This document shows positions 1-64,000 of a stretch of DNA of 64,000 nucleotides, in pieces. Origin of the DNA: a virus (taxonomy: Duplodnaviria > Caudoviricetes); the IMG/VR virus record IMGVR_UViG_2935054407_000001, positions 1 through 64,000 of that record. One strand, given 5' to 3'. The position numbers and the translations under genes are program-made. The notes beneath the pieces are model-generated. The model was not told where the DNA came from and did no database searches. It was given only the letters and a program-made list of their open reading frames with translations. The first letter of the stretch is position 1; every line of letters begins with the position of its first letter.

Positions 1-175
1 CCCCCAGTCTGTCTATGATGTACCAAGTAGGAGATCATTCGGCCTATTTCCCCAGGTAGATGCCCTTACAGAGCGGTTTACAAGGGGGATGGTGGAGCAT
101 GGTGGATCGACGTGTCACTAGCACGGCCACTAGCAACGATGATCTTGAGAAACGGACATCGAGACAGGACCCCCC

Positions 176-1531
176 GTGCCGTACACACAACCTCGACGCA
201 CCAAGCGCGGCCACCTTCGCTTCGCTGCCTACGCGCGTACCCCCGACGGCAAGGCTGCCTACGTCGGGACCTTCGACACCGATGAACGCGCCAAGGAGGT
301 GGCAACCCAGCAGGAAGCATTCCTCAACTACGCCGAACACGACGCCTCCCCCGCTTTCAAGGCCCGCGTCACCATCGCCGAATTCGTTCCGATCTTCCTG
401 TCCTTGCACGACGTGGAACCCAACACGCTCGACAACTACCGATCTCTGCTGACGCACTGGCTCATTCCGGCCCTTGGGAAGTTCCGCGTTTCCGAGGTGG
501 AACGCAGTCACATCAGGACGTTCCTGATGCGGCTGAAGGAGAAGAGCGTTCCGGCGCAGACCCGCAAACACCTCAAGGCCGCCATGAGCGCGATGTTCCG
601 GATGGCATGGGGCGACGGCTACCGCGACGACAATCCTGTGGACGGACTGCCGTGCATCACGGTCACCCGTAAGCCGATTCTCGTCTTGACGATGAAGCAG
701 TTCGGTCGGCTGTGGCCAAACGTCCAAGGCGAGCCCGCCCAGCTCTTCTTCCGCCTCATGAACGCCAGCGGCATGCGCATGGGCGAGCTAACGCCACTCA
801 AGGTGTCTGACTGGCATGCTCCGACCAACACCGTCACTGTCAGCAAGTCCCTGGCTGTCGTAACCAAGCACATCCAGCCAAACCAGGAGCGCTTTTCGGT
901 GCGCGACTACACCAAGAACGGCACCCAGCGTCGCGTCCAGGTCAGCGTGGCGATCGGCAACCTCATCAATGAGCACATCAAGCAGCACGGCCTCACCGAC
1001 GACGACCTAATCTTCCCCGCACATCTGGTCGCCCCCCGCAGTGTCGCCTACCGCCGCACGGTGCTCACCGAAGAGCAGATGCAAGCAGCCCGTCAGACGT
1101 TCATCCAGGCCGAAAACGGGCGAACCTATGCTCACGGGACAGTCAACGCATACGAGATCGCCCGGTGCCGGTGCGACGCCTGCCGCCAGGAGCGCTCGGA
1201 GTACTCACGCCGCAAGCGCGCCGAAAGAGGCTTGGTCGCCAAGACCAGGCACGACCCTCGCGACAACTCCAAGTACGTCAGCCACGAGTCCCTCAACCGC
1301 TTGTGGCGGAACGCCTACGAGATCACCGACCTGACGATCCGCATCCCGATCAAGAACCTCCGCCACGGCCACGCCAACGCGCTCCTAGGACAGGGATGGA
1401 CTCCGGACGTCATCTCCGCACGGCTGGGGAACTCCGAGAAGGTGCTCCAGAAGCACTATCTGTGCTACCCGGACGAGTACGACACGGTCATGCTCGGCGA
1501 CCTCGATGAGCTGGACGCACTGGCCGCCTGA
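176..1531 (+). CDS. int: Tyrosine integrase with an inserted Cys/His Zn-binding segment
   Basis: N-terminal arm/SAM-like region; SGMRMGEL (Arg), YTKNG (Lys), KNLRHGHA, RLGN and KHY catalytic motifs; adjacent to a tRNA. Confidence 0.9.
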   Translation: MPYTQPRRTKRGHLRFAAYARTPDGKAAYVGTFDTDERAKEVATQQEAFLNYAEHDASPAFKARVTIAEFVPIFLSLHDVEPNTLDNYRSLLTHWLIPALGKFRVSEVERSHIRTFLMRLKEKSVPAQTRKHLKAAMSAMFRMAWGDGYRDDNPVDGLPCITVTRKPILVLTMKQFGRLWPNVQGEPAQLFFRLMNASGMRMGELTPLKVSDWHAPTNTVTVSKSLAVVTKHIQPNQERFSVRDYTKNGTQRRVQVSVAIGNLINEHIKQHGLTDDDLIFPAHLVAPRSVAYRRTVLTEEQMQAARQTFIQAENGRTYAHGTVNAYEIARCRCDACRQERSEYSRRKRAERGLVAKTRHDPRDNSKYVSHESLNRLWRNAYEITDLTIRIPIKNLRHGHANALLGQGWTPDVISARLGNSEKVLQKHYLCYPDEYDTVMLGDLDELDALAA

Positions 1532-1639
1532 CCGCTGCCACCACGGCCCAGGAAGCGTCGTCGCCCTCCTGGGCCGTGGTAGTGTTTACCTCGCGCCGAA
1601 GAGAGCGGGAAGCGAAAGCCGAACGTGATCCAACAGCCA

Positions 1640-1714
1640 CGGGATGTAGCGCAGCTTGGCTAGCGCACCTGACTGGGGGTCAGGGGGTCGCAGGTTCAAA
1701 TCCTGTCATCCCGA
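1640..1714 (+). tRNA. tRNA-Pro(GGG)
   Basis: Acceptor stem CGGGATG/CATCCCG, anticodon arm CCTGA-CTGGGGG-TCAGG, T-arm CAGG-TTCAAAT-CCTG; CCA not encoded. Confidence 0.95.
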
Positions 1715-1724
1715 CACAAAACGG

Positions 1725-1763
1725 ACAGAAGCTCCGCATCGTAAATGATGCGGAGCTTCTGTC
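1725..1763 (+). terminator. Hairpin downstream of tRNA (terminator-like)
   Basis: acagaagctccgcatc-gtaaat-gatgcggagcttctgt inverted repeat. Confidence 0.65.
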
Positions 1764-2557
1764 GTAAGATCACCTGCATGCTGAAGGTGACCATTTCAGG
1801 CAGCGATGTCACTCATACCGATATTGCGCAGGCAATCGCCAAAGCACATTCATGGCGCGGCGCTCTTCGGTTACTCGGTCTGCCAGAAGCCTCCGCCTCG
1901 GCCATGAGAATCGTGAAGCGATTCGCCAGCGACCATGACATCCCATGTGATCACTTCACAGGCGTACGCCGCTGGAGTGATCAAAAGATCAGAGAAGCGA
2001 CGCCAGAAGCCCGAACCTGGGCAGAACTCCTCCGGATGCTCGGGATGAAGTCCGACACAGGGGAAAATCGAGCAAGCGTGCGCGCCCACACGTTGCGGCT
2101 GGGGCTGGACATCAGCCACCTGGAGGCTCCCACATATGCCGCGCCCGCCGATACGAGCGTCCCCCAGCTCGCCCACCTCCGGAGCGCGGCCGAAGCGCTG
2201 GCGCAGGCGTGGTTCGAGCTTCGGGGCATCCCCGTGGCCAAGCCCACCACTGCTTCCCAGGTCTACGACATGCTCGTTGAACTGGATGGGCGCTTTCAGC
2301 GAGTCCAGGTCAAGACAACCACCACACGAGACAGCCAAGGCTCCTGGCTCGTGGTGACCAGTCGCCGTACGCCAGGTGCGACGAAAAACGGTCCCCGCGT
2401 CCCGTACCGACTCGACGATGTTGATCTATTCTTCATCATCGATGGAGACATGATGGTCTACCTGATCCCCAGCATCGCGGTGTCGGGCAAGCTGCACATT
2501 TGCCTCAGCGCCTACATGTCGTACCAGGTAGGCTCGTTTTCAAGCCCGCTGAAGTGA
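1745..2557 (+). CDS. PD-(D/E)XK endonuclease (group I intron-associated type) with N-terminal repeated helical domains
   Basis: YDMLVELDGRFQRVQVKT motif; two HSWRGALRLLGL / RTWAELLRMLGM repeats; true start may be ATG 1778. Confidence 0.75.
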   Translation: MMRSFCRKITCMLKVTISGSDVTHTDIAQAIAKAHSWRGALRLLGLPEASASAMRIVKRFASDHDIPCDHFTGVRRWSDQKIREATPEARTWAELLRMLGMKSDTGENRASVRAHTLRLGLDISHLEAPTYAAPADTSVPQLAHLRSAAEALAQAWFELRGIPVAKPTTASQVYDMLVELDGRFQRVQVKTTTTRDSQGSWLVVTSRRTPGATKNGPRVPYRLDDVDLFFIIDGDMMVYLIPSIAVSGKLHICLSAYMSYQVGSFSSPLK

Positions 2558-2688
2558 GGGCTTGGCAGAGCAGGCTCTCACCGCCGTTCAAGCTGCTCCT
2601 CGCTCAACAGGCAGAGCGCCATCAAACAGGCAAATGGGTAATTGATCGGCCTCCACGAAACCGCACGGATGCGGAGGCCGATCGAGGC

Positions 2689-2907
2689 TCAGGCGGCTTT
2701 CGCGGACCTGCGGGCGTCAAGCCACGTAGCCAGCTCGCTCATCTTGAACCGAAGAGTTCGCCGCCCGAGCCGGTGATGCGGCAGGCCGCCCTTGTCCTCG
2801 CCCAGCGCAACCATGTCGTAGATCCAGTCCGCATTGACGCGCCACATCTTGCAGAGGTCATCGACGCTGATGAGCGTGAGGTCCGCGACCGTGAGATCTT
2901 GCTCCAT
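2689..2907 (-). CDS. Excisionase-like HTH protein
   Basis: LISVDDLCKMWRVNADWIYD...LPHHRLGRRTLRFKMSELATWL; ATGA overlap with upstream gene. Confidence 0.8.
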   Translation of the reverse strand: MEQDLTVADLTLISVDDLCKMWRVNADWIYDMVALGEDKGGLPHHRLGRRTLRFKMSELATWLDARRSAKAA

Positions 2908-3107
2908 CAGTGCTGCGCCACCTTCCGCGTCTTCAGCCAGTCCATGAACTCGCTGCGGTGGGCTCGCAGCTCGCCGCCGATGTCGAAGACGGGCAAGCGG
3001 TAGCGCTCGACCAGCGTCCTGACCTTGTATTCGCTGACGTTGAGGTAGCTGGCGATCTCGGCCTTGCCCCACATGGGCTCGTCTGTGATGGTCTGTGCGG
3101 TGCTCAT
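2907..3107 (-). CDS. Excisionase-like HTH protein
   Basis: WGKAEIASYLNVSEYKVRTLVERYRLPVFDIGGELRAHRSEFMDWL. Confidence 0.8.
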   Translation of the reverse strand: MSTAQTITDEPMWGKAEIASYLNVSEYKVRTLVERYRLPVFDIGGELRAHRSEFMDWLKTRKVAQH

Positions 3108-3145
3108 GGGGTTGATTCCAGCCGATGGTGGTTCGTGGCGTCTCG

Positions 3146-3162
3146 TAACCTAGTAACTGGTT
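3146..3162. promoter_or_regulatory. Imperfect palindromic operator candidate TAACCTAGTAACTGGTT
   Basis: Identical 17-mer at 61759-61775 upstream of recA; variant at 44922-44937. Confidence 0.6.
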
Positions 3163-3178
3163 GCTTGTGTGACGTGCG

Positions 3179-3424
3179 TCACAGGTGTCGGGCGGCCAGG
3201 GCGTCGGCGATGCCGTCGAGCGTGGACAGGTTCGTCAGGAACTCCACCAGGCGTTCGGTTCCGGGCTCGCGCTTGTAGCCGTCCAGGGCCATCCAGCTCG
3301 CGCCCAGGTATTGCTCGGCGTAGGTGAGGATCTCGGCCGGGGAGAGCGTGGACATGCGCTGGGCGGCCTTGTCGCGGATGGCGTCGCGCTGCTCCGGCGT
3401 CGCCTTCTTCTTGAAGAGTCTCAT
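3179..3424 (-). CDS. Hypothetical phage protein
   Basis: ORF MRLFKKK... within a coupled minus-strand run. Confidence 0.7.
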   Translation of the reverse strand: MRLFKKKATPEQRDAIRDKAAQRMSTLSPAEILTYAEQYLGASWMALDGYKREPGTERLVEFLTNLSTLDGIADALAARHL

Positions 3425-3529
3425 GTCAGCTCCATCAGGTTCAGCAGGTGCCATTCAATGTCGGGGTCGCCGTCGGCGAATTCGGCGAGGAGGGTCCGCA
3501 TGGTGGATTCCACGATGCGTGCGTAGGGT

Positions 3530-3847
3530 TCATACTCCGGTCGGCTCATCGTCTTCGCCGATTCTCGGGAGGTCGCTTTTGTCAACGCAGTTGAGCGCGG
3601 CCAGCAGTGCGCTGTCCTCGTCCAGGCGTTCGCCGGTCCATCTGCCGACGACTACCCCGATTTTCGTTCCCCACAGATGGAGGATGGCGCTGCGGCCGAC
3701 GAGGTAAGGGGGCTCCTGCGTTAGCGTGGTGCGCCGCTCGAAGATGGGTCCGAACCGCTTCAGGCTGATCCAGTGGGCGTAGTACTTGCGGTAGCGCATG
3801 CCGTAAGCGGATTCCTTTAGCGGGCCGAAGTCGAAGGTCTGGGGCAT
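3530..3847 (-). CDS. Hypothetical phage protein
   Basis: ORF in the minus-strand run. Confidence 0.65.
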   Translation of the reverse strand: MPQTFDFGPLKESAYGMRYRKYYAHWISLKRFGPIFERRTTLTQEPPYLVGRSAILHLWGTKIGVVVGRWTGERLDEDSALLAALNCVDKSDLPRIGEDDEPTGV

Positions 3848-3880
3848 AGCGGAATCCTATGGAAGCCCTCGCTGCGTTTG

Positions 3881-4396
3881 TTAGCGCGTGCGCCTGCGGT
3901 AGGTGCTGCGGTTGGCGCTGCGGTAGCTCTTCGTGCGGAAGGGGTTGTAAATGCTGTCGTCGATCGTCGGCTCGGTTTCGCGCTCATACCGGTAGTTGTT
4001 CAGCACGCGGTTCACGTAGCGGCCGGGCGACTTCACGCGCCGGAAATTCTTCCAGACGCTCGGGGGGACGTCGTGGTAGACGTAGCGCGAGCCGTCTCTG
4101 AATTCGATGCGCAATTCCTGGCGGGCGCGGTCGTATCCGGCGGCCTGGGTGCGCGGGCGGGGAGGGTAGGAGCTGGGGGTGGGCCGGTAGGGCAGGAAGA
4201 GGTCGTCGTCCTCGTCGGGCTCGCTGAGGGGCTGGCCGTAGCTCGTCTTGGTGCCGGGCCGGACGCGGGGCAGTTCGTTGCCGTCTTCGTCGCGGGGCGG
4301 GTCGGAGGCAAACTCGCGCGCCCATTCGTCGGCCTTGCTGCGCGCGTAGCGTGCCAGGTCGTCCCAGCTAGGGATAGGACGGCGGTCCTCGGCCAC
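3881..4396 (-). CDS. KTSC-domain protein
   Basis: AAGYDRARQELRIEFRDGSRYVYHDVPPSVWKNFRRVKSPGRYVN. Confidence 0.85.
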   Translation of the reverse strand: MAEDRRPIPSWDDLARYARSKADEWAREFASDPPRDEDGNELPRVRPGTKTSYGQPLSEPDEDDDLFLPYRPTPSSYPPRPRTQAAGYDRARQELRIEFRDGSRYVYHDVPPSVWKNFRRVKSPGRYVNRVLNNYRYERETEPTIDDSIYNPFRTKSYRSANRSTYRRRTR

Positions 4397-4461
4397 GGAT
4401 GCTCCCGTCTGCGTGCCAGAGCCCCCAGGAACGCTCTCCTGGGGGCGTGTGGGGTTGGGTG

Positions 4462-4725
4462 TTACTCGTCGGCCTCAGAGGGCTCTGCGGGCGTCTCAGG
4501 CTCGAACACGATGGCCCTGGCCCACTGGTCGGGGTTGATACCGGCGGCGCGCTGAACCTCGGGGTCCGGGAGCTGGTCGGGAGTGAAGGTGTTGCCGACC
4601 GTGTCATCCACATCACGCGGCTTGGGGTGATCGGACTGGGCGGTCCAGCCGATGGAAGCCTCGCGAGCGTCAATGGTCTTATCCACTATTTGCCTCTCAA
4701 CAATGGGGGTACGTACCTCTCCCAT
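4462..4725 (-). CDS. Hypothetical protein
   Basis: MGEVRTPIVERQ... with RBS-like upstream sequence. Confidence 0.6.
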   Translation of the reverse strand: MGEVRTPIVERQIVDKTIDAREASIGWTAQSDHPKPRDVDDTVGNTFTPDQLPDPEVQRAAGINPDQWARAIVFEPETPAEPSEADE

Positions 4726-4977
4726 TATTGCGCTTCTTGGGCCAATTCTTGTTGTACGGTCCAGCCCCACGGTTTGATCTCGCCGAATTCGTCTACCTCT
4801 TGCGTGTGGTAGCAGTCTTCGGGGCCGTAGTGATAGCCGTCCTTGATGACGCAACTTTGTCGATGCAGCATGCCTACCACCTTCTCAGCATGCGAGCGTT
4901 GTTACCGAGAATCTCGTCGAGAGTGTCCATACGTGACCGCATCTTGCGCATGTGCTCTTCGATGAGTTCTGCGTCGG

Positions 4978-5310
4978 TCAGTGATCCTTGACCTTCAGAT
5001 ACGCCGTCACCTCGTGGAAGGCCGCCGTGTTCTTCTCGATCAGCTCGGTATTCTGCTCGCATATCTCAACCAGTTTCGCCGTGAGGGGGATGACGGTTTC
5101 GACCAGCTCGCGGAGCCGGGCGTTCTCTTCCTGTTCGCGCCGGTAGGACTTACCGGGCACGATGACCTCGTACACGAAAACGGCGAAGACGAACCCGACC
5201 ACTGGGCCGAGAACAATAGGATTCGTCAGCGAGAGACCTGGGTCTTCCGCTACGAGAATCGCGAGGGACGCGAGGAACACAAAAACCGCCATTCCGTGCC
5301 GGGAACTCAA
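4978..5310 (-). CDS. Membrane protein (holin-like topology)
   Basis: Two hydrophobic segments followed by a coiled coil. Confidence 0.55.
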   Translation of the reverse strand: MSSRHGMAVFVFLASLAILVAEDPGLSLTNPIVLGPVVGFVFAVFVYEVIVPGKSYRREQEENARLRELVETVIPLTAKLVEICEQNTELIEKNTAAFHEVTAYLKVKDH

Positions 5311-5348
5311 TCCCAGAGTAAACGGAATGACGGTTCTTTTATTAAAGC

Positions 5349-5981
5349 TCAGGCGGCCAGGGCGTCGGCGATGCGCGTCTTGGGGTCCTCCCAGCCGGGC
5401 GGCTTGAGGATCTTGCCGTCTTCGCGGCGGTGGATGGTGCCGTCGGGCCAGACCTTGTCCAGGTTGGCCGCGTGCACGATCCGGATGACCTTTTCCAGTG
5501 GAATGCCGTTGTGGCTGGCCACTGCGTTGATCTTGACGTCGATGCGTTCCAGCATGACGGCCAGAGCTTGTCGCGCCTGCTCTTCCTGCTCGCTGCCCGG
5601 CTCAGATTGCTTCAGGGCGGCGAAGTAGTTCGCGGTGCGCTCGGAAAGCTGGCGGATGCCGCCCCAAAGATCGGCGGAGTGGAACGTCGGTGGTAGGTCG
5701 AGATAGAAGGCGGCGGCGTGACGCGGCGGAAGGCTCAGCGCATGGCGGGTGTAGCCGGTGACGTAGCGTACGTCACCCAGCTCTTGCCCGAAGTGTGCTC
5801 GGGTCTCAGGGCCGGGGGCTGCGTTGTAAGCAGCGTGAGCTTCCAAAACCTCTTCAGCTTCCTCGGTGACGAGGTTCTGGCAGCGGTCGATCACGTCGTT
5901 GCGGGTTTCGGGGGTGGCCTTGTCGATGGAGTAGGTGGTGAAGAACTCTTCGATAAGGCCGAGAATTTCGGGGGTGCGCAC
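5349..5981 (-). CDS. MazG-like / PRA-PH nucleotide pyrophosphohydrolase
   Basis: EEAEE...ELGD motif; C-terminal ANLDKVWPDGTIHRREDGKILKPPGW. Confidence 0.85.
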   Translation of the reverse strand: MRTPEILGLIEEFFTTYSIDKATPETRNDVIDRCQNLVTEEAEEVLEAHAAYNAAPGPETRAHFGQELGDVRYVTGYTRHALSLPPRHAAAFYLDLPPTFHSADLWGGIRQLSERTANYFAALKQSEPGSEQEEQARQALAVMLERIDVKINAVASHNGIPLEKVIRIVHAANLDKVWPDGTIHRREDGKILKPPGWEDPKTRIADALAA

Positions 5982-5985
5982 GTTA

Positions 5986-6519
5986 CTAGTCCTCAGAAGA
6001 AGGGGCTGCCTCCACCAGCTTAGCCAACTCTTCCGGGGTTAGATTATCTAATTCGTGCCGATTCTCCAGGAAAAGAGTTACCCCTTCGCCGCGTATCTTG
6101 CCACGCCCGGTGATCTTGAAGCCTTCTGGCAGTTTGTTCAGTTTTGCGAGGACGCGGAGGCCCTGGCGGATGGAGGCGTCGTCCAGTCCTTCGCCGCTGG
6201 CGCTGTTCGTGTGGATGGCTAGCTCGACCTTGGCAGCGAGGTCGCGAGCCGGGCCGCCCGTGTTCGTCTCACCCACGAAAGGTTCGATGAGCTGGAGGAA
6301 TGCCTGCTCGTGCTCGTCGCAGAGGTCCATGCGGCTGACCTGTCCGAGGCGAGCCGAGATTAATCGCAGTGGGTTACGGGTCGCTGGCAGGATGCGACCG
6401 CAGATGCGGTGCTCCTTCTCGTCCAGGTATCGGCAGAAGCGGCGGTCCACGGGACTCACTCTCTGTCTGTCTGGGTCTGTGTCCGACACATGTTGCATGA
6501 AATCATTAGTGCATGTCAA
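5986..6519 (-). CDS. Divergent Lsr2-like protein
   Basis: MDLCDEHEQAFLQLIEPFV resembles the Lsr2 dimerisation domain; ASIRQ...ITGRGKI resembles the RGR AT-hook. Confidence 0.55.
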   Translation of the reverse strand: MTCTNDFMQHVSDTDPDRQRVSPVDRRFCRYLDEKEHRICGRILPATRNPLRLISARLGQVSRMDLCDEHEQAFLQLIEPFVGETNTGGPARDLAAKVELAIHTNSASGEGLDDASIRQGLRVLAKLNKLPEGFKITGRGKIRGEGVTLFLENRHELDNLTPEELAKLVEAAPSSED

Positions 6520-6633
6520 ACAGGTAGTCGGTTAGTTTAAGGTTCAGTTACAGGGTAGGTATCGATACACAACCAAGAAGCCCCGTCCGAAAGAAGATCG
6601 GTACGGGGCTTCATTAATAGAACACCTATTCGA

Positions 6634-7182
6634 TTAAGCAGGGAAAGGGCCTGTCGGCTCCGCCTCAAAGAAGGCTTCCTGGAGGCGCTTCGCGTCTCTG
6701 CGGAGGCGAGCACGCTGGGCTTCGCCGAGGTCATGCCGAGCGCCGAGCATGTGCGCGGCCCTGTCCAGAAGGGCAGCCAGGTTGCCTCGCTCGACTAGAG
6801 GCGTACACCGCGCGCACGCAACCCACCGCTTGTCATAGCCGTTCCCCGTGCCAGTCGGGTTGCCCTGCGCATCCACATCGGGCACAACGATCTGCTTTGC
6901 CGTCACGAAGGACGCAGAGATACCGGTCTCGCCGCAGAAGTCGCAGACCGTGGTCGCAGGCGTTGGCTTACCCGTCGTCGGCATCGGACGGTGCTCGAAC
7001 TCCAGCTTGATCCCGGCTGGGTGGCTGAAGCTGGTGATGCCATTGGCGGTCTTCCAGTCGAGCGGTGCTCGACAGATCTCGCAGATGAGCGTGTCTTCGG
7101 CCAGCAGTTGCTCTGCCTGGGCTCGTCTGGCCGGGTTGCCGCTCACTCCGCGTCTTGGGACCTTCTTCGTCTTCTTCGCCAC
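6634..7182 (-). CDS. Zn-finger hypothetical protein
   Basis: CEIC, CDFC and CARC motifs. Confidence 0.65.
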   Translation of the reverse strand: MAKKTKKVPRRGVSGNPARRAQAEQLLAEDTLICEICRAPLDWKTANGITSFSHPAGIKLEFEHRPMPTTGKPTPATTVCDFCGETGISASFVTAKQIVVPDVDAQGNPTGTGNGYDKRWVACARCTPLVERGNLAALLDRAAHMLGARHDLGEAQRARLRRDAKRLQEAFFEAEPTGPFPA

Positions 7183-7289
7183 GTTGCTACTCCTACACCC
7201 TGCGTCTGCCTTGAGCCGTCAATGTTGCATAAGCTTCCTCACTTGTGCAACATTGGTTTCTCGCAAGTCGGTCCCCACCTGGAGCACAC

Positions 7290-7574
7290 GTGAACCGCTA
7301 TCTCGTAGATCTCGCAGCAGCCGTCAAGCCCGAGGACATGCCGCCCAGCGGAACGGCCATCGCAGGACCGGGCCTGGCTGCCGTCTACATGAACAGGGCC
7401 ATGGGCGTGATCTCCGCCCGCTACATCGGCGAGGCCGAGAACCCCATCACCGCAGCCATCGCAGCGAACGAAACCTTCTTCGTCGCCGTCTGCCGACACA
7501 TCAAGCCGGGACTGTTCGAGATCACTCAGGTTTCCAGCGAGAAGGCCCCCGAGGTTCCGCAGGAGAAGATCTGA
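7290..7574 (+). CDS. Hypothetical protein
   Basis: GGAG RBS with GTG start; coupled to the recombinase gene. Confidence 0.6.
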   Translation: MNRYLVDLAAAVKPEDMPPSGTAIAGPGLAAVYMNRAMGVISARYIGEAENPITAAIAANETFFVAVCRHIKPGLFEITQVSSEKAPEVPQEKI

Positions 7575-8485
7575 TGACCAAGCTGCCTGCGCACGTGGGC
7601 GAGGACGTCAAGGATCCGGTCGCCAGCTACATGCGTTCGCTGGCTGCTGGCTCGCGGCGCTCGCAGCATGGCTGCCTGGACCGGATCGCCTCCCTGGTGC
7701 GTGGGAAGAAGGTTTCGGCGGAGGAGATGAGCTGGCACCTGCTGCGGTATGAGCACACCAGCCGGATCCGGGAGATGCTGTGTGCGCAGGGCTGGACGCC
7801 TGCCTATGTCAACAAACACCTGGCCGCGTTGCGCAGGGTGTTGAGGGAGGCGTGGCTGCTGCGGCTGATGGCGGCCGAGGACTACCAGGCCGCCATCAAC
7901 ATCAAGGCGGTCACGGGTAGTCGCGTGCCGCGCGGTCGTCACATCGCGGCCGAGGAGATCACCGCTGCCATCGACACGTGCGCCAGCGCAGGGACGCACC
8001 TGGAGATCCGCAATGCGGCGGTCTTCGGCGTCTTCCGCTACACCGGCATGCGGCGGGCCGAGCTGGGCGGGATGAAGCGGGCCGACTACAACCGGGAAGC
8101 GATGGAGATCCGCGTCATCGGTAAGGGCGACCGCGAGCGGAAGATCCCTCTCAATGAGCGGGCCGTCGAGTTGCTGGAGGCGTGGCTGGCGATTCGCGGC
8201 GACGCACCCGGCGCGCTGTTCATCCCGATCGGCGGAGACTTCCTGTCGCCGTCGGCCTCACGCCAGCGGCACCTGTCCGGCCAGGCCATCAGCAACGCCA
8301 TCCACAAGCACCTGGACGCCACGCCGCACGATTTCCGGCGGACGCTGGTGGGTGACCTGCTGGACGCCGGAGTGGACCCCAAGACGATCATGGACATCAC
8401 GGGACACCAGTCGATCACGGTGATGCTCAGCTACGACCGGCGGAACGGGGCTCGCGCACGGGAGGCTCTGGCGCAGGTCGCCTGA
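7574..8485 (+). CDS. XerC/D-like tyrosine recombinase
   Basis: TGMRRAEL, GKGDRER, TPHDFRRT, TGHQS and SYD catalytic motifs. Confidence 0.9.
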   Translation: MTKLPAHVGEDVKDPVASYMRSLAAGSRRSQHGCLDRIASLVRGKKVSAEEMSWHLLRYEHTSRIREMLCAQGWTPAYVNKHLAALRRVLREAWLLRLMAAEDYQAAINIKAVTGSRVPRGRHIAAEEITAAIDTCASAGTHLEIRNAAVFGVFRYTGMRRAELGGMKRADYNREAMEIRVIGKGDRERKIPLNERAVELLEAWLAIRGDAPGALFIPIGGDFLSPSASRQRHLSGQAISNAIHKHLDATPHDFRRTLVGDLLDAGVDPKTIMDITGHQSITVMLSYDRRNGARAREALAQVA

Positions 8486-8486
8486 C

Positions 8487-8873
8487 CTACTCCTGCGGCT
8501 TCGGGGCGTCCTTCTTCATGCGCTTCTTGACGGGACGCGTGGCATCGGAGGGACGCTCCCCCGTGGTGATGACCATGTAGCGGGCGTGCACGCCAGCCTT
8601 GGACATGCCCACCTGCGCGCCGATCTGGGCGAAGCTCAGCCCGCCTTCGCGTAGCTCGACGATGAGTTCGTCCGTCACGTCTTCGCGGGTTCGATCGCCT
8701 TGCGGACGCATGTCCTTGAAGCCGAGGTTCGCGAGGTAGTAGCGGACGGTGGATTCGTGGACGCCCATCTCCTTGCCGACGTCTGCAAGGGAGCGCTTCT
8801 CCTTGTAGATCTTGGCCGCCTTGTGCCACTTGGCCACCTGCGGATCCTCGATCTTCTCCTCTACCTCGCCCAT
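8487..8873 (-). CDS. Double-HTH DNA-binding protein
   Basis: SLADVGKEMGVHESTVRYYL and LSFAQIGAQVGMSKAGVHARY. Confidence 0.75.
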   Translation of the reverse strand: MGEVEEKIEDPQVAKWHKAAKIYKEKRSLADVGKEMGVHESTVRYYLANLGFKDMRPQGDRTREDVTDELIVELREGGLSFAQIGAQVGMSKAGVHARYMVITTGERPSDATRPVKKRMKKDAPKPQE

Positions 8874-9062
8874 CCTTGCCTCCGGCCCGATTCCGCTGTG
8901 CACCTACTGTATCCCGGACCGGCTCACACGTCAGTTGTCGATCATCGCGCGGGCATGGGATAGTGACCCCGAGGGCTCCGCTGCCCTTTCTGTGTGTGGC
9001 ATCTGGAAGCCTCGGCCAGGCAAGGGCCGGGGCTTCTGCCGTGTCAGGACCCGAATGCCGTG

Positions 9063-9500
9063 TTAGGACCCGAACTTCGTCGCGTCGGGGAACATCTGCC
9101 AGATCGCCACGCCTGTCGAGCGGTCGGCCGAGGCGTCCAGTACCCAGGTGTCGTAGGTCAGGACGAGCGGGAAGTCCCACTGCTGGCGCAGCTCCTCATA
9201 CAGCCGCTCTGCCGCCGCGCGGGCCTTCGTCGCGTCGGCGTAGGCGGTGATGTGCAGGGGCTTGCCCAGGAGTTCGCATCGGGCCGCATCGAGCACTCCT
9301 TCGCCTTCGGGCTCGGCTTCGGTGCACGGGATGCGTTGCTGGCCGGTCAGCTTGCTGGCCAGGTCGCGGGCGGCGGTCGAGCTGGGGGGCGCTGTGGAGC
9401 TGGGGAGAGAAGCCTGCTCGGGCAGTGCGCTGGCGCCGCCGCACCCGAGAATGCCTCCTGCCAGGACGAGCAGAATGGTCGCTAAGGGTAACAATCGCAT
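9063..9500 (-). CDS. Putative lipoprotein
   Basis: Signal peptide with ILGC lipobox. Confidence 0.65.
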   Translation of the reverse strand: MRLLPLATILLVLAGGILGCGGASALPEQASLPSSTAPPSSTAARDLASKLTGQQRIPCTEAEPEGEGVLDAARCELLGKPLHITAYADATKARAAAERLYEELRQQWDFPLVLTYDTWVLDASADRSTGVAIWQMFPDATKFGS

Positions 9501-9646
9501 AGGCGGCAGCGTACATCACCCGCAATTGCGCAGGGATATGTTCACTACTTACGACTTATTCGCCATTCGATTTGCATTCCCGAATGACAGTGGCTAGATT
9601 CGGACTTAGTAAGTTCGAGCAGCACAGAGTTCAGCGGAGAACCACA

Positions 9647-9982
9647 ATGGCTAAGCGTATTCAGGAAATCCTCATCGACGACATCGACGGTGGCGAGGCG
9701 GACGAGACGATCCTCTTCGGTCTCGACGGTGGCGGCTACGAGATCGACCTATCCGGCTCCCACGCGAAGCAGTTGCGCGAGGCGCTCGCGCCTTTCGTCG
9801 AGAGCGCTCGCCGCGTCCGCGAGCCGGTCGCCGTCCGCCGTCGCCGTGGTAGTTCGACCCCTTCGATCGACAGGGAGAAGGGCCGGATCATCCGCGCGTG
9901 GGCGAAGGACAAGGGGATCGAGGTCAGTGAGCGCGGCCGGATCGCGGCGAGTGTCGTCGAGCAGTACGAGGCAGCGCACTAG
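9647..9982 (+). CDS. lsr2: Lsr2 nucleoid-associated protein / xenogeneic silencer
   Basis: LIDDIDGG...FGLDGGGYEIDLS...IRAWAK...VSERGRI. Confidence 0.95.
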   Translation: MAKRIQEILIDDIDGGEADETILFGLDGGGYEIDLSGSHAKQLREALAPFVESARRVREPVAVRRRRGSSTPSIDREKGRIIRAWAKDKGIEVSERGRIAASVVEQYEAAH

Positions 9983-9990
9983 AAGGCAAG

Positions 9991-10028
9991 CGAAAGGCCC
10001 CGTCTCCGGAAGGAGGCGGGGCTTTTCG
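9991..10028. terminator. Bidirectional intrinsic terminator
   Basis: cgaaaggccccgtctcc...ggaggcggggcttttcg between convergent genes. Confidence 0.75.
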
Positions 10029-10031
10029 TAT

Positions 10032-10430
10032 TTAAGCGGCTTGGACCTTCGGGTCGTCACGCAGGGTGCCCAGGGAAGTCCGGACGATTGCCAGGTGCAT
10101 CGTCGGCGCGGTGAATGCCTCGTCCATCGCGGTCTTGATCACCTGGAGCACATCGTCGCGCGTTACTCCCGCCGATTTCTCTGCCGGGGACAGCGCCACA
10201 GCGGGGTCGCTGTCCACCCAGGCGAGCATGCCTTCGCGGACGCGGTCGGTCACTCCGTGGGATTTCCCCGCGCACAGGTCGAGCACATTAACAGCGCGGA
10301 ACCAGTCACGCGCGCTCTGGGCGCTGGGGTCCAGCATGTCGATCTGCTCGGCAGCCTGCCGAAGGAAGTGAGCCGCTGAGGTGAGTGACTCGATGGCCTT
10401 CGACAGACTCATGTCGCTCATACGTATCAT
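10032..10430 (-). CDS. Hypothetical protein
   Basis: ORF converging on lsr2. Confidence 0.6.
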   Translation of the reverse strand: MIRMSDMSLSKAIESLTSAAHFLRQAAEQIDMLDPSAQSARDWFRAVNVLDLCAGKSHGVTDRVREGMLAWVDSDPAVALSPAEKSAGVTRDDVLQVIKTAMDEAFTAPTMHLAIVRTSLGTLRDDPKVQAA

Positions 10431-10529
10431 CCCTTGCGTGTGTGTCTTATAAGCCAGGTCGTGTCTTTGTGCGGCGGTTCGCCGTATGCGTAACTAGCTC
10501 CTGACGTCTTGTCGTGCGGGCTGGTTTAC

Positions 10530-10916
10530 CTACCAGCCGATTGCGCCGTTTCGCTGGTTCGTCGTGTGCGTCGGCGTCGAGCCGGGCGTCGGTCCTTCGC
10601 CGGGCGTCGGCACGGTCGGGGTGGCGGACGGCTCCGGCGCAGGGGTCGGCTCGGTCGTCGGCTCTTCGGTCGGCTCGGGCTCGCTCGGCGTCTGCGTGGC
10701 CGTCGGCTCCGGCTCCGGCTCGGTCGTCGGCTCCTCGGCCGGTTCTCCGGTCTCCTCCGGCGTCGGCTCGGAAGAGGGCTCCGGCTCGGGGCTCTGCGTG
10801 GTGGTCGCTGTCGGCTCAGGGGTCGGCTCGGAGTCGGCGAGCGCGTGGGCCGGAGCGGCGAGCATGATGGCGGCGGTGAGAACGGCGCCGAGCAGGCGTG
10901 CAAGTGAACGAGACAA
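10530..10916 (-). CDS. Secreted Pro/Glu/Thr-rich protein ending NGAIGW
   Basis: Sec signal peptide (AHALA/DS) and (EP/TP)n repeats. Confidence 0.75.
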   Translation of the reverse strand: MSRSLARLLGAVLTAAIMLAAPAHALADSEPTPEPTATTTQSPEPEPSSEPTPEETGEPAEEPTTEPEPEPTATQTPSEPEPTEEPTTEPTPAPEPSATPTVPTPGEGPTPGSTPTHTTNQRNGAIGW

Positions 10917-11295
10917 CGTGCTTCCTCTATCTATGTGTACGGGTGCGCTAGGGCACTGAAAGGTTCTGGACCGTGACAGGCGTCAGCGGCGGTGACCATG
11001 TAACCGGCGGGACCGATGGGGCGTCTAGGTTTTCGGCTGTCCCATTCGGACATTGTCCGTGATACGACATCTACGCACAGTTACCCGTCCGATACTTGCT
11101 TGGGACGTTACAGATCCATGGTTTCGGACGTCCCTATGCATCAATGTCCTCGATGCACCATCCGTACCCCGTTACTCTTCCGAGACCTTCTTGGGGTCTT
11201 ACAGACGGCTCGCGTCTTTTCGTCAAGAGGTCTAGTATTTTCGGATTCGCGCCCGATAGGTTCCTTTACGCACTGACAAGCTGTAAGGACGGCAG

Positions 11296-12285
11296 GTGAA
11301 GATGGAACATGTTCTGGGACTGACCGACACCGAACGCGAGGTCTTGACGCACCTGATCAAGGACGGCTCGGATCCGGAGCAGCTCAGGCAGGCGTTTGGG
11401 CCGGAGGTGACTGCGACGATCAACTCCCTGCGGCAACAGGGAATCGTCGTAGGTGATCCGCCTGTCCCAATCCAGCCGAATCTGGCTTTCGGACGACGGC
11501 TTATGAACGAGGCCCAGACCCTTATCGCCGGTCGCGAGCTACTGGCGGAGCTGGAGCGAATGTTTCAGCAGCGGCCCACAGAAGTCGGCGCACAACCCTT
11601 CGAGATCCTCACGGAGGGAGAGGCGATCCGCCGCTACTTCGGGGCGATCTACGACAACGCCAAGAAGGAGGTTCTGAACTTCTCGACCTCGCCCTATGTC
11701 GTGGCCACACCGACCAACACCCCCAGTGAAGTGGAGGCCGCGCGGCGGGGAGTCCGGACGCGCATCATCGCAGAACAGTCAGTACTGGCCGAGGACCAAG
11801 GCCAATACGGGCTCGCGTACGCGATCAAGGCGGGCGACGAAGTCCGGGGAGCCCTGGGAACACTTCCCATGAAACTCATGGTCGCCGACCGGACGATAGG
11901 GATGCTGCCCCTGCACCGGCCGGACCACCCGGAAGGCAACGCAACGGTGGTCCTGCGCAAAAGCAACATGCTCGTCGCACTCGTAAACATGTTCGAGCAC
12001 TACTGGGAGCGTTCTGTCCCGCTCCACGTGGCTGGTGACCGGGTGGTCGCAACCGCCCCCGGCTCGCGACGCAAGAGTCTGTCCAAACGTGATCAAGTGA
12101 TCCTTGGAGCGCTCCTGAACGGAGCCACAGACCAGACGATCGCCACCACCCTGGGCGTCGCCACTCGCACCGTCGGGCGTCACATCGCCGATCTCATGAC
12201 GGTCGCAGGCGTCGAGACCCGCTTCCAACTCGGCTACCAAATCCACAAGCTCGGCTGGATTGGCAGAGACAAAGCCGCAAGCTGA
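11296..12285 (+). CDS. TrmB-like / LuxR-type HTH transcriptional regulator
   Basis: N-terminal LGLTDTEREV; PLD-like PMKLMVADRTIGMLP; C-terminal LuxR HTH (GATDQTIATTLGVATRTVGRHI...TRFQLG). Confidence 0.85.
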   Translation: MKMEHVLGLTDTEREVLTHLIKDGSDPEQLRQAFGPEVTATINSLRQQGIVVGDPPVPIQPNLAFGRRLMNEAQTLIAGRELLAELERMFQQRPTEVGAQPFEILTEGEAIRRYFGAIYDNAKKEVLNFSTSPYVVATPTNTPSEVEAARRGVRTRIIAEQSVLAEDQGQYGLAYAIKAGDEVRGALGTLPMKLMVADRTIGMLPLHRPDHPEGNATVVLRKSNMLVALVNMFEHYWERSVPLHVAGDRVVATAPGSRRKSLSKRDQVILGALLNGATDQTIATTLGVATRTVGRHIADLMTVAGVETRFQLGYQIHKLGWIGRDKAAS

Positions 12286-12294
12286 TCTACCGCA

Positions 12295-12862
12295 TTTGGG
12301 GTTAAGCCCCCCTCCGGGGCCGAGAGAGGGAAGCCAGGGAGGGGAGGCCCTGCCCCCTGCTCATGGGACGTATACGCCCGCCAAGAAGCGGGCCGTCTCA
12401 CAAGCAGAGGGGGTAGCTCATCTCCGTACGCCGTCGGTCGGTCGCATCGGTCAGGTATGGCTGCCAGGCCGGTCATTACGCGGCCCCAGGGCGGGGTGTT
12501 CTACAGATCCATCGCCTCGGCCCGATTCCCCTCGGGGTTCGGTCGTCATCCGAGGCGTACGCGTCTGCCGCGTCCAGTCCGAGCCTGCCGTGTTCCGATC
12601 CCCGCCTCGCGGCGTCCCTCGCTCGCTGGGTCCGTGCCGGAACGGTGGCCTTCGTCGAGCGGGGCTTTGGGGACCAAAGACTGGTCGCCTGTAGATTCAA
12701 TCCCCTTTAGCCTGTTCGGCCTCGCTCTACGACCGGTGGGTGAGCCGGTGCCCGGGTACTCTTTCCGCCTCGTGCCGGGATGGCGGGCCGCCTGCCGCTC
12801 GGGCAGCGTGGAGCGGGGGCTTCTGGTGCCCGCTAGACCCTGGTGGTTGTCTGACTGGGCAA
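12295..12862 (-). ncRNA. Candidate ~570-nt structured non-coding RNA
   Basis: No credible ORF; TAGGCT -10 at ~12864-12869; many hairpins and a long-range TCTACAG/CTGTAGA pairing. Confidence 0.35.
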
Positions 12863-12930
12863 GAGCCTAGCACCAAAATACCGGTCTGAAAGACGCCTTC
12901 CAGACCGGCATTCAGGCACTTCCAGGAGCG

Positions 12931-13149
12931 TCAGGCGTTGCGCTTCGCGTCCAGCTCGTCCTGCTTCTTGCGGCGGGCCGGGTGGATCTTCTCCGAGATC
13001 ACCAGCCGGTACTTCGTACGCTTCTTGCACGGCTGGTCCCTGACCGCACCGCACCAGGGCACAGGGCACATGACCTCGACGTGCTCGAATCGAGCCGCCT
13101 GGCTCTTGACCCTGATCACTCCCATACCGGGCAGTCTACCGGCAGGCAC
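12931..13149 (-). CDS. Small Zn-finger protein
   Basis: CPVPWCGA..QPC...HPAR. Confidence 0.6.
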   Translation of the reverse strand: MPAGRLPGMGVIRVKSQAARFEHVEVMCPVPWCGAVRDQPCKKRTKYRLVISEKIHPARRKKQDELDAKRNA

Positions 13150-13192
13150 GGTGATCGGTCAGCCCGGATTTCCTGCGCCGTCCTGCACAGGC

Positions 13193-13855
13193 TCAGGAAG
13201 CAGGACAGCGATCGAACGGGCGTTTGTCGTCCAGCCGGACCACGAGCTGGTGGGCGAGCGTCATGGGATGCCGGGAGTACTCCTCGAAGCTGACGAAGAC
13301 GTTCTTGGCCTGGCGCACCGGATACCCGCGCCAATTCGGCTCGAAGACGTCCCCCAGCACGCCGACCGGCTCGGCGTGCCTCACCCAGAAGACCTCGGAC
13401 GCCTCCCGCACCTTCGGGCACTGCTCACGGGCGACCGGCATACAGCGCACGCACGTGGGAGGGGCATTCGTGCCTTTGAGACCGCCGCCGATGGGCTGGT
13501 AGGTCGTTGGAGTGACGATCCACGGAATCAGCCCATTGTCCGGATCCGTCGCAGGCAGGCTGCACACCTGGCACAGATCTCGCTCCATGGCGAGGAACTG
13601 CCGCCGGGTGTTCATCTTGCGCCACAGCGGCTTGCCCTTGTAGCTCTGGCGGACCCGAGCGCGAAGGAGCGTGCCGTCCACGATCCAATCGCTCCGGCGC
13701 GGGCGGCGGTAGGAAAGACGATCCCTACCCATGGCCCGGCTTTTGGTGAAGACGAGATCTGCTGTCACGCCTTCGTCAGCATGGGCGAGCACCCACGGCA
13801 CCCGCAGATCTCCTTGGTACTGGACGAAAGGAGCCTCACGGAGTGCTTGATCCAT
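13193..13855 (-). CDS. Cys-rich hypothetical protein
   Basis: RRQFLAMERDLCQVC, PPTCVRC...CP motifs. Confidence 0.7.
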   Translation of the reverse strand: MDQALREAPFVQYQGDLRVPWVLAHADEGVTADLVFTKSRAMGRDRLSYRRPRRSDWIVDGTLLRARVRQSYKGKPLWRKMNTRRQFLAMERDLCQVCSLPATDPDNGLIPWIVTPTTYQPIGGGLKGTNAPPTCVRCMPVAREQCPKVREASEVFWVRHAEPVGVLGDVFEPNWRGYPVRQAKNVFVSFEEYSRHPMTLAHQLVVRLDDKRPFDRCPAS

Positions 13856-13856
13856 C

Positions 13857-14327
13857 TCAGGAGCCCGCTAAATTGAGCCGGAACCAGAACGCCCGGCCGA
13901 TCCCCTGGACATGATCAGTGCCCCACTCGCGCGAAAGCTGGTGTACCAGGGCCAGCCCCCGCCCGCCGAGATCTTCGTCCTCCGCCGGTCGCATGGCGGG
14001 CACGTTGACGAGCGATCCCGGATCGATGACCTCGATGTGGATCATTTCGCGGTTGACGCCGACGCCTACCGTGATCAGCCTGTCGGGATCATTGCTGGGG
14101 TCGGCGTAGAGGTGGCTGTTCGTGACGACCTCGCTCACCAGCAGCTCGGCCGTTTCCAGCAGCTCGCCCGAGACACCGTGTGCGCGCAGCAGATCGACCG
14201 CCCAGTGACGCGCCAGGCCCGGCGTCTGCGCGTTGTCGCAGGTGAAGTGGCGCATCCCGATGCACATCCCTTGCCAGCGCAAGAGCATCGATGATGCCGC
14301 TATGTAGATGTCGTCCCTGGTCATCAT
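13857..14327 (-). CDS. HATPase_c ATP-binding protein (anti-sigma/AbaA-like)
   Basis: LLVSEVVTNSHLY, IEVIDPG, GGRGLALVHQLSREWG. Confidence 0.9.
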   Translation of the reverse strand: MMTRDDIYIAASSMLLRWQGMCIGMRHFTCDNAQTPGLARHWAVDLLRAHGVSGELLETAELLVSEVVTNSHLYADPSNDPDRLITVGVGVNREMIHIEVIDPGSLVNVPAMRPAEDEDLGGRGLALVHQLSREWGTDHVQGIGRAFWFRLNLAGS

Positions 14328-14653
14328 CGCGTCGCCACCTCGTATATCTTCTGCGCCGCGTTGTCGGCCAGGGCGTCGATGCGCTGCATGTGGCCCCTCC
14401 CCCACGAGAAGAACCACTGGCCGGAGAAGAGCATCGCGTACACCCGCAACGTCTCCACCGGGAGCATCACCGCCAGGCGAGGATCCTTTTTCAGCGGAAG
14501 CTCCACCCGCGTCTCCAGCCCCAGGTCCCGAAGGTCCCAGGCCAGCCGTATGAGGTGTGTGTACTGCTCTTCCGCCTCTGTCGGTACCGTCCTGGGTACA
14601 GTGCTTTCGGTCGGCATGGATCGCACCTCCGGCGAGTGGTCAAGGTCCGTCAA
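14324..14653 (-). CDS. Hypothetical protein
   Basis: Coupled to the HATPase gene. Confidence 0.65.
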   Translation of the reverse strand: MTDLDHSPEVRSMPTESTVPRTVPTEAEEQYTHLIRLAWDLRDLGLETRVELPLKKDPRLAVMLPVETLRVYAMLFSGQWFFSWGRGHMQRIDALADNAAQKIYEVATR

Positions 14654-14811
14654 TCACCTGGTCAGCGGCTTGGCGGAGCACTTTTGAAATCGGGGGGAAT
14701 CGAGTGAACTGCGCGGATTGCGTGACCTTCTCCCACGGCTGATGGCATAGACGTAGGCCGGATCGGCTCATTCGCCTGCCGAATTCCGTAAGAGCAGTCA
14801 AGCTCTATGCC

Positions 14812-14848
14812 ATGATGCACACGTGAAGACGCACATGCAACGGCGCAT
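14812..14848 (-). promoter_or_regulatory. Promoter/operator TTGCAT-N17-CATCAT
   Basis: 19/21 identical to the element at 16023-16043. Confidence 0.55.
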
Positions 14849-14883
14849 CAACAACTCGCAAGAAAAACCGCTACCCTGGGCGC

Positions 14884-15765
14884 GTGGCAGCACGCGACAA
14901 GGCCCCGACACTGCGACTGCGGCGCTTCGCCTCCCGGCTTCGTGAGCTGCGGGAGGCCGCCGACATGTCGCCTACGGAAGTAGCGGAGCAGACCCAGATC
15001 AACCGGGCAACACTGTTCCGGATCGAAGGCGCGAAGGTGCGACCCCAAGCGCGGACGCTTCAAGCACTCCTCGACGCGTACGACGCTCCCCCGGAAGACC
15101 GTGAGTCACTGCGCGCACTTCTCAAGGCCGCAGCGGACCAAACGTGGCTCCAGACGGCAGCGTCCCTGCCGAAGGAGTACGCCACCTTCATCGGCTTTGA
15201 GTCTGAAGCCGAAAAAGTGAGCACCTACGAGCCCTTGGCCGTGCCCGGACTGCTTCAGACCGAGGACTACGCGCGGGCCATGATCAAGGGCACGGATCCC
15301 AGCCTGGCGCGCGATGAGGTCGAAAGCCGCGTCGCCGCCCGGTTGGAGCGTCAGCACCTCCTCACGCGGACCGATCCGAGCCCGCTGATGCTCTGGGCCG
15401 TGATGGACGAGTCGTCCCTGCTTCGGGAGGTCGGCGGCCGTCAGGTCATGGCCGAGCAGATGGCCAAGCTCCTAGAGGCAGCCGAAGAGCCCAACGTCAC
15501 AATCCAGGTGATTCCTCGGAGCGTTGGGGCTTACCCTGGCATGCACGGGGCGTTCGTCATCCTCGAATTCCCTGATGAAGGCCACGATGTCGTCTACATC
15601 GAGGGCAGTACAAGCACACTGTTCCTGGAGAACAAAGCGGACATCAGGGAATATAGAGTTCTAATTGAGCATCTACGGGCCGCAGCCGACGGTCCGGACG
15701 CAACACGGGCACTGCTGGCCAAGGCCCAACGGAAATGGAAGGAGGGCGGGCATGACGAAGCGTGA
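14884..15765 (+). CDS. XRE-family HTH regulator with DUF5753 domain (WhiJ/Scr1-like)
   Basis: LRELREAADMSPTEVA...; VPGLLQTEDYARA; RVAARLERQ; VVYIEG. Confidence 0.92.
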   Translation: MAARDKAPTLRLRRFASRLRELREAADMSPTEVAEQTQINRATLFRIEGAKVRPQARTLQALLDAYDAPPEDRESLRALLKAAADQTWLQTAASLPKEYATFIGFESEAEKVSTYEPLAVPGLLQTEDYARAMIKGTDPSLARDEVESRVAARLERQHLLTRTDPSPLMLWAVMDESSLLREVGGRQVMAEQMAKLLEAAEEPNVTIQVIPRSVGAYPGMHGAFVILEFPDEGHDVVYIEGSTSTLFLENKADIREYRVLIEHLRAAADGPDATRALLAKAQRKWKEGGHDEA

Positions 15766-15949
15766 CCTGTCCGACGCCAAATGGCGCAAAAGCTCGCGGA
15801 GTCAGCAGGGCAACTGCGTGGAGGTTGCCACCAACCTCCCCGGCCTCGTGGCTGTACGGGACAGCAAGGACCCTACCGGTCCGGCGCTGGTCTTCCCGCC
15901 CGGCGCATGGGCTGCCTTCACCCGCGCCATCCGGCACGGAGATTTGTGA
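15752..15949 (+). CDS. DUF397 (BldB-like) protein
   Basis: WRKSSRS...NCVEVA...VAVRDSKDPTGPAL. Confidence 0.92.
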   Translation: MTKRDLSDAKWRKSSRSQQGNCVEVATNLPGLVAVRDSKDPTGPALVFPPGAWAAFTRAIRHGDL

Positions 15950-15972
15950 TCACTCTCTGACAACGCTCTCGT

Positions 15973-16010
15973 TGGAGCCCCCGTCTATGTGACGGGGGCT
16001 CCAACTTTTT
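15973..16010 (+). terminator. Intrinsic terminator
   Basis: tggagcccccgtc-tatgt-gacgggggctcca followed by a T run. Confidence 0.75.
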
Positions 16011-16095
16011 GCCACGATGCGCATGCGCCGTTGCATACGCGTCGTTGCCGTGCCATCGTAAGGGCAGACAACCCCGCAGAGAGAAAGGATCCACG

Positions 16096-16377
16096 ATGGA
16101 CCTCAGCGTTGCCCCGTGGCGCAAGAGCGGTCGCAGCACCAGTGGCAACTGCGTGGAAGTGACGGTCGTCCCCGGCAGCCCGGAGGTCGCCGAGCACAAG
16201 GCCGACGCCGATCTGCTCTTCCTCGTCCGCGACTCCAAGGACCCGAACGGCCCGAAGCTGGCGTTCACCCGGAGCGAGTGGGACGCCTTCGTCGGCGGCG
16301 TGAAGGACGGCGAGTTCGACGGCCCGGCTTCGGGCGTCATCTCCAAGACCGACGATCGCGAAGTTTGCAACGCGTGA
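16096..16377 (+). CDS. Second DUF397 protein
   Basis: WRKSGRSTSGNCVEV...VRDSKDPNGPKLAFTRSEWDAFVGGVKDGEFD. Confidence 0.92.
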   Translation: MDLSVAPWRKSGRSTSGNCVEVTVVPGSPEVAEHKADADLLFLVRDSKDPNGPKLAFTRSEWDAFVGGVKDGEFDGPASGVISKTDDREVCNA

Positions 16378-16453
16378 CCCTCTGACCACGCTGGTCGGTA
16401 GGTAACAAGGCGAAGGCCCCTGGAGAGATCCGGGGGTCTTCGGCGTTCCCGGC

Positions 16454-16846
16454 CTACGTGCTGAAGAAGCACATCACGTACATCAGCGCGAGGGCCGAGA
16501 GCGCGTCAACCATCTCCATCTCCTGGCCCTCGCCGGGAATCTCCTCCACGCCGGTCTGGAAGTAGGTGATCAGCGCGTGCGCGCGGTCCAGGGCGAGCTG
16601 GGGGAAGGGCAGTTCCGCCGCCTCCGACAGCTTGGCGTAGATCGACGCGAGCAGCTCGGCCGGGGCGTCCGGCTTGCGCTGGTGAGCCATGGTGACGAGA
16701 CCGGCGACCACGGTGTTGAACGTCTTCATATCGCCGTGGTACATGAGGAGGCGCTGGAGATCGTGCGTCGGCCATGCGTTCCGGCCCGGATTTTCGGCGA
16801 TGCCGTCACAGATCTCGGAGAACTCGCGGAAAAGGGTCTCGTCCAT
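16454..16846 (-). CDS. Hypothetical protein
   Basis: MDETLFREF... with GGAGG upstream. Confidence 0.6.
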   Translation of the reverse strand: MDETLFREFSEICDGIAENPGRNAWPTHDLQRLLMYHGDMKTFNTVVAGLVTMAHQRKPDAPAELLASIYAKLSEAAELPFPQLALDRAHALITYFQTGVEEIPGEGQEMEMVDALSALALMYVMCFFST

Positions 16847-16976
16847 GGTCACAACGCTAGGAGGCCGCAGGGGCGGCAGGCCAGCGGCAAGCGGGTACTG
16901 CAAGAAAATGCAACGCACCCCAGCCCGTCTTTCACACAGGTAGACAGGTCGTCGGGCATGCACTAAGGTCTTCCAC

Positions 16977-17585
16977 ATGGCTAACCAGTCTAACCAGGCT
17001 AACCAACATCCGACCTATACGGAGATCGCTGACGGGCTGCGGCGCCTGATCCTCAACGGCGTCCTGGAGCCAGGCCAGCAGCTCCATCCCATCAGGGAAA
17101 TGGCTGCGAAGAACGGTGTCTCCCTAGGCACGATGAAGAACGCTCTCTCCCTCCTGCGAAACGAGGGCCTCGTAGAAGGCCACCCTGGCAAGGCGGTCTA
17201 CGTCTGCTCGACGCTCGCCATCCGCAAGGTCCTCACCGAGGAGGAGCAGGCAGCGGCGGCCGAGGCGGTCCGCGCAGCGCTGACTGCGGCCGGGTACGCC
17301 ATTCCAGCGCCGTCGCCAGAAATGACCGACACCGCAGCGCAGGTCTTTGTGACCGAGGACGAGACGGTGGATGTCGAGTTCACCGATAGCCCGTGGACGT
17401 ACACGCTGGTGTCTAACGTCTGGCACGTGCCCGCTGGCGAGGCCGGGGACTACATCCAGAAGGATTTCGGCGAGGTGGACGACCCTGAGGCAGTGGTGGC
17501 CCTCGTCAACTGGTGGATTCAGAAGCGTTATCGGGAGATCGAGGCGGAGAACGCACGGACCGACACACCGAAGGAGAACGCGTGA
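16977..17585 (+). CDS. GntR-family HTH regulator
   Basis: YTEIADGLRRLILNGVLEPGQQLHPIREMAAKNGVSLGTMKNALSLLRNEGLV. Confidence 0.85.
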   Translation: MANQSNQANQHPTYTEIADGLRRLILNGVLEPGQQLHPIREMAAKNGVSLGTMKNALSLLRNEGLVEGHPGKAVYVCSTLAIRKVLTEEEQAAAAEAVRAALTAAGYAIPAPSPEMTDTAAQVFVTEDETVDVEFTDSPWTYTLVSNVWHVPAGEAGDYIQKDFGEVDDPEAVVALVNWWIQKRYREIEAENARTDTPKENA

Positions 17586-18016
17586 AGTATCGCCGCCCAG
17601 CTCCCCGCCCGTGCGAGAGCTGCCCCTACCGCAAGGACGTCCCTTCCGGCGTATGGGCACCTGAGGAGTATGAAAAGCTCCGCGAGTACGACCGGCCGAC
17701 GGGAGAGCAGCCGCCGACCGTGTTTCTGTGCCACCAGCAAGACCGCGACTCGGCCTCCCGGATTTGCGGAGGGTGGGCCGGATGTCACGACGGTGACGAG
17801 CTGCTGGCGCTGCGAGTGGCTACGATGACGGGTCGGATGACGCCCGAGGAGGCTTACGCGGTCACGGACTACGTCTCCCCCGTCCCGCTGTTCTCCTCCG
17901 GCAAGGAGGCCGCCGATCACGGCATGGCGGAAGTCGAGCAGCCAAGCGACCAGGCAGGCAGCGTAATCGAGAAGATCGCGCGAGTGCGGCGGGACATCCG
18001 CTGGAGGGATATCTGA
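17582..18016 (+). CDS. DUF6283-like Cys-rich protein
   Basis: PRPCESCPYRKDVPSGVW...FLCHQ...CGGW. Confidence 0.75.
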   Translation: MKYRRPAPRPCESCPYRKDVPSGVWAPEEYEKLREYDRPTGEQPPTVFLCHQQDRDSASRICGGWAGCHDGDELLALRVATMTGRMTPEEAYAVTDYVSPVPLFSSGKEAADHGMAEVEQPSDQAGSVIEKIARVRRDIRWRDI

Positions 18017-18627
18017 TGCAAGTCAAGTGGTGGGGCAAGTTTCTGGAGCGTGTCGAGAAATCCGGACGGCCCGAGGAGGCTGCCAGACAACTGCGGATAC
18101 CCATGACAGAAATACGACAGCTCTTTGACGCCAAACCGGAGCTTATGAGCGAGAGCCATGAGGCACAGGCGCGGTACCACAAGAATCGCGCTAACGAGAT
18201 TCTCAGAAAGATGCTCAAAGGGAACACCTTTAAAAGGGCATGTTCAAGCAGTGGAATTAACGAAGAGGCGGCCAAGAGGTTATTTAAGTACAGCCCCGAA
18301 CTTGAACAGAAATACGAAGAGCAGCTAGCTGAATGGAACAAGTCGAATAACTGGCTTGCCAACGAAGAGCAATATTCTGAGGCCGACGCAATCACGATAA
18401 CATGGGGCGTCACCTATGCCGGTCGCATCGTGTCGGTTAGCGTACACAAATTCGGCTGCAAGTACATTCCTAAGGGAACCACCAACCTACACCAGCTCAA
18501 TTCTATCTCAGTAACCAGTAAGCGTGCGGCGGAGATTGTTCGCGAAGCCGAAAAGTTCGACGGCGCCACTCGCGGATTTCTCTGTAAGCCGTGCGGCGGG
18601 ATAAAGAATCTCCCGTCGGACGGGTAG
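18016..18627 (+). CDS. Hypothetical protein, visibly lower GC than neighbours
   Basis: 203-aa ORF coupled to the upstream gene. Confidence 0.65.
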   Translation: MQVKWWGKFLERVEKSGRPEEAARQLRIPMTEIRQLFDAKPELMSESHEAQARYHKNRANEILRKMLKGNTFKRACSSSGINEEAAKRLFKYSPELEQKYEEQLAEWNKSNNWLANEEQYSEADAITITWGVTYAGRIVSVSVHKFGCKYIPKGTTNLHQLNSISVTSKRAAEIVREAEKFDGATRGFLCKPCGGIKNLPSDG

Positions 18628-18649
18628 GAGTTCTGGAGGGGGACAACTG

Positions 18650-19684
18650 ATGGACGAGAAAGCGGCGGTGGAGGAGGCGGTGAAGAGCCGCCTTTCCCTC
18701 ATCAAGTATTTCGGGGACGCCCAGATCGGCCTGCGGATGATGCTCGCGGTGATGATGGTGACCGACCTGTCCGGCATACCACTGACCAAGGCGACGCCCG
18801 GCCAGCTCAGCACCGCCGCCAAGCTGCGGGATCTGCACCGGGAGGAGCTGATCGCGGGGCCGACTTTCGTACCGCCAGTGGACGTGTGCCAGACGCTCAG
18901 CGAGATGTGGGAGAGCTACCCGTCCACCACGGCCTACCTCACCGACATCCTCACCCCCACGGGTTTCGTGCACTTCGCCGAGCCGCTGCCGGACCCGATT
19001 CCCCAGGACGGCAACTCAATGCCGGTCGCGGCGATGTCCTGGATGGTGCTGAAGGCCGACGACGAACGCGTCACCTTCTTCGGGGATGGCGACCTGGACG
19101 GCGCCTACATGCTGATGCTCATGATCTACGCGCGTACGACGGACCTGGGGATGGACCCGCAGGAGAACCCCCGCGTACTGCCGGTGGCCTCCGTGGTCTG
19201 GACGATCGGCGACGAAGGCACGATGGAGCTGTGGAAGGAGGGCCTCGATCCCAACTTCGCCCAGAAGCGCCAGAAGTCGCCGTACATGCAGGTCCTCCTG
19301 TCGTACTTCGCGATCATCCGCCAGGAGCTTCTGGAGCGCGGAGAGCCCAAGGAGCGCAGCAAGAGCAACGAGATGCGGCTGAAGAGCGCCCGCAGGAAGC
19401 ACCCGAACCTCAACGGCAAGATCCAGGTCACGCGATTCACGCAGCAGACCGGCAGCGGGAAGGTACGAGGGTCGTCGGCGGGCGGCTCCGGCCGGGAGTA
19501 CTCCGTGCGATTCCCTCGCCGGAAGCACTGGCGCTGGCAGTGGTACGAGAAGACGCAGGAGAACAAGCCGATCCTGATCATCACCAAGGGGTTGATCGGC
19601 CCGGCGGGTGCGCCGGTCGTCGGCATGGAACGGGCCTTCCTGACGCCAAAGCCCCTTGGCCCGAGGCCCGAGAGGAGGAGCTGA
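18650..19684 (+). CDS. Hypothetical phage protein
   Basis: 344 aa; C-terminal RRKHWRWQWY...GPAGAP. Confidence 0.75.
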   Translation: MDEKAAVEEAVKSRLSLIKYFGDAQIGLRMMLAVMMVTDLSGIPLTKATPGQLSTAAKLRDLHREELIAGPTFVPPVDVCQTLSEMWESYPSTTAYLTDILTPTGFVHFAEPLPDPIPQDGNSMPVAAMSWMVLKADDERVTFFGDGDLDGAYMLMLMIYARTTDLGMDPQENPRVLPVASVVWTIGDEGTMELWKEGLDPNFAQKRQKSPYMQVLLSYFAIIRQELLERGEPKERSKSNEMRLKSARRKHPNLNGKIQVTRFTQQTGSGKVRGSSAGGSGREYSVRFPRRKHWRWQWYEKTQENKPILIITKGLIGPAGAPVVGMERAFLTPKPLGPRPERRS

Positions 19685-19686
19685 TA

Positions 19687-19947
19687 GTGAATGCCATCGA
19701 CACTGACGCTCGGCGCCGGGCCGGGGAGCAGATCTACCTAGACGGCACGTCTATGCGCGAAGGCGATCTTTGTGAGGTCGAGCCCACCAGAGACGCGTAC
19801 AACCGACCCAAGCACTGGATACACGGGCAGGGGTGGATCGTGGCCCTCAACCGGAGTCAGGTTGTCCTCAAGTCAACTAACGATGGGAAGACGATGGACT
19901 TCCATCCGGCGGACCTCACACTGATTTCGCGAGCGGAGGACGAGTGA
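19687..19947 (+). CDS. Hypothetical protein
   Basis: GGAGG RBS with GTG start. Confidence 0.6.
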   Translation: MNAIDTDARRRAGEQIYLDGTSMREGDLCEVEPTRDAYNRPKHWIHGQGWIVALNRSQVVLKSTNDGKTMDFHPADLTLISRAEDE

Positions 19948-20303
19948 GTCGCTACTACATCAAGCCGGACCGGGACAAGGACTACTACGTGGTCATGTCC
20001 ACGATCGCCATGGACTGGGTGTTCGCTGGAACGGCGGCCGAGGTCGCTGACTTCGAGGCCGAGAAAGCGGCTGAGGAGGCGCGCGAGGAGGCCAAGCAGA
20101 TGCTCGTCCGAGCTGACAGTCTCGGCTCGTCCAGCATGCGTGGCCGTAGCCAGTGGGGCTCCCCCTGGGTGACTATCGGGAACGGCACCAGGTTGCGCCG
20201 CGAAGATCTGGTGAGGTACGTGGAGCTGACCGACGACGAGGCCCCTGAGGGGGCGAAGGAAGAGGCCGCCGCCCTCCTGGATTCGTATAGGGAAGACGAC
20301 TAG
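19944..20303 (+). CDS. Hypothetical protein
   Basis: GTGA-coupled ORF. Confidence 0.65.
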   Translation: MSRYYIKPDRDKDYYVVMSTIAMDWVFAGTAAEVADFEAEKAAEEAREEAKQMLVRADSLGSSSMRGRSQWGSPWVTIGNGTRLRREDLVRYVELTDDEAPEGAKEEAAALLDSYREDD

Positions 20304-20315
20304 CGACGGCAACGA

Positions 20316-20350
20316 GAAAGGCCCCGGAATCTCGGACTCCGGGGCCTTTC
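20316..20350. terminator. Bidirectional terminator
   Basis: gaaaggccccgga...tccggggcctttc between convergent operons. Confidence 0.75.
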
Positions 20351-20366
20351 GCTGTCTACGCCTCGG

Positions 20367-20870
20367 TCAGCCGTTCTCCTGCTCGTCCAGCCACGCCAGC
20401 ACGCGGCCCATGTCGATGAAGCCCAGGCCCAGATGCGACGGCGGATTGATCAGCAGCGTCGGGATCCCTTCCTCCGTCCGGTCCAACGCCCAGCCCCAGT
20501 CCTTGCCGCCGAAGACGTCGTCGATCCATACCGTCGGCCGGTCACCGATGTACTTCTCCACCGGCCCGATCTTCGCCGTTCGGCCGAAAGTCACGCCGCC
20601 GTACTTGCCGACGTCGATGCACGGCAGATCCTCCGGCAGCCCCAGCTCCTTGGCCAGCCAGCGCAACGCCCACATCTCCGTGCTCCAGCTCGTCGCCCAC
20701 ACCAGCTCGACGCGGGGCAGGACCTCGGCCAGCCAGCGGACGTGATCATCGTTGACCCAGACGTAGCCGTCCTGCTCCGATCCGGGGTAGGCGACCCTCC
20801 TGTAGCCGCGAGGCTCCTCAGCCGTCGGGTTGATGACACCGTCCACGTCCATCACCAGGTACGGCTTCAT
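20367..20870 (-). CDS. HAD-superfamily protein (Swiss-Army-Knife RNA-repair HAD type)
   Basis: MDVDGVINP, LVWATSW, VWIDD. Confidence 0.85.
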   Translation of the reverse strand: MKPYLVMDVDGVINPTAEEPRGYRRVAYPGSEQDGYVWVNDDHVRWLAEVLPRVELVWATSWSTEMWALRWLAKELGLPEDLPCIDVGKYGGVTFGRTAKIGPVEKYIGDRPTVWIDDVFGGKDWGWALDRTEEGIPTLLINPPSHLGLGFIDMGRVLAWLDEQENG

Positions 20871-23448
20871 GACTCGTCCTTGGTCGCGAGCGGGTCGTCC
20901 TTCAGAGCTTCCGCAGCCAGTTGGTCTATCAGGGTGTTGACCTCATTCTCCAGGCCGTCCATGATCCTCTGGTACTCGCGCATCGCCGCTGCCACCTCAT
21001 CCGGCTTCGCGCTCTGCGCCTTACCGACGTGCTCGTGGACCCGCCTGTAACTCTCCCGCAGGACGTTATGCGCCTCCATGACCGCGCGCAGCCGGGCCAT
21101 CTTTTCCTTCACTACGACTCCCCCGGCTCACAGTTGTACTTCCCGTTGGGGCACACCTCGTCGCGGGCCTGCTGGACGAGATCCAGGAAGGTAGAGAACT
21201 CCACGGTGCCGAGCGACGATCGGACGACCACCCAATCACGGCCGACAGCCTCGACGCGAGCGCAGTAGAAGTGGTCGCGGCCGAAGGCGCCATAGGCGAA
21301 TCCGTGGATGACGTCGCCAACCGCGAGGGGGCGGTTGCTCTCGCTCACTCCGCCTCCCATTCCATCAGCTCGTTCATCGTGAAGCGCTCGGCGCTGATCA
21401 GGAAGCGATTGCTCCAGGCCGCTGTCCCGTCAGTGCAGACCCACAGCTCGTCCTTCGGGATCTCGTCACCCGAGTAGATGGTCGCGAAATCTGACACCGT
21501 CCGGACGGCGAGGTTGCACCCTTCGGCCTTGGCCAGCGCGCCCTTCACCGCCTGGCGCATGCTCTCCGCGTTGTCGCACACGCCGAGCTGCGTAGGAGCC
21601 GACACACCACGGCGGCGGTCCATGGTGAGGATCCACACCCACCCATCCCCCGGCTTTTCCGGGAGATCGTCGCCCTCCACCGTCACCGACGGCAGCTCCA
21701 CCGCCTCAGTCACGACCGTCGGCGACACGACCAGCAGCGCGGCGGCCACATCGTGCAGTGCCTCCAGCTCGACCTTTCGGTACTTGCGCATGTCCTTGTC
21801 GTTGTACGTGCGACCGTCGTTACCGAAGTACCAGAGCCGCTGATATTGCCGGTCAAGTTCCTCCGAGATCGTCTGTATGTAGGCCAATGCCACGGCGTTG
21901 CCCGCGACGGCCTCGCGCAGGTGCCGGAAGATGTCCTTGTTCGACGAAAGCTCACTCACGACCCCTCCCAGGTGAAGTCGTTCTCCCACGGGAAGATGAC
22001 GTCGGCAGCCAGCCGCGCGACCTTCCATCGCTCGACCCAGACCTTGCGGCGCTGGCCGTCCTGCTTTCCGTTCGGGTGGCCGAGGCGCATCGTCCGCTCG
22101 ACGCAGACCTTGTCCTCCCCCAGCTCCGACACCACACCGAAGTTGATCGTCGGCTTGCCGTACTCCTGGCCCGCGAAGGCGACCTTGTACCCGGGCCGCA
22201 GCGCTTGGCCAATCGCGTCCTGGATCACGCCGCCTCCTCGGTGTCGCTCGTCGGCAGCAGCTCTCCAGTGATCTTCGTGCCAACGAGGTTGTCACGGTCT
22301 TCCAGACCGGCATAGATCCAACCGCTGGCGACGTCTACCAGCTCGTCAGGGTCGAAGTAATCGCCCTCGAATCGCAGATTGACGATCATGCGGACGTTGT
22401 TGACGGGCTCAGTCACTCCCCCGCCTCCTGCGTCTGCCGGTTCTCGAACCACATCTCCAGCTCCTCGCGCGATAGCGTCAGAACGTGGTGTAGGTCAGCG
22501 ACCGAGATTTTGAGGTAACCGCCCTTCGTCCTTCGTATGGTCTGCCAGACGATCGAGCAGTTCCGGATCTTCCACTCCTCGGTGCCATCGGAATCGACCC
22601 AGAAAGTCAGCCACCACAGGACGTTCTTGGCCGAGATGTAGTACCTAGGTCCGGGATATTCGCTGATCAGGACCAAACCATCGATCGTCCAACCGTGCTG
22701 AAGGATCTCCTTCAGTGTGGACGACACCAGCGCAGGCAGCTCCGACTTGTCTGTCAGCTCAGTCACGCCGACTCCTCCGCCTCGAACGTGTCGAGCAGCG
22801 CCACCAGCGCTTCGAGCTGATCTAGGTCGAGCTTGTGCCCGTCCCGCACTGCGATCTTGTGGTGTTGCAGCCGGTTCATGGCGTTGTTGTATCGAACGTC
22901 CTGCTCGGCCTGGGCAACCGTCTTGACGTACGTCCGGCTGTTCTTCTCGTTCAGGTAGCCGTCTTCCAGGCGGAAGGTCCTCGTGAACGTCCCGTTACCG
23001 TTGAACTCGGCGTCGAACAGGGTCCGGCGTACGCTCTTCACGATTCCCGGCTGGCCGCCAGGCTGCCGACTCCCGCTGTAGTAGCTCTCGAAGAGACGGA
23101 CCTCGTCGCCCTCCTTGACCTCGATCACGCCGCAGCCTCCCGCCGTGCGTGCTGACGCTCGGTGCAGCCGTGCTCGGGAAGGGACTCCAGGCTCCTCGGC
23201 CGGACGCGCTTCCCGCAGTCATCGCACAGGACGCCGCCGGACTCGTGGTAGTCGGCGTCACCGTCATAGGTGATGACGTCGAAGACCTGGTCACGCGGGA
23301 TGTACCAGAACGCGTAGCGCGATTCCCCCGACGAGATCGGAAGCACTGATCCCAGGGTGATGCCGTCGGCGTCGTAGGCGTTGATTCGATATTCCTTGCC
23401 CTCCGCGACGACCGGCAGGCCGACACAGAGGTCCTCGTAAATGAGCAT
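20867..23448 (-). other. Run of small coupled hypothetical phage genes (20867-21112, 21112-21360, 21345-21959, 21956-22228, 22225-22416, 22413-22766, 22763-23128, 23125-23448)
   Basis: Successive short start/stop overlaps with GGAGG-type RBS. Confidence 0.7.
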
Positions 23449-23530
23449 GTCGCTCCTGTGTGAAAGACGGGATGCGTACACTCTGCCGTGCCGGTGTGAA
23501 AGACGCAAGCGCACGCATCCCGCCCAGCAG

Positions 23531-23998
23531 CTACGCCTCCAGCTCGACGTCCACGCCCAGCTCCAGCAGCTCGGCCTTGAGGTCCTTCAGGGAATCGGCC
23601 AGGCCCTCCATCTCATCCCTCGCCTCCGCGATGGTCTCGCGGTCCTCCTCATTCTCGATCCACGTACCGGCGTGCTCCGAGAAGGACTCCGCCACCTCGG
23701 TGAACTCGCCCAGCTTCTCTTCGATCGAGCCCAGGTCGGCCGTCAGGTTGGCCAAGGCCGTCAGGTGCCCGGCGATCTGCGGGAAGATGCCGCCCAGCTC
23801 CTCCAGTGCCTCGGCCTGCTCAACGAGGCTGGCCAGCTCCGCCTGGGAGAGCGACTGGAGCTGACCCTGACGCGTCTCCGCGTGGCCGGACCAGGTCTCG
23901 ATGTCGGCCTTCAGTTCCTCTGCTTCCGAGCGGCTGTACTTCTTCCCGAGCGCGACCTTCTCCAGAATCGTGAGCGGGGCCTTCTTGGTCGTAGGCAT
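23531..23998 (-). CDS. Acidic helical hypothetical protein
   Basis: MPTTKKAP... with GGAG RBS. Confidence 0.65.
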   Translation of the reverse strand: MPTTKKAPLTILEKVALGKKYSRSEAEELKADIETWSGHAETRQGQLQSLSQAELASLVEQAEALEELGGIFPQIAGHLTALANLTADLGSIEEKLGEFTEVAESFSEHAGTWIENEEDRETIAEARDEMEGLADSLKDLKAELLELGVDVELEA

Positions 23999-24247
23999 GC
24001 GAAATAGCTCCTGTCGCCAGGTGGTCTTTTGGGATGCCTCCATTCTCCCAGCCCTGGCCGACCGCAGCAACCGACCTCCGACGAGTGTCTACGCAGGTCA
24101 GGACCCCTTTTTCGAGCCTTCAGACGTGCTTGTGGGCCTTATTTAAGGGTTATCCCAGCGTAGAAGGGGCCGCTACGCCGTCGAAAGGCGGTCGCGAGCC
24201 TCTTAATTAAGCCCGCAGTGCACCAAAGCCCTTTTGTAACAGTCGGG

Positions 24248-24697
24248 TCACGGATTCTGAGCCCGTTCCCGGCGCGACTCCTCAGCCCGATAGGCGCGAG
24301 CAATAGGGCAATGACAGCGCTTTCGCGGCTCCTGGCGCTTCCAGCCGGTGCCCTCACAGGTGCAGGCCGCCGAAGTCGCCTCGTCCAGCTCGCGCCCCCA
24401 CTCCGGATCGATGCGCGCCAGGGCGTAGATCGCCTGGAAGCTCGTACGCAACCGCTCGGCCGCTTCGCGGGGACTGACGCCGTCTCTGATGGCCTCCAGG
24501 AGAGCCCGGCGTAGCCAAGCCGGATGGGCGGCGGCCAGTAGTTCCCGGCGGCGGGCGTTCTCCTCATCGACATGGGCGCATCGGGCCGCATCATCGCGAT
24601 TGCCGTAGCGGTATCTGGTGGCGTCCTTCAGCACAGGTCCTCCAACACGCGAGCAGGGGAAGGTGCCCGATGGGGTCTCGGGTACAAACCCCCGCAT
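24248..24697 (-). CDS. Hypothetical protein with HTH-like region and Cys cluster
   Basis: LLEAIRDGVSPREAAERL...; CTC...CHC; start uncertain. Confidence 0.55.
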   Translation of the reverse strand: MRGFVPETPSGTFPCSRVGGPVLKDATRYRYGNRDDAARCAHVDEENARRRELLAAAHPAWLRRALLEAIRDGVSPREAAERLRTSFQAIYALARIDPEWGRELDEATSAACTCEGTGWKRQEPRKRCHCPIARAYRAEESRRERAQNP

Positions 24698-24789
24698 GCG
24701 TGGGGAGCATGCCGCTCAGAAAGCGGCTGTCCTCGCCCTCAGAGGACTATCCCCCGCGAGTGCGGGGCCAATAGCCGCACGATACACGA

Positions 24790-25002
24790 TCACCAGAACC
24801 GGAGACTGAAGCGCGAACCGCCATCTCCGGTGTCCTCTGGCGCGATCACGTCCTGCTGGTCCGGCTCCCCGAACCGCTCGACCATCGACGTATAGGCGCT
24901 CGCCAGTTCCGGAGCGTCTGGCGGGAAGACTCCCCAGCTTTGCACCGTCGCCGTACCGTCCTCGGCGTATCGAACGAACATGATGCGGGTTCCTGGTTGC
25001 AT
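24790..25002 (-). CDS. Hypothetical protein
   Basis: First gene left of the non-coding block. Confidence 0.5.
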   Translation of the reverse strand: MQPGTRIMFVRYAEDGTATVQSWGVFPPDAPELASAYTSMVERFGEPDQQDVIAPEDTGDGGSRFSLRFW

Positions 25003-25023
25003 GCGACGTATCCTATCCCACCG

Positions 25024-25078
25024 AATTAGATCTAATTAATTCAATTAGCCCAATTAATTCAATTAATTAGATTAATTG
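25024..25078. repeat. AT-rich AATT tandem tract
   Basis: aattagatctaattaattcaattagcccaattaattcaattaattagattaattg in a GC-rich genome. Confidence 0.85.
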
Positions 25079-26037
25079 CCCGAATTCCCGTGATTCCGTG
25101 GCTTCCGCAGCTCCGTGACCTTCCGTGAGCTAGCAGTTACGCCGCATCACCGGCCACTGTTCTCACTCTCCGTACTCCCGGCGCGGCTCTGGTCGGGCCG
25201 TCAAGGTACCCCTGCAAGATCATTTAAGGGTGGGGGGGTACCTGTCAAGGCCAAACGCTTGTTACAACGCGTTCTAGACCACCTACGTAGAGCCATTGGG
25301 ACTTGCGAGAATAGCCCTACTCGCACACCGTGCCTGATCAGGTCAAACTACTGAGAGTATTTCGGAAATCCTGTCAAGAGCCCTTCGACCTGCAATGACG
25401 CAGCGTGCATCGACACACAGCGTTAGGAACATTGGTACAGGGAAACGCGCGTGATCCGAACCGGCTACTGTCAGAAACGCCTGACTGAGACCTGTTGCCG
25501 TTGCCTCACTGAGCGGAAATGGGACGCAATCCCCACTACTCAAGTAGGTTAACTGAGCGTTATGTAATGACATTCGCTCAAAGTGCTTGCAGCGCGCTTG
25601 CAATAGCAAGCAGTGCGATCCACGCGAGCCGCGCGACGCGCGCACGGGCGAGACCTCGGCCAATCTCCCTATGCCTCTGTATGCGTCTGTAGTGTCTCTA
25701 TGGCTGGAGTAGGTGTCCTTTAAGGTACTTGGACCTGAGCCCGATTTTCTCGTCTCTATGGTGTGTTGTAGAGGCGTACAGAGGCATTCCCTTAGGGCTT
25801 CCCCGATCCCCCCGAATTCGCGGGCAGGGTGCGGGCGAACGGCAGTGCTGGCACGCGCGAGAGCCGATCCCGCACGCGCCGGAATTCTCCCACGGAATGC
25901 TCGAATGTCCGAATCATCGGTGTGACCTGCGTCACACTTTGAAGATCTTTTGACCCTTGAACAAGATCAAACCAAGCATGTGATTGGTTGGTACACGAGG
26001 GTAAAAGTGCAGGTCACAAGCGAATTTTAGAAATGTG

Positions 26038-26066
26038 TTGACATCTATACTCGAAACGAGGATAGT
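26038..26066 (+). promoter_or_regulatory. Housekeeping-sigma promoter of the rightward operon
   Basis: TTGACA-N17-GATAGT with AT-rich upstream region. Confidence 0.8.
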
Positions 26067-26071
26067 TCTCG

Positions 26072-26910
26072 TTGTGAGGCCAGCGGGACCGGCCACACGG
26101 AGCCTCCCGGCTCCGGACTCGCGAAAGCGGGAACGGGGAAGGTGCGGGCATGAAGCTTGATAACCGCATAGGACGTACGGGATACGGATGGACTCTGTAC
26201 CCAACGACCCCGGCAATATCTGAGATGCTCGCGTTTCAGTCCCCTATGTGTGGACGCGCTAGAGCGGCCGGTGAAAATTCGTTGGACGCCAGAGGTCTAT
26301 TAGGTCACGCACGCCCTGTGTCGGGAATCTTGCGGTTGCTTGAGAATTTAATTTAAGCCTGTTTCTTCGGGCGGGACGCTGCGCTTTATGGCGCGCGGTC
26401 CAGCGCTCGCTGTGCTAGCTGGCAGACCCTTTGGAAAGGTCAAGACCAGTCGGGAAGCGAGAAAGCTGGGACGTGCTACCTAAAATGCGGCCAACGTGTA
26501 AGAACGGGTAGAGCAATACGGACACAGCCTATGTCATGAGCTGTACCTACGCGTTAGTGTGCGCACGGGCAACCGTGTGCCGAGATTTCGCGATGACCGT
26601 ACGGATAACGCGCTTAGATGCGTCTTTCAGCCCAAATTCTGTGGGCAGACGCTAGCGACAGATCACGACGCGAGCGATTACGCGGGCAGGCCAAAGCACA
26701 AGGTCACAGCGTCATAGGTGGGAGTGTCTAGGTACAGAGAACGCAAGCGAATGCGTTCGGGCGAATGCATCGGTAACCCGATGATGTGCACGAACGAAAA
26801 GCCGTAGCGGGTAGCTGTACCAAGCACGCCGGGAAATGGCCTAGCGAACCATTTCCCTGTGTGTTCTCAACACGGGCAACCGCGCGTGTTGGGAACATGC
26901 ACCAAGGCAA
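26072..26910 (+). ncRNA. Long structured leader / candidate ncRNA with boxA-like motifs
   Basis: No credible ORF; many hairpins; TAACCGCA (26161) pairs with TGCGGTTG (26331); TTGCTTGAGAA at 26336. Confidence 0.5.
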
Positions 26911-26930
26911 ATCACAGAAAGGCGGAATAC

Positions 26931-27104
26931 ATGATCACTCTTGAATACAACCCGTATGCGAAGCAATTCGACGTCAAGCGTGATGGCGAATACGTAGGCG
27001 TGGTTCAGGAGAACTATGGCACATACCGTGCCCAAAAAATCGGCGCAGACTGCGCATACACGAAACAGAGCATGTGTGACGCGCTCGACGCAATCAGCGA
27101 ATAA
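26931..27104 (+). CDS. First small early gene
   Basis: CACAGAAAGGCGG RBS then ATG. Confidence 0.7.
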   Translation: MITLEYNPYAKQFDVKRDGEYVGVVQENYGTYRAQKIGADCAYTKQSMCDALDAISE

Positions 27105-27112
27105 GTAGTAAC

Positions 27113-27179
27113 GGCGAAACGCGCGTCTTTCAGACAGGCACGCGTCGTACGTGATTGGTCATCACGTGCCTGATGAGCC
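27113..27179 (+). ncRNA. Type II hammerhead ribozyme HH1 (predicted cleavage after 27146)
   Basis: ggc-GAAAC-stemIII-GUC-gtacgtgat/atcacgtgc-CUGAUGA-gcc. Confidence 0.92.
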
Positions 27180-27220
27180 AAACCGGACTCACAGAGACGA
27201 CACAGAATGAGGGCGACCAA

Positions 27221-27454
27221 ATGGCTAACGGGCATCTGTCCAACGTGCGGGCCGACGACTACATGGGGGTCATCCTCGGAGCCGCATTTTCCGTCGGCTG
27301 GCACGCGGAACAGCAGGAGGACGCGAGCTATGTCCTGACGCGCGGAGACGTGACGGTCACGCTGCCGTACGTCCAGAGCATGCGCGACGCGTTCGACGTG
27401 CTGGCCTTCATCGAGACCTCCGGACTGATGGAGCGCATCACGGGCAGGCGTTGA
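27221..27454 (+). CDS. Hypothetical early protein
   Basis: ATG downstream of HH1. Confidence 0.7.
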   Translation: MANGHLSNVRADDYMGVILGAAFSVGWHAEQQEDASYVLTRGDVTVTLPYVQSMRDAFDVLAFIETSGLMERITGRR

Positions 27455-27561
27455 CCTTCTCCCGCGTTTCCCTGTGTGCTAGCGTCTTTCACACCGGCAG
27501 GCGCTAGCACACCCTTCACACGCTCTGACCTGGCTTCACTGTGCCTGAGAGGCAACCAATC

Positions 27562-27870
27562 ATGATCGTTACGGCTCTGTGGTTTGGCGGCAACGGCTCT
27601 TACAGCCTCCCGGACGCTGACAGCGTCGAACAGTTCACCAGCATCACGCACGCTATCAACACGTTCCGGGAGCGTGCCGAGACGTCGGGCGCGTTCGGCC
27701 TGCCGACGTACTTCGTGAACCGGGAGAACTCCCGTGTGTGCTTCCCGGCCGTGGGCGAGGACTGCACCATGGACGTCTACATCGGGCGTGCTGGCGAGAC
27801 TGCCAACTATCCGGATTTCCGCCTGGCGCTCGGACCGCGCGGCGGCGTCAAGCGAGAGAGCTACGTCTAG
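27562..27870 (+). CDS. Hypothetical early protein
   Basis: WFGGNGSYS...YPDFRLALGPRGGVKRE. Confidence 0.75.
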   Translation: MIVTALWFGGNGSYSLPDADSVEQFTSITHAINTFRERAETSGAFGLPTYFVNRENSRVCFPAVGEDCTMDVYIGRAGETANYPDFRLALGPRGGVKRESYV

Positions 27871-27874
27871 ACAA

Positions 27875-27945
27875 GCCGAAACATGCGTCCTTCACACCGG
27901 GAGACGCGTGTCGTACGGGACTGATCGCCCGTGCCTGAGGATGGC
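27875..27945 (+). ncRNA. Type II hammerhead ribozyme HH2 (predicted cleavage after 27912)
   Basis: gcc-GAAAC-atgcgtc/gacgcgt-GUC-gtacggg/cccgtgc-CUGAGGA-tggc. Confidence 0.9.
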
Positions 27946-27982
27946 AGATCCCCATCACCACACACAGAAAGACGGTACAACC

Positions 27983-28567
27983 ATGCTTCCCGAGGTTGAG
28001 AAGTACTTCGCCGCTCGCGACGCCCGCAACAGCTCCGACTACTGGGACAGGCGCTCGCAGGCGGAGCAGGACAACCCGGTTCCGGCCTGGTCCCCCCTCC
28101 TTCCGAAGGAGGAGAGAGCGGCTTACTACGTGGCGGCAGAGAAGCGTGAGGCTGCCCTCCGGCAGGTGGACAATGACTGGAAAGAGGCGGAAGCGGCTGC
28201 GTTCGATGCTCTCCGCGAATCGGAGAACGCAATGGTCCGCTGGATCGCGACCACGCCGCCGGTCCTCAACGGTTACGAGCACCACGCGCACACGGTTCTC
28301 CGCGCTCTCCCGATGACGCGTGAGGAGATCGAGACGTTCGGCGATGAGCAGGGTTGGTGCGGTGAGTACGGACGTTTCCTGAGGCTGGCCGAAAAGGCAG
28401 GTGTCCTGCCCGAGCAGGCGCCCGACCTGGCCGACATCGAGCCCCTGGTGGACGCGCTTCGGGACTGGTACGGCGGCGGTGCCGACAACACGTTCCGCAA
28501 GATAATCCGGAAGCAGCTCCCGGCGCTGATCGAGAGTGCCCGCGAGAGGGCTGCTGTCCAGCAGTAA
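27983..28567 (+). CDS. Hypothetical early protein flanked by HH2 and HH3
   Basis: CACAGAAAGACGG RBS; 194 aa. Confidence 0.75.
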   Translation: MLPEVEKYFAARDARNSSDYWDRRSQAEQDNPVPAWSPLLPKEERAAYYVAAEKREAALRQVDNDWKEAEAAAFDALRESENAMVRWIATTPPVLNGYEHHAHTVLRALPMTREEIETFGDEQGWCGEYGRFLRLAEKAGVLPEQAPDLADIEPLVDALRDWYGGGADNTFRKIIRKQLPALIESARERAAVQQ

Positions 28568-28568
28568 A

Positions 28569-28640
28569 GGCGAAACGCACGTCTTTCACACCGGGAGACG
28601 TGTGTCGTACGTGGGTGGTGCCCGCGTGCCTGATGATGCC
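28569..28640 (+). ncRNA. Type II hammerhead ribozyme HH3 (predicted cleavage after 28606)
   Basis: ggc-GAAAC-gcacgtct/agacgtgt-GUC-gtacgtggg/cccgcgtgc-CUGAUGA-tgcc. Confidence 0.9.
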
Positions 28641-28681
28641 AAACCGGACTCACAGCCATCACACAGAAAGACGGTAAACAC

Positions 28682-29788
28682 ATGTCTCGCGAGACTGCGC
28701 AGTGGCTCAACACCATGACCCTCATCGGCTTCACCGGCAAGCGTGGCAAGGCGTGGCACTACCGTGCCGACGTCCAGGGTGACGAGAGCAACCACTACGA
28801 CGGCGCCATTCCCGTGGAAGACGTCAAGCGGCGTCTGTTCCACTGGGCGCCCGTCGAGATGCCCGTGTTCACCATCGTCCCCCCGCGTTTCGACCTGGAC
28901 GGCGTCCACCCCGCGCGTATCGTCCGCCTGGACGGGCGTAAGGCCGTTCTCCGGGATGACGAGCTGGCGGCGGCGGGTATCGACCTGACCGGCCTGGACC
29001 TGTCCGGCAACCTGTGGGACCTGCCCGGCATGGACGCCATGGGCATGTTCAAGGACTCGTACCAGCCGCACCCCTACCACGAGTGGCTCGTGCTGAACGT
29101 GGAGCGGATCCTGGACGGGAACCTCTCCATCGGCTCGGCCGGTCTGCTGCGCGGCGGTGCTCAGGCGTGGGTGAGTGTGGAAGTGCCGGACAACATCACC
29201 ACGCCAGAAGGGGTCGAGTTCCGGCCGAATCTGCTGGCGTGCACGTCCTTCGACGGCTCGTTGGCGACCACGTACAAGCGCCACGTCACGGTGGTCGTGT
29301 GCGACAACACGCTGAGCATCGCCAGGGGCGAGAACGGACAGCAGTACAAGGTCAAGCACACGAGCAAGAGCCTCAACCGCATCACTGACGCTCGCGAGGC
29401 TCTGAACATCGTCTACAGCGCTGCGGACGACTTCGCGGCGGAAGTGGCGGAGCTGTGCCGGATCGACGTGTCCGACAAGGCGTGGGCCGCCTTCATGAAC
29501 GAGATCGCGCCCCTGCCCGAGGACCCGAAGAACAAGCGGGGTGCCACCATGGCGGAGAACAAGCGCGCGGAGTACAACCGCCTGTGGAACCACGACGCTC
29601 GCGTCTCCCCCTGGCAGAACACCGCCTACGGCGTGCTGGCTGCGGTCAACACGTACGACCACCACATTGCCACCACGCGCGGCATGAGCCGGGCCGACCG
29701 CAACATGGACAAGGCCGTGAGCGGTGACTTCGACAAGCTGGACCGAAGCACGCTCGCCACGCTGACCAAGGTTCTCGCCACCGTCTAG
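28682..29788 (+). CDS. DUF932 (phage/plasmid TIGR03299-like) protein
   Basis: SAGLLRGGAQAWV, PNLLACTSFDGSLAT, VVCDNTL, TAYGVLAAVNTY. Confidence 0.88.
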   Translation: MSRETAQWLNTMTLIGFTGKRGKAWHYRADVQGDESNHYDGAIPVEDVKRRLFHWAPVEMPVFTIVPPRFDLDGVHPARIVRLDGRKAVLRDDELAAAGIDLTGLDLSGNLWDLPGMDAMGMFKDSYQPHPYHEWLVLNVERILDGNLSIGSAGLLRGGAQAWVSVEVPDNITTPEGVEFRPNLLACTSFDGSLATTYKRHVTVVVCDNTLSIARGENGQQYKVKHTSKSLNRITDAREALNIVYSAADDFAAEVAELCRIDVSDKAWAAFMNEIAPLPEDPKNKRGATMAENKRAEYNRLWNHDARVSPWQNTAYGVLAAVNTYDHHIATTRGMSRADRNMDKAVSGDFDKLDRSTLATLTKVLATV

Positions 29789-29882
29789 GCGGTTCGTTGG
29801 GCACGCGTCTTTCACACCGGGAGACGCGTGTCCTTCAATCCGATGTGACGTCGGTACCTCCCCCAGAAAGGCGGCTCTAACG

Positions 29883-30155
29883 ATGATCAACAGACTGCGG
29901 ACGTCGCAACAGGTGGCTACTCTCCTGCTTTCGCTCGGCTGCACGGGCGTCCAGCAGCTCGCTAGAAAGTGCCCTGTGTCCGCGTACTACAGACTCCAGT
30001 ACCCGCACGCGACGCGAGTGACTGTAGGTCGTTACAACGTGACCCTCTGTTTCGGCAGCTTCAGGTACACCACCATCCCCAATTCCGCAGCCGTGCGACG
30101 GTTCATCGGGGAATTCGACTGTGGCGCCTACCCCGGCTTGATCCGTAAGCCGTAG
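29883..30155 (+). CDS. Hypothetical early protein
   Basis: CAGAAAGGCGG RBS. Confidence 0.65.
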   Translation: MINRLRTSQQVATLLLSLGCTGVQQLARKCPVSAYYRLQYPHATRVTVGRYNVTLCFGSFRYTTIPNSAAVRRFIGEFDCGAYPGLIRKP

Positions 30156-30157
30156 CC

Positions 30158-30406
30158 ATGGCGGCATACCCGCCTGGATTCATTCCCGCGCTTTCTGATG
30201 ACTCGCCGGAAGTCCGGGCGGATGCCGCTCTGTGGATTATCGGGGAACGCGAGACAGAGCTAACCGGCATCGAAGCGCGCATAGAGCAAGAGCGCAACGC
30301 GTCGCGACGGAACAAGCTCCGCACCAAGCACAAAGCCCTACAGAACAACATCAGCGCGTGGCAGGTGTACATGGACGATGGTTGCCCGCGCTACGCACCT
30401 AGCTAA
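30158..30406 (+). CDS. Hypothetical early protein
   Basis: Coiled-coil ORF in the operon. Confidence 0.55.
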   Translation: MAAYPPGFIPALSDDSPEVRADAALWIIGERETELTGIEARIEQERNASRRNKLRTKHKALQNNISAWQVYMDDGCPRYAPS

Positions 30407-30426
30407 CACACAGAAAGGCGGAACAC

Positions 30427-30582
30427 ATGCTCATGGCCCCCCGCAACCGTGGCCGTGTCGGATTCTCCGGCTGCGAATTCACCTGCTGCCCGATCTGGTC
30501 GAACAAGCGGCGCGAGCGGCGCCACATCCGGCGTAGGGAGCGCCAGACGGTTAACCGGATGCTCGTCGCTCTCGACTACTAG
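30427..30582 (+). CDS. 51-aa basic peptide absent from the ORF track
   Basis: CACAGAAAGGCGG RBS; MLMAPRNRGRVGFSGCEFTCCPIWSNKRRERRHIRRRERQ... Confidence 0.65.
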   Translation: MLMAPRNRGRVGFSGCEFTCCPIWSNKRRERRHIRRRERQTVNRMLVALDY

Positions 30583-30643
30583 CCGAAACGCACGCTACGG
30601 CGTGCGTCGTACCGGGATTGGTTACCCGGTACCTGATGACGGC
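30582..30643 (+). ncRNA. Type II hammerhead ribozyme HH4 (predicted cleavage after 30608)
   Basis: gcc-GAAAC-gcacgc(UACG)gcgtgc-GUC-gtaccggg/cccggtac-CUGAUGA-cggc. Confidence 0.95.
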
Positions 30644-30676
30644 AGACCACCGTTAACACACAGAAAGGCGGGAGAT

Positions 30677-31207
30677 ATGGCTCCGCGCATTGACAGGAAC
30701 ATCGTGTTGGTTCTCGACGTCGAAGAGAACTACGGATACGGTCACATTTACGCCAGGCCGCGCGTGGAGAACAACGGCTTTCAGAAGTACGCCGATGCCC
30801 CCGTGTTGCTCTCTCCGGGACTGGGTGACCGGTACGGCTGGGACGAGCCGTACAACCACCTGGGCAACCTTCGCGCTTCGTGCCAGTACGACGTTACCAA
30901 CCGTTCGTGTGTCTACGGCTACGAAATCGAGTACGCCGACATGACCAGGGTCCGCACGCGTGAGGCTGAGGTCATGGCGAAGGCTCTCCGCAAGATAGAC
31001 CGGGAGATGAACAAGCTTCGCGACGCGCACGGCTACCCCGATTCTTATGGGGAGTACCTGGCGCACTTCGCCGCCGCGATCGGATGCAACCGCTTCGCCA
31101 TTAGGCATCGCGAAATGCGCGCCAACGGCACCCACTACCAGTGGTTGGACGTGGCCGGTATGCGCTCGTGGGTCGCACAGCAGACGGCGGACAAGGTGTC
31201 TGCGTAG
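30677..31207 (+). CDS. Hypothetical early protein
   Basis: CACAGAAAGGCGG RBS. Confidence 0.75.
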   Translation: MAPRIDRNIVLVLDVEENYGYGHIYARPRVENNGFQKYADAPVLLSPGLGDRYGWDEPYNHLGNLRASCQYDVTNRSCVYGYEIEYADMTRVRTREAEVMAKALRKIDREMNKLRDAHGYPDSYGEYLAHFAAAIGCNRFAIRHREMRANGTHYQWLDVAGMRSWVAQQTADKVSA

Positions 31208-31347
31208 GCGACGGATCCGATCCGGTCTAGGCGAGCTAGGGGGATGTGCGGACACGCGCCGTGCCTCCCTCAGTTCGATGTGACATCGGACTGCTTAAAC
31301 CCCCATGCGTCTTTCACACAGGCACGGCGCAACACAGAAAGGCGGCT

Positions 31348-31929
31348 ATGACACCTATCCCCCTCCCGATTTCTGGTGAGACGCACGAACGGTTCGTGTC
31401 CAGCATCCTGGACGTCTGGCACAGCGCTACGCCGGACCAGTTGGAGCGTGGAACGCGCTGGTATCCCCAGGCTAACCAGTTCGCCGCCATGATCTCTGGT
31501 GGCGACGTAGTAGCCGGGGCCGGTGTCATCGCTGCCCTGTCCGCCAATAAGCGATGGGACGAGAACACCAAGATTGCGGCCCGCGCTTTCGTGAATGGTG
31601 AACCGTCGGGGCACGTCGGTGATGCGCTCACGAAAGCGGCTCGGATCATGGGCGGTGAGTCACCTTCGGATGTCCTGCCCATGGACGTCAAGACGGGCCA
31701 GTTTTTCCGATGCATCGCTGACCCGACGGACCCTGAGGCGGTCTGTGTGGACCGTCACGCGCATGATGTGGCGGTTGGTCGCCGGTATGGCAGTGCGGAC
31801 CGTGGCCTTAGCTCTCGCAAGCGTTACAAGGCCATTGCGGACGCCTACAGGGAGGCCGCTAGGCGGCTGGGTGTCCTGCCTCTGACAGTCCAGGCCGTTT
31901 GCTGGATTGTCCAGATCGAAGCCAACTAA
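31348..31929 (+). CDS. Phage protein, possibly DNA glycosylase-like (DUF7178-like)
   Basis: GTRWY, GVIAALS..KRWDEN, VCVDRHA, QAVCW. Confidence 0.65.
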   Translation: MTPIPLPISGETHERFVSSILDVWHSATPDQLERGTRWYPQANQFAAMISGGDVVAGAGVIAALSANKRWDENTKIAARAFVNGEPSGHVGDALTKAARIMGGESPSDVLPMDVKTGQFFRCIADPTDPEAVCVDRHAHDVAVGRRYGSADRGLSSRKRYKAIADAYREAARRLGVLPLTVQAVCWIVQIEAN

Positions 31930-31947
31930 TCCAGAAAGGCGGATGAC

Positions 31948-32379
31948 ATGCCGTACACGGCACATGGTCACTGGTTTGGCGACGGTGAGCCCACCGGGCC
32001 TAGGCCGGACAGGGTCACACGGTGCAACGGACTGCACGGGTGCCCGCAATGCAAGATGGATGCCGAGCTGGTCTCGATGCTCGCGAGTCCTAAAAAGGGA
32101 ATCGCTCTCAAGTTCGGTGACCAAATTTCGAACGGTGCTCACGTGCTGGCCTACACCGGCATCCACAGCAGCACGAGGATCACACGCGCGGTTGCGCTGT
32201 GCTGGTGTCCAACGCGGAAAGAGTTCGTGATCTGGACCATCGAATACGGATACGCCGACCAGGGCGAAGCCTGGTACGCACACAACGGCCACCGCGCGGG
32301 ACAAGACCTCGCCTATGCCCTGCTGAGCTATACGCAGCAGGCCGGTCCCGGCGCCTCTCTCCCGAATTTCATCTACTAG
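31948..32379 (+). CDS. Hypothetical early protein
   Basis: RBS; RCNGLHGCPQC. Confidence 0.7.
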   Translation: MPYTAHGHWFGDGEPTGPRPDRVTRCNGLHGCPQCKMDAELVSMLASPKKGIALKFGDQISNGAHVLAYTGIHSSTRITRAVALCWCPTRKEFVIWTIEYGYADQGEAWYAHNGHRAGQDLAYALLSYTQQAGPGASLPNFIY

Positions 32380-32450
32380 GCGAAACGCGCGTCTTTCACA
32401 CCGGTAGGCGCGCGTCGCGTCGGGAGTCGTTACCCGATGCCTGATGAGCC
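32379..32450 (+). ncRNA. Type II hammerhead ribozyme HH5 (predicted cleavage after 32416)
   Basis: ggc-GAAAC-gcgcgtct/aggcgcgc-GUC-gcgtcggg/cccgatgc-CUGAUGA-gcc. Confidence 0.93.
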
Positions 32451-32478
32451 AGACCACACAGAAAGAGGGCACAGACCC

Positions 32479-32829
32479 ATGAGCAACACCGCTAAGCAGA
32501 TCCAGGTTGGGACGCACGGCAAGGGCCTGCGGGCGCTGATTGAGGCCCTGGAGACCTGCACTCCCTTCAAGACGGCTGGTGCCTTTCAGGCCATGGCTGG
32601 CGTGCCCTCCGGGACCGGCCGCATGCCGAAGGATGAGCGCGAGCGTTTCGAGACCGACCGACCGCAGATCACGTACACCGTTCTTTCGTACGCCACCCCG
32701 ATTGCCTGGGTTCTGGAGAACGGAGAGACGTACGTCTCTGACACCTATTACTCACCCACGACGACCAAGCACCAGAGCCGTGTTCGCGTGTATCTGAACC
32801 GCGCAAACGTCATTGACGAGGCTGCGTAA
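32479..32829 (+). CDS. Hypothetical phage protein
   Basis: YTVLSYATPIAW...YSPTTTKHQS. Confidence 0.75.
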   Translation: MSNTAKQIQVGTHGKGLRALIEALETCTPFKTAGAFQAMAGVPSGTGRMPKDERERFETDRPQITYTVLSYATPIAWVLENGETYVSDTYYSPTTTKHQSRVRVYLNRANVIDEAA

Positions 32830-32897
32830 CGGTCGTGAGCGCTTCTGACATCGCCCGGAAATCCGGGCGGTGTTGGTGGCACGGCGAACGTGTCAGA
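32830..32897 (+). repeat. 68-bp intergenic structured repeat, copy 1
   Basis: Near-identical to 33500-33567. Confidence 0.9.
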
Positions 32898-32927
32898 CCT
32901 AAGAACATACACAGAAAGAGGGTTGTA

Positions 32928-33497
32928 ATGCTCACAGAGATCCGTGCCATCGCTACCGATGTTGCTCGCGAGATGGGTAACTGGACCATTCGCGACGGCT
33001 ACATGAACGGCCAGTTCTTCATCGCCGACGAGAACAAAGAGCTGTGCCTGATGTTCGATCTCACACACGAGACGGGCAGGCTCAGCATCAGTGCCTCGTA
33101 CCCGAAGAATTCCAGTGTGGTGCACGGCATCAAGGGCTACAGCATCCGCGTGTCTTACAAGCGCGGCGCGGTCGTGATCGCACGGGAGATCAAGCGGAGG
33201 TTGATGCCTGACTACCTCCGCGAGCTGGAGAGCGTTGTCACACGGATCGCCGCTCACGAGGCGGAGGAAAGGCGGCAGGCGACCATAGCGCAGACCGTCG
33301 CAACGGCGCTTGGTGTCGATTGCCCGGAGACCGTCCACCCATCCGGAGTCTATGTCCGTAGCGGCTGGTGCGGTCCGAAGGCGCCCGTTACACGCTCGGA
33401 ATTCCGCGTCATGTCCGGTAGCAGCGTGGCTATCGAGATCAAGACGGATGGTGAGGTAGCCGCAAAGATCGCCGAATTCCTTCGGACTCTTATGTAG
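32928..33497 (+). CDS. Hypothetical early protein
   Basis: ACAGAAAGAGG RBS then ATG. Confidence 0.7.
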   Translation: MLTEIRAIATDVAREMGNWTIRDGYMNGQFFIADENKELCLMFDLTHETGRLSISASYPKNSSVVHGIKGYSIRVSYKRGAVVIAREIKRRLMPDYLRELESVVTRIAAHEAEERRQATIAQTVATALGVDCPETVHPSGVYVRSGWCGPKAPVTRSEFRVMSGSSVAIEIKTDGEVAAKIAEFLRTLM

Positions 33498-33499
33498 TG

Positions 33500-33567
33500 C
33501 GGTCGTGAGCGCTTCTGACATCACCCGGATTTCCGGGCGGTGTTGGTGGCACGGCGAACGTGTCAGA
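33500..33567 (+). repeat. 68-bp intergenic structured repeat, copy 2
   Basis: Near-identical to 32830-32897. Confidence 0.9.
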
Positions 33568-33591
33568 GCAACACGCAGAAAGGCGGGACAG

Positions 33592-34191
33592 ATGGGATCG
33601 ATTGGACTTCACCGCGAGCCTGGCATGACCGATCGGGAATTCTTCGAGAAGGAGTTCCCGAACATGCTCGGCAAGTATGGGCAGATCGTGGCCTGTGCTT
33701 CCAACCCCGCTGGTGGCGATTGGAACCGTGCTTTCTATGCGGCGGTCACCAACAACGATGACGCGTCGTATAAGCCGGGCGAGACGTGGGCGTTGGTCGT
33801 GCTGATGCGCAACGACCGTAAATCGTCGGGCGGGTGCAACTTCTACTACAAGGACTTGGACGAGACCATGGGGCCGGTTGAAAGCACCTGCCCGGACCGG
33901 ATTCTTGACCTCCTGTCACCGACCGAACATGCAGGGGCCACCAGGTGGCGAGAGCGCTGCCGTGCCCACAATGCCCGCCTGGACAAGGCGCGGAAGCTCA
34001 CCGACGGTCAGATCATCCGCTTCACCAACCCCATGCCCTTCGGTGAGCCGTATGGAGAGGCTCAGCGCTTCCGCTACCGGAAGGCGGGGCGTAAGTCGGT
34101 CCTTGAAGCGATCACCGATGACGGGGAATTCCGCTTCCGTGCCCGGATTCCCGGCTGGCGCGCAATGTCATTCGAGATCGAGAACAACTAG
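33592..34191 (+). CDS. DUF6927-like protein
   Basis: FYAAV, FYYKDLDETMGP...CPDRILDLLSPT...WRERC. Confidence 0.75.
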   Translation: MGSIGLHREPGMTDREFFEKEFPNMLGKYGQIVACASNPAGGDWNRAFYAAVTNNDDASYKPGETWALVVLMRNDRKSSGGCNFYYKDLDETMGPVESTCPDRILDLLSPTEHAGATRWRERCRAHNARLDKARKLTDGQIIRFTNPMPFGEPYGEAQRFRYRKAGRKSVLEAITDDGEFRFRARIPGWRAMSFEIENN

Positions 34192-34207
34192 CAGAAAGAC
34201 GGTAGTG

Positions 34208-36918
34208 ATGGACATCCCCGCTCTCCTCGTACGCATGGCGCGCAGCGTTCCCCGGCACGACAATGCCCGAATGATTATGTGGACGGCACACGAGGCGGTG
34301 AACAACACGTCTGACCTGGTGGATGGTGCACGGGCAGCGCTGGCGTACGTGTCAACGCACATCGGCGATGCTCCCGGACAGTCCAGGGATGAGCTGCTAA
34401 ATGACGCGGTTGCGGTGCTCTCCCTACATCTGGCGCTGCACACCATCGCCGAAAAGTACAAGTAAGGGAAAGGCGGGAGTAATGCCAGAGCGGCGCAAGG
34501 CGACCACGAAATACACGCTCGTACAGCACAGCGGGAGCACATCGCATGCGGAATTCCGGCACGCGGTAGAAGTGCTCTCCGTCTCGACGCTCACGGAACA
34601 GGACAAGATCGAAAAGGTCGGCGGCCTGCTGTTCGAGAGCTGGGAGGAGGCGGACAACAGGGAGTACGAGGAGAACTACCCGCCGGGGGTTACCGGGCTC
34701 TACCCGCGCGTGCCCGGCACGTTCCGGACCGATCTGAAAATCGATGGGTTCAACCTCTACATCCCCGCTGCGAAGAACGACACGGAAGGCCAGTGACCAT
34801 GCCTCTTACCGCCCCCGAAAAGCGAGCCATCAAGCGGGCTTACCGCTGTGTCGTGATGCTGAACGAGCACACGCCGGAATGGCGCGGAATGGTGGACAAG
34901 GACACCCTTGCCATGCATCACACGAGCCGCTGTGTGTTCGGCCAGGTGTTCGGCGACTTCAACGAAGGGATCGACGTGCTGTCCCTGCACGGTTGCGACG
35001 AACCGCAGCGCTACGGGCTGGATCTCGACGTGAGGAACGACGTCATGTACCCCGTGCTGGACACCGCCTGGCGGATCGTGCTTGACCACCTGGACGCGCG
35101 GTCGGCCTAGCGGATCCTCTGGTCCCCATGCCTGCCAAATATCGGGGGCGGGCATGGGCGGCCGGGGCGTCCGCTTGGACGATCACCACCACACACACAC
35201 AGAAAGGCGGGAGATGGGAAGGCACAGCAGGAACCGATCGCCGTACCCGGCCAGCAGCACGACCCCTGACCGCTCACAGGTCACGGAATCTGAGAGCGAG
35301 GCTCTCGTCCGGCTCGCTGCTCTGGTCTGTCACAACATCGCTACCGGCTTCGCTCCGGAGCGGGCTGTGGAGGCGGCTCTCCGTTCCTTCGACGACCCCG
35401 AAAGCGTGGTCGAGCTGTGGGCAGCGGTCTGGGAGCGCATCAAATCTGAAGACACCGAAAGGCGGTAGAACCATGACCTACAACCACGCACGCATGACGG
35501 ACGCGGATCGCGCTAGGAACACCCGCACCATCACGAACAGGCTCATCCATGCATGGGAGATCATGAAGGCCACGGGTCCGGTTTCTGGCCCAGCCGACTA
35601 CTACACTGGGATGTCCACCGCGTACGAGGCGTTCACCGGCTGCAACCCCGTAGCGCTGTCGATGGCGCTGGACGACAACCGGAAGCGCCACGGCAATCTG
35701 TCGCTCTCCGATCGGGCTGACAAGCTGATCGAGTCCTTGTCTCTGGCCGAGGTCTTCCCCTACCTCAAGGACGGGGACGCGTGATGACTGCATACGAGAT
35801 CGCTGCTCGGGCCGCTTTCTTCGCCTCCCAGCGCGCGACACAGGCGACCGTGGCAGAGCTGCACAGGTGGGAGCGCGCGGCTCGGCGCTCTGGCAACCGC
35901 GAGCACGTCAAGGAGATCCGGCGCGAGGTGAGGCGCATTCGCGCTACCAAGCGGCTCTCTCTCATCAAGCACGGCGGCGCGTGGGCCTGCTTCGACAACC
36001 GCACGGGGTCAGTCTGCGAGACCTTCGCTTACCGCATGGACGGCGCGACCTACGTCGAGTACTGGAACGGCCAGTACCACAAGCACACGTCCTAGCGGAT
36101 CCTCCGATCACCGCGCGTCTTTCACACCGGTAGAGATGCGCGGCCGGTCGGGGCGTCCGCTGGGGCGATCACGACCAACACACACAGAAAGGCGGGAGAT
36201 CTATGCGCTTCTCCTACATCAACGAGGACTACATGCGCGAGCGGTGGCCGGTCGGCTGCCGAGCACGGCTCAAGAGCCTTCCGGGGAACTCGACCACCCT
36301 GACGATCGCCCCGCACGCGGAGACGAACTCCCCCTACAACCTCCGCTACTCGACGCGGACCAAGAGCGGTCCGGCGGTCAACATCACCTACCCGAAGTAC
36401 TGGCGGAACCGCAAGGGCGGCTGGGTGTTCGCCGCAGCGCTCCGACTGATCGGTAAGTGCGCTGACGGTACGTGCAACCACGCGGAAAGGCGGTAGATCC
36501 GCGTGCACTGTGACCGTTGCGGCCGAGAGCTGCGGGCCTGGCCGTTGGAGCGCGGAAGCCGTTGCAGCCCCAAGCGGTGGACGTACTGCATCAGGCCGAA
36601 GAGCGACTGAGACTCCCCAACCGCACACAGAAAGGCGGTAGTTCCACCATGCCTAAGATCCTGATCGCCACCGACAAGGCTCCGCAGAGCAGCGTCCCCA
36701 ACGTGCGCGGGATGAACTGGGTGGCCCGTCGCGCCGCCATCATCCGCGCGGCCTTCCACCTGGAGAGGCAGGAGCGGGCCGTGCGGGCGCTGATGGCGAT
36801 GACCTTCGACGGCGACGAGCGGATCAAGCTCAAGGCCCTGCTCCAGCAGATCCAGGCGGACATCCGGAGCATCCACGTCTACGCCAAGGCCGGTTATCCG
36901 TCTGTCCGGGAGATCTGA
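34208..36918 (+). other. Run of small early genes (34208-34465, 34482-34796, 34793-35110, 35214-35468, 35473-35784, 35781-36095, 36203-36496, 36503-36610, 36649-36918)
   Basis: Most preceded by GAAAG(G/A)CGG; 36503-36610 is a 35-aa Cys peptide absent from the ORF track. Confidence 0.7.
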
Positions 36919-37692
36919 GTGCGCGCCCGGTTTCTCTGTGGTGCTCCGGAGTTGAGTTGGGCCGAAGATCACGGCGACATCGGGCCGCTTTTCATCAGCT
37001 TCAACCGCATTTGCCGATTGAAGTTTCGGCCCATCGATGTCACCACGGATTTCGCTATCGACAGTGGCGGCTTCACACAGCTTTCCAATGGCGGTTGGCC
37101 GGACGGCTGCGAAGAGCCCTACATCGCGGCGATTCGCAGGCTCAAGCGCTTCATCTGGAGAGGCGGCCACCACCTTCTGTGGATCGCTCCGCAAGATTGG
37201 ATGTGCGAGGAAGAGCAGCTAGCCAACACTGGTCTTACGGTGCTCGAACACCAGAGACGCACCGTGCGGAACTTCGCCCGGCTCACTCAGCTTGCCCCCG
37301 ATCTTCCGTGGGCCATGGCTGTGCAGGGTGATACGCCGAGAGCCTATCTCCGCATTCTCGACATGTACGCAGACGCAGGAGTCGATCCCCTCGCACAGAA
37401 GATCGTTGGCGTCGGTTCCATCTGCCGAATTCAGCACACGGACAAGGCCGTCGAGATTATCGAGACCTTGCACGATGCCGGACTGCGGAAGCTACACGGA
37501 TTCGGACTGAAGACGGAAGGGCTCGCGAAGGTCGGGCATCTCCTCACCTCCGCCGATTCGATGGCCTGGTCTGAGCATGCCCGCAAGCAGAAGATCCACC
37601 TTGACGGGTGCTCGCATAAGCGGTGCGTCTCCTGCCCGAAATTCGCCAAGCAATGGCGAGACAACCTCATCAATCGCGGGCTCGCTGCCTAA
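36919..37692 (+). CDS. Queuine tRNA-ribosyltransferase-like / DpdA-like protein
   Basis: FAIDSGGFTQL, APQDWMCE, VGVGSICR, LHGFGLK, SADSMAWS. Confidence 0.8.
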   Translation: MRARFLCGAPELSWAEDHGDIGPLFISFNRICRLKFRPIDVTTDFAIDSGGFTQLSNGGWPDGCEEPYIAAIRRLKRFIWRGGHHLLWIAPQDWMCEEEQLANTGLTVLEHQRRTVRNFARLTQLAPDLPWAMAVQGDTPRAYLRILDMYADAGVDPLAQKIVGVGSICRIQHTDKAVEIIETLHDAGLRKLHGFGLKTEGLAKVGHLLTSADSMAWSEHARKQKIHLDGCSHKRCVSCPKFAKQWRDNLINRGLAA

Positions 37693-37720
37693 TCGTTCAC
37701 ACAGAAAGACGGTAATAGTC

Positions 37721-38236
37721 ATGTCCTTCTACCCCTATGAGCTGTGCGTGACGCTCCGATCCCAGAACCCGGATGACACGGATGAGATGTCGGTTGATCT
37801 CCTGGCTGTCGAACTGGACGAGTTGAAGGCTGCGGTTCTCAGTACCTTCGGCGGTATCTACGTCGAGGTGGACACGGACGACGGCAACTGGGAAGGCGTC
37901 CAGGTGTCCGGGACCACCATTGAGCAGCTCTGGAAGCTGGCGAAGCTGGCCACCGAGTCTCGTGACGCGAACTGCTTCATGGCCTGGGCGGGCATCCTGC
38001 CGGGCGGGCTCGCGAGTCTTGACCCGGAAACGGCGATCAGGGACTTCCGTAGGGAGTTCGAGGGCGACTACGAAGACCTCGCTGAATATGGACACACCCT
38101 CATGGAGGACGAAATCCGGCACATGCCCATCCTGGACCAGTTCTTCAACTTCGCGGAGTACGGCAAGTACGTCGCCGCTGACCACCGGGTTGTCGAGCTG
38201 TCCACCGGCCGCATCGCCGTCTTTGGGAAGGGCTGA
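37721..38236 (+). CDS. ArdA-like antirestriction (DNA mimic) protein
   Basis: Acidic; DFRREFEGDYEDLAEYG...QFFNFAEYGKYV...AVF. Confidence 0.7.
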   Translation: MSFYPYELCVTLRSQNPDDTDEMSVDLLAVELDELKAAVLSTFGGIYVEVDTDDGNWEGVQVSGTTIEQLWKLAKLATESRDANCFMAWAGILPGGLASLDPETAIRDFRREFEGDYEDLAEYGHTLMEDEIRHMPILDQFFNFAEYGKYVAADHRVVELSTGRIAVFGKG

Positions 38237-38239
38237 GTC

Positions 38240-38614
38240 ATGGCTGATGGCATCCGCAAGAGCGACGGGGCGCGCGGCAAGCTGGTTGGTCCTGCTCCCT
38301 GGGGGCCTGAGGGGCACACCGTCTATGAGTGGAGCGACACTCAGCCGCGCTTTACCCGAGAGATCCTGCCGGATCACATGGTGGTCAACCCGGACGAGCC
38401 GAAGAACGGTCGATGGGGGCAGGTGGCAGAGCTGGCGGTGGCCACGGGCGGCGCAGCCTTGAAGCTTGGCGAGATCGCCGCGCTCTGCCTGGACGGCGGC
38501 TGGTACACCGAGACGGAGCTGGACGCCGTACGGCAGCTCGATCGGCTGGAGAATCTCGTCAAGCTGATGCGGAGCCGGGTGGAGGCGGCCCGGCGCACGC
38601 AACGCAACGCCTGA
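38240..38614 (+). CDS. Hypothetical protein
   Basis: ORF in the operon. Confidence 0.6.
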   Translation: MADGIRKSDGARGKLVGPAPWGPEGHTVYEWSDTQPRFTREILPDHMVVNPDEPKNGRWGQVAELAVATGGAALKLGEIAALCLDGGWYTETELDAVRQLDRLENLVKLMRSRVEAARRTQRNA

Positions 38615-38679
38615 TGTCTCGGCGGGGTTGACTCCTAGAATCGAGTAGACCTGGAGCCAACCCCGATCGGAGCCGAATC

Positions 38680-39015
38680 ATGGCGAATTCCCTGACGATG
38701 TATCTGCCCGTTTCAGCTATCGATGCAATGAGCGAAAAGGCGGAAGGAAGCGGGCTCACCCTGTCGTTCGTTGCATCGGCTCTTGTAGCCAGAGCGCTGA
38801 GGGATAAACTCCCCCCCGAGTTTCTCGACCTCCCGAAATTCGAGCGGGGTTTGAAGAAGCGCAATCAGAATGTCTACGTCCCTGATAGTGTTTGGACGGC
38901 TGACGGAGTCATTAAGACGGTTCCTGAAAATGAGCGCCCTAGGTTCGTCACGGCGCTGATGTACGCCTACTCCCGATGCCTGGTGGACGTACAGCTATCT
39001 GTAACAGTCACCTGA
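38680..39015 (+). CDS. Possible ribbon-helix-helix protein
   Basis: SLTMYLPVSAIDAMSEKAEGSGLTLSFV and QNVYVPDSVW. Confidence 0.5.
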   Translation: MANSLTMYLPVSAIDAMSEKAEGSGLTLSFVASALVARALRDKLPPEFLDLPKFERGLKKRNQNVYVPDSVWTADGVIKTVPENERPRFVTALMYAYSRCLVDVQLSVTVT

Positions 39016-39039
39016 TACACGCACAGAAAGAGCAGCGGA

Positions 39040-39825
39040 TTGAGAACAAAGGAAGACATCGAGCGGCGGGTGAAGGCTTACCTTGCCAAGGCCGAATCTG
39101 CCGTCAAGCTCGGAAACATGGAAGAAGCGAAGCTGTTCTTCGGGGCGGTTTCCGAGATGGTCTATACCTATGACCTCGACGAAGCCGTTTTGCGGACAGA
39201 GAACAACGCCGGTAAGACGGAAATCACGATCTCTTCGCATCGTTTCCAAGTGTCGAACCGTGGCCAGCACGGACCAGAGCGGATCGAAGCGCTGTTCTCC
39301 TTCGTAGGCGCGATGAACTGCGAGGGGGTGTCCATTGGCTGCGCACGAAACACGTATGGACAGCCCATCGACTTTGAAGTCCTGGGACCTGCTGAGACAG
39401 TGGACCGGTTGAAGCTGTTGATCCCAATTCTGCTGTTGCAGATGGAGGACGCAGCTCGTCAGTCGGCGAAGAAGTTCCGCAAGGAACAGGAGATGTACTA
39501 CCTCAACCCTGCGAACTTGTCTCGCGCGGTGACCAAGTGGTTCAGATCGGTGCTCGTTGGCTACGGACGAGGCGTTGCCGCGAAGATCCAAGAGCGCATG
39601 GCCAAGACGTACGAAGAAGCCACGGAGGGATCGACGGCTGCTCTGGTCCTCTACGATCGCGCGACGGCACTGGAGGCCGCTCTCAAGGAGCGGTGGCCAA
39701 AGCTCCGCCCTTCTCGAACGCGCAAGCTCTACAGCGATGCCCTCCGCGAGGGCCAGCGGCTCGGCAAGCAAGCTGACCTGGGTGACGCCCGGATCGGCAG
39801 CGAGACGCGGGCCATTCCTCGATAG
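39040..39825 (+). CDS. DUF2786-domain protein
   Basis: IERRVKAYLAKAES...EEAKLFFGAVSEMVYTYDLDEA; C-terminal GQRLGKQADLG. Confidence 0.75.
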   Translation: MRTKEDIERRVKAYLAKAESAVKLGNMEEAKLFFGAVSEMVYTYDLDEAVLRTENNAGKTEITISSHRFQVSNRGQHGPERIEALFSFVGAMNCEGVSIGCARNTYGQPIDFEVLGPAETVDRLKLLIPILLLQMEDAARQSAKKFRKEQEMYYLNPANLSRAVTKWFRSVLVGYGRGVAAKIQERMAKTYEEATEGSTAALVLYDRATALEAALKERWPKLRPSRTRKLYSDALREGQRLGKQADLGDARIGSETRAIPR

Positions 39826-39901
39826 CCGGTTCCATGTCGGGGCGGCGTCCTACCATGGGGCGTCGCCCCGCTTCGTCCCCGAATACACACAAGGAGTAAG
39901 G

Positions 39902-42900
39902 GTGTCCGACAACGAGCACGGCGAGCTGGAAGCCTGGAGCAAGTACTACATTCTGGGCGACGACGAAGAGGCCGTTCTCCACTGGAGCACGAACGACGAC
40001 GGCGACACCGGCTACCCCGGCACCTTCGCGAGCGACAGTCGCTCCTTCCACAGGCGTGAGGACGCGACCGCGCTCCAGCAGGCCGTGAGACACGCGGGCG
40101 GTGGCTCCCGTCAGGGGATCGGCCACAACGTGCACGTCTACATCAACGGCGAGGAGTACAAGGGCGGCAAGGACTGCCAGCCGGAGCCCTCTGCTCCTGC
40201 CCCGCTTTCGGCTGAGTTCGTGATGGCTATGGCTGGTGCCCTGGTCGCGGGGAAGACCGGCGACGGCACGGCCATGCTGAACGCTCTCCGCGAGATCAGC
40301 CCGGAGGACCGGGAGCACCTGCTGTGGATGTGCGAGCAGGTCATAGCCGGAATCGAGCAGTTGAGAGAGGACGACTAGTGAGCAGCGAGATGCGCGTCAG
40401 GATCGTAGAGACGACGGTTCCCTGTCCCGAGTGCGGTAAGCCCGTCTGCAACCTGTGCGCGTTCAACCAGATGTGCCAGCACTGCAAGAACCCGCTCGAT
40501 GGCGAGACCCTACAGCGGGCGGAAGACGAGCTGGAAGCGATGTTCAGGAACGAGGCGCAGAGTGAGCAGTGACAAGCCTTTGGTGGAGGTCGAAGTCGCC
40601 GACCCCATGGCGGGCGACACTGAGCCGTCCATCCGCTACACCACCCGAAATCGCGTAGCTCCAGGCATGTCGCAGGGTGGGCACGTCAGCGCGGAGACGG
40701 CGCGCGCTCTGATCACGGCACTTCGGTACGGGCTCCAGATGATCGAAGAGCGGAAGCCCAAGAAGCCGAAGGACGACGTACCGCGCTGTGAGGATGACGG
40801 CTGGGTGCTGGAGGCCAGCGAGGACGCTACCGGCAAGATCCTCTCGTGCCCGCGATTGAGATGCGGGTTCGTCTGGGAGGTGCCGGGACAGGCAACGGAA
40901 GAGCAGTGGAACAAGGCATGGGAAGCGGGGCGCGTCTAGTGAAGAAGATCCACCGTAGGCACATCACGGAGGCCCTCGGTAACGCCGGTATCGATCACAC
41001 CGCCGAAATTCTCAACTCCCACGAGTCGCCCACCGGCCGGGTTGGATTCGGCATCGAATTCAAGTCCTACGGAGACGCCACCAAGTTCTTCGTCGGCCTG
41101 GGAATGTTCCTTTACGACGACGCAGACGAAGAACTTGCTTACGAACTGGCGGGCGCTGTGGCGCTGGTAAACACAGCCAGGACCACGATCTTCTTCTTCC
41201 CCGGCTGGGAGCTGGAGGACTGATGTCTGAGAAGAACGAGGTGACGGCCGAGGAACTAGCTGCGCTCGACGCCGTGTGCAAGGAAACCGGCCTGGTGGAA
41301 GGGTGGGAGTACTTCAACCTGTTCCGCAAGCGCGGCAACCCGGACATTCAGGTGGTCGGTCCGTTCAACTGGCCGCACCGGATCCCGCGTCCGAACGTCA
41401 AGCTCGTACGCCGGAAGAAGGTCACCAGCTACGGGAAGTTCGAAGCAGTCCAATTCGACGTGAACGGTGACGCTATCGAGGACACGCCCTTTCATGCGTT
41501 CGTGCGCTGGATCGCATCTCTGGACGATCCGGAAAACGCGGAAGAGCGGCTCGGCGTAACGCCGTCCGAGATCATCGCCAAGGCCACCGCCATAGTGAAA
41601 GACGCGGAGAACAACGAGTGAGCCGAAGGGTGCTCATCTGATGGACGCCATAGACCGGGAACACGCGATCTACGCGGCGGAGACCACTTCCAACTGCCCC
41701 AAATGCGATACGAGCAAATTCAGCATCGTCCCCAATTCTCCGCGCGCATTCTGCGAGCCCTGCGGCTACACGTGGGTACTCGGGTCGGAGCTGTACTCCT
41801 GTGCCTGTGCGAAGTTCATCGGCAACAACGACCAGGCCATCATGCACATCCGCGAAAACGGCGGCTGTGAGACCTGCCTGGGCACTGGCGAGGCCACCCC
41901 GATGGGCGGGGCGCACGGTCACTGCACATCGTGCGGCGGCTCGGGGCGGGGCTACAACGGCATAGAGGAGACCGTGACACTCACGGTGACGCTCAGGGTT
42001 CACAAGAACCCATCGGCCGAACCTGCTCTCGGTGTCGATGACCAGCCTGCCGAGTTCATCGCAAAGGAGTTCGCGGATCGTGTGCGCCTGGCCTTACAGG
42101 ACGAGATCAAAGAACCCGTTCTCGAACGTGTCCTCGTAGGCACGCTGAGGCAGGGTAGCGGCTCCTTCACCCTGTACGACGGCAGGGTGGCGCGCGTGGA
42201 AGTGACCGCGAACAGGGTCCGAGTGGAGGACGCAGCGCGATGACGTACTACGACAAGGAGTAAGTGATGGGCCACGAGCTGCACGTGACGACGTGCTACA
42301 ACCCCGTTTGCCGGAAGGTCTTCGACTTCGATCCCGAGACGGTCAATTCGGTCTTGGTCGATCCGGAAACCGGTCTTCCACCGGACACGGATCCAGAGAC
42401 GCGCACGCCGACGCGCACGCCGACGCCGGAGGAGCTGGCGCGGTCGGAGCGGATGCCGATCTGCCCTGAATGCGCTAACAAGATGCGTCGGAGAATCGCT
42501 CGTGAGCAGAAGCAGGGCTGAGTGAGCGCCTTTGTCGCCCGAATTCGGGGCGGGCGGCATTGGGGTCTACTCAGGTCATCGAAAGGAGCTGCTATGGGCA
42601 ATCACTATGAGGTGTCCATCGAGGTCGAAGGTAGGCGCATCGACATCGCGCAAGTTCATGACGATCTGGAAGCCAAGCGCATGGGTGCCAACATCGCACA
42701 ATCCTACAAGCCCGAAGTTCGTGAGTGCCGCTGCGACGGCATTCTCTTCTGATCAGGGAGAACTGATATGACCGAACAGCCTGAACAGCGCATCATCGAA
42801 TCCGTTAGCCGGAAGGAGGATGTCTCGGAGGAGGACGCTAAGCGCATTCTTGAGGCGATCTATTCGGGTAGTCAGTTGCGATGCGAGACCCTCCGCAAGT

Positions 42901-44856
42901 CTGGTTACGCCTTCGGAGACGACGTGAGAAAGGAGGTGTGTGTTACCTCCTTCGTCTGCCCGATTCTTCAGACGCCGCGCGTTGCCGTCGAGTGCTGGAG
43001 CGGGACCAACAAGTGGACCCGCGACTTCGCCAATCAAGAAGCTGCGGATGCCTACGCCGATAACGAGATGGTTCGTCTCGGGATTTAGGAGAACTTATAT
43101 GGGCGCTGGAACATCAACGCCGGGCAGGAACGTCGTCGAGATGTACGACAGCGGCATGAGCATCAACGAGTGGGACTGGTGGAAGACGAACTACATCAAG
43201 AACATGGAGCGGATAACGCTCGGCGAGGCGAAGGACGACGAGAAGGAGTTCTGGGAGACGGCTGTCTTCTACATCCGTGAGGATGGCTCGAAGGTTCTTT
43301 CCCCCGCGCTCAGGCTTCGCGCCAGGCCGATTTTGAAGAAGAACTTCGAGCCGGGCGATCGCGTTTACGTATGCTTCGAGGAGCTGGAGAGCGGCCAACC
43401 CTACGTGCATAACGGTGAGGTGCTGTCCTTCGAGTACAACCTGTTCGAGGGTCTCACCCGATATACTCTGACCATCTTTCCCCGCGAATCCACGAATGAC
43501 CCGATTCCGGAGAGCTGGAACGGCACGTTGCTCCTCTCCAGTGACTCTCCGATTCGCAGTAGTCAGCTCACTAGAGGAACGTGGGCGTGGATTGACTCGC
43601 ACACGCTGGACGTGGGAGTGAGCGGGGATGTCTTCGTGACACCGTACGGCGAGGACCCTGGCGTCACCGACGCCATCGCCTCCCGCGTTATCGCGATCAA
43701 AGAGAGGGTGAGCGCATGAGCGAGAGTTTGATCCCTGGCCGCGTCGATCTGCCGAGGCAGCACGAGGGCGAGACCATCGACGGCACGGTGTTCGTGATCA
43801 TCGGTCCCAACCTGATCAGCACCATCCGCGAGAGCGACATGCCTGCCTGGCTCGCGCGGCACTGGGAGCACGAAGAGGAGTTCGCCATCTACGCCGTGAA
43901 CACCGTCCTGACTGCCCATGATGTTGGGCCGCTTATCGCGGTGTCGTTCAGCTTCACGGGAGGTCGCCCCGGATACAAGGGCAAGGTGATGCTCGGCCCC
44001 CACTACATGCGGAGGCGAAGCCCGTACCTGGACGAGAACGGCAAGCCAGTCGAGATCGTCTTCGACCCCAAATCCGCTGACGCGTAGCTGGAGAGCAGGT
44101 AACGCAAGGCATGCACGTCATCATCACTAACTGGGACGATTTCCCCTTAGATGCTCCCTTTGACAAGGTCCTTCGCGGCGACTTCTCCACCTACGCCTGC
44201 TTCTGCCGCACGGAGCTGAAGTCCAGCATCGAAGCCGTCATTCATGCAGCGGAAAACGATCTTTGCACCGCCTGTCTCGGGCGCGGATCGGTCCGGCTGG
44301 TGCCGTCGCGAGAGCACTTCTGCGGCAAGTGCAACGCTACGGGTACGCGTGACGCTGAGCTGGCCAACGAGCTGGGACAGGGCGAGGTCGAGCGGACCTT
44401 CGACGAGGAACTGCTACGGAAGATCATCGCTGACAACGGCGGTCAGGTGCCGTCACGTACGGAGATCTTCAACCAGGTTCGTCCGCTGCTTCCGGAGGCT
44501 GAGCCTGTGCACATCGCTATGCGGATCGGTGGCCTCCTGCGGAAGATCGCCGAAGACAGAGGCTAGCGATACGATCCTCGGTGCGCAGGACGATCGGGGA
44601 CGGTATGACAGGTCGCAGGGTATACAGGACCGAGACGGGCCAGCCGCCAGCCGACGAGGGCCGGGACATCATCCCTACCCGAGACGAACGCTGGCGGCCT
44701 AGCTCCCTGGACGATCCTGATCCTCCGGGCAAGCTGGACAGTCACATCCGCCTCTCCCCCGCCGTTCTTCAGCACGTCCTTCGGGAGTGTGAGGCCAGGG
44801 GCGTGCGGTTGAGTGATTGCACGTTTGCCGAAGACGGCTCTGTCATCATCCCGTGA
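39902..44856 (+). other. Run of small hypothetical genes ending the rightward operon (39902-40378, 40378-40572, 40562-40939, 40939-41223, 41223-41621, 41641-42243, 42264-42521, 42594-42752, 42768-43088, 43099-43719, 43716-44087, 44111-44566, 44605-44856)
   Basis: Coupled ORFs, several with CxxC Zn ribbons. Confidence 0.65.
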
Positions 44857-44889
44857 AAAAGCCCCGGCTTCGCGCCGGGGCTTTTTTTT
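44855..44889. terminator. Bidirectional intrinsic terminator
   Basis: aaaaagccccggc-ttcgc-gccggggcttttttt at the convergence of the two arms. Confidence 0.9.
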
Positions 44890-44930
44890 GCTCGAACACG
44901 GTTCCGCTGCATTTGGCTGTAAGCCAGTTA

Positions 44931-46385
44931 CTAGGCTTCCCTGACGATCTCGCCGGAGATCACGCCCATTTGCCGGAGTACGTCGTCGGCGGGCACGGCC
45001 TCGGGGAGCGCCTGGGCCTGCTGCGCGGCCTTCTCTCCGAAGAGCTGGCCGACGAGTCCGGTACCGGCCGCCGCGCGTCCGCTGGCCTTGATGGTCATGG
45101 AGAAGCCCTCGTTCTCGGCGGCCACCTTCTTCTCAATCATCTTGTCGAGCAGCTCCAGCTCACGTGACAGGTTAGGGTCTGCGTAGCCGCCTTCCTGCTG
45201 CTCAGCGGCATACATCGTGGCGACACGCTGGGCCTGGATCTCGATTCCCATCTCCCGGATTCGCTGAAGCTGCTCAACCGTGCGGGCCTCCACGGGTAGC
45301 TTGTAGGCGCATGTGGAGCCGGGATCAAACTCCTGACAGCTCGGGCTCAGGAAGCAGGTGTCACAGAGTCGCTGGCTCTCTCCGGATACGTTGATGAGCC
45401 CGATTTTCCGGGTGGTGAAGTTGCCGTCTTCGCCGACAACGCGCTGTTCCACCTCTTCGATCCCGAATCCGGGGGCGATTTTCGCGGCTTCACGGCGTCG
45501 GGGAGTTGCTAGCCTTTTCCGCGCTTCGGAGGGTGGGTTATCAACTGTTTCGTCGTCATTTTCCGCGAAACTCCAACCACGCGATTCAGTGTCCACAGTA
45601 ACTAGCTTTCTTCCGTTCAAATGGTCGATGTACTGCTGCCAGCTCCACAGCGATAGGCGTAGAAGCTCGTTGGAGTCGCCGGACTCGATCAGCTCGGGAT
45701 CGAAGCCGTTCTTGGTGAAGAGCTGCCGGTGGCGCTTCCTGGCCTGCTCGGCGTATTTCTTGGGGTATCTCTTCAGCGCGTTTCCGGTCCAGACGATCGT
45801 GTCGTTGTACTGGGCTGGGCTGAGCCATGAGGTGCTGGAGACCGAGTCCCACGGCAGCGCCTCCAGGACCTCGGGCTTGGTCATGGCCACGCCGTGCAGC
45901 TTGACGCCGGAGCGTGCGAGGCTGCGCAGTACCGGCATGATGTCCCGGCCGCCCACGCTCGTCTGAGGGACGCCTACACGCCCGTGTGCGTCGGCCAGCT
46001 CGCGCAGGTGCGGAAGCCCGTCTTCGGCGTGCCAGATCGGCAGGTACTTGTCTCCCGCGATTGTGGCGATGTCGGCCGGTGCTTGGGGGACGTCCCACTC
46101 GGTGACCAGGGAGACGCGGTCAAGGTTGGTCTCGACGAAGGACTGATACTTCGCGGCCAAATCCGGGAGATCGTACTTTCCGGGATTGGCTCTGACGCTG
46201 TACCCGCCGGAGTCGAGAAGGATTTCCGTGTCTTCCCCGAATTTCGTGGACAGGAGCCACGGGCGGGAGAATTTGACTCGTCTGGATAGTCCGATGAAGG
46301 AGAGCGAGACGTGGCGCACTCCCTGGCTGTGCAGGAGGATGCGCCACGATGGAATCTCGGCCCCCGCGTAGTAGAGGCGGGTCAT
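44931..46385 (-). CDS. TGT-like barrel protein fused to a Cys-rich C-terminal domain
   Basis: ILLDSGGYS, LPIWH, KLHGVAMTKP, WDSVSSTSW; CDTC..C..C. Confidence 0.65.
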   Translation of the reverse strand: MTRLYYAGAEIPSWRILLHSQGVRHVSLSFIGLSRRVKFSRPWLLSTKFGEDTEILLDSGGYSVRANPGKYDLPDLAAKYQSFVETNLDRVSLVTEWDVPQAPADIATIAGDKYLPIWHAEDGLPHLRELADAHGRVGVPQTSVGGRDIMPVLRSLARSGVKLHGVAMTKPEVLEALPWDSVSSTSWLSPAQYNDTIVWTGNALKRYPKKYAEQARKRHRQLFTKNGFDPELIESGDSNELLRLSLWSWQQYIDHLNGRKLVTVDTESRGWSFAENDDETVDNPPSEARKRLATPRRREAAKIAPGFGIEEVEQRVVGEDGNFTTRKIGLINVSGESQRLCDTCFLSPSCQEFDPGSTCAYKLPVEARTVEQLQRIREMGIEIQAQRVATMYAAEQQEGGYADPNLSRELELLDKMIEKKVAAENEGFSMTIKASGRAAAGTGLVGQLFGEKAAQQAQALPEAVPADDVLRQMGVISGEIVREA

Positions 46386-46400
46386 GGTGAGTGTGCCTGA

Positions 46401-48176
46401 TCAATCCGTGGCGGGCTTGGCGGCTCTGCGGGTGCGCAGCCGACTGGAGCTTTCCGCGCGGGTCTCCACGCGCTGGCCGGGACGCATCTGCGTCTGACGG
46501 TCGCTGAGACTGCGCTTGTCCCAGGAGAAAGAGCCGTGGACGTGCTCACCTGCGCCGATGGGCTCGTGTCCCCCTACCTCGATCTTCTCCCCGACCTTCA
46601 TGGCCGGGTTCACCTTGCCGGTGGCCCGGGGCAGGTTGGGGAGCTGGCGAGCCTGCATGGGGTTGCTGTGGTGGAGCTGGGACACGGGAGTTCCTCCTGT
46701 AGGAGCCGGATTCTTGGTGGGAGTGGTGGGCGTCTTCGGGGCTGACGGCGCGGGCGAGGCGGGTGTCAGGTCAAGGGACTGCTGGCCATTGCTGGCGGGA
46801 GCCTTCGGGGTCCGGGTTCGCTTCGGCTTGGGGGCCGGGATCTGCTGGGCGTTGACCGCAGCCGGTGTCGCGGGCGCGCTGATCGGGTCGGTGCGCTTCG
46901 GTGTGGTGGGCACGGCGTTCGGCGTCGCGTTCCTGGGAACGGTGGGCCTGGGCGTGCTCTGGACGGGATCCCCCAGGCGCGAGCGCTGTCCTGCCTGGCG
47001 CTTGGGAGCTGGAGCGCTGGGAGCGGTAGCGCGGATCTGATGTGCGTTGACGTGGCCGGTGGCGCGAATGTTGGCAGCGCTGGCGTCACCCTCGGCCCGA
47101 ATTCGGGCTGCCTCGGCCGCGTGGGTCGCGATGGCGGGGGCGTTGGAGGCGGCGTCGAGCTGGCCGTGTGCAATCTTCCGCGCGGCGTCGGCTCGGCCCT
47201 GACCGACCGTGCGGGCGGCATCTGCGCTGCCCTGGGCGCGGACGCGCGAGGCTTCGGCCGCATGGCCAGCCACGTTCAGACCGCCACGGGCCTTGATCAT
47301 GGCGGCGTCTACGCCGCCTTGAGCGCGAACGCGTGCGGCGGACGCTTCGTGGCCAGCGGTGGTGATTCCCGTGTGCGCAGCGGCGGCCTTGCCCCGCGCC
47401 CTGATCTGCTCTGCCTCGGCATGTCCTACTGCTCGCGTGCGTGTCGCCTGGGCGTCGTAGTCGGCGGTGGTGAGTCCGACATGGGCTGCGGACGCCTTCC
47501 CGCGCGCCTTGATCTGGTCTGCGTCGGAGATACCGGTGGCACGGATGCGGCTGGCGTCGGCGTCGGCATTCGCGTGCAGGCGGACGTTGTCGGCCTTGAC
47601 CTGACCCTGGAGCTGTGCGCCGTCGGCCGAGCCCTTGCCTCTGCCGTAGGTGGTGGAGTAGCTGACGTTGAAAGCCGTCTGGGCCTTCGCGTTACCGAGT
47701 TTCTGGGCCGCGTCGGCGTTGATGTCACCCATGGCCGCCGCGTGGCTCTGGTTGCTCTGGTGCATCGCGTCCTGGTGGGAGACGCGCTGAGCGTTGGTCT
47801 GGTCCTGGCGGCGCAGTTTGTGGCCATGGGCGAAGTTGTCGCGGCGGGACTGGGTGACCGTGGAGATGTCGGCCTGTGCCTCGTCATCGCGGAAGGCGTT
47901 CCAACGCTCCTGCGAGCGGTACTGCGACTTGGCGGCATCGCTGGCTCGTGCGGCATCCCAGCGGATGCGCTGGATGTGCTGTTCCTTCTCGATGTCCTTT
48001 CCCACCGAGTAGTCGCGCCTGTCGTAGAAGTCCTGCTGGCGGGTGCGGCGGACGGACTCGCGGTACTTCTTCTCCCGTCTTTCCTTGAACGTCTGGAAGC
48101 CGAACTTGTTGGGGCTCTTGGCGGCGTTGGTGCCCGGCGAAGAGACCGTGGAGTAGTTGAAGGGGGATGTGGACAC
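46401..48176 (-). CDS. Ala-rich repetitive protein (possible virion-internal protein)
   Basis: RAxGxxDAxxIKARG-type repeats and a Pro/Thr-rich tail. Confidence 0.7.
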   Translation of the reverse strand: MSTSPFNYSTVSSPGTNAAKSPNKFGFQTFKERREKKYRESVRRTRQQDFYDRRDYSVGKDIEKEQHIQRIRWDAARASDAAKSQYRSQERWNAFRDDEAQADISTVTQSRRDNFAHGHKLRRQDQTNAQRVSHQDAMHQSNQSHAAAMGDINADAAQKLGNAKAQTAFNVSYSTTYGRGKGSADGAQLQGQVKADNVRLHANADADASRIRATGISDADQIKARGKASAAHVGLTTADYDAQATRTRAVGHAEAEQIRARGKAAAAHTGITTAGHEASAARVRAQGGVDAAMIKARGGLNVAGHAAEASRVRAQGSADAARTVGQGRADAARKIAHGQLDAASNAPAIATHAAEAARIRAEGDASAANIRATGHVNAHQIRATAPSAPAPKRQAGQRSRLGDPVQSTPRPTVPRNATPNAVPTTPKRTDPISAPATPAAVNAQQIPAPKPKRTRTPKAPASNGQQSLDLTPASPAPSAPKTPTTPTKNPAPTGGTPVSQLHHSNPMQARQLPNLPRATGKVNPAMKVGEKIEVGGHEPIGAGEHVHGSFSWDKRSLSDRQTQMRPGQRVETRAESSSRLRTRRAAKPATD

Positions 48177-48187
48177 TTTCGGCTCTC

Positions 48188-48628
48188 CTAGGCGGCGTTC
48201 GCTTCGAGCTGGCGCGTGCGGTTCACGGTGGTTTCCAGGTCGGCCCAGGCTTTGAGTCCGGGACGGTGCCGCAGGTGGGCATAGCGGGGGTGGCTGTAGA
48301 GCAGGGTGGGCTGGCCTGCGTCGAACAGGGCGGCGCAGATCGTGGGATCGGGGTCAATGACGAGGTCGAGCGGTCCGGCGGCGCGGAGCTGGGCAACCTG
48401 GTAGAGCCGCTCGGTGTGCATCGGGTGGCCGGGGCGCGGTGTGCTGATGGAGACGTGGCCGGTGATGTGTTCCAGGCGCAGCCACTCGATGTCGGCCGGG
48501 TCGTCGGCCAGCAGGTGCACGCGGTAGCCCTCCTTCATGGCGGCATACAGCGTCCGGCCGTGGTCGCTGGGCTGACGGCTGATGGGGTCGCGGAGAATGC
48601 CCCATATGGTCATGGCGCAGGCGATCAC
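48188..48628 (-). CDS. Degenerate HAD-like protein
   Basis: CAMTIWGILR...LVIDPDP. Confidence 0.5.
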   Translation of the reverse strand: MIACAMTIWGILRDPISRQPSDHGRTLYAAMKEGYRVHLLADDPADIEWLRLEHITGHVSISTPRPGHPMHTERLYQVAQLRAAGPLDLVIDPDPTICAALFDAGQPTLLYSHPRYAHLRHRPGLKAWADLETTVNRTRQLEANAA

Positions 48629-49575
48629 AGGCGTACTCCTGGGACGGTGCTGAGCTGGGCGCGGAGCAGCTCGTTGTGGATGTCCTCGATCGAGTGGCTG
48701 GGCCGGTCGCGGAGCTGGGAGATGGCGCGTAGCGCGTTGACGACGCCGTTGCGCTTGTGGCTCTGCCAGCGGAAGTTGGCCCAGTCGGAGTAGCCCGCTC
48801 CGTGCTCGGTGAAGGCGGATCTGCGGCCGGTGTGGATGTCCTCGTACAGGGCGGCGGCTTGGGCCTCTGCGAGGTGCATGACGGTCTGGGAGTTCGTCCA
48901 GGCCCCCGAATTCGGGGCGGCCTGCTGGGCGTCCACGGCGGCCTGGTGGAAGCGCTTGACGACCTGGGCAGCCTGCCGGGCTTCGGCCACGATGGCGCTG
49001 TGCCAGTCGGCCGGGAACAGAGAGGCCGGGTCGCTCGGGAGCTTCGGCGGCCGGACGCTCCAGGTGTCGTCAGTCAGGCAGTACGCGGCGTAGGGCCGGA
49101 TGGACCTGATGTCGAGCCCAGTGTTGACGTTGACGTAGAACGTCAACTCGTATGCCTTCTGCCCGAAACGCGTGTGAGCGGTGCGCGGCCACAGATGGTC
49201 GCGGAGCAGTGTGTTGATGTAGGTGGCGGCTTCGCTGTTTCCGAGCCCATCGAAGTTCGGGTTGTGCTTGCGGAAGGTAATCCAGTCCACGCCGAAAAGG
49301 CAGTCGAGGTCACCATTTCCGCGTGAGGCGGCCCACTGATAGGAGACGCCGGATCCGGCTATCCAGACCTTGCTCCATGACTGCGGCCGGTGGAAGTGCT
49401 GAGTCAGAAAGCCGTACAGGGTGTTGAGGACGTGCGTCCTTACCTCGGGCCGGATTCTGTCGCCCTGGAAAAGGTTTGGATCGAGGTCGTTGCGTGGCGT
49501 CGAGAAGTAGCCGGATTCCCCTTGGGTGATTTCGATTCCGGCTGCTTGACGAAGGAACTTGTTCTGGATGGCCAC
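48625..49575 (-). CDS. Pol-beta superfamily nucleotidyltransferase
   Basis: WIAGSGVSYQW...GDLDCLFGV (GS...DxD); YELTFYVN. Confidence 0.75.
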   Translation of the reverse strand: MAIQNKFLRQAAGIEITQGESGYFSTPRNDLDPNLFQGDRIRPEVRTHVLNTLYGFLTQHFHRPQSWSKVWIAGSGVSYQWAASRGNGDLDCLFGVDWITFRKHNPNFDGLGNSEAATYINTLLRDHLWPRTAHTRFGQKAYELTFYVNVNTGLDIRSIRPYAAYCLTDDTWSVRPPKLPSDPASLFPADWHSAIVAEARQAAQVVKRFHQAAVDAQQAAPNSGAWTNSQTVMHLAEAQAAALYEDIHTGRRSAFTEHGAGYSDWANFRWQSHKRNGVVNALRAISQLRDRPSHSIEDIHNELLRAQLSTVPGVRL

Positions 49576-49645
49576 ATACCCAGATTACCTTTTTGGCCTT
49601 TTAGCTCGTTAGCGCAGAAAGCGCCGGGCGACCGGCGCTTTCTGC

Positions 49646-49909
49646 TTAGAGGTCTCGTTCCTCTACATGTCGCAGGATGACGGCTCCTTCGTTGGCCATC
49701 ATCTTGATTCGGTATCGCATCTCTGGCCAGTCTCTATGTTCCGCGAATCCGTAGGCGAGGACGATACGAATACCGCGTCCGTGGATCCCGCGCAGATTTT
49801 CCGGACCACTGACGTAGACAGCGCGCACGGCCGGGTGCTGGAGGTCACGGATCACGAAGTCAGCTATGCGCCGCTCTCGCGCGAAAACCAAGTAGGTCGG
49901 GTTGTTCAT
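49646..49909 (-). CDS. Hypothetical protein
   Basis: Coupled ORF followed by a hairpin at 49614-49645. Confidence 0.6.
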   Translation of the reverse strand: MNNPTYLVFARERRIADFVIRDLQHPAVRAVYVSGPENLRGIHGRGIRIVLAYGFAEHRDWPEMRYRIKMMANEGAVILRHVEERDL

Positions 49910-50247
49910 CGGCCCGGCATCCCGATGTCGTTCATGATCTGCTGGGTGAGTGCCTGGTCCTGGGATGCTCGGGCGGCGGCCATCATGCCGTGGTGCACCT
50001 GGGCGGCCGTCTTCTGCGCCTGGATGTCCTCGCGGGTGACTGCGCAGGCCCCTGAGATCTCATCCTGCGTCGGCTGCCGTACGACCTTGATCTTGTCGGC
50101 CAGCATGGAAGGGTCGTCGGTGGTGAGGATCATGCCATGTGGGGTCATCAGAGTGACGAAGCCCCACACGACCTGAAGCTCTTCCGGCGCGGCGGCCGAC
50201 TGAGCGGAGGGCGGCAGGTGCAGGGAGGCGGCTCCGGAGCCGTTCAT
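49906..50247 (-). CDS. Hypothetical phage protein
   Basis: Coupled ORF. Confidence 0.6.
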   Translation of the reverse strand: MNGSGAASLHLPPSAQSAAAPEELQVVWGFVTLMTPHGMILTTDDPSMLADKIKVVRQPTQDEISGACAVTREDIQAQKTAAQVHHGMMAAARASQDQALTQQIMNDIGMPGR

Positions 50248-50411
50248 CAGGCAGGGCTCCCCACGGTGGTGTTCTGGCCGTGGGCCGCCTTGAGGTCGTC
50301 CAGCTCCCGGTAGGCGTTGTCGCGGGCCGCCTGCGCGTACAGCAGGTCGTAGGTCAGATTGTCAACAATGCGCTCGTGCTTTGATCTCCGGATGAACCAC
50401 ATGTCGTTCTC

Positions 50412-50906
50412 CTATTCGGTGTAGTCGTATGCGCCCTTGGCTGCGGTCTTGCGCTGTTCCACGATCTGGTGGTACGGGCAGAAATTGCACAGGAAGGTGT
50501 TGGGCCGGTTCCTGTGATTGAGCCCGGCTTCCTTGCGCTCGGCCTTGGTGTCGGGCAGGAGACGCTTGCGGTCGCTCATGTAGTCACCGCAGTTATGCGT
50601 ACGGTTGTGCTGCTTCCAGCACTTGGCCGCGTCGAGCTGGAAAGTGTTCTTCGAGTCGTAGAAGTGATTGCCGAGACCCTCGGCGGACCGTGCATTGATC
50701 TGCTCGATGATCTGGCGGCGGATGTTGTTGTCGCGCCAGTGCTCCTCCTTGATGTCCCGGACCAGAAGGCCGCCAGCGTGCTCGGCGCCGGACGGGAAAC
50801 GGTGGCGGGAGACCAGGACATCAAGGAGGTGGTCGCCTTCAACGGGGCCTTCATAATCCGGCAGCTCTTCCATGGAGCCGCAGGTGCCGCAAAGCAGGAG
50901 TCGCAT
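50412..50906 (-). CDS. Zn-binding hypothetical phage protein
   Basis: LLLCGTC...KCW..H...C.DY...FLCNFCP. Confidence 0.75.
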   Translation of the reverse strand: MRLLLCGTCGSMEELPDYEGPVEGDHLLDVLVSRHRFPSGAEHAGGLLVRDIKEEHWRDNNIRRQIIEQINARSAEGLGNHFYDSKNTFQLDAAKCWKQHNRTHNCGDYMSDRKRLLPDTKAERKEAGLNHRNRPNTFLCNFCPYHQIVEQRKTAAKGAYDYTE

Positions 50907-50926
50907 AGTGGTTCGGGTGTTCCTTC

Positions 50927-51745
50927 TCAGGTGATGGGGGAGGTCCAGAAAAGAGGCCAGGTAACGGCGCCGACGAGGCCGTCTGCCTTGATGTTCTTCT
51001 CGTCTTGGAAGTCCATGACGATGGCCTTGGTCTTCGGCCCGAAAACGCCGTCCACGGCGATATTCCAGCCGCGTTCCTTGAGGCGGGCCTGGAAGAGCTT
51101 GATGCTCTTCTTGTCCACGGGTGTGGTGCCGGAGTGGGAGCCGGGCGTGGTGATGCTGATGCCGAAGTAATGGCCAGCGGGGAGCGGGAACCTCGGGGCG
51201 GTCTTGACGCTCGGCCGGTCGGCCTTTGCGGGCTCCGGCTCGATCTGGCCGGGCTCTGCATAGGTCGGGTAGCCGAAGCCGACGATGTTGCGGTAGGAGC
51301 GGTACATCTTCCGGAAGCCGTTTTGGACGTTGCCCTCGTAGGTGACGAGCAGGCCGTCAGCGGTCTTTCCGGCCACGACGCCGATGTGGTCGATGGCGCT
51401 GATGCCCTTGCTCGCGCCCCAGTCGAAAAAGGCGAAAGATCCGATGGTGGCGTGGGTGCCGAAACGACCCTTCCTGGCGAACCACTGGGCGTGGTAGGGC
51501 GTGTAGGCGAAGCAGCCGGTCTGCCTGAGAGCTTCCTCTGCGCCGTCTGCGCCGTTCTTTCGCTTGCCCGCTTCGTGCGCAATCCAGGCGAGGCTCATAT
51601 CGCACCAGGCGGCGCCGTCGAATGCGGAATCGTTGACGCGGTCGCCGTACCACTTGCCGTAGGGGGTGGTGCCGTTCTTGTCCTCGTAGGTGCCGATCTG
51701 CTCCTTGGCCACGGCCAGGAATTCACGGGAACTGATGCCGATCAA
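50927..51745 (-). CDS. Endolysin: CHAP domain plus peptidoglycan-binding domain
   Basis: AWCDM, DHIGVV, TYEGN; VDGVFGPKT...FQ...ADGLVGAVTW. Confidence 0.9.
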   Translation of the reverse strand: MIGISSREFLAVAKEQIGTYEDKNGTTPYGKWYGDRVNDSAFDGAAWCDMSLAWIAHEAGKRKNGADGAEEALRQTGCFAYTPYHAQWFARKGRFGTHATIGSFAFFDWGASKGISAIDHIGVVAGKTADGLLVTYEGNVQNGFRKMYRSYRNIVGFGYPTYAEPGQIEPEPAKADRPSVKTAPRFPLPAGHYFGISITTPGSHSGTTPVDKKSIKLFQARLKERGWNIAVDGVFGPKTKAIVMDFQDEKNIKADGLVGAVTWPLFWTSPIT

Positions 51746-52131
51746 TGCCGGTACTCCTCAACGAATTCGGGCAGCTCCAGCTCGTCCACGACGTGGGTGG
51801 CGGGGTCGCGGTCGTGCCCGGTGAGGCCGTTGCCGTGGCGCGGGCGGGCGGGGACGGGCTCAGGCATAGATGCTCCTAACGCATGCCGGTGTGAAAGACG
51901 GTTAGCGGACGCCAGAGGTGCGCCGGGAGACGCGGAATTCGATGGCAGTGGGGGCGGAAACGGCGCCGTCACGGTTCGGCGTGGAGTCGTATTCCGCGCC
52001 CTCACGGACGCCCTTAGCGAGACTGGCGTTCATGGATCGCGGCTGCGGATAACTCACGTCCGACCCCTTCCATTGCTGACGATGAAACGTACAAGCAATA
52101 GATTATGGGGACGGATCAGACTTTTTATAAT

Positions 52132-52641
52132 TCAGGTTCGCCACGACGGCATGAAGGCACGCAGGCGATCAGCCGTGTATTGGCTCGGGGCGAACTTGTC
52201 TTCCTTCTTGCGCAACTCCAGCGGGCCGACGACCTCGGTCTTGCCGTTGTTCACGAGGTACTCATCCGGATTTCCCTGCGGAGCCCATTTCTTGCCCTGC
52301 GCCTGATGCTCCAGCGATGTCGCCATGTTGAAATCACGAGGCCAGTCGTAGTCGCCCGGATCGATCCGGATCCCCGCATGCGGGCCGGTCGGCCCAGGCC
52401 GGGAGTTGATCTTCAGCTTGACGCGGTCCAGCAACCGGTCAGACCGGCGGCTGGGCACAGTACCCAGATAGCCGTCCGGGTACTGGGCTTCTGGCGTACG
52501 CGGGTCATCACCCGAGCGGCGCGCGTCCAGCACGTCACGCCAGCCGACGGGGAGCTGTCCCCCGCCGCCGGTCGTGAGTGCCTCGGACTGGCCCGCCCCT
52601 TGCGGGACGTACCAGCTATTGGAGTCGTACGGGCGAGCCAT
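52132..52641 (-). CDS. Hypothetical phage protein
   Basis: RTPEAQYPDGYLGTVPSRRSDRLL. Confidence 0.7.
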   Translation of the reverse strand: MARPYDSNSWYVPQGAGQSEALTTGGGGQLPVGWRDVLDARRSGDDPRTPEAQYPDGYLGTVPSRRSDRLLDRVKLKINSRPGPTGPHAGIRIDPGDYDWPRDFNMATSLEHQAQGKKWAPQGNPDEYLVNNGKTEVVGPLELRKKEDKFAPSQYTADRLRAFMPSWRT

Positions 52642-52877
52642 CAGACCCAGATCGACTTCTGATCGCCGCTCTGCGGCGGCTGCTCGGAAGCGCCGACGAC
52701 ACCGCCCAGGGCGCGGCCGACGCCGTTCTGTGTCGCGCCAGAGGCGAAGGACCCCACGCGGGAGGCGGCCCCATTGACAGCCGTGCGCGCGGCTGCGCCA
52801 CCGGCAGCGCCAGCAGCCTCACCGGCCAGCATCGGCAGCGCTCGGGCGGCGATCGACGCGACGAGTGGCCACACCAT
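52641..52877 (-). CDS. Gly/Ala-rich small protein
   Basis: Coupled ORF. Confidence 0.55.
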   Translation of the reverse strand: MVWPLVASIAARALPMLAGEAAGAAGGAAARTAVNGAASRVGSFASGATQNGVGRALGGVVGASEQPPQSGDQKSIWV

Positions 52878-53209
52878 TACATGCCCTGCCCGTACTGCCG
52901 ACGCGCGTAGAAGTCGCGGTTGCCGATCGCACTGCGGACGAGCCGGGTGTTGCGCAGGTTCGCCTCAGCGGCCGGGTCGTTGCCGACGACCATCTGAGCG
53001 CGCGGGGCGTAGGAGGCGCCGTGGCGCTCGTGGGTCTGACGCCTAACGCCCTCGGTCAGCGCAGCCTCGATCATGCCGCCGACACCGCCGTGCCGCCTGA
53101 CCTCCGTGGTGTACGGAGACGAGGCACCCGAGACGTTGTTCACCGTCGCCGCGCTCGTGCCCATAGTCGGGAACTTGGTCGTGGTCTTGTCACCCACGAT
53201 TTCCTCCAA
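52877..53209 (-). CDS. Hypothetical phage protein
   Basis: Coupled ORF; start uncertain. Confidence 0.55.
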   Translation of the reverse strand: MEEIVGDKTTTKFPTMGTSAATVNNVSGASSPYTTEVRRHGGVGGMIEAALTEGVRRQTHERHGASYAPRAQMVVGNDPAAEANLRNTRLVRSAIGNRDFYARRQYGQGM

Positions 53210-53254
53210 AGCGGTTATTTGAAGCCCGAGCAGCGGATCGCTTCCAGGCTACGA

Positions 53255-53557
53255 TCAATCCACGAGAATCTTGTAAACCAGAGCGCTCACCTTGCCGTCA
53301 GCCATTTCCACGGTCGTGAAACCGATGCGCGCGGCAAGGGTGATGCCACGCGAGCCGACATACGACTGAGCGATGGCGATACCCTTCGAGGTCTGGTTCA
53401 CCGCACCCGCGCCAATGGCTCGCAGAGAAACCTGCTTGCCGTCGTACACCGCGTGCGCGATGGCGCTGGCCAGCTTCGCTGCGTCACTGCTGGCAGACAC
53501 GCGCAGAAGAACGCTGCGATCCTCGTTCTTCTCAACACCTGCATTCTCGGAAACCAT
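53255..53557 (-). CDS. spoVS: SpoVS-family protein
   Basis: LRVSASSDAAKLASAIAH...LRAIGAGAVNQTSKGIAIAQSY. Confidence 0.88.
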   Translation of the reverse strand: MVSENAGVEKNEDRSVLLRVSASSDAAKLASAIAHAVYDGKQVSLRAIGAGAVNQTSKGIAIAQSYVGSRGITLAARIGFTTVEMADGKVSALVYKILVD

Positions 53558-53703
53558 GTTTTTCTCCTTTTCGGGTTTCCCAATCTGAGCCGTCCAATTC
53601 AGATTAGGGAAAAGGAGAGCAATGTTTGTAACGCGAAAAACCCCCGCCCGCATCAGCGGAACGGGGGCCTCTCGGCATTTAGCGCGGACCTCGCCGCTCT
53701 CTT

Positions 53704-54255
53704 CTATCGTGCCATACGCTCTGTGTGCCGTGTTACATCGCGTATGGCCTTGCGCTCATGCAGGCGGGTGTCGGTTCCGTGCGGCTCGGAAAGATACTGA
53801 GCCATTCGCGCGAGCGCGTAGGAATCGGCCGCGTTGTCGTCAGCGCACTCGACTCCCCACCTTTCCTTGACTCCGGCGATCATCTCCTCTTTGGAAGCAT
53901 TGCCGTTCCCGGTGGCGAAGAGCTTGACCTTGCTCGGCGCGATGATCGTGGGATAGCAGACAGGCTCCGGAAGGTGCCAGCGCAGGACTCGCTTCACGGC
54001 ATAGGCCAGCTCCCCCATCTCCTCCCGCCGATTCTTCGACCCGCGTGACCAGCCCTCCATTGCCACATGGACCGGATACTCCGGCAGCAACTCGATCTGC
54101 TTGCCCAGCCAGGACTCCACATCCATTAACCGGTCCACGCCCTTGCCGTACTTCACACTGGTGAACTTCACGACGCTGATGTCCGCGTAGGCGGGGTAGA
54201 GCCGGGTCAGGCCGAAGCCGCCGAAGGACTGGTCGATCCCGAGGTAGAGGGTCAC
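53704..54255 (-). CDS. RuvC-like Holliday junction resolvase
   Basis: YLGIDQS, VAMEG, PSKVKLFATGNGNASKEEM, DNAADSYALA. Confidence 0.88.
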   Translation of the reverse strand: MTLYLGIDQSFGGFGLTRLYPAYADISVVKFTSVKYGKGVDRLMDVESWLGKQIELLPEYPVHVAMEGWSRGSKNRREEMGELAYAVKRVLRWHLPEPVCYPTIIAPSKVKLFATGNGNASKEEMIAGVKERWGVECADDNAADSYALARMAQYLSEPHGTDTRLHERKAIRDVTRHTERMAR

Positions 54256-54857
54256 CAGGTCTCCACCAGCGCAGCCAGCTCGCGCACCTTGAGCGGCATA
54301 TCCGCCAGTGGCGTGCTGGACAGGTCGAACAGATGGTTCTCCGTTCCCGGCATGAAGTACTCGCTGGCGTGATCGTTCACAGGCCCCACGCCGTCCCGGT
54401 GGATGCGAACCACCTTGAACCGGCCGTCCACCACGGAGACCCGGTCACGCAGGGCACATGCCTCATGGAGGAAGCGCACGTCCGAGACGACCACGCGCCC
54501 ATGTCCAGGGAGCTGGTCCAAGACGATGTTCACCCAGGCCCGTTCGCCAGCGACCTTCTTGACCGCTTCTCCGGTGTCCTGGAGCAGGCGGCGAATCTCG
54601 GGGTATTCGCGCTTGGCGTCATCCCAGCCGAGGTCGGCTACGAGATCCCCGAGACGACGGGCCGCCCAGTCGATCGGGTAACCCCGCGCCTCCTCATATC
54701 CAGGTGCGTCGATGATGGGGTTGATCTCCGTCAGCATGACCTTGAGTGCGTCAGCGAAGGCGAACCGCTTGTAGCCGTGCTCGCGGACCAGGAGGTCGGC
54801 CACGGTGTCCTTGCCCACGCCGCCGTATCCGCTCAGGCCGATAATCCGCAGGCTCAC
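54252..54857 (-). CDS. Deoxynucleoside monophosphate kinase
   Basis: IIGLSGYGGVGKDT, FADALK, RRLLQDTG, VVSDVRFLHE. Confidence 0.9.
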   Translation of the reverse strand: MSLRIIGLSGYGGVGKDTVADLLVREHGYKRFAFADALKVMLTEINPIIDAPGYEEARGYPIDWAARRLGDLVADLGWDDAKREYPEIRRLLQDTGEAVKKVAGERAWVNIVLDQLPGHGRVVVSDVRFLHEACALRDRVSVVDGRFKVVRIHRDGVGPVNDHASEYFMPGTENHLFDLSSTPLADMPLKVRELAALVETW

Positions 54858-55171
54858 AGCGAGATCTCCGATTCGGGAACGTACTGGATTCCGTAGTAGC
54901 CGCTTCGCTTAACGCCTCGCCAAATCCCATAGACGTTGCCGAAAATGATGTTCCGGTGCTTGATGAGCCGGTCGAAGTCGGACCAGAACATCGGGTAGCG
55001 GAGGCCGTTCACGCCGCGCCAGTAGATCGTCATGGCCGACCGGCCACGCGTGTATCCGTCGTACTCAAGGGTTCCCTCGAACGGAGCGAGCGGACGGCGC
55101 TCCGCGACACCCCACGATGTGTCGTGGCGCATGTTGCCCTGCTCGTCGAAGGGAACGTTTTCCAGGATCAC
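54854..55171 (-). CDS. Hypothetical phage protein
   Basis: Coupled ORF. Confidence 0.65.
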   Translation of the reverse strand: MILENVPFDEQGNMRHDTSWGVAERRPLAPFEGTLEYDGYTRGRSAMTIYWRGVNGLRYPMFWSDFDRLIKHRNIIFGNVYGIWRGVKRSGYYGIQYVPESEISL

Positions 55172-55848
55172 GCCGCCTCCAGCAGGTTCTTGGCACGATT
55201 CATGAGCCTGGCGGCATTGCCGTGCCAGCTCTGGTCACCGTTGGACCGCAGCCAGGTCCCGGAAGCCAGCTCTTCGAGCAGCTCGCGCAGCGGCCGGTTC
55301 TGCTCGGCCTCGTAGGCAGTGAGGAAGTCGCCGATGGTCTTGTTCCACCGGGCATCGTGAAGCGCGTGGTGGACGATGGCCGTCTGCGCGTCTTCTGCCT
55401 GCTGCGGGAGCGCCGGACGGCCGAGCCGCTTCCACTCCGTCATCAGGTCGTCTGTCTGCATGGGGATGCCAGAAGGCAGGTCCAGCATCCGGCCGAAAAT
55501 CTGGGCCAGGCCGACGTGGTCATACGCGCTGTAGTAGGCCCACAGCTCCGGGTCCGGCGTCTCGGCCACGAAGGCGGAGATGGCCTTGCGCAGCTCGTTC
55601 CGGTACATGACCTTGGTCATGTCCGGGTGCTGGAAGTCCCAGCACTCCCAGCCGTCGGTCTCGGGCAAGCGCACCGGCAAGTGCGGAGCGACGTTCTCTC
55701 GCAGGAACGTGTGATCGACCAACGCGTGATACGGCAGCTCCGCGTTGATCGCGTACAGCTCGCGCCCGTCGTCGGCGACCATTCCGATGCTGATGAGGTC
55801 GATGGTCCGGCCGGAGTCGAAGAACTCCAGGTCGTAGTAGATCCTCAT
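55168..55848 (-). CDS. DEDD 3'-5' exoribonuclease (Rv2179c / RNase AS-like)
   Basis: IYYDLEF, LISIGMVADDGRELYA, WAYYSAYDHV, HHALHDARW. Confidence 0.88.
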   Translation of the reverse strand: MRIYYDLEFFDSGRTIDLISIGMVADDGRELYAINAELPYHALVDHTFLRENVAPHLPVRLPETDGWECWDFQHPDMTKVMYRNELRKAISAFVAETPDPELWAYYSAYDHVGLAQIFGRMLDLPSGIPMQTDDLMTEWKRLGRPALPQQAEDAQTAIVHHALHDARWNKTIGDFLTAYEAEQNRPLRELLEELASGTWLRSNGDQSWHGNAARLMNRAKNLLEAA

Positions 55849-56126
55849 GCGCTCGCCTCCTGCTCGGCGTCCTTCGGAAGGATGAAGCGGTCGGTGACGT
55901 CCACCCAGCCGGAAAGGCCGTAGAAGATCGCGGTACACGCCGCGTACACCTTCGTTCGGGCCAGCTCGGCGTCCGACATGCAGTTGAGGCGCTGCTGGAC
56001 GTGGGCCTTGGTCGTGTAGGGCCGGTCGCGGTTGCTGCCGACCAGGAGGTAGATGGTCGCGGGCAGCTTGTCGTCTACGATGCGCGGCGCCTGGTAGAAG
56101 GGCGGCATCGGGAGGAGCTGGGACAT
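55845..56126 (-). CDS. Hypothetical protein
   Basis: AAGGA RBS then MSQLLP. Confidence 0.6.
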   Translation of the reverse strand: MSQLLPMPPFYQAPRIVDDKLPATIYLLVGSNRDRPYTTKAHVQQRLNCMSDAELARTKVYAACTAIFYGLSGWVDVTDRFILPKDAEQEASA

Positions 56127-56211
56127 GTGATTTTCCTTGTGATCTTCGACTGGTGCGCCTGTGTGAAAGACAGGGCCGCGCACGCGCGGCGCATGCGCGG
56201 CCCTGGTCGCG

Positions 56212-56547
56212 CTACTCCACGACGGTGAGGTTCGACAGGACGGAGATGGTCACGGTGGCAGCCTGGTAGCGCCAGTTGTTGCCCTGCGAGCGGCGCTCCG
56301 GCTTGACGGTGACCTTGGTGACGGGCTTGCTGACGAGGTTGTCGCCATCCCAGGAGTAGCCCTGGCGCGTGACGATCTTGGTGACCTCGCCCTCCACCAT
56401 GCGCAGGCCGTTGCCGTACTCGGACGGGTAGAGGACCTTGCTGCCGATGGTGATGTCCTTGCCACGCCAGTCCTTGAAGACGAGCTGAATCTCCACAGTG
56501 GGCTCAGGGGCGACCTTGTGCGTGGGGGCGTCGGTGTTGAAAAACAT
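56212..56547 (-). CDS. Hypothetical phage protein
   Basis: AAGGAG RBS; KDWRGKDITIGSKVLYP. Confidence 0.65.
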   Translation of the reverse strand: MFFNTDAPTHKVAPEPTVEIQLVFKDWRGKDITIGSKVLYPSEYGNGLRMVEGEVTKIVTRQGYSWDGDNLVSKPVTKVTVKPERRSQGNNWRYQAATVTISVLSNLTVVE

Positions 56548-56561
56548 TGTCAGTTCTCCTT

Positions 56562-57248
56562 TTAGAGCATGTCCGCGAAAACGGACGGGCTGGTCTCGGA
56601 CAGAGCGGTGAGCGCCATTTGCGCGAACTGCTGGATTTCGGCGTCGGCGGAGGGGTCGATACGGCGGGCGATGACCTCGCGCCAGGCCCGGAAATTGCCG
56701 GTGACGACCAGCTCGACGGGCGTCATGTTCGGCAGGACGCTGCGGGCGGCTTCGCGCGCCTGCTTGCGCGGCAGCCCTTTCTTGGTCAGGTCGAAGACCA
56801 GGGAGTCATACCAGCCCTTCATCTCCTGGTAGCGGGTGAGGAGGGCGCTGGTCAGCTCCAGGTCTTCCTGGATGGCGGGCGGGATGACGGGGACGTTCTC
56901 GGGCGAGCAGTAGCGCTGGCTGATCACGGAGAAGCTCAGGTGGCGGTGGCGGGTCAGCTCAGCCAGCAGCGAGCGGGAGACGCCTTCCACGTACAGTGAG
57001 GCGGAGGAGTGCTCCAGGACCGACAGGTGGCCCTGGGAGATGATGTGGGCGATGTAGTCGGCGTTCTTCTGGGTGGCCGGGTTCTTCTTCTCCCAGCTCT
57101 GGTAACAGAGCCTTCCTGCGTACTCGATCAGCGCTTCGGTGTCCTTGGGGTAGCCGCCCTCAGGAACAGAACTGATCCAGCCGTATCCGAGCTTGTCGTC
57201 CACGACCTCGCCTTCGAGGCGAGTGATGGCAATCAGTGTGACTTCCAA
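56562..57248 (-). CDS. thyX: Flavin-dependent thymidylate synthase
   Basis: GHLSVLEH, ELTRHRHLSFSVISQRY, REAARSVLPN. Confidence 0.95.
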   Translation of the reverse strand: MEVTLIAITRLEGEVVDDKLGYGWISSVPEGGYPKDTEALIEYAGRLCYQSWEKKNPATQKNADYIAHIISQGHLSVLEHSSASLYVEGVSRSLLAELTRHRHLSFSVISQRYCSPENVPVIPPAIQEDLELTSALLTRYQEMKGWYDSLVFDLTKKGLPRKQAREAARSVLPNMTPVELVVTGNFRAWREVIARRIDPSADAEIQQFAQMALTALSETSPSVFADML

Positions 57249-57260
57249 TTTGTGCTCCAG

Positions 57261-57839
57261 TTAGTTGTTCCAGCGGTGATTTCTGGCCTCGCGATCTGCT
57301 CGGCCGGTTCTTCGGGTGAGTTCGCGGGAAACGAGGAAACAGTCCCGTTCCAGGGAGTCATGAATCGTCTCTGTGAGCTTGCGGACGGCGTAGGCGGCTG
57401 TTGCGGAATTGCGGGCCTCTACGACGTCGGGGTCTTCATCGGCTTTGGCCTTTGCAGCGGAGACCGATTTCTCGGCTTTGCCGTTGATGAGAACCCGAGC
57501 CCGGCGCACGTCCAGCTCTGCCTCTGCGTCCTTCTCATCGATCGCCGCCAATGCCAGTTGGCTCCCGGCGTAGGCGACCCATGCGTTGAGGAGGCTGAAC
57601 AGCTCCATCAGCGCGCCGTCCGACAGCTCCGTCAGGTCCTTCGGCAGTCGCGGCCGGGACTCGTCGGGCTGCTCGGGCAGCTCCAGTCCGGCTCTTGCCA
57701 GCGCGAGCCGTGCCTGCCGGTTGGCCTGGCTGGTCTGCTCCGGCGGGTTCTGTGTTCGGCTGATCCGGCGCAACGTCGCTCCAACAGCGGGAGAAGTAGG
57801 GGCAGTCGGTGCAGGTCTTGGAATCGCGGGCGAACTCAC
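57261..57839 (-). CDS. Helical phage protein (possible recombination mediator)
   Basis: LPKDLTELSD...LVSRELTRR; start uncertain; overlaps the nuclease ORF. Confidence 0.65.
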   Translation of the reverse strand: MSSPAIPRPAPTAPTSPAVGATLRRISRTQNPPEQTSQANRQARLALARAGLELPEQPDESRPRLPKDLTELSDGALMELFSLLNAWVAYAGSQLALAAIDEKDAEAELDVRRARVLINGKAEKSVSAAKAKADEDPDVVEARNSATAAYAVRKLTETIHDSLERDCFLVSRELTRRTGRADREARNHRWNN

Positions 57840-58683
57840 GCGCCGGAATCATGCCGGTGTGAAAGACGGCTTCCTTGATCGAGGTGGCCTTCTCAAGCAG
57901 CGGCTCGACGACGGCCATGTCCAGCGAGATCGCGAATTCCTTGACGGCCTGGTTGCTCTTGTACTCATACAAAAAGGTCCCGCGCCGGACCCCCAGGCCC
58001 ATGAGGCGCATCGTGATGTAGAGGTAGATCTGGAGCTGGCGGACGTGCGACGGCAGCGGCTCCTGAAGGTCGGCCCACAGGCCGTCCAGGTCGTAGAGCT
58101 TCTTCCCAGCCTCATCGCTGGCGAAATACCACTCCTTGAGCACCTCGGGCGCGTCCATGCGAAGCGTTCCCATGCCGATGGTCTTGATCTCGATCAGCCG
58201 GGCCTTCTCCAGAAGCATGCCGTCGGAGTGGCCCTCGATCAGGAATTCCTTCTCGGCCCGGATCGGCACCTCGGCATACGTCACCGCGAAGGACCAGCAG
58301 CGCGGACACTGCTTGGGGTCAAGACGCAGGTCGGTGACATGGCCACAGTGCAGGCACTTCCACTGGCCATACAGGTCGCCGCTCAGCCTCAGCCAATTCT
58401 GCCATTTGTCATGCAGAGCGTGGCCGGTGGCGAAAATGCTCTCCATCTGGAAGTTGAAATCTGGCCGGGCAGGCATCTTGCCAGCGCGGGCATCCACGAT
58501 CCGGTAGTACGTGGAGCGGGCGCACCAATCATCCTTGGCCATCTCGGAGGGGTGGATGACGTCGGCACGCCGGTCGGTCGGCTTGAGCAGCTCGGCCGCG
58601 ACGTTCTCTGAGATGTCTCCCAGGACGTCCCAGTGCGTTCCCTTGCGCCTGCTGATCTCGGCGAGAGTGCCGCTCAGCTTTAT
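57535..58683 (-). CDS. Cas4/RecB-like PD-(D/E)XK exonuclease
   Basis: HPSEM..WC.R, GHSDG, IEIKT, QLQIY, CTDCPYFSRC; start uncertain. Confidence 0.85.
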   Translation of the reverse strand: MKLSGTLAEISRRKGTHWDVLGDISENVAAELLKPTDRRADVIHPSEMAKDDWCARSTYYRIVDARAGKMPARPDFNFQMESIFATGHALHDKWQNWLRLSGDLYGQWKCLHCGHVTDLRLDPKQCPRCWSFAVTYAEVPIRAEKEFLIEGHSDGMLLEKARLIEIKTIGMGTLRMDAPEVLKEWYFASDEAGKKLYDLDGLWADLQEPLPSHVRQLQIYLYITMRLMGLGVRRGTFLYEYKSNQAVKEFAISLDMAVVEPLLEKATSIKEAVFHTGMIPAREFARDSKTCTDCPYFSRCWSDVAPDQPNTEPAGADQPGQPAGTARAGKSRTGAARAARRVPAATAEGPDGAVGRRADGAVQPPQRMGRLRREPTGIGGDR

Positions 58684-59069
58684 GGCTGGTCGTCTTCCTC
58701 GTCCGCTGCCGCTGCCAGAATTTCCTCTTCCGGTGCGTCCGGTTCTGTTGGCGGGTGCCATTCCCATTCCACCTCCTTCAGGGGGATCCCGTCGGCCTTG
58801 GCCTCTTGCCGCAATTTGTGCCGGTCGTGAGGAAGCATTCCGCCCCACACGCCCGCGCTTTCGTTATTGACACAAGCAAATCGAAGGCAGTAATCCCGGA
58901 CCGGGCAAGGGCCTTCGTAGATGTCACTGCCGTTGCAGACCCCCAAAACCTCGTCGTACTGCGAGGTGTCGAACCAGGGATCTTCCTTCTCGCTCGGCCG
59001 AGCGTGCCGCACGCATCGCGCACCGCGTCCGGCCCAGTCGATCGATGGGATTCGGAGCCGCAGAACCAC
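58680..59069 (-). CDS. whiB: WhiB-family transcription factor
   Basis: C...DPWF...VC...CPVRDYC..FA...GVWGG. Confidence 0.9.
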   Translation of the reverse strand: MVLRLRIPSIDWAGRGARCVRHARPSEKEDPWFDTSQYDEVLGVCNGSDIYEGPCPVRDYCLRFACVNNESAGVWGGMLPHDRHKLRQEAKADGIPLKEVEWEWHPPTEPDAPEEEILAAAADEEDDQP

Positions 59070-59371
59070 TACTCACCGACCAGCTCGTGCAAGTCCTCGT
59101 CGGCGATGACGTCCCACTTTCGGCCGCACATCTCGATTTGGAACATCATGGTCCGGCCGTCCAGGAGAGCGATCTTCTCCGCTTCCCTCAGCTCCTTGTC
59201 GGTGAGCCGATAGGAGGCGGCGGAGGTGGTCTTGCACTCGATGGAGAAACGCGCGGAGCGCACGTCGTTCTTTCGCACCCAGCCGTTTCCAGAACCCGAG
59301 TTTTGCGTGCCGCCCCATTTCTTGGCCGTGCTCTTCTCCTGGGACTGAGACGCCTTGTGGATTTCGCTCAT
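59069..59371 (-). CDS. PD-(D/E)XK Holliday junction resolvase-like protein
   Basis: SGSGNGWVRKNDVR...IECKTT. Confidence 0.75.
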   Translation of the reverse strand: MSEIHKASQSQEKSTAKKWGGTQNSGSGNGWVRKNDVRSARFSIECKTTSAASYRLTDKELREAEKIALLDGRTMMFQIEMCGRKWDVIADEDLHELVGE

Positions 59372-59601
59372 GCCGCGCTCCAGAGCGCCGGGAGTTCAGC
59401 GGGACGTGCGAATCCCCAGATTTTCTGGTTCCCGGACTCCGACAGCACCGTCATGCCGATGCTCTCGGGGTCCTGGCAGCCGGTGGCCTGCCGCTGGTGT
59501 GCGTCGAAGGTGCTGACGCTGGAGAAGGTCAGGTGACAGCCAGCACAGTGAGCGCGGGAAGTCCCGCTCCACTTCGCAGGACAGCCTCCACAGGTGAGCA
59601 T
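59368..59601 (-). CDS. FDXHR-type Zn-binding phage protein
   Basis: CGGC..W....AHCAGCHLTFSSVSTFDAHQ. Confidence 0.75.
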   Translation of the reverse strand: MLTCGGCPAKWSGTSRAHCAGCHLTFSSVSTFDAHQRQATGCQDPESIGMTVLSESGNQKIWGFARPAELPALWSAA

Positions 59602-59716
59602 CAGAACATCACCAGCACGAGGACGAGCAGGACGATGGCGAGCAGAGCGATGGTGCCGCCGACAGCAGCCAGGAAGAAGCGGTTCTCCTTGTCCACCTGG
59701 TCTTGACGGTGGGCGC

Positions 59717-59992
59717 TCATCGAGCCACCTCCGGGTGGGGGTGGCCGTAGTCACATGACACCGATCCCTCGCGGTAGCCGGTGTAGGTGATGCAGGTGAC
59801 GTACCAGCCGTCCGACAGTTGGACCTGGTGCTCGCCCCAGTTCTGTGTGCCAGCCGCGTCGGTGGTGGTGCTCATCCAGCTCGTGTGGACGCGCGTCTGA
59901 TTCGGCTCCGTGGTGGCAGCCTGGGGGGTCGCGCACGAGGCGAGGCCCAGGAGGGCGCCAGTGGCGGCGGCGATCAGCAGTCCGGTCTTCAC
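59717..59992 (-). CDS. Putative lipoprotein
   Basis: LASC lipobox. Confidence 0.6.
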   Translation of the reverse strand: MKTGLLIAAATGALLGLASCATPQAATTEPNQTRVHTSWMSTTTDAAGTQNWGEHQVQLSDGWYVTCITYTGYREGSVSCDYGHPHPEVAR

Positions 59993-60112
59993 GTCCGGTC
60001 CCTCCAAAAGCACATGTAGTAGAAGGCCAGAAGGAAGACGAGGAAAGCGCTGAAGCGCAGCAAGGAGGCCAGCTCAGGATCCATCACTTGCCCGCTTTCA
60101 CGGTCGGGGCCG

Positions 60113-60553
60113 TCACGGCTGCCAGTCCAACGATGAGAGCGCGCTCCACGAGGGGTCCTCCATGATCTGGTTGAGTAGTTCGATCGCCTGGCGGCGGAAG
60201 TCTTCGGTCTTGTTCGGCTCGCCGGACGGCCACTGAAGGACTTTGAGGTAGTCCCGCATCGCGCGGGCGTTGTGCTTCCAGGCGATGTCCCGGCGAATCG
60301 CGGCTAGGAGTTGGTCGGCCTGTTCCTGGGTTCGGCAGACGGCGGCGAGGTAGCAACCGGAGCAGCCCGCTAGGTTGACCACGCCGTACAGGCCCAGCGC
60401 GGAGCGGAGCAGGAGACGGGTGTTGCCTCGGTAGAAGCCGTCTTCGACACGGAGGAGCACGTCATGTCCGAGGACGCGGATGAACTCCTCCAGGCCCCCG
60501 AATTCGTCGGCCCACTCCAGCTCGCTCACTGAACGCTTTTCCAGAGGATCCAC
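60113..60553 (-). CDS. Hypothetical protein
   Basis: ORF downstream of recA. Confidence 0.55.
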   Translation of the reverse strand: MDPLEKRSVSELEWADEFGGLEEFIRVLGHDVLLRVEDGFYRGNTRLLLRSALGLYGVVNLAGCSGCYLAAVCRTQEQADQLLAAIRRDIAWKHNARAMRDYLKVLQWPSGEPNKTEDFRRQAIELLNQIMEDPSWSALSSLDWQP

Positions 60554-60623
60554 AGGCCGAGCAGGAAGGAGATGAAGTAGAAAACGCCTACGACCGCGAA
60601 GAAGCCGACGGTGATATCCCAGA

Positions 60624-61697
60624 TCATGCTGATTCCAGCTCTCTCATGCGCTCGGAGTCGGGCTTGGCCGCCTCGATGAGGATTTTTGCCCGCAGTTCTT
60701 CCTGGAGATCGACCTCTTCGCGGATGCTGGCAAGAAGCTCGTCTTTGCCCTTCCACTTTCGATCGCCGTAGGTGTAGATGGCCCCGCCGCGCCGGATGAC
60801 GTCGTACAGGACGGCGTACACTAGGAATTCCTTGGCGAGGTCGTAGTCCCCGACGGAGAAACCCAGAACAGGGGCGTCACCGAAGTAGAAGTCCACGCTC
60901 GCGATCCTCTGCGGGGGCGCGGATTTGTTCTTCACGGTCTTCAGTTTGATGACCTGGCCGACGCGTACCTTGCCCTTTCCAGGGCGGGCCTCGTCGATGA
61001 ACTCGTCTCGCGTGATCTCGACCCGGCACCAAAAACTGTAGTTCTTGGCCTTGCCTCCGGGACTCGTTTTCGGCGTGCCTCGGGGGCTGTACTGGCCGAT
61101 CGCATCACGCCACTGGTTGATGAAGAAGCAGGTGATGGCGCGGTCGTTTCCGTCCATGCTGCGGATCATCGCTTCGCCGACTTTCCGGAAGAACTTCCCG
61201 GTCAGTCTCGCGCCGACCGCCATGACTGCCTCCGCCATGTCCTTTTCGGCTTCCTCAGAAGCGACCAGGGCAGGGTAGGAGTCCAGGACGATGCAGTCCA
61301 CGGTGCGCGATGCGGCGAATTCCAGAATGGTCTGGTAGGCGAATTCCATAGCCTGCGTGGGGATTACAATGACACGGTCATTGTCCACGCCCAGCTCTTC
61401 AGCGCGTTCCTTGTTGTAGTGCTCGGCGGCGATCCAGAGCGTAGTAAACGCGGGATCGAGAGCCTGGTTGGCAGCGATCGTCTTGAGGACAATCGTCGTC
61501 TTACCGTGGCTTTCCTGTCCGATGATCTCGGTCCACTTGTTGACGGGCCAGCCGCCGCCGAGCGCTACGTCCAGGGCGAGGGACCCGCTCGTGATGTACG
61601 AGCCCGCAGCAATGTTGGAAGCCAGGGTGATGGAATTCTCCCCATGCGCCTTCCGAACCTTTGCGATCAGAGCGAGCGCATCACTATCGAGTCCCAA
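60624..61697 (-). CDS. recA: RecA recombinase (phage type)
   Basis: TSGSLALDVALGGGWP, GQESHGKTT, VLDS, FINQWR, PGGKA, KNK. Confidence 0.93.
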   Translation of the reverse strand: MGLDSDALALIAKVRKAHGENSITLASNIAAGSYITSGSLALDVALGGGWPVNKWTEIIGQESHGKTTIVLKTIAANQALDPAFTTLWIAAEHYNKERAEELGVDNDRVIVIPTQAMEFAYQTILEFAASRTVDCIVLDSYPALVASEEAEKDMAEAVMAVGARLTGKFFRKVGEAMIRSMDGNDRAITCFFINQWRDAIGQYSPRGTPKTSPGGKAKNYSFWCRVEITRDEFIDEARPGKGKVRVGQVIKLKTVKNKSAPPQRIASVDFYFGDAPVLGFSVGDYDLAKEFLVYAVLYDVIRRGGAIYTYGDRKWKGKDELLASIREEVDLQEELRAKILIEAAKPDSERMRELESA

Positions 61698-61830
61698 TTT
61701 ACTTCCCCTCAGGAGGTGTACGTATCTACGCTATGAGGTCGAAGTGGGGCATCTCCACTAACCTAGTAACTGGTTAAATGGGAAAATCCCCGCACGGCGA
61801 GCACGGGGATTCTCAGGGAAATGGCTGTGA

Positions 61831-63957
61831 TTACCTCACATCGCACCCGTCGGCAGTGCAGGCGAACTCCTGGCTTCCGGTGGTGCCGTCCTCGTTCTCG
61901 TAGAAGATCAGGTCGGCCCAGCGGACATCCGGCATGGCCGCGACGGCGGCTTCGTACTCCTCCTTGGTGATCTCCTGGTAGGGGGCCTGCGCGTAGGTGT
62001 GATCGCTGAAGGGGAGGAAGGCGACGCCGGACAGGTCGGCGCGGTGCGTCCAGACCCATTCGCGGACCGTGTCCCACTCGTAGGTGAAGGAAATCAGGGA
62101 GCGCAGGTGGTCCAGGATGAGCGTGCCGCTCGTGGGGTCGTAGTCTTTGAGCAGGTCCGGATTCTCGCCGACCATCTGCATGATCGTGACCTTGTCCTCC
62201 ACGGACAGCGCACTCGCGATGAGCCGCAGCGCGAGGTCTTCGGGGAAGGGGCCGGGGTCGGTGATGGTCGCGCCGCGCACGCTGACGGTGATGGACGGCT
62301 TGTGCTCGCACCAGTGCTTCTGGAACGCCAGCCACAGCTCCAGGTGCTCGATGGCGGTCATCTTGTCGCGCGTCAGCGCACCGGCCGGGGCCTTCATGGG
62401 GAAGGTGAAGACCCAGTTGCTCGGCTGCATGACGTCGCGCTCGTGCGGAATTCCGGCGTCGATCATCATGGCGGCCAGCGGGTCCCTCTCATCAGCGCGG
62501 ACGGTCCGCAGGTAGTACTCCGCGTGGTAGCCGTGGATGCCTGCCGAGACGCCTGCGGCGGAGGAGGCGGTGCCGGAGGGCTTGACGCAGGTGGCGGCGG
62601 CGGAGGCGGGGATGCCGATGCTCTCAGCCAGATTGAGGTTGACCCAGCGGACCTCCTCGCGCAGGTCCTCCAGCTCGTCCCAGGCCCAGGGGTCTCCCTG
62701 ACCGGCGGCTACCAAGTTCGCGGAGTTGACGATGCCGGTCTGGGAGACGCCCAGCAGCCTCTCTTCTTCCGCGTTCAGGATCCACTCGCGCCGGACGAAG
62801 TGGAAGTCCGTCAAGGTGGCCTGCCAGGTGCCGAGAATCGCCGCGAGTCGGGCCTTGCGCAGCAGGTCGTTATGGGTGTCGGTGGCCTGGACGACGATCT
62901 CAGACAGATTGCACAGGCCGTAGGGGCGCATGACGATCTCGCTACAGGGGTTGACCCCGTACTCGATGTCAGCGCTCCGGCGGCCCCAGCGCGAGGCGGT
63001 CCGGCGCAGGGCATCACGGTTGATCAGGCCACGCTCACCGCTGCCGCTGGCGACGAGGTTGTCCCACTCGGCGTCGAACTGCGGGCGGGTGATGGTGTCA
63101 TCGATGACCGCGCTGTTGTTGGCCAGGGCGCGATGGGGAGAGGCCACCCACCACTCCCCCGATTTCGCGGTGGCCATCTCGGAATCGTCCAGGTCCGACA
63201 GCGAGATCATCGCCGACCGGCGCACGCCGCCCACGACGACGACGGACGCCACCTTGCAGGCCAGATCGTGGACTTCGAGGCTCGTGAGTCGGCGGCCTCG
63301 CGCGGTGTGGAGCAAGTTGGCCGTGTAGGAGAAGAGCTGGCGCAGCGGCTCGGGGCCAGAGGCGCGGCCACCGAACGTCTTCAGTCGGGAACCGGCCGGG
63401 CGAATGAGCGACAGGTCACAATGGGGCACCTCACCCCTGGTCCAGACGGCCTGCAAGAAAGTGCGGAAAGCGATGGCCCAGCCTTCCTTGCTGTCGTCCA
63501 CGATGATGGTGGTTCCAGGCGAGATGTTGAAATTCTTCGCGACGGGCGGGAGCTTGCTCACATACCGGTTCTCCACCGAAAATCCCACGCCGGTACCGCA
63601 CATGAGGATGTAGAGGATCTCGCTGAAAGACTCCATGTCCGCGATCGGCAGGTACGCGCAGTTGTACGCCGCCAGGTTCTCACGCTTCAGCGCCGGACCG
63701 GCCGTCATAAGGGCACGCATGCTCGGGAGGACTTCCATCTCCCGAATTGCCTCGCGAACCTCGTGGTAGTCGTCGCTCGGGACCACGTAACCGAACTTCT
63801 CCATCAGGTGCGTGGACATGAAGGTCATGTAGCGGTCCACGGTTTCCGCCCACGTCTCGCGACGGCCTTCCTCTTCCAGCCACCTCGCGTAGCGGGAAAG
63901 GACGATGTAGTTGCGGAATGGATCCTTCAGGGAGCCATCGGCGTTAAGAATGGTCAC
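61831..63957 (-). CDS. nrdJ: Class II (adenosylcobalamin) ribonucleotide reductase
   Basis: PSMRALMTAG, YNC, GGVRRSA, NPCSEI, CNLSE, TCVKPSGT, C-terminal CTADGC. Confidence 0.93.
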   Translation of the reverse strand: MTILNADGSLKDPFRNYIVLSRYARWLEEEGRRETWAETVDRYMTFMSTHLMEKFGYVVPSDDYHEVREAIREMEVLPSMRALMTAGPALKRENLAAYNCAYLPIADMESFSEILYILMCGTGVGFSVENRYVSKLPPVAKNFNISPGTTIIVDDSKEGWAIAFRTFLQAVWTRGEVPHCDLSLIRPAGSRLKTFGGRASGPEPLRQLFSYTANLLHTARGRRLTSLEVHDLACKVASVVVVGGVRRSAMISLSDLDDSEMATAKSGEWWVASPHRALANNSAVIDDTITRPQFDAEWDNLVASGSGERGLINRDALRRTASRWGRRSADIEYGVNPCSEIVMRPYGLCNLSEIVVQATDTHNDLLRKARLAAILGTWQATLTDFHFVRREWILNAEEERLLGVSQTGIVNSANLVAAGQGDPWAWDELEDLREEVRWVNLNLAESIGIPASAAATCVKPSGTASSAAGVSAGIHGYHAEYYLRTVRADERDPLAAMMIDAGIPHERDVMQPSNWVFTFPMKAPAGALTRDKMTAIEHLELWLAFQKHWCEHKPSITVSVRGATITDPGPFPEDLALRLIASALSVEDKVTIMQMVGENPDLLKDYDPTSGTLILDHLRSLISFTYEWDTVREWVWTHRADLSGVAFLPFSDHTYAQAPYQEITKEEYEAAVAAMPDVRWADLIFYENEDGTTGSQEFACTADGCDVR

Positions 63958-64000
63958 AGAAAGCGGCTTTCTCTACGAAATTGCGGGGGGTTAGCGAACC

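What the first reader, a model, noticed from the sequence alone, without database searches (positions are those of the whole stretch)
12881..57868. Asymmetric ~15-nt motif GTCTTTCACAC(C/A)GG, 15 copies, always co-oriented with transcription
Seen on plus at 16926, 27123, 27482, 27885, 28580, 29805, 31307, 32389 and 36115; on minus at 12881, 23455, 23491, 51886, 56158 and 57854 (up to one mismatch). The strand always matches local gene direction. Nearly all copies are intergenic and many sit in a hairpin loop, including stem III of four hammerheads. Established: mycobacteriophage L5-type stoperators are asymmetric, transcription-oriented repressor sites. Inference: this is either a stoperator-like DNA site or an RNA loop bound by a protein (nut/boxB-like), which could make the ribozymes protein-regulated.
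Basis: partly seen in the sequence, partly recalled or inferred. Interest (0 to 1): 0.8.

Follow-up and report, generated by a model that had tools for sequence, protein, structure and literature searches.

The report
Phage-specific oriented regulator-site array
A 109-kb actinobacterial phage carries 18 copies of one strictly conserved, one-way 17-letter signal between (and sometimes inside) its genes, and a sister prophage carries a different version of the signal at the same places, which marks it as the docking site of a phage-made regulator, most likely a transcription-blocking repressor.

Summary
GTCTTTCACACMGG (up to 1 mismatch) occurs 15 times in the window (0.04 expected) and 18 times in the 108,967-b phage record, always co-oriented with local transcription. 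The conserved unit is 17 nt: C-GTCTTTCACACMGG-N-A.

Fourteen copies are intergenic and 4 lie inside genes. Four sit at the tip of stem III of type II hammerheads.

The key new result is a sister prophage (about 78% nt identity, Nonomuraea genome). It has a different variant, CGTCT[CA][CT]C[TA]AACCGGGA, at 14 of our 18 positions, including hammerhead loops and coding sequence. All 12 exact copies in that 12.4-Mb genome lie inside the prophage.

The sites therefore co-evolve with a phage-encoded factor. Two copies point to DNA-level reading. One abuts the -35 box of a conserved leaderless promoter of a GntR gene. A back-to-back pair sits between convergent genes.

Strong hairpins surround only the early-operon copies, and similar hairpins without the motif also follow stop codons there.

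Best reading (about 0.5): a stoperator-like operator array. Candidate binders are a two-HTH protein beside the integrase or the GntR protein.

Main rival (about 0.27): an RNA hairpin-tip protein site, which would make the ribozymes protein-responsive. No binding data exist.

The parts
12880..12895 (-). Motif copy (G9 variant, CGTCTTTCAGACCGGTA). It lies 36 nt after the stop of the minus-strand zinc-finger gene, between convergent genes.
   Evidence: 26.6 bits. The orthologous copy in G004 carries the G004 variant.
12894..12910 (+). Degenerate back-to-back partner copy (CGCCTTCCAGACCGGCA). It overlaps the previous copy by CG and faces the incoming plus-strand gene 12457-12870.
   Evidence: 12.0 bits. 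In G004 the partner is a good copy with 1 mismatch. Together the two copies form an 8-14-bp palindrome.
16926..16942 (+). Motif copy directly abutting the -35 box of the GntR-gene promoter.
   Evidence: The orthologue in G004 is CGTTTCTCTAACCGGTA.
16941..16976 (+). Predicted sigma-70-type leaderless promoter: -35 TAGACA (16941-16946), 17-nt spacer, -10 TAAGGT (16964-16969), then 7 nt to the ATG at 16977.
   Evidence: Read from the sequence. The same layout is conserved in G004, with TAGACA-17-TAGAGT-7-ATG. This is an inference; the consensus scanner was not run on this stretch.
16977..17585 (+). GntR-family winged-HTH protein (202 aa). It is the second candidate for the cognate factor.
   Evidence: Pfam GntR 1.8e-13. 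The G004 orthologue is 67% identical over the N-terminal 78 aa and its C-terminal part is strongly diverged.
8487..8903 (-). Two-HTH protein (128-138 aa) beside the tyrosine integrase. It is the leading candidate for the cognate factor.
   Evidence: Two HTH motifs (Pfam). The AF2 model shows two three-helix domains joined by a linker. Fold neighbours are bipartite monomeric DNA binders, with weak scores. Only 3 homologues were found. The recognition helix of HTH1 is identical to that of the G004 orthologue; that of HTH2 differs.
23454..23469 (-). Motif copy overlapping the Shine-Dalgarno sequence, 6 nt before an ATG. It is the second of a tandem pair.
   Evidence: 25.2 bits. The associated gene has no counterpart in G001.
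23490..23505 (-). Motif copy at the tip of a long hairpin, 26 nt after the stop of gene 23531-24070.
   Evidence: 17 enclosing pairs; 0 of 200 flank shuffles reached this.
27112..27183 (+). Type II hammerhead HH1 with a motif copy (27124-27140, G9 variant) at the tip of stem III.
   Evidence: 27.6 bits, below the gathering score of 37. The G001 orthologue at 5675-5749 carries the G001 variant.
27483..27499 (+). Motif copy at the tip of a stand-alone 14-bp hairpin, 29 nt after a stop codon.
   Evidence: z -6.2. The orthologue G001 6053 has the same outer stem with the G001 variant.
27874..27953 (+). Type II hammerhead HH2 with a motif copy (27886-27902) at the tip of stem III.
   Evidence: 37.2 bits. 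The G001 orthologue at 6453-6531 carries the G001 variant.
28568..28644 (+). Type II hammerhead HH3 with a motif copy (28580-28596) at the tip of stem III.
   Evidence: 33.5 bits, below the gathering score.
29806..29822 (+). Motif copy at the tip of a stand-alone hairpin, 18 nt after the stop of the DUF932 gene.
   Evidence: z -5.8. The orthologue G001 7734 has a different but still paired outer stem.
30581..30651 (+). Type II hammerhead HH4 without the motif (short stem III loop). It serves as an internal contrast.
   Evidence: 49.2 bits. The G001 orthologue at 8710-8779 also lacks the motif.
31308..31324 (+). Motif copy in an intergenic region with a weak hairpin, 25 nt before the next start codon.
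   Evidence: The orthologue is G001 9637.
32378..32458 (+). Type II hammerhead HH5 with a motif copy (32390-32406) at the tip of stem III.
   Evidence: 42.4 bits.
36116..36132 (+). Motif copy at the tip of a stand-alone hairpin, 21 nt after a stop codon.
   Evidence: z -2.9. The orthologue is G001 14082.
51885..51900 (-). Motif copy 18 nt upstream of the Shine-Dalgarno sequence of a small conserved gene, upstream of the endolysin gene.
   Evidence: The orthologue is G001 28656.
56157..56172 (-). Motif copy 40 nt after a stop codon. It is the only copy with T instead of C at position 0.
   Evidence: 25.1 bits. G001 has a variant copy at about 33571.
57853..57868 (-). Intragenic motif copy inside the Cas4-like exonuclease gene. 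It encodes AVFHTG.
   Evidence: The orthologue G001 35544 carries the G001 variant, giving AVYQTG at the same place.

Best explanation
The motif is the recognition site of a sequence-specific regulator encoded by the phage itself. It is most likely read as double-stranded DNA and works like a stoperator array.

Proposed mechanism (all of it inferred):
- In the lysogen a repressor occupies about 18 one-way sites.
- One site abuts the -35 box of a promoter and acts as an operator.
- The others lie just downstream of genes, or inside genes where no spacer exists. There they stop RNA polymerase that reads through, in an orientation-dependent way.
- Between convergent genes, two opposed copies stop traffic from both sides.

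The most plausible reader is the small two-HTH protein next to the integrase, a bipartite monomer suited to an asymmetric 17-bp site. The GntR protein, whose promoter carries a site, is the alternative.

The hairpins and hammerhead stem III that hold the early-operon copies are taken to be separate RNA-level features: transcript processing and 3'-end hairpins. Their tips tolerate the insert.

Shown by analysis: the copies, their orientation, their restriction to the phage, and their concerted change between two phages. Not shown: any binding, the DNA-versus-RNA choice, the identity of the factor, and the blocking effect.
For: (1) There are 18 strong copies and a clear gap to the next PWM scores. 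All 18 are co-oriented with transcription through four strand switches.

(2) A sister prophage (G001/G004; about 78% nt identity, collinear) has a different variant at 14 of our 18 positions. These include 2 hammerhead loops and 4 coding-sequence copies that change the encoded residues.

(3) All 12 exact matches to the sister variant in 12.4 Mb lie within the 74-kb prophage interval. Our variant, at <=1 mismatch, gives 4 hits in that genome (0 exact), 2 in 8.3 Mb of G054 and 0 in phage BRock.

(4) Copy 16927 abuts a -35/-10/leaderless-ATG arrangement that is conserved in both phages. It would therefore lie upstream of the transcript.

(5) A back-to-back pair lies between convergent genes in both phages, with no downstream gene to serve.

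(6) The four intragenic copies lack hairpins.

(7) Strong hairpins without the motif also follow stop codons in the same operon, at 31232, 35120, 38622, 39838, 42522 and 44846.

(8) In G001 the degenerate positions (5, 6, 8) lie between two invariant blocks about one helical turn apart.

(9) The two-HTH protein is present in both motif-bearing phages. It was not found by tblastn in motif-less G054. Its first recognition helix is identical between the phages and its second differs, which parallels the conserved CGTCT half and the variable half of the site. Its fold neighbours are bipartite monomeric DNA binders.

(10) Published precedent comes from passages I read. L5-type repressors bind more than 20 asymmetric 13-mers in one orientation, at promoters and in short intergenic spaces, through two DNA-binding domains in one monomer (PMC9283540). 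Motif and repressor co-vary among cluster A phages, and a site sits upstream of the repressor gene (PMC6550527). R4-type stoperators exist in Streptomyces phages (PMC10276819).
Against: - Seven of 9 early-operon copies sit exactly at the tip of strong hairpins or hammerhead stem III. These fold better on the sense strand than on the antisense strand because of G-U pairs. L5 stoperators show no such context: 1 of 17 has z<-2.
- The outer stems differ between paralogues and orthologues yet stay paired.
- The motif can itself form a mini-hairpin. The 5' arm is GUCUUUC, the loop is 5 nt, and the 3' arm is GG-N-A-N-R. All 3 exceptions at position 16 across both phages are G, which still pairs with U.
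- No copy overlaps the two sigma-70-like divergent promoters predicted at 25.2 and 26.0 kb.
- PHROGs and Pfam named no L5-gp71-type immunity repressor, and a PDB sequence search of the two-HTH protein found nothing.
- The fold matches of the two-HTH protein are weak (E 0.02-0.1; model pLDDT 68).
- Only two genomes carry the system, so the parallel between protein and site rests on one comparison.
Confidence: 0.5

Rival explanations
1. The motif acts in RNA. It forms the tip of a hairpin (5' arm GUCUUUC, pentaloop ACACM, 3' arm GGNANR) that is extended by variable outer stems or by hammerhead stem III. A phage-specific RNA-binding protein recognises it, in the manner of N-boxB, Nun-boxB or coat-protein operators. 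Binding would control read-through, the stability of the upstream message (after hammerhead cleavage the hairpin is its 3' end) or ribozyme folding.
For: - The motif sits at the exact tip of strong hairpins or stem III in 4 of 5 hammerheads here, 2 of 3 in G001, and several stand-alone hairpins.
- z<-2 in 7 of 18 copies here and 7 of 13 in G001.
- The sense strand is more stable than the antisense strand.
- Outer stems differ between orthologues but remain paired, for example 29807 against G001 7734 and HH2 against G001 6466.
- A16 and R18 can pair with U4 and U2, and position 6 in G001 is always C or U opposite G14.
- Orientation with transcription follows automatically.
- A ProQ-C-like protein gene (22763-23128) lies just downstream of the tandem copies.
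Against: - Eight to 10 copies, including all 4 conserved intragenic ones, have no significant hairpin.
- In the convergent-junction pair the motif is buried in a long duplex with its own reverse complement in both phages.
- Copy 16927 lies upstream of the predicted transcription start.
- Position 17 (partner of C3) is G in only 9 of 18 copies, and position 15 is mostly a pyrimidine opposite U5.
- In G001 position 5 is A opposite G15 in about half of the copies.
- Hairpins without the motif are common after stop codons.
- No RNA-binding factor was identified.
Confidence: 0.27
2. The motif is a compact single-block promoter for a phage-specific RNA polymerase or sigma factor, like T7-type promoters. 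Transcription would start near A16/R18.
For: - It is one asymmetric block of about 17 nt that points with transcription and lies mostly upstream of genes.
- Its central part is phage-specific between conserved ends.
- Purines are conserved at positions 16 and 18.
Against: - No RNA polymerase or dedicated sigma was named among the proteins scanned: 81 by Pfam, and 39 plus 37 by PHROGs. Unknown proteins remain.
- The convergent-junction copies have no downstream gene.
- Copy 71567 lies in codons 4-9 of the primase gene, so a start there would truncate it.
- Copies sit 11-29 nt after stop codons rather than at a fixed distance from start codons.
- A promoter in the stem III loop would yield a broken ribozyme.
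Confidence: 0.05
3. The motif is an anti-ribosome-binding-site element. Its CGUCUUUC pairs with the early-gene ribosome-binding site GAAAGRCG and masks translation until hammerhead cleavage separates them.
For: About 18 early genes share ACACACAGAAAGRCGG before the ATG, and GAAAGACG is the exact complement of the motif's first 8 nt.
Against: - G001 keeps the same ribosome-binding-site consensus (k-mer counts), but its motif arm (CGUCUCCC, CGUCUACC) is no longer complementary.
- Minus-strand copies precede genes with other Shine-Dalgarno sequences.
- Intragenic and convergent copies have no such partner.
Confidence: 0.03
4. The motif serves some other DNA transaction tied to strand, such as Chi-like nuclease control, priming or replication polarity, site-specific nicking, or a target of the phage's DpdA deazaguanine DNA modification.
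For: - The motif is strand-asymmetric and over-represented.
- The phage encodes DpdA and a TGT-like enzyme.
- CCGG is invariant in both variants.
Against: - Orientation flips four times and each flip coincides with a flip of gene direction. That does not fit one or two replication arms.
- At 17 nt the motif is far longer than known Chi or modification contexts (recalled, not tested).
- Host-enzyme signals would not switch between sister phages of related hosts.
Confidence: 0.07

Closest known systems
Repressor-stoperator systems of cluster A mycobacteriophages (L5, Bxb1, TipsytheTRex) and of Streptomyces phage R4
   Same: Shared features:
- many copies (18 here; more than 20 in L5) of a short asymmetric site spread over the genome;
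- one orientation relative to transcription;
- mostly short intergenic spaces, plus a copy at a promoter;
- a site variant that differs between related phages, as expected for immunity specificity;
- a candidate small monomeric binder with two HTH-type domains.
Sources are passages of PMC9283540, PMC6550527 and PMC10276819. My own scan of L5 found 17 sites in the first 50 kb, all on the strand opposite to the genes as the consensus is usually written.
   Different: - The site sequence is unrelated and longer (17 nt against 13).
- No homologue of the L5 repressor was recognised.
- No copy lies at the predicted divergent early promoters.
- Copies follow stop codons rather than preceding start codons.
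- Half of the copies sit at hairpin tips, four of them inside hammerhead ribozymes, which L5 sites do not (1 of 17 with z<-2).
- The host phage is a 109-kb myovirus-like genome of a Nonomuraea-type host.
Lambdoid N-nut (boxB) and HK022 Nun-boxB systems
   Same: Shared features:
- an RNA hairpin with a 5-nt loop carrying the specificity;
- phage-specific variants that co-evolve with a phage protein;
- action on transcription elongation.
The lambdoid facts are recalled, not checked in a paper here.
   Different: - There are 18 dispersed copies instead of one or two promoter-proximal sites.
- No adjacent boxA-like block was found within +-60 nt.
- Many copies lack a hairpin.
- No N-like protein was identified.
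Clusters of type II hammerhead ribozymes flanking prophage genes (Perreault et al. 2011, PMC3088659, passages read)
   Same: Several Hammerhead_II ribozymes lie between early genes of a prophage-type genome, presumably cutting a long transcript into gene-length messages.
   Different: Four of 5 ribozymes here (2 of 3 in G001) carry a genome-specific 17-nt site as an insertion of about 12 nt in the stem III loop. In the passages I read, that paper only speculates that phage hammerheads might be regulated.
Start-associated sequences (SAS/ESAS) of cluster K mycobacteriophages (PMC3203893; seen in a search listing only, details recalled)
   Same: Both are asymmetric repeated intergenic motifs oriented with transcription in an actinophage. 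The early-gene ribosome-binding-site block ACACACAGAAAGRCGG noticed here is the closer analogue.
   Different: The motif studied here is not at a fixed short distance from start codons. Gaps to the next start are 6-87 nt, and some copies have no downstream gene.

Membership tests
L5-type stoperator/operator array | Short asymmetric (non-palindromic) site | tested here: met
   The site has 17 positions, 15 of them specified. There is only partial dyad symmetry (GTCT...AGAC).
L5-type stoperator/operator array | Many copies dispersed over the phage genome and not in the host | tested here: met
   18 copies in 109 kb. For the sister variant, 12 of 12 exact hits in 12.4 Mb lie in the prophage. Background for our variant is 4 hits in 12.4 Mb and 2 in 8.3 Mb, at <=1 mismatch.
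L5-type stoperator/operator array | Single orientation relative to transcription | tested here: met
   18 of 18 copies here and all G001/G004 copies examined. One weak 15.7-bit match at 22296 is anti-oriented.
L5-type stoperator/operator array | Mostly in short intergenic spaces | tested here: met
   14 of 18 copies are intergenic. The 4 intragenic copies lie in operons with overlapping genes.
L5-type stoperator/operator array | A copy acting as operator at the early lytic promoter and/or upstream of the repressor gene | tested here: inconclusive
   One copy abuts the -35 box of a predicted, conserved promoter of a GntR gene. No copy lies at the sigma-70-like sites at 25.2 and 26.0 kb. All promoters are predictions.
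L5-type stoperator/operator array | Cognate repressor homologous to L5 gp71 (N-terminal HTH plus Stoperator domain) | tested here: not met
   No such family was named by Pfam or PHROGs for the proteins scanned. The two-HTH candidate has no PDB sequence match at E<=10. It is an architectural analogue only. Not every small ORF was scanned.
L5-type stoperator/operator array | Repressor binding and orientation-dependent block of elongation | not testable with these tools
   This needs EMSA, reporter assays and lysogen transcript mapping. No RNA run holds the region.
boxB/nut-type RNA site | Conserved hairpin with a small loop in the transcript | tested here: inconclusive
   A mini-hairpin with a 5-nt loop is possible in most copies, but pairs 3-17 and 5-15 are often mismatched. 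Strong enclosing hairpins occur in only 7 of 18 copies.
boxB/nut-type RNA site | One or two promoter-proximal sites per operon with an adjacent boxA | tested here: not met
   There are 9 copies in the 9-kb early operon and others throughout. No second conserved block occurs within +-60 nt.
Hammerhead ribozyme, type II (RF02276) | Match to the covariance model with an intact core (CUGAUGA, GAAA, GUC) | tested here: met
   Three matches reach the gathering score (49.2, 42.4, 37.2 bits). Two fall below it (33.5, 27.6 bits) but have the core present. HH2 has CUGAGGA. Cleavage was not tested.
Single-subunit-RNAP (T7-like) promoter | Phage-encoded cognate RNA polymerase and a downstream transcription unit for each copy | tested here: not met
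   No RNAP family was named. The convergent-junction copies have no downstream gene.

The most novel reading that the evidence does not exclude
The 17-nt unit is read in RNA. A phage-specific protein docks on the tip of stem III of four natural type II hammerheads and on look-alike hairpins after other genes. Ribozyme cleavage, read-through and the fate of each early message would then be set by one phage regulator whose specificity has switched between sister phages. This would be a natural protein-responsive hammerhead system and an 'RNA stoperator'.
Probability: 0.25. Interest if true: 0.85.

Novelty: new variant of a known kind. Interest (0 to 1): 0.62.

Why it matters
If the DNA reading is right, stoperator-type genome-wide silencing is not confined to siphoviruses of Mycobacterium and Streptomyces. 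It has arisen with an unrelated site, and probably an unrelated two-HTH or GntR-type binder, in a large myovirus-like temperate phage of Streptosporangiales.

The two sister phages then form a ready-made natural specificity swap. There are 14 orthologous sites and a handful of residue changes in the candidates, which suits a dissection of how such a system changes immunity.

If the RNA reading is right, these would be the first natural hammerheads with a dedicated protein-binding module. That bears on the long-open question of what bacterial and phage hammerheads are for.

Either way, the sites give a compact, orthogonal protein-nucleic-acid pair.

Tried and rejected
- **tRNA-anticodon-loop mimicry (UUCACAC as a 7-nt loop; link to DpdA/TGT).** Dropped. 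The consistent fold is a 5-nt loop, and G001 changes those letters.
- **Anti-RBS pairing.** Rejected, because the complementarity is not conserved in G001.
- **ECF-type or sigma-70-type promoter with the motif as the -10 or -35 box.** No second block at a fixed distance, except the separate promoter at 16941-16976.
- **Exact motif in IMG/VR.** Of the 112 loci fetched, 110 have a single copy. The two loci with 2 copies are tandem duplications inside a coding sequence of an unrelated element.
- **megablast of 26-38 kb against INPHARED phages.** No match.
- **DUF932 protein against IMG/VR.** No relative found.
- **Nearest cultured phages.** Streptomyces phage BRock and kin have a major capsid protein about 65% identical. 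BRock positions 1-50,000 have no Rfam match at E<=1 and show sigma-70-like repeats instead. BRock has no motif copy.
- **G054 contig C45 (major capsid protein 68% identical by tblastn, 73%).** It has no comparable motif and one hammerhead with a short stem III loop.
- **Hammerhead-plus-motif-frame pattern.** Only G001 matched in IMG/VR. The 15 metagenome matches lack complementary stem III arms by eye and look like chance.
- **RNA evidence.** No RNA holder is listed for 26600-36500; one DNA run only.
- **Literature string search for the motif.** 21 papers matched; none of the 10 listed is about phages or bacterial regulation.
- **Supplementary tables of PMC10276819 (R4 stoperator sequences).** Not available, so I could not compare the R4 site with this one.
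- **Alignment of 15 hairpin copies without gaps.** It gave only a weak consensus (-1.64 kcal/mol) because the 3' arms start at different offsets.

Full report
**1. The observation**

Plus-strand copies start 1-2 nt later than reported. Shuffles expected 0.04, and none of 100 reached 15.

The window is the first 64 kb of a 108,967-b virus record, rated complete. The whole record has 18 copies, 9 on each strand, and the reversed-pattern control gives none.

Aligning the 18 copies shows that the conserved unit is longer than reported. C precedes the motif in 17 of 18. Position 16 is A in 16 of 18 and G in the other two. Position 18 is a purine in 17 of 18. No other block is conserved within 60 nt on either side.

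A weight-matrix scan gives 25-33 bits for the 18 copies. After a gap come 15.7 bits (22296+), 12.0 bits (12894+) and 8.4 bits.

**2. The genome**

Pfam and PHROGs scans show a large tailed phage of an actinobacterium.

| Region | Content |
|---|---|
| 84-108 kb | sheath, tube, tape measure, major capsid protein, large terminase |
| 44.9-76 kb, minus strand | DNA polymerase, primase, DnaB, RecA, ribonucleotide reductase, ThyX, Cas4-like exonuclease, endolysin |
| 26.9-44.9 kb, plus strand | early operon of small genes, with DUF932, DpdA and an ArdA-like protein |
| 5-20 kb | lysogeny/regulator module: tyrosine integrase, two-HTH protein, Lsr2, LuxR-type, zinc finger, WhiJ-like trio, GntR |

- The nearest cultured phages are Streptomyces phage BRock and kin, with a major capsid protein about 65% identical.
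- All 18 copies lie on the strand of the local genes, through four switches of direction.
- Fourteen copies are intergenic. Several apparent overlaps are over-long ORF calls, judged from ribosome-binding sites and from the sister genome.
- Four copies are inside genes: 57854 in the exonuclease, 71567 in codons 4-9 of the primase, 74609 in a replication-initiator-like gene, and 85269 in the C-terminal tail of a conserved 79-aa ORF.
- In the early operon the copies lie 11-29 nt after the preceding stop codon (one at 101 nt). They lie 25-87 nt before the next start.

**3. Hammerheads and hairpins**

Rfam finds five type II hammerheads on the plus strand between 27.1 and 32.5 kb. Three reach the gathering score and two fall below it.

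In four of them the motif is an insertion of about 12 nt in the stem III loop. The fifth (30581-30651) has a short loop and no motif.

Folding each copy with flanks shows the following.

- The motif can itself form a small hairpin: 5' arm GUCUUUC, 5-nt loop ACACM, 3' arm GG-N-A-N-R.
- In the early operon this hairpin is extended by outer stems of 8-12 pairs.
- Against shuffled flanks, z is below -2 for 7 of 18 copies. These are six early-operon copies (27484, 27887, 28581, 29807, 32391, 36117) and 12881. Copy 23491 has z -1.9.
- These hairpins are 3-10 kcal/mol more stable on the sense strand than on the antisense strand, through G-U pairs.
- The late and intragenic copies show no hairpin signal.
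- As a control I located L5 stoperators, using the 13-mer consensus recalled from memory, in the fetched L5 record. Only 1 of 17 has z<-2.
- A scan of the early operon shows equally strong hairpins without the motif directly after other stop codons: 31232, 35120, 38622, 39838, 42522, and the U-tailed terminator at 44846.

Post-stop hairpins are therefore a general feature of this operon. The motif occupies the tip of some of them.

**4. The sister prophage**

A search with the major capsid protein found IMG/VR record G001 (90,284 b, provirus, 96% identical capsid protein). It is collinear with our phage at about 78% nucleotide identity.

G001 has no copy of our motif. At the orthologous places it has another one, CGTCT[CA][CT]C[TA]AACCGGGA. 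These places include:

- the stem III loops of two of its three hammerheads;
- the stand-alone hairpins;
- the exonuclease codons (AVYQTG instead of AVFHTG), the primase codons, and the two other intragenic sites.

The same prophage lies in a 12.4-Mb genome, G004, whose record title is Nonomuraea sp. SYSU D8015. All 12 exact matches to the G001-type pattern fall in one 74-kb interval, the prophage.

Our own variant, at up to one mismatch, occurs as follows:

| Genome | Size | Hits |
|---|---|---|
| G004 | 12.4 Mb | 4 (none exact) |
| G054 | 8.3 Mb | 2 |
| BRock | 112.5 kb | 0 |

The G004 flank shows that the prophage continues to the left of the IMG/VR boundary. That part carries homologues of our 5-20 kb module.

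In all, 14 of our 18 copies have a positional orthologue with the other variant. The four without one are the tandem pair 23455/23491, HH3 (28581) and HH5 (32391). They lie beside genes or ribozymes that G001 lacks.

A more distant relative, G054 contig C45, and BRock lack both the motif and the module's regulators.

A genome-wide, position-by-position change of a 17-nt signal between sister phages, including inside coding sequence, means selection by a trans-acting factor of changed specificity. That factor must be phage-encoded.

**5. Two informative copies**

(a) Copy 16927 is followed at once by TAGACA, then 17 nt, TAAGGT, 7 nt and the ATG of the GntR gene. G004 has its own variant of the motif followed by TAGACA, 17 nt, TAGAGT, 7 nt and ATG. 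I read this as a conserved leaderless sigma-70-type promoter. That is an inference from the usual actinobacterial -10 form, TANNNT. On this reading the motif lies upstream of the transcript, as an operator would.

(b) Copy 12881 has a degenerate partner on the other strand, overlapping it by two bases. In G004 both partners are good copies. The pair lies between convergent genes, and each copy faces the incoming gene. There is no downstream gene to promote or translate. In RNA, each motif would be buried in a long duplex with the complement of its partner. This fits a stop signal for traffic from both sides, and it fits reading of the sequence in duplex DNA.

**6. Candidate factor**

Beside the integrase lies a 128-138-aa protein with two HTH motifs.

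- Only three homologues exist among 5.8 billion proteins: ours, the G004 one, and one from another Nonomuraea genome.
- The AF2 model (pLDDT 68) has two three-helix domains joined by a flexible linker.
- Its best PDB neighbours, with weak scores (E 0.02-0.1), are bipartite monomeric DNA binders of asymmetric sites: Mos1 and Tc3 transposase DNA-binding domains, SETMAR, the AraC DNA-binding domain, tandem homeodomains and Pax. The protein atlas gives only generic tandem-HTH neighbours.
- Between our phage and G004 the first recognition helix is identical and the second differs at three residues. This parallels the invariant CGTCT half and the changed second half of the site.

This is suggestive but rests on one comparison.

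The GntR protein is the other candidate. Its promoter carries a site, as the repressor gene does in cluster A phages (PMC6550527, passage read). Its winged HTH is 67% identical to its orthologue.

No L5-gp71-type repressor was recognised.

**7. Weighing**

For a DNA-level, stoperator-like array:
- the common denominator of all 18 copies is the sequence, not a structure;
- the promoter copy and the convergent pair (section 5);
- the conserved intragenic copies without hairpins;
- hairpins without the motif in the same operon;
- in G001, two invariant blocks about one helical turn apart with degenerate positions between them;
- a plausible bipartite binder;
- close published precedent (PMC9283540, PMC6550527, PMC10276819; passages read).

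For an RNA-level site:
- the exact placement at hairpin tips and in stem III;
- sense-strand-specific stability;
- outer stems that differ yet stay paired;
- A16 and R18 can pair with U4 and U2, and the only exceptions at position 16 are G.

I put the DNA reading at about 0.5 and the RNA reading at about 0.27. The remainder is spread over a compact promoter, other strand-tied DNA functions and the anti-RBS idea, which the G001 comparison contradicts.

That the sites bind a co-evolving phage factor and act on transcription or transcripts seems much more certain, about 0.8.

No RNA data exist for the region, so nothing here shows binding or effect.

**8. Novelty**

Arrays of oriented asymmetric repressor sites are known in cluster A mycobacteriophages and in R4-like Streptomyces phages. 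Clusters of hammerheads in prophages are known too (PMC3088659).

New here:
- an unrelated site, and probably an unrelated binder, in a large myovirus-like phage of a Nonomuraea-type host;
- the documented site-by-site switch between two sister phages;
- the embedding of the site in hammerhead stem III loops.

A full-text search for the motif string found 21 papers; none of the 10 listed is about phages or bacterial regulation. The R4 site sequences are in a supplement I could not open.

Noticed in passing
window 26917-37720 (+), e.g. 27960-27978, 28659-28677, 30406-30424, 36180-36198: About 18 early genes share an extended ribosome-binding block, ACACACAGAAAGRCGG-N4-8-ATG. G001 has the same block. 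Part of it is complementary to the 3' tail of 16S rRNA as I recall it.
   Followed up: partly
window 25000-26930: About 1.9 kb has no convincing ORF and a lower G+C (0.58-0.60). It holds sigma-70-like divergent promoter matches at 26038-26066 (+) and 25248-25219 (-), a motif half-site CGTCTTTCAG at 26621, and a hammerhead-like remnant near 26872. It is partly conserved in G001 3.8-5.3 kb. It may be a control region or a non-coding RNA.
   Followed up: partly
window 36919-37692 (+) and 44931-46385 (-): DpdA (Pfam 6e-64) and a TGT-like protein (PHROG queuine tRNA-ribosyltransferase) are present. The phage probably puts 7-deazaguanine into its DNA. BRock and G001 have the TGT-like gene too.
   Followed up: no
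window 13857-16377: A WhiJ-like trio typical of Streptomyces chromosomes sits inside the phage's regulator module: a HATPase_c_2 protein, an XRE-DUF5753 regulator and a DUF397 protein. The G004 counterparts are only about 27% identical.
   Followed up: no
window 32830-32897 and 33500-33567: A 68-nt direct repeat, 96% identical, lies at the starts of two neighbouring paralogous genes. Each copy holds a very stable hairpin (-25 to -31 kcal/mol).
   Followed up: no
window 44826-44887 (+): A canonical U-tailed intrinsic terminator lies at the end of the plus-strand early operon. It gave a sub-threshold SorX match, which is probably just the terminator. This shows that the phage uses ordinary terminators where it needs them.
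   Followed up: no
window 1-5400 and record 107.8-109 kb versus G004 636.5-638 kb and G001 86.5-89 kb: Relative to the G004 prophage, the blocks homologous to our 2907-5310 and 107804-108784 are swapped and inverted. Our record also has an extra integrase, tRNA-Pro (1640-1715) and a PD-(D/E)XK gene between them. This looks like the attachment region seen in a different state, or an inversion.
   Followed up: partly
L136 10094-11274 (G054 contig C45, about 50.1-51.3 kb): The more distant relative carries an array of about 15 tRNA genes and a palindromic 12-mer (GGTATCGATACC) in 4 near-exact copies, plus 3 weaker matches. It has no copy of the motif studied here.
   Followed up: no
window 22763-23128 (-): A protein with a phage ProQ-C-terminal-like domain (Pfam 2.9e-07) is encoded just downstream of the tandem motif copies. 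It could be an RNA binder but was not examined.
   Followed up: no

What the first reader, a model, noticed from the sequence alone, without database searches (positions are those of the whole stretch)
27113..32455. Five self-cleaving hammerhead ribozymes punctuate a phage early operon
Seen: five intergenic elements (27113-27179, 27875-27945, 28569-28640, 30582-30643, 32379-32450) share the order stemII-GAAAC-stemIII-GUC-stemI-CUGA(U/G)GA-stemII. Stem sequences differ between copies but pairing is kept (stem II ggc/gcc in some, gcc/ggc in others). Each begins at or within ~10 nt of the upstream stop codon (in HH4 and HH5 the G of TAG starts stem II). Each cleavage site lies ~60-75 nt before the next start codon. 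Established: this is the type II hammerhead core, and cleavage after GUC gives 5'-OH and 2',3'-cyclic phosphate ends. Hammerheads are known near phage genes but their role is largely unresolved. Inference: the long early transcript cuts itself into units, each starting with a 5'-OH and a stem-I hairpin, acting as natural insulators and a protein-free analogue of T7 RNase III processing.
Basis: partly seen in the sequence, partly recalled or inferred. Interest (0 to 1): 0.95.

Follow-up and report, generated by a model that had tools for sequence, protein, structure and literature searches.

The report
Five hammerhead ribozymes in phage operon
A temperate phage of actinobacteria carries five well-formed self-cutting hammerhead RNAs between the genes of one operon, a layout known in phages since 2011, so this is a clean new example and not a new kind of system.

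Summary
Rfam's type II hammerhead model (RF02276) hits all five elements on the + strand. Three reach the curated cut-off of 37 bits (49.2, 42.4, 37.2) and two fall below it (33.5, 27.6). All five keep the full catalytic core, and each sits between a stop codon and the next gene's leader.

A related provirus (G405, terminase 94% identical) has three hammerheads in matching slots. Across the eight copies, 8 of 20 stem pairs change on both sides while the core stays fixed. HH2 and HH5 lie beside genes that G405 lacks.

The reading "one long transcript cuts itself into units" is plausible. It is also the hypothesis Perreault et al. published in 2011 (PMC3088659), and nothing here tests cleavage or transcription. 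This scan has already noted larger arrays of the same kind on other DNA.

New points: the host group is actinobacterial. Type II geometry leaves a stable hairpin at both new RNA ends. Stem III of four of the five carries a genome-wide 13-nt motif, which the relative replaces with its own version at matching sites.

Verdict: new member of a known kind, moderate interest.

The parts
27112..27183 (+). HH1, type II hammerhead. Stem II GGC/GCC; stem III 5 bp, a C-A mismatch, then 4 bp, carrying the motif variant TCTTTCAGACAGG. Cut after C27146.
   Evidence: RF02276 at 27.6 bits, below the cut-off of 37. Core and stems. The MFE fold gives the three-way junction. The positional counterpart Ra in G405 scores 27.9 bits.
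27874..27953 (+). HH2, type II hammerhead. Core CUGAGGA (N7 = G), extra U after A9, stem II GCC/GGC. Cut after C27912.
   Evidence: RF02276 at 37.2 bits.. The MFE fold gives stems I and III but not stem II. No counterpart in G405, which also lacks the downstream gene 27983-28567.
28568..28644 (+). HH3, type II hammerhead directly before the DUF932 gene. Extra U after A9. Cut after C28606.
   Evidence: RF02276 at 33.5 bits, below the cut-off.. MFE three-way junction with z -2.98. G405 has hammerhead Rb in the same slot before its DUF932 gene.
30581..30651 (+). HH4, type II hammerhead. Stem III is closed by a UACG tetraloop and carries no 13-nt motif. Extra C after A9. Stem II starts with the G of the TAG stop. 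Cut after C30608.
   Evidence: RF02276 at 49.2 bits.. MFE three-way junction with z -3.93. The counterpart Rc in G405 scores 42.8 bits and also has a UACG loop.
32378..32458 (+). HH5, type II hammerhead. Stem II starts with the G of the TAG stop. Cut after C32416.
   Evidence: RF02276 at 42.4 bits.. MFE three-way junction with z -2.50. Absent from G405 together with the flanking genes 31948-32379 and 32479-32829.
26931..27104 (+). First small gene (57 aa) with the shared leader. Its stop lies 8 nt before HH1.
   Evidence: Sequence read. An orthologue with 72% amino-acid identity is present in G405.
27983..28567 (+). 194-aa gene bounded by HH2 and HH3, the only single-gene unit.
   Evidence: 24 proteins at E <= 0.001, the query itself included. 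Source names give Nonomuraea, Streptosporangium and Actinomadura. No Pfam or PHROG family.
28682..29788 (+). DUF932 gene, first gene of the four-gene unit between HH3 and HH4.
   Evidence: Pfam PF06067, E 3.3e-41. phrog_1221, E 1.9e-92.
29801..29831 (+). Free-standing hairpin, 29 of 31 nt identical to stem III of HH2 including the GUC, but with no hammerhead core.
   Evidence: Local alignment. Fold -26.8 kcal/mol, z -6.73. Matches only positions 11-39 of my model R1.
27478..27508 (+). Free-standing hairpin carrying the 13-nt motif, at the junction between HH1 and HH2.
   Evidence: Fold -24.8 kcal/mol, z -6.25. R1 partial match to positions 10-40. Same stem with a different loop motif in G405.
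26038..26066 (+). Best sigma-70-like site upstream of the operon (TTGACA, 17 nt, GATAGT). Candidate promoter only.
   Evidence: 10 of 12 positions match, but 4 sites were found against 4.3 expected in shuffles, so there is no statistical weight.

Best explanation
The five elements are active type II hammerhead ribozymes transcribed as part of a long + strand operon RNA, running from about 26.9 kb to at least 38 kb, of a temperate actinobacterial myovirus.

Each folds after it has been transcribed and cuts after its GUC. This divides the RNA into units of 1, 2, 1, 4 and 3 or more genes.

Because stem II is the open stem in type II, the cut falls between two closed hairpins:
- The upstream product ends in the stem III hairpin plus one nucleotide bearing a 2',3'-cyclic phosphate.
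- The downstream product begins with a 5'-OH whose first nucleotide is already paired in the stem I hairpin. About 25-40 nt further on lies the shared leader ACACAGAAAGGCGG, then the start codon.

Both new ends are thus hairpin-capped. This should shield the units from exonucleases and make each unit's 5' UTR independent of what lies upstream (insulation).

The ribozyme travels with gene cassettes. HH2 and HH5 are present only where their neighbouring genes are present.

Shown here: family membership, intact cores, compensatory stem changes, conservation of three slots in a relative, and the end geometry. Inferred: cleavage in vivo, the single long transcript, early timing, and the stabilising or insulating effect.
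For: Family and core:
- RF02276 matches all 5, 3 of them over the cut-off.
- All five have CUGANGA, GAAA, A15.1-U16.1 and C17.
- The MFE fold reproduces the three-way junction in 4 of 5.

The relative G405 (provirus, terminase 94% identical):
- It has 3 hammerheads (42.8, 37.1 and 27.9 bits).
- They lie in front of the orthologues of g27221, DUF932 and g30677, whose proteins are only 66, 67 and 53% identical.

Structure counts over the eight copies:
- 94.2% of cells are paired (0 of 500 shuffles reach this).
- 8 of 20 pairs change on both sides (3 of 500 shuffles).
- Covariation score is 0.395 against 0.235 (0 of 500).
- Slid controls give at most 1 such pair.

Other points:
- A lineage model finds exactly 5 + 3 full copies in 199 kb of both genomes.
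- Terminal hairpins after cleavage: stem III -10.6 to -18.2 kcal/mol, stem I -10.3 to -15.2 kcal/mol, with stem I paired from its first nucleotide in all five.
- No terminator-like site lies at an HH junction on the + strand.
- Genes on the + strand are real.
- Published precedent: three prophage hammerhead clusters cleaved as expected in vitro and one in vivo in E. coli (PMC3088659; passages).
Against: - No RNA data exist. The only sequencing run that holds the stretch is DNA, so transcription and cleavage are untested.
- Two of five score under Rfam's cut-off.
- HH4 has an extra C, and HH2 and HH3 an extra U, between A9 and stem II. In the one viroid hammerhead studied at that position, a review reports that U raised the trans-cleavage rate while C or G was strongly detrimental (PMC3705267, passage). 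HH4's MFE also pairs the core G12 with that C.
- The loop I to 3' tail pseudoknot that type II hammerheads usually need is possible (3-5 bp each), but it is no better than shuffled tails (645 of 2000 shuffles equal or exceed it).
- Seven junctions of the same operon manage without a ribozyme.
- The more distant BRock-like Streptomyces myophages have none (0 of 4). The ribozymes are therefore dispensable for this kind of operon.
- Predicted accessibility of the ribosome site is the same before and after cleavage.
Confidence: 0.7

Rival explanations
1. Composite signal. The hammerheads exist mainly to place or expose the stem III hairpin, whose loop carries a phage-specific 13-nt motif recognised by a phage-encoded factor. 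That factor either acts on the 3'-terminal hairpin left by cleavage or modulates cleavage itself (a regulated ribozyme).
For: - The motif TCTTTCACACMGG occurs 17 times in the window at up to 2 mismatches, against 2.4 expected. Every copy runs in the same direction as the local genes, by my reading of the listings.
- It sits in stem III of 4 of 5 hammerheads.
- G405 has a different version (TCTNYCWAACCGGGA; 12 copies against 0.6 in shuffles), including at matching junctions and in stem III of 2 of its 3 hammerheads. That is concerted divergence, as expected for a site that co-evolves with its reader.
- Free-standing copies are very stable hairpins whose stems differ between the two phages while still pairing.
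Against: - HH4 and its counterpart Rc, the best-scoring copies, lack the motif.
- About half of the copies in G000 show no flanking hairpin (my reading), so a DNA-level site such as an operator or promoter that merely shares the intergenic space is equally possible.
- No candidate binding protein was identified.
- Stem III loops lie far from the catalytic core and usually tolerate insertions (recalled knowledge).
Confidence: 0.15
2. Decay trigger. Cleavage lowers expression, because the 5'-OH product is fed to RNase J, as described for the glmS ribozyme in Bacillus (recalled). The ribozymes would then limit, not protect, the downstream genes.
For: Actinobacteria have RNase J (recalled). The review read (PMC6765202) says that processing could give transcripts of different stability, and that the purpose is undefined.
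Against: In all five, the first nucleotide of the 3' product is paired in an 8-10 bp stem I (-10.3 to -15.2 kcal/mol). This leaves no single-stranded 5' end for an exonuclease. The flanked genes have strong conserved leaders.
Confidence: 0.08
3. Passenger elements. The hammerheads are neutral or selfish hitch-hikers of mobile gene cassettes, with no benefit to the phage.
For: - HH2 and HH5 are present or absent together with neighbouring genes when G000 and G405 are compared.
- The copies are mosaics of one another.
- 0 of 4 BRock-like relatives, 0 of 5 other DUF932-bearing actinophages, and 0 of 151 sampled Actinomycetes genomes have a hit over the cut-off.
Against: - Eight of eight copies keep every core nucleotide.
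- 8 of 20 stem pairs show compensatory change, while neighbouring proteins have diverged to 53-77% identity. This points to purifying selection on catalysis.
- Position is always stop codon, then ribozyme, then leader.
Confidence: 0.07

Closest known systems
Clustered hammerhead ribozymes flanking genes in prophages (Perreault et al. 2011, PMC3088659; passages and section 8 read)
   Same: - Several hammerheads, including type II, lie in one orientation between single genes or short gene blocks of a phage.
- The proposed role is processing of long phage RNA into gene- or operon-length mRNAs.
- Gene identities are not constant.
- An ardA gene lies in the same transcription unit. There it is flanked by the ribozymes; here ArdA is at 37721-38236, 5 kb downstream of HH5.
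   Different: - The host group is actinobacterial, and five copies lie within 5.3 kb.
- Stem III carries a genome-wide, phage-specific motif.
- Gain and loss with gene cassettes is seen against a close relative.
- I could not see their Figure 3 or Dataset S1 (supplements are closed), so I cannot say whether actinobacterial examples or arrays this large are already listed there.
Rfam RF02276 Hammerhead_II
   Same: Core, three-way junction and open stem II. Full-length matches in 5 of 5.
   Different: - Two copies score below the curated cut-off.
- Three have one extra nucleotide after A9.
- Four have an 11-13 nt loop insertion in stem III.
Extra nucleotide between A9 and G10.1 in the CChMVd (+) hammerhead (De la Pena and Flores 2001, as summarised in review PMC3705267; passage read)
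   Same: A natural hammerhead with one inserted residue at the same core position that remains active.
   Different: That one is a viroid type III ribozyme with an inserted A. Here the insert is U, U and C. The review says U raised the rate and C lowered it in that context, and it is unknown whether this transfers.
RNase III processing of phage T7 early mRNA
   Same: A long early transcript is cut at intergenic hairpins into separate mRNAs that keep a 3' hairpin.
   Different: That system depends on the host enzyme and uses double-strand cuts. Here the cutting would be done by the RNA itself, giving 5'-OH and cyclic-phosphate ends.
Synthetic ribozyme insulators such as RiboJ
   Same: A self-cleaving ribozyme placed before the ribosome site removes the upstream context and leaves a 5' hairpin.
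   Different: That part is engineered and used singly. The elements here are natural, five in series, and of type II.

Membership tests
Hammerhead ribozyme, type II (Rfam RF02276) | Conserved core: C3 U4 G5 A6 N7 G8 A9, G12 A13 A14, the A15.1-U16.1 pair, and H17 at the cleavage site | tested here: met
   Present in 5 of 5, and in 3 of 3 copies in the relative G405. One extra nucleotide follows A9 in HH2, HH3 and HH4.
Hammerhead ribozyme, type II (Rfam RF02276) | Three helices around the core, with stem II open and stems I and III closed by loops | tested here: met
   MFE gives the three-way junction in 4 of 5. Across eight copies, 94.2% of cells are paired and 8 of 20 pairs change on both sides. 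That alignment was fitted to the model, which leans towards the structure.
Hammerhead ribozyme, type II (Rfam RF02276) | Covariance-model score at or above the curated gathering score (37 bits) | tested here: inconclusive
   Met by 3 of 5 (49.2, 42.4, 37.2). Not met by 2 of 5 (33.5, 27.6).
Hammerhead ribozyme, type II (Rfam RF02276) | Tertiary contact: a pseudoknot of about 4 bp or more between loop I and the nucleotides after stem II (found in most type II members, per Perreault 2011) | tested here: inconclusive
   3-5 contiguous pairs are possible in each of the 5. In 4 of 5 they start at tail offset 1-2; for HH2 the script's best pairing was at offset 8, and an equally long in-register one is my own reading of the sequence. 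645 of 2000 tail shuffles do as well or better.
Hammerhead ribozyme, type II (Rfam RF02276) | Mg-dependent self-cleavage after H17 | not testable with these tools
   No RNA run holds the stretch. This needs in vitro transcription.
Clustered phage or prophage hammerheads (Perreault et al. 2011) | Several hammerheads in one orientation flanking single genes or short gene blocks in a phage genome | tested here: met
   Five on the + strand within 27112-32458, bounding units of 1 to 4 genes. The genome encodes portal, terminase, capsid, tail sheath and integrases.
Clustered phage or prophage hammerheads (Perreault et al. 2011) | Cleavage of the polycistronic RNA into fragments of the expected sizes | not testable with these tools
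   Not done here. It was shown for three other clusters in the paper.

The most novel reading that the evidence does not exclude
The hammerheads are one half of a two-part junction device. Stem III is the phage's generic junction hairpin. Its loop carries a 13-nt signal found across the genome, and a related phage replaces that signal with its own version at matching sites, which implies a phage-encoded reader. The ribozyme would then cut exactly one nucleotide after this hairpin, so that each upstream mRNA ends in the signal. This would couple RNA self-cleavage to recognition by a phage factor for stability, translation or timing control.
Probability: 0.15. Interest if true: 0.6.

Novelty: new member of a known kind. 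Interest (0 to 1): 0.3.

Why it matters
What clustered phage hammerheads are for has been open since 2011. The 2019 review read still calls for more work.

This locus offers a compact test bed. It has five ribozymes of graded quality and non-ribozyme hairpins in equivalent slots of the same operon. It also has a relative that keeps three ribozymes and lacks two together with their genes. Core mutants could therefore be compared with natural 'no ribozyme' junctions.

It also extends the arrangement to a temperate actinobacterial myovirus. In the samples searched here, type II hammerheads were otherwise not found over the cut-off in this group: 0 of 9 actinophage genomes and 0 of 151 Actinomycetes genomes.

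Tried and rejected
1. 'Cleavage frees the ribosome site.' Mean unpaired probability of the Shine-Dalgarno region in the whole junction against the 3' product was 0.63/0.63, 0.57/0.52, 0.62/0.46, 0.48/0.48 and 0.72/0.72. No support.

2. 'The stem III motif is an anti-Shine-Dalgarno.' The first 9 nt of the motif (CCGUCUUUC) are complementary to the operon's own GAAAGRCGG. The wider pattern GAAAGRSGG occurs 29 times in the genome against 4 expected, 20 of them on the + strand at 26.9-37.7 kb, of which 18 lie just before a start codon. However, G405 keeps the same leader while its motif has lost the UUUC, and folding does not predict the pairing. Rejected.

3. 'The HH-less junctions are decayed hammerheads.' Similarity to the hammerhead junctions is limited to the motif hairpin and the leader. 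My model matches them only over stem III. Not supported. They look like free-standing hairpins.

4. Pseudoknot covariation. Not above shuffles.

5. Close relatives by DNA or by operon proteins. Nothing came from any of these:
- phages megablast;
- IMG/VR with the DUF932 protein and with the 194-aa protein;
- plasmids and phages tblastn with the 194-aa protein;
- four named actinobacterial genomes and a 401-genome class sample.
The one metagenome locus, L158, shares only that protein and has no hammerhead. The relative G405 was reached only through the terminase.

6. Motif patterns in IMG/VR. One pattern gave 0 matches and another gave 8 single matches, taken as chance.

7. A loose hammerhead descriptor gave 23 viral and more than 120 genome matches. 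Of the 13 actinobacterial loci I then scanned (13 of the 120 returned), 0 had a hammerhead at Rfam's cut-off. I take those 13 to be chance matches and assume the same of the rest. The 23 viral loci were not scanned.

8. Sequencing runs. No RNA holder is listed; one DNA run may be the source.

9. The 68-nt twin elements at 32830-32898 and 33499-33567. No Rfam family at E <= 10. MFE gives two adjacent hairpins. A 20-mer from them has no match in IMG/VR. One copy is present in G405.

10. Literature:
- 'hammerhead' plus 'actinobacteriophage': 0 papers.
- 'hammerhead ribozyme' plus 'mycobacteriophage': 3 papers, unrelated by title.
- hammerhead, ribozyme, Streptomyces, phage and intergenic together: 3 papers, unrelated by title.
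- The 12-nt forms of the motif: 0 occurrences in the 15 papers listed.
Supplements are closed, so Perreault's datasets could not be checked.

Full report
WHAT IS THERE

The window is the first 64 kb of a 108,967-bp virus record that CheckV rates complete. The record encodes:
- two integrases, RecA and a ribonucleotide reductase;
- portal, terminase, capsid, tail sheath and a family A DNA polymerase.
It is therefore a temperate myovirus. Its terminase is 60-63% identical to those of Streptomyces phages BRock, Alone3, LuckySocke, GiJojo and pSt2308. Homologues of one operon protein are named by their sources as Nonomuraea, Streptosporangium and Actinomadura. The host is thus an actinobacterium.

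From about 26.9 kb to at least 38 kb, the + strand carries a run of small genes. Most are preceded by the same leader, ACACAGAAAGGCGG or a close variant. Named families in this run are DUF932, DUF7178, DUF6927, DpdA and ArdA.

CHECK OF THE OBSERVATION

Rfam's type II hammerhead model matches all five elements over its whole length on the + strand. Three are at or above the curated 37 bits (49.2, 42.4, 37.2). Two are below (33.5 and 27.6).

All five contain CUGANGA, GAAA, the A15.1-U16.1 pair and a C at the cleavage site. The cuts would fall after 27146, 27912, 28606, 30608 and 32416.

- Stem II is GGC/GCC in three copies and GCC/GGC in two.
- Stem II starts between -1 and 8 nt from the upstream stop codon.
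- The next start codon lies 62-75 nt after the cut.

Energy minimisation alone reproduces the three-way junction in 4 of 5. For HH2 it gives stems I and III only.

The rest of the genome has no further hammerhead and no other Rfam family at the curated cut-offs. No other ribozyme family appears in 20-40 kb, even at E <= 10.

EVIDENCE FROM A RELATIVE

Searches with DNA and with operon proteins found no relative.

The terminase did find one IMG/VR provirus record, G405 (90,284 bp, terminase 94% identical). Its operon is syntenic at about 70-80% nucleotide identity. It has three type II hammerheads, at 42.8, 37.1 and 27.9 bits.

By flanking genes, these three sit in the slots of HH1, HH3 and HH4. 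They lie before the orthologues of g27221, DUF932 and g30677, whose proteins are 66, 67 and 53% identical.

HH2 with gene 27983-28567 has no counterpart in G405. Neither does the block of gene 31948-32379, HH5 and gene 32479-32829. The ribozymes therefore come and go together with gene cassettes.

All eight copies keep the core. A covariance model built from the five finds exactly these eight full-length copies in 199 kb of the two genomes. Its remaining weak matches cover only the stem III part.

Counting pairs on the eight:
- 94.2% of cells are paired (0 of 500 shuffles reach this).
- 8 of 20 pairs change on both sides (3 of 500).
- The covariation score is 0.395 against 0.235 (0 of 500).
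- Versions with the partner slid by 1-3 columns give at most one such pair.
The alignment was fitted to the model, which favours the structure. My own core-anchored table gives the same picture.

This is good evidence that the fold, and hence probably catalysis, is under selection.

HOW IT MOST LIKELY WORKS

In type II the open stem is stem II, so the cut falls between two closed hairpins.
- The upstream product would end in the stem III hairpin (-10.6 to -18.2 kcal/mol) plus a single nucleotide with a cyclic phosphate.
- The downstream product would begin with a 5'-OH nucleotide that is already the first pair of stem I (-10.3 to -15.2 kcal/mol).

From established knowledge of bacterial RNA decay (recalled), such ends resist 3' exonucleases and 5'-end-dependent RNases. 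Each unit would also receive the same short, defined 5' UTR whatever lies upstream.

That is the processing idea of Perreault et al. 2011. [quoted passage not shown] They also showed cleavage for three clusters in vitro and one in E. coli (PMC3088659). The 2019 review still lists the purpose as undefined (PMC6765202).

One further inference of mine: stem II and GAAA lie within a few nucleotides of the stop codon. A ribosome terminating on the upstream gene would cover them, so cleavage may compete with translation of that gene. This is untested.

WHAT SPEAKS AGAINST OR LIMITS THIS

- No RNA run holds the stretch. Nothing here shows transcription, cleavage or timing.
- 'Early' rests on gene content and on one promoter-like site, in a scan whose site count was at chance level.
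- Two copies are under Rfam's cut-off.
- An extra C at HH4's position was strongly detrimental in the one viroid hammerhead studied, while U was favourable (review PMC3705267).
- The usual loop I to tail pseudoknot is possible in all five, but it is not better than chance.
- Seven other junctions of the operon carry plain hairpins or other structured elements instead of a ribozyme.
- The BRock-like relatives have none (0 of 4).
- Five other actinophages that carry a DUF932 gene have none (0 of 5).
- 0 of 151 sampled Actinomycetes genomes had a hit over the cut-off, though only 31 candidates per genome were scored.
The ribozymes are therefore a lineage-specific, dispensable solution.

THE STEM III MOTIF

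Four of the five hammerheads carry in stem III a 13-nt motif, TCTTTCACACMGG. Counts in the window are 17 at up to 2 mismatches against 2.4 expected. The genome has 21 at up to 2 mismatches and 13 by a stricter pattern. Every copy runs with the local genes, mostly between genes (my reading of the listings).

It also tops very stable free-standing hairpins at ribozyme-less junctions. One of these, at 29801-29831, is 29 of 31 nt identical to stem III of HH2, GUC included.

G405 has 12 copies of a different version, TCTNYCWAACCGGGA, several of them at junctions matching those of G000 and two in the stem III of its hammerheads. HH4 and its counterpart Rc both have a UACG tetraloop instead.

Concerted change of many sites between two related phages suggests a phage-specific reader, acting on either RNA or DNA. 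I could not decide which.

My idea that the motif is an anti-Shine-Dalgarno fails. G405 keeps the leader but not the complementary part of the motif.

COMPARISON AND VERDICT

By core, topology and model match, these are members of the type II hammerhead family. The activity test is outstanding, and two copies score sub-threshold. The arrangement is the clustered phage hammerhead layout known since 2011.

This scan has already noted it on other DNA: 326 notes in at least 286 genomes hold the search words, and arrays of 10 to 33 are described. Those are unchecked AI notes.

I found no paper on natural hammerheads in actinophages in the library. I could not see Perreault's supplementary lists.

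I rate the finding a new member of a known kind. Its interest comes from three things: its use as a test bed, the cassette-linked gain and loss, and the unexplained motif in stem III.

Noticed in passing
window 12881-57866 (17 copies in the window; 21 in the genome at up to 2 mismatches): The 13-nt motif TCTTTCACACMGG always runs with the local genes and often forms the loop of a hairpin. The related provirus G405 has its own version (TCTNYCWAACCGGGA, 12 copies), several at matching junctions. This concerted divergence suggests a phage-specific reader, acting on RNA or DNA.
   Followed up: partly
window 32830-32898 and 33499-33567: Two near-identical elements of about 68 nt sit directly after stop codons, in the same slot the hammerheads occupy. 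They match no Rfam family at E <= 10. MFE gives two adjacent hairpins (z -5.06 and -3.00). One copy is kept in G405 at 91% identity (L177 10858-10926).
   Followed up: partly
window 35111-35213 and 36096-36202: Two junctions carry long imperfect hairpins of about 20 bp that start at a TAG stop, and one of them holds the 13-nt motif. They look like RNase III-type stems and occupy the same slot as the ribozymes.
   Followed up: no
window 26917-37712: The unusual extended leader ACACAGAAAG(G/A)CGG precedes most genes of the operon. Of 29 genome matches to GAAAGRSGG, 20 are on the + strand here and 18 of those lie just before a start codon; shuffles give 4 matches. The same leader is kept in G405.
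   Followed up: partly
window 36919-38236: DpdA (7-deazaguanine DNA modification) and an ArdA-like anti-restriction gene lie side by side in the same operon. This suggests the operon serves counter-defence. In Perreault et al. 2011 the Agrobacterium triple hammerhead also flanks ardA.
   Followed up: no
window 27983-28567; locus L158 144-2181: The 194-aa protein bounded by HH2 and HH3 has no family. It has 23 homologues besides itself, named by their sources as Nonomuraea, Streptosporangium and Actinomadura. One metagenome contig carries three tandem paralogues with no hammerhead nearby.
   Followed up: partly
window 176-1714 and 6848-8485: Two tyrosine-integrase genes are present, with a tRNA gene (1640-1714) beside the first. 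This fits a temperate or integrated element; the relative G405 is classed as a provirus.
   Followed up: no
window 26067-26930: About 850 nt with no convincing gene lie between the best promoter-like site (26038-26066) and the first gene of the operon.
   Followed up: no

Follow-up and report, generated by a model that had tools for sequence, protein, structure and literature searches.

Does a run of five short, similar elements in a phage genome consist of working self-cleaving ribozymes, and, if so, what do they do between genes? The elements are all on the + strand, at 27.1 to 32.5 kb (5.3 kb) of the window, by which we mean the whole 64,000-nt stretch of DNA that was analyzed and to which all positions refer. 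They are separated by one to three ORFs, and each takes up the spacer between two genes in a block of early, non-structural genes that share one strand of a 109-kb actinophage-like virus genome, with DUF932, DUF7178, and unknown genes as neighbors.

All five elements, here HH1 to HH5, match the Rfam family Hammerhead_II (RF02276), and these are the only five matches in the window; the whole 108,967-base record holds none beyond one 14.2-bit fragment. HH2, HH4, and HH5 reach the gathering score of 37 bits. HH1 and HH3 fall short because their stem III loops are long and their tails differ, with the core not responsible, and both are scored by a model built in this analysis (R2) as given in Table 1. 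The core bases are invariant: CUGANGA, GAAA, and the A–U pair that closes stem III, with the cleavage-site C (GUC) after it, occur in 5/5 copies, the free position 7 being a G in HH2. Every copy aligns over its full length to the Rfam model in the permuted type II order, in which loops close stems I and III and stem II is open. In our structure-guided alignment of the five copies, 95.3% of 128 cells are paired, a percentage that none of 500 shuffles matches, and double-sided changes occur at 9 of 26 pairs, spread over stems I, II, and III. Stem II is 3 bp long in each copy and covaries between GGC/GCC and GCC/GGC. When the elements are folded with 30-nt flanks, stem II is absent from the minimum-energy fold in all five cases while stems I and III persist, a modeled behavior that fits a need for tertiary support. 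By family match and intact cores, the five elements are type II hammerhead ribozymes with predicted cleavage, and they are additional members of an already known family. The initial annotation had called them hammerheads with a stem II of about 3 bp, kept by selection rather than decaying; the RF02276 matches, intact cores, and compensatory stem changes bear out the identity, the stem length is confirmed, and the intact cores and double changes fit selection.

Table 1. Positions of the hammerhead elements and adjoining signals in the window (all + strand; slashes separate the two partners of a pairing).
Feature	HH1	HH2	HH3	HH4	HH5
Upstream stop codon	TAA 27102..27104	TAG 27868..27870	TAA 28565..28567	TAG 30580..30582	TAG 32377..32379
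Gap, stop to stem II (nt)	8	4	1	−1 (G is first stem II base)	−1 (G is first stem II base)
Whole element	27113..27187	27875..27953	28569..28648	30582..30651	32379..32458
RF02276 match	27112-27183	27874-27953	28568-28644	30581-30651	32378-32458
RF02276 score (bits)	27.6	37.2	33.5	49.2	42.4
R2 score (bits)	84.9		98.1		
Stem II	GGC 27113-27115 / GCC 27177-27179	GCC 27875-27877 / GGC 27943-27945	GGC 28569-28571 / GCC 28638-28640	GCC 30582-30584 / GGC 30641-30643	GGC 32379-32381 / GCC 32448-32450
GAAA	27116-27119				
Stem III	27119-27145	27881-27911	28575-28605	30588-30607 (short, TACG loop)	32385-32415
Predicted cleavage	3′ of C27146	3′ of C27912	3′ of C28606	3′ of C30608	3′ of C32416
Stem I	27147-27169	27913-27934	28607-28629	30609-30632	32417-32440
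Core	CTGATGA 27170-27176	CTGAGGA + extra T 27935-27942	28630-28637	30633-30640	32441-32447
Tail	27180-27187	27946-27953	28641-28648	30644-30651	32451-32458
Loop/tail motifs first quoted	GGT 27157-27159 / ACC 27182-27184	GATC 27923-27926 / GATC 27947-27950	GGT 28617-28619 / ACC 28643-28645	TGGT 30619-30622 / ACCA 30646-30649	GTC 32426-32428 / GAC 32452-32454
Pseudoknot, loop I / tail	TTGGT 27155..27159 / ACCGG 27182..27186	GATC 27923..27926 / GATC 27947..27950	TGGT 28616..28619 / ACCG 28643..28646	TGGTT 30619..30623 / GACCA 30645..30649	TCGTT 32427..32431 facing GACCA 32452..32456 (family register)
Pseudoknot pairs	5 bp, 2 G·U	4 bp	4 bp, 1 G·U	5 bp, 1 G·U	U–A, C×C mismatch, G–C, U–A, G·U
Ribosome-binding stretch and ATG	27199..27223 (start backed by homology from residue 1)				
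Motif before ATG		CACAGAAAG(A/G)(C/G)GG	CACAGAAAG(A/G)(C/G)GG	CACAGAAAG(A/G)(C/G)GG	CACAGAAAG(A/G)(C/G)GG
Downstream ATG	27221	27983	28682	30677	32479

The tertiary support expected for so short a stem II is a pseudoknot between loop I and the 3′ tail, which had been described as covarying in all five copies. The quoted loop and tail letters are all present (Table 1), the pairing register of HH5 being a separate matter; covariation in all five is not borne out. Of the 25 cells of the five-pair pseudoknot helix, 21 are paired in the structure-guided alignment, HH1, HH3, and HH4 have one GGU/ACC helix in common, and the sole double change is one pair of HH2 (A27924–T27949 where the others have G–C). 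HH5 shows a one-sided loop change, G to C: the first seven tail bases, AGACCAC, are identical in HH4 and HH5 and the loops differ, hence the C×C mismatch of HH5 in the family register, which leaves G–C, U–A, and G·U. Three contiguous pairs form in either register, and the HH5 loop has a better partner in the HH1/HH3 tail than in its own. Among the five copies, pairing with the own tail is not significantly better than pairing with other tails (2046 of 5000 tail permutations reach the observed mean). Within these alignments, the pseudoknot of this genome is conserved and not covarying, with HH2 the one compensated variant and HH5 a weakened copy.

We rejected the GUC/GAC pairing for HH5. It would take loop bases three positions further 5′ and leave four unpaired loop bases 3′ of the helix, where the 69 confident pseudoknots of the family have 0, 1, or 2 and never more, and its score of 8 against a non-cognate mean of about 7 makes it a chance-level 3-bp match.

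Across homologues, covariation of the loop I–tail contact was looked for and found. Two sets were fetched with patterns demanding consensus cores, and both are samples rather than a census: set 1 has 62 distinct sequences among the matches listed, and set 2 has 60. No permutation in 5000 equals the own-tail pairing in either set, nor in the one-per-contig subsets (n = 21 for set 1, again among the matches listed, and n = 31). Single arrays give the same picture, with 0/5000 for contig L194 and 5/5000 for L208. In 15 distinct sequences from the window and its syntenic relatives (L184, L185, and L191), pairing in the pseudoknot stands at 90.5%, two of its five pairs show double changes, and relatives at 45–57% protein identity have ribozymes in the same spacers whose pseudoknot sequences differ yet remain complementary. 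Judged by these sequence comparisons, the loop I–tail pairing is a real, selected contact that covaries strongly across homologues.

This pseudoknot is the published tertiary contact of type II hammerheads (Perreault 2011, PMC3088659), reported there, in the accessible text, in the majority of members. According to published work on the family, it keeps stems I and II parallel and offsets the very short stem II, enabling fast cleavage at low Mg. The accessible data include a kobs of >1.2 per min at 0.5 mM Mg, losses of 20- to >100-fold on truncation, and rescue by a compensatory mutant (PMC3088659), in agreement with the initial claim that such contacts give fast cleavage at physiological Mg. 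In one published construct, shortening the helix from 6 to 4 bp slowed cleavage about 20-fold (PMC3088659, same text). Helices here are 3–5 bp long, several with G·U, compared with a mean of 5.0 bp in set 2; given that published rate loss, some of the short-helix copies, HH5 above all, may cleave slowly.

The layout of the spacers suggests what the ribozymes do. Each cassette runs from a stop codon through a 3-bp stem II strand, GAAA, the stem III hairpin, the cleavage site, the stem I hairpin, CUGAUGA, the other stem II strand, and the tail to an extended Shine–Dalgarno sequence and an ATG. The same setting recurs in the family: an ORF of at least 50 codons ends ≤40 nt upstream in 113 of 131 distinct sampled contexts, and a downstream start codon, mostly 15–35 nt away, was found in 60 of 64. 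Terminator-like sites are not in excess, and a single promoter-like site is seen upstream (26038-26066), each of these being weak evidence; from the sequence we infer that the five ribozymes share one transcript. Our preferred reading, to which we give a probability of about 0.65, is that these are functional type II hammerheads acting as intergenic mRNA-processing cassettes. The long transcript would cut itself 3′ of C17 in each spacer, and the operon would thereby be split into units separately stable and separately translated, a natural insulator. Each upstream fragment would retain its stop codon and have the stem III hairpin at its 3′ terminus, which would carry a 2′,3′-cyclic phosphate. 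Each downstream fragment would start with a 5′-hydroxyl where the stem I hairpin begins and would have its own ribosome-binding site after that hairpin. The benefit of such operon cutting was still called unproven in a 2019 review, in its accessible text (PMC6765202).

The position of the 5′ edge raises the further possibility that translation controls the cut. The initial annotation had stem II touching the upstream stop codon, which, by the gaps in Table 1, is literally so for HH4 and HH5 and nearly so for HH3, and does not hold for HH2 and HH1. Among the 131 distinct sampled family contexts, the gap falls within −1 to +2 nt in 64 by a longest-ORF rule and in 67 by a nearest-ORF rule, compared with 113 of 5240 random positions (2.16%), and ribozyme and stop codon never overlap by more than 1 nt. 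The signal holds in raw pattern matches taken without a model filter (46/134 and 13/41). By these counts, stop-codon adjacency is real and family-wide. One could propose that the ribozyme's 5′ edge is set at the stop to let terminating ribosomes unwind both the GAAA core and the 3-bp stem II, with heavy upstream translation delaying the cut and falling translation releasing it. This we consider unlikely. The gaps in the window and in the family, in raw matches as well, and the marginal stem II in folding speak for such gating, as does the fact that the term “stop codon” has no occurrence in the accessible text of three hammerhead papers (PMC3088659, PMC6765202, and PMC8782182). Against it, the downstream side is no less tightly packed, and plain compaction of phage spacers therefore explains the adjacency equally well. 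A ribosome's footprint reaches about 9 nt of mRNA past the stop codon, so that, with gaps of 4 nt (HH2) and 8 nt (HH1), a terminating ribosome would leave much of the ribozyme, or all of it, uncovered: HH2 would be covered only in part and HH1 almost untouched. Moreover, the cut is irreversible and the terminating ribosome transient, and gating could thus presumably only delay cleavage unless ribosome traffic were dense. Less likely again is the general form of the proposal, in which phage type II cassettes have their 5′ edge locked to the stop and a terminating or recycling ribosome holds stem II and the GAAA core open. If it were true, a between-cistron cut would report on, and be timed by, translation of the upstream gene, and the weak 3–5 bp pseudoknots here would mark copies especially sensitive to the ribosome gate.

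The stem III loops point to another possible layer. The motif TTCACACCGG has 10 exact copies in the genome, compared with one for its reversed control, and is co-oriented with local genes at the sites that can be judged from ORF lists. Hammerhead stem III loops account for three of the ten; at 23491(−), 27488, 29811, 36121, and 51886(−), the same loop caps stems of different sequence. These observations would suit a two-part 3′-end module, in which stem III of HH2, HH3, and HH5 (diverged in HH1) is a copy of a genome-wide hairpin whose conserved loop is bound by a putative phage or host protein. The ribozyme would then serve to end the upstream message exactly at this hairpin, and the bound protein could also tune cleavage. 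We hold this to be improbable: the stem III loop of HH4 is a plain TACG, and the ribozymes of relatives are without the motif, which is therefore dispensable for the ribozyme; the copies at 57854 and 74609 form no convincing hairpin; and the motif may act at the DNA level instead, for example as a regulator binding site.

The idea that the elements are mobile or duplicating spacer repeats, persisting without benefit to the phage and alike through recent copying rather than selection, can draw on the long identical stretches common to the five (the RBS and the loop motif of stem III among them), on hairpin-only spacers with the same flanks (27478-27508, 29802-29830, and about 36105-36180), on a syntenic relative in which the g27221 homologue is closely followed by a full ribozyme, the window having a hairpin only at that place, and on the nonsignificant pseudoknot covariation among the five, but is improbable given five intact cores, copy differences that are compensatory in all three stems, and the same-spacer ribozymes of relatives with their changed, complementary pseudoknots.

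The five ribozymes have their closest known counterparts in the type II hammerheads of Perreault 2011 (PMC3088659, accessible text), with which they share topology, a 2–3 bp stem II, the core, the loop I–tail pseudoknot, and a phage or prophage setting. There is no difference in kind, the helices here, at 3–5 bp, being at the short end. The same text describes tandem arrays flanking prophage genes (the Agrobacterium tumefaciens ardA triple, Clostridium scindens, and Azorhizobium caulinodans) and polycistronic RNAs of about 2 kb processed by hammerheads in vitro and in E. coli (PMC3088659). As in our array, several same-strand ribozymes border individual genes or small gene blocks of unknown function, and a polycistronic RNA is their expected substrate; stop-codon adjacency is not mentioned for them in the accessible text. 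Here, in contrast, a free phage genome recovered from a metagenome has five copies within 5.3 kb, and other contigs among the sampled homologues have up to 11 copies (L194). In Desulfovibrio vulgaris, type II hammerheads beside phage-like genes cleave in vivo by cyPhyRNA-seq (PMC8782182, accessible text); those are three dispersed chromosomal copies, whereas ours form an array with predicted cleavage. Compared with RF02276 members, two copies here fall below the gathering score, and three stem III loops carry a genome-specific repeat motif. RiboJ-type insulators are engineered type III hammerheads from plant satellite RNA, placed between a promoter or upstream gene and an RBS. The resemblance to them is one of analogy, not membership: a hammerhead just 5′ of the RBS would give the downstream gene a defined hairpin 5′ end, independent of upstream sequence. 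Finally, in the fungal RNA virus PtFV1, a type I hammerhead with a proposed role in cap-independent translation spans an intergenic UTR (PMC13725137, accessible text); there too the ribozyme covers nearly the whole of a short inter-ORF spacer and cleavage falls near the next start codon, in a eukaryotic RNA virus without a bacterial operon.

A scan of the window against Rfam, in which the Hammerhead_II model (RF02276) has a gathering score of 37 bits, together with a permissive scan of 24000-36000, located five type II hammerhead ribozymes in intergenic spacers, numbered HH1 to HH5 from 5' to 3'. The full length of the model is aligned in all five, and a search of the complete record (108,967 bases, rated complete) returned the same five matches and one 14.2-bit fragment. 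Weak Rfam matches to RAGATH-25, mir-764 and cow-rumen-1, far below their thresholds, were set aside. We regard HH1-HH5 as unexceptional representatives of an already known ribozyme family. The best Rfam match, HH4, is the copy with a UACG tetraloop, which caps a short 8-bp stem III; the other four loops are 7-13 nt long.

The window has a G+C content of 63%. The region 26500-33000 matched no deposited phage by megablast, and a distant search with it gave short protein-level likenesses only, in Rhodococcus, Microbacterium, Mycobacterium and Streptomyces phages; since these weak similarities point to such phages, the host is likely actinobacterial. The flanking genes are short plus-strand ORFs of unknown function (DUF932/phrog_1221, DUF7178/phrog_3842 and DUF6927). 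Two adjacent ORFs further downstream have nearly identical first 20 residues (VSASDI(A/T)R(K/I)SGRCWWHGERVR), which suggests that the start of a gene was duplicated locally.

Positions of the ribozymes and associated features, in window numbering unless a contig or the whole record is named
Feature	Position	Strand	Remark
HH1	27112-27183	+	RF02276, 27.6 bits, permissive scan
HH2	27874-27953	+	RF02276, 37.2 bits, above gathering score
HH3	28568-28644	+	RF02276, 33.5 bits, permissive scan
HH4	30581-30651	+	RF02276, 49.2 bits, above gathering score
HH4 stem III	30588-30607		8 bp, UACG tetraloop
HH5	32378-32458	+	RF02276, 42.4 bits, above gathering score
TTCACACCGG copies	23491; 51886; 57854	-	window
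TTCACACCGG copies	27488; 27891; 28585; 29811; 32395; 36121		window
TTCACACCGG copy	74609	-	whole record
Free-standing hairpin	27478-27508		just after a stop codon
Free-standing hairpin	29802-29830		just after a stop codon
Similar hairpin	near 36112
Hairpin-only spacer	27455-27561
Hairpin-only spacer	29789-29882
Hairpin-only spacer	36095-36200
(CA)CAGAAAGGCGG	29863-29882
(CA)CAGAAAGGCGG	30407-30426
(CA)CAGAAAGGCGG	31928-31947
tRNA-Pro	1640-1715		anticodon GGG, phage-encoded
ORFs with shared start	32835-33497; 33505-34191
Second-class ribozyme	L055:4743-4809
Second-class ribozyme	L067:2467-2530
Second-class ribozyme	L070:1256-1333
Second-class ribozyme	L061:5607-5680
Second-class ribozyme	L076:3083-3160

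Each cassette opens with the stop codon of the upstream ORF, a 3-base stem II strand, GAAA, the stem III hairpin and GUC, and continues with the stem I hairpin, CUGANGA, the second stem II strand and a tail, cleavage falling after the C of GUC. Approximately 15-25 nt past the tail lies an extended Shine-Dalgarno sequence, CACAGAAAG(A/G)(C/G)GG, followed by the ATG of the next ORF. The form (CA)CAGAAAGGCGG is found in the five post-ribozyme spacers and at three further sites; it precedes many genes of the block, whether a ribozyme is present or absent, and also lies 3' of ribozymes in the related contigs L184, L185 and L191.

A MAFFT alignment of the five copies, in which the stem I gaps were misplaced, was replaced by one made with Infernal from a covariance model seeded on HH4 and HH5. 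Standard pairs occupy 95.3% of its 128 cells, with changes on both sides at 9 of 26 pairs among HH1-HH5; this paired percentage was reached by none of 500 column shuffles, and slid controls fall to 27-46% paired. Stem II, described in the initial annotation as about 3 bp, is indeed 3 bp in every copy and covaries, being GGC/GCC in HH1, HH3 and HH5 and GCC/GGC in HH2 and HH4. Minimum-energy folds under a nearest-neighbour model contain stems I and III in all five copies. Stem II appears in three of the five without flanks and in none with 30-nt flanks, and is therefore marginal on its own. Stem II is reported to be as short as two pairs in type II members (Perreault et al. 2011, PMC3088659).

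The same study includes in the type II consensus a pseudoknot between loop I and the tail just after stem II, with at least four pairs in the majority of members. It reports a kobs above 1.2 per min at 0.5 mM Mg for a type II hammerhead, a 20-fold and then >100-fold loss upon pseudoknot truncation, and rescue by a compensatory mutant. The contact itself is thus already published, and we describe it here in five new instances. Placed in one shared register, in which alignment columns 52-56 face 78-82, the pseudoknot is paired in 21 of 25 cells, with a GGU/ACC core common to HH1, HH3 and HH4. HH2 carries an A-U pair where the others have G-C, which is the only double change among the five, and also a C-G pair where HH4 and HH5 carry U.G. 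The tails of HH5 and HH4 share their first seven bases, AGACCAC, but the loop reads UCGU in HH5 versus UGGU in HH4, a one-sided change that creates a C x C mismatch and leaves G-C, U-A and G.U pairs.

The initial annotation had proposed that loop and tail covary in all five copies. Every motif that it quoted is present in the window sequence; its GUC/GAC pairing for HH5, however, keeps the three tail bases but moves their loop partners 3 nt in the 5' direction, and we rejected this register. Its score of 8 is at chance level (non-cognate mean ~7), the HH5 loop pairs better with the HH1/HH3 tail (AGUC/GACU), and four unpaired loop bases would remain 3' of the helix, versus 0-2 in the family (among 69 distinct ribozymes from outside the window whose helix has 5 bp or more, 33 leave none, 32 leave one and 4 leave two). 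When the five tails were permuted among the five loops, the observed mean was reached in 2046 of 5000 permutations, and the own tail is the best partner for one loop only, that of HH2. Because the permutations are not exceptional and HH2 alone prefers its own tail, the pseudoknot within this genome is conserved rather than covarying throughout, with one compensated variant (HH2) and one weakened copy (HH5).

Covariation among homologues was sought in two collections, whose search patterns place no constraint on loop I, the tail or the upstream sequence. For set 1, scanning IMG/VR with a hammerhead-shaped pattern gave at least 118 stretches, and the five-copy model identified 67 ribozymes in the 81 non-window loci that it searched (L007-L087), among the matches listed. 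We analyzed 64 rows with a complete stem II among the matches listed, 5 from the window and 59 others; nine were dropped, eight for gaps in stem II columns and one a bare hairpin. Set 2, retrieved with a pattern specific to the stem I base of this phage, comprises 80 ribozymes from 42 metagenome and 7 prokaryote loci, of which 78 rows were analyzed and 2 dropped. The model found no ribozymes in control loci L134-L168, 35 chance matches to the 15-mer CGTCTTTCACACCGG. Loop I was taken from the model columns for each row, and the best contiguous loop-tail helix (G-C 3, A-U 2, G.U 1; first 10 tail bases) was scored with own and with permuted tails; we preferred this test to a fixed-column pair count because linker length varies in broad alignments.

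Loop-tail helix scores with own and permuted tails (set 1 rows are among the matches listed)
Sample	Distinct sequences	Own-tail mean	Permuted mean (sd)	Permutations reaching observed
Set 1	62	7.37	5.11 (0.35)	0/5000
Set 1, loops >=5 nt, one per contig, no window copies	21	11.10	7.38	0/5000
Set 2	60	12.20	7.33 (0.37)	0/5000
Set 2, one per contig	31	11.90	7.18 (0.53)	0/5000
Single array L194	9	13.44	8.90 (1.16)	0/5000
Single array L208	7	14.00	9.15 (1.35)	5/5000

The covariation missing from most of the five copies is thus found by tail permutation in both sets, and also among near relatives. The syntenic relatives of the phage are metagenome contigs L184, L185 and L191, in which DUF932 is 57% identical and homologues of the window genes g27221, g27541, g29883 and g30158 also occur. 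Aligned with the window five (17 rows, 15 distinct), their pseudoknot helix is 90.5% paired, with double changes at two of five pairs: the A-U of HH2, and a U-A in all five window copies versus C-G in nine relatives. Taken together, the permutation results and these double changes indicate that the loop I-tail contact is real and selected, on evidence from relatives and not from the five copies alone. A search for loci related to the 194-aa gene that separates HH2 from HH3 found one distant locus, L007 (35% identity), in which the model gave no ribozyme match.

Some individual viral and metagenome contigs carry hammerheads packed much more densely than in the window, with 11 copies in 7.4 kb in L194, 10 matches (9 analyzed) in L208 and, among the matches listed, eight copies each in L048, L026 and L055. 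In these dense arrays each copy has a pseudoknot sequence of its own, and GGAGGAG-type ribosome-binding sites follow the copies. A second type II class, in which loop I is tiny and the loop-tail pseudoknot is absent, also occurs in viral contigs. The 3' tail of this class (e.g., CAUCAG) is complementary both to the core CUGAUG and to sequence upstream of stem II, suggesting either that stem II is extended with a bulge or that the core is sequestered in an alternative fold.

The claim that stem II touches the upstream stop codon is correct for HH4 and HH5, in which the G of the TAG stop is the first stem II base (gap of -1 nt), is nearly so for HH3, with a gap of 1 nt, and does not extend to HH2 and HH1, with gaps of 4 and 8 nt. 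Across both sets, the matches listed supply 142 rows, 138 of them preceded by 200 nt or more of sequence; these represent 131 distinct viral, metagenome and genome contexts. Among these listed matches, an ORF of at least 50 codons ends within 40 nt upstream in 113 of 131, and the gap falls between -1 and +2 nt in 64 (longest-ORF rule) or 67 (nearest-ORF rule), with a median of 2 nt and an overlap never above one base. Of 5240 positions drawn at random from the same loci, 113 (2.16%) have a gap of -1 to +2 nt, so that in the listed contexts the hammerhead starts essentially at the upstream stop ~20 times above chance. Raw pattern matches without the model filter, a check for which alone loci L088-L125 were used, have the adjacency in 46/134 and 13/41 of those listed. 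A next start codon was found in 60 of the 64 set 1 rows among the matches listed, mostly 15-35 nt after stem II; with ORFs ending close upstream and starts close downstream, the packing is tight on either side of the ribozyme. We did not find this adjacency in the literature searched, including PMC3088659, PMC6765202 and PMC8782182, whose supplements may show it; the measured stop-codon rule is the only part of our findings that might be new.

Such adjacency is compatible with, though it does not require, control of cleavage by a terminating ribosome, as the initial annotation had suggested. We consider this gating unlikely: spacer compaction predicts the same layout, and a transient ribosome can only delay an irreversible cut. 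A terminating ribosome covers ~9 nt of mRNA beyond the stop codon, which would leave HH1 nearly free and HH2 only half covered. Disruption of the pseudoknot by 30S binding at the downstream ribosome-binding site was set aside, as the tail helix of the window copies sits ~33-37 nt 5' of the ATG and is probably not covered by the initiation footprint.

The stem III loops of HH2, HH3 and HH5 contain CGTC(T/C)TTCACACCGG. The 10-mer TTCACACCGG has 10 exact copies in the genome versus 1 for a reversed control, usually as part of CGTCTTTCACACCGG, and is co-oriented with local genes where this can be judged; CGTCTTTCACACCGG has 35 single-copy matches in IMG/VR, consistent with chance. The 10-mer often forms the loop of hairpins with stems of differing sequence, three copies being these stem III loops, and the UUUCACACCGG-loop repeat could be a protein-binding RNA hairpin or a DNA site. 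Three spacers carry a hairpin only, with a UAG-GCG start and CAGAAAGGCGG ribosome-binding site as in the ribozyme cassettes; GAAA and CUGAUGA cores are absent from all three. In the syntenic relative L185, a full hammerhead (1327-1400) lies just 3' of the g27221 homologue, where the window has the first hairpin alone. The hairpin-only spacers may represent either ribozymes that have decayed or a distinct 3'-end element. Homology of ORF 27541-27870 to relatives begins at residue 8, at ATG 27562, so its GTG start is probably too early; its initial 21 nt look like a degenerate ribozyme end (CUGAGAG-GGC-AACC).

Several type II ribozymes are reported to flank genes within prophages, ~2-kb polycistronic RNAs were cleaved in vitro, and an Agrobacterium triple was cleaved in E. 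coli (PMC3088659); three type II copies cleave in vivo in Desulfovibrio vulgaris (Olzog et al. 2021, PMC8782182). A 2019 review calls the bacterial function unresolved and polycistronic transcript processing a suggestion (PMC6765202). The stop-codon adjacency gives this long-open question of the bacterial and phage hammerhead role a testable variable, upstream translation, and this phage offers a natural series for tests in the compensated HH2, the weakened HH5 and the hairpin-only spacers. In the best-supported reading, each ribozyme would cut a long early transcript within its spacer. The upstream fragment would keep its stop codon and terminate in a cyclic phosphate, 2 nt beyond the stem III hairpin; the downstream fragment, with its own ribosome-binding site, would start with a 5'-hydroxyl at the base of the stem I hairpin. 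These end structures are predicted directly from the sequence and from hammerhead chemistry. By analogy with engineered ribozyme insulators, we infer that such ends may protect the RNA pieces and uncouple the cistrons.
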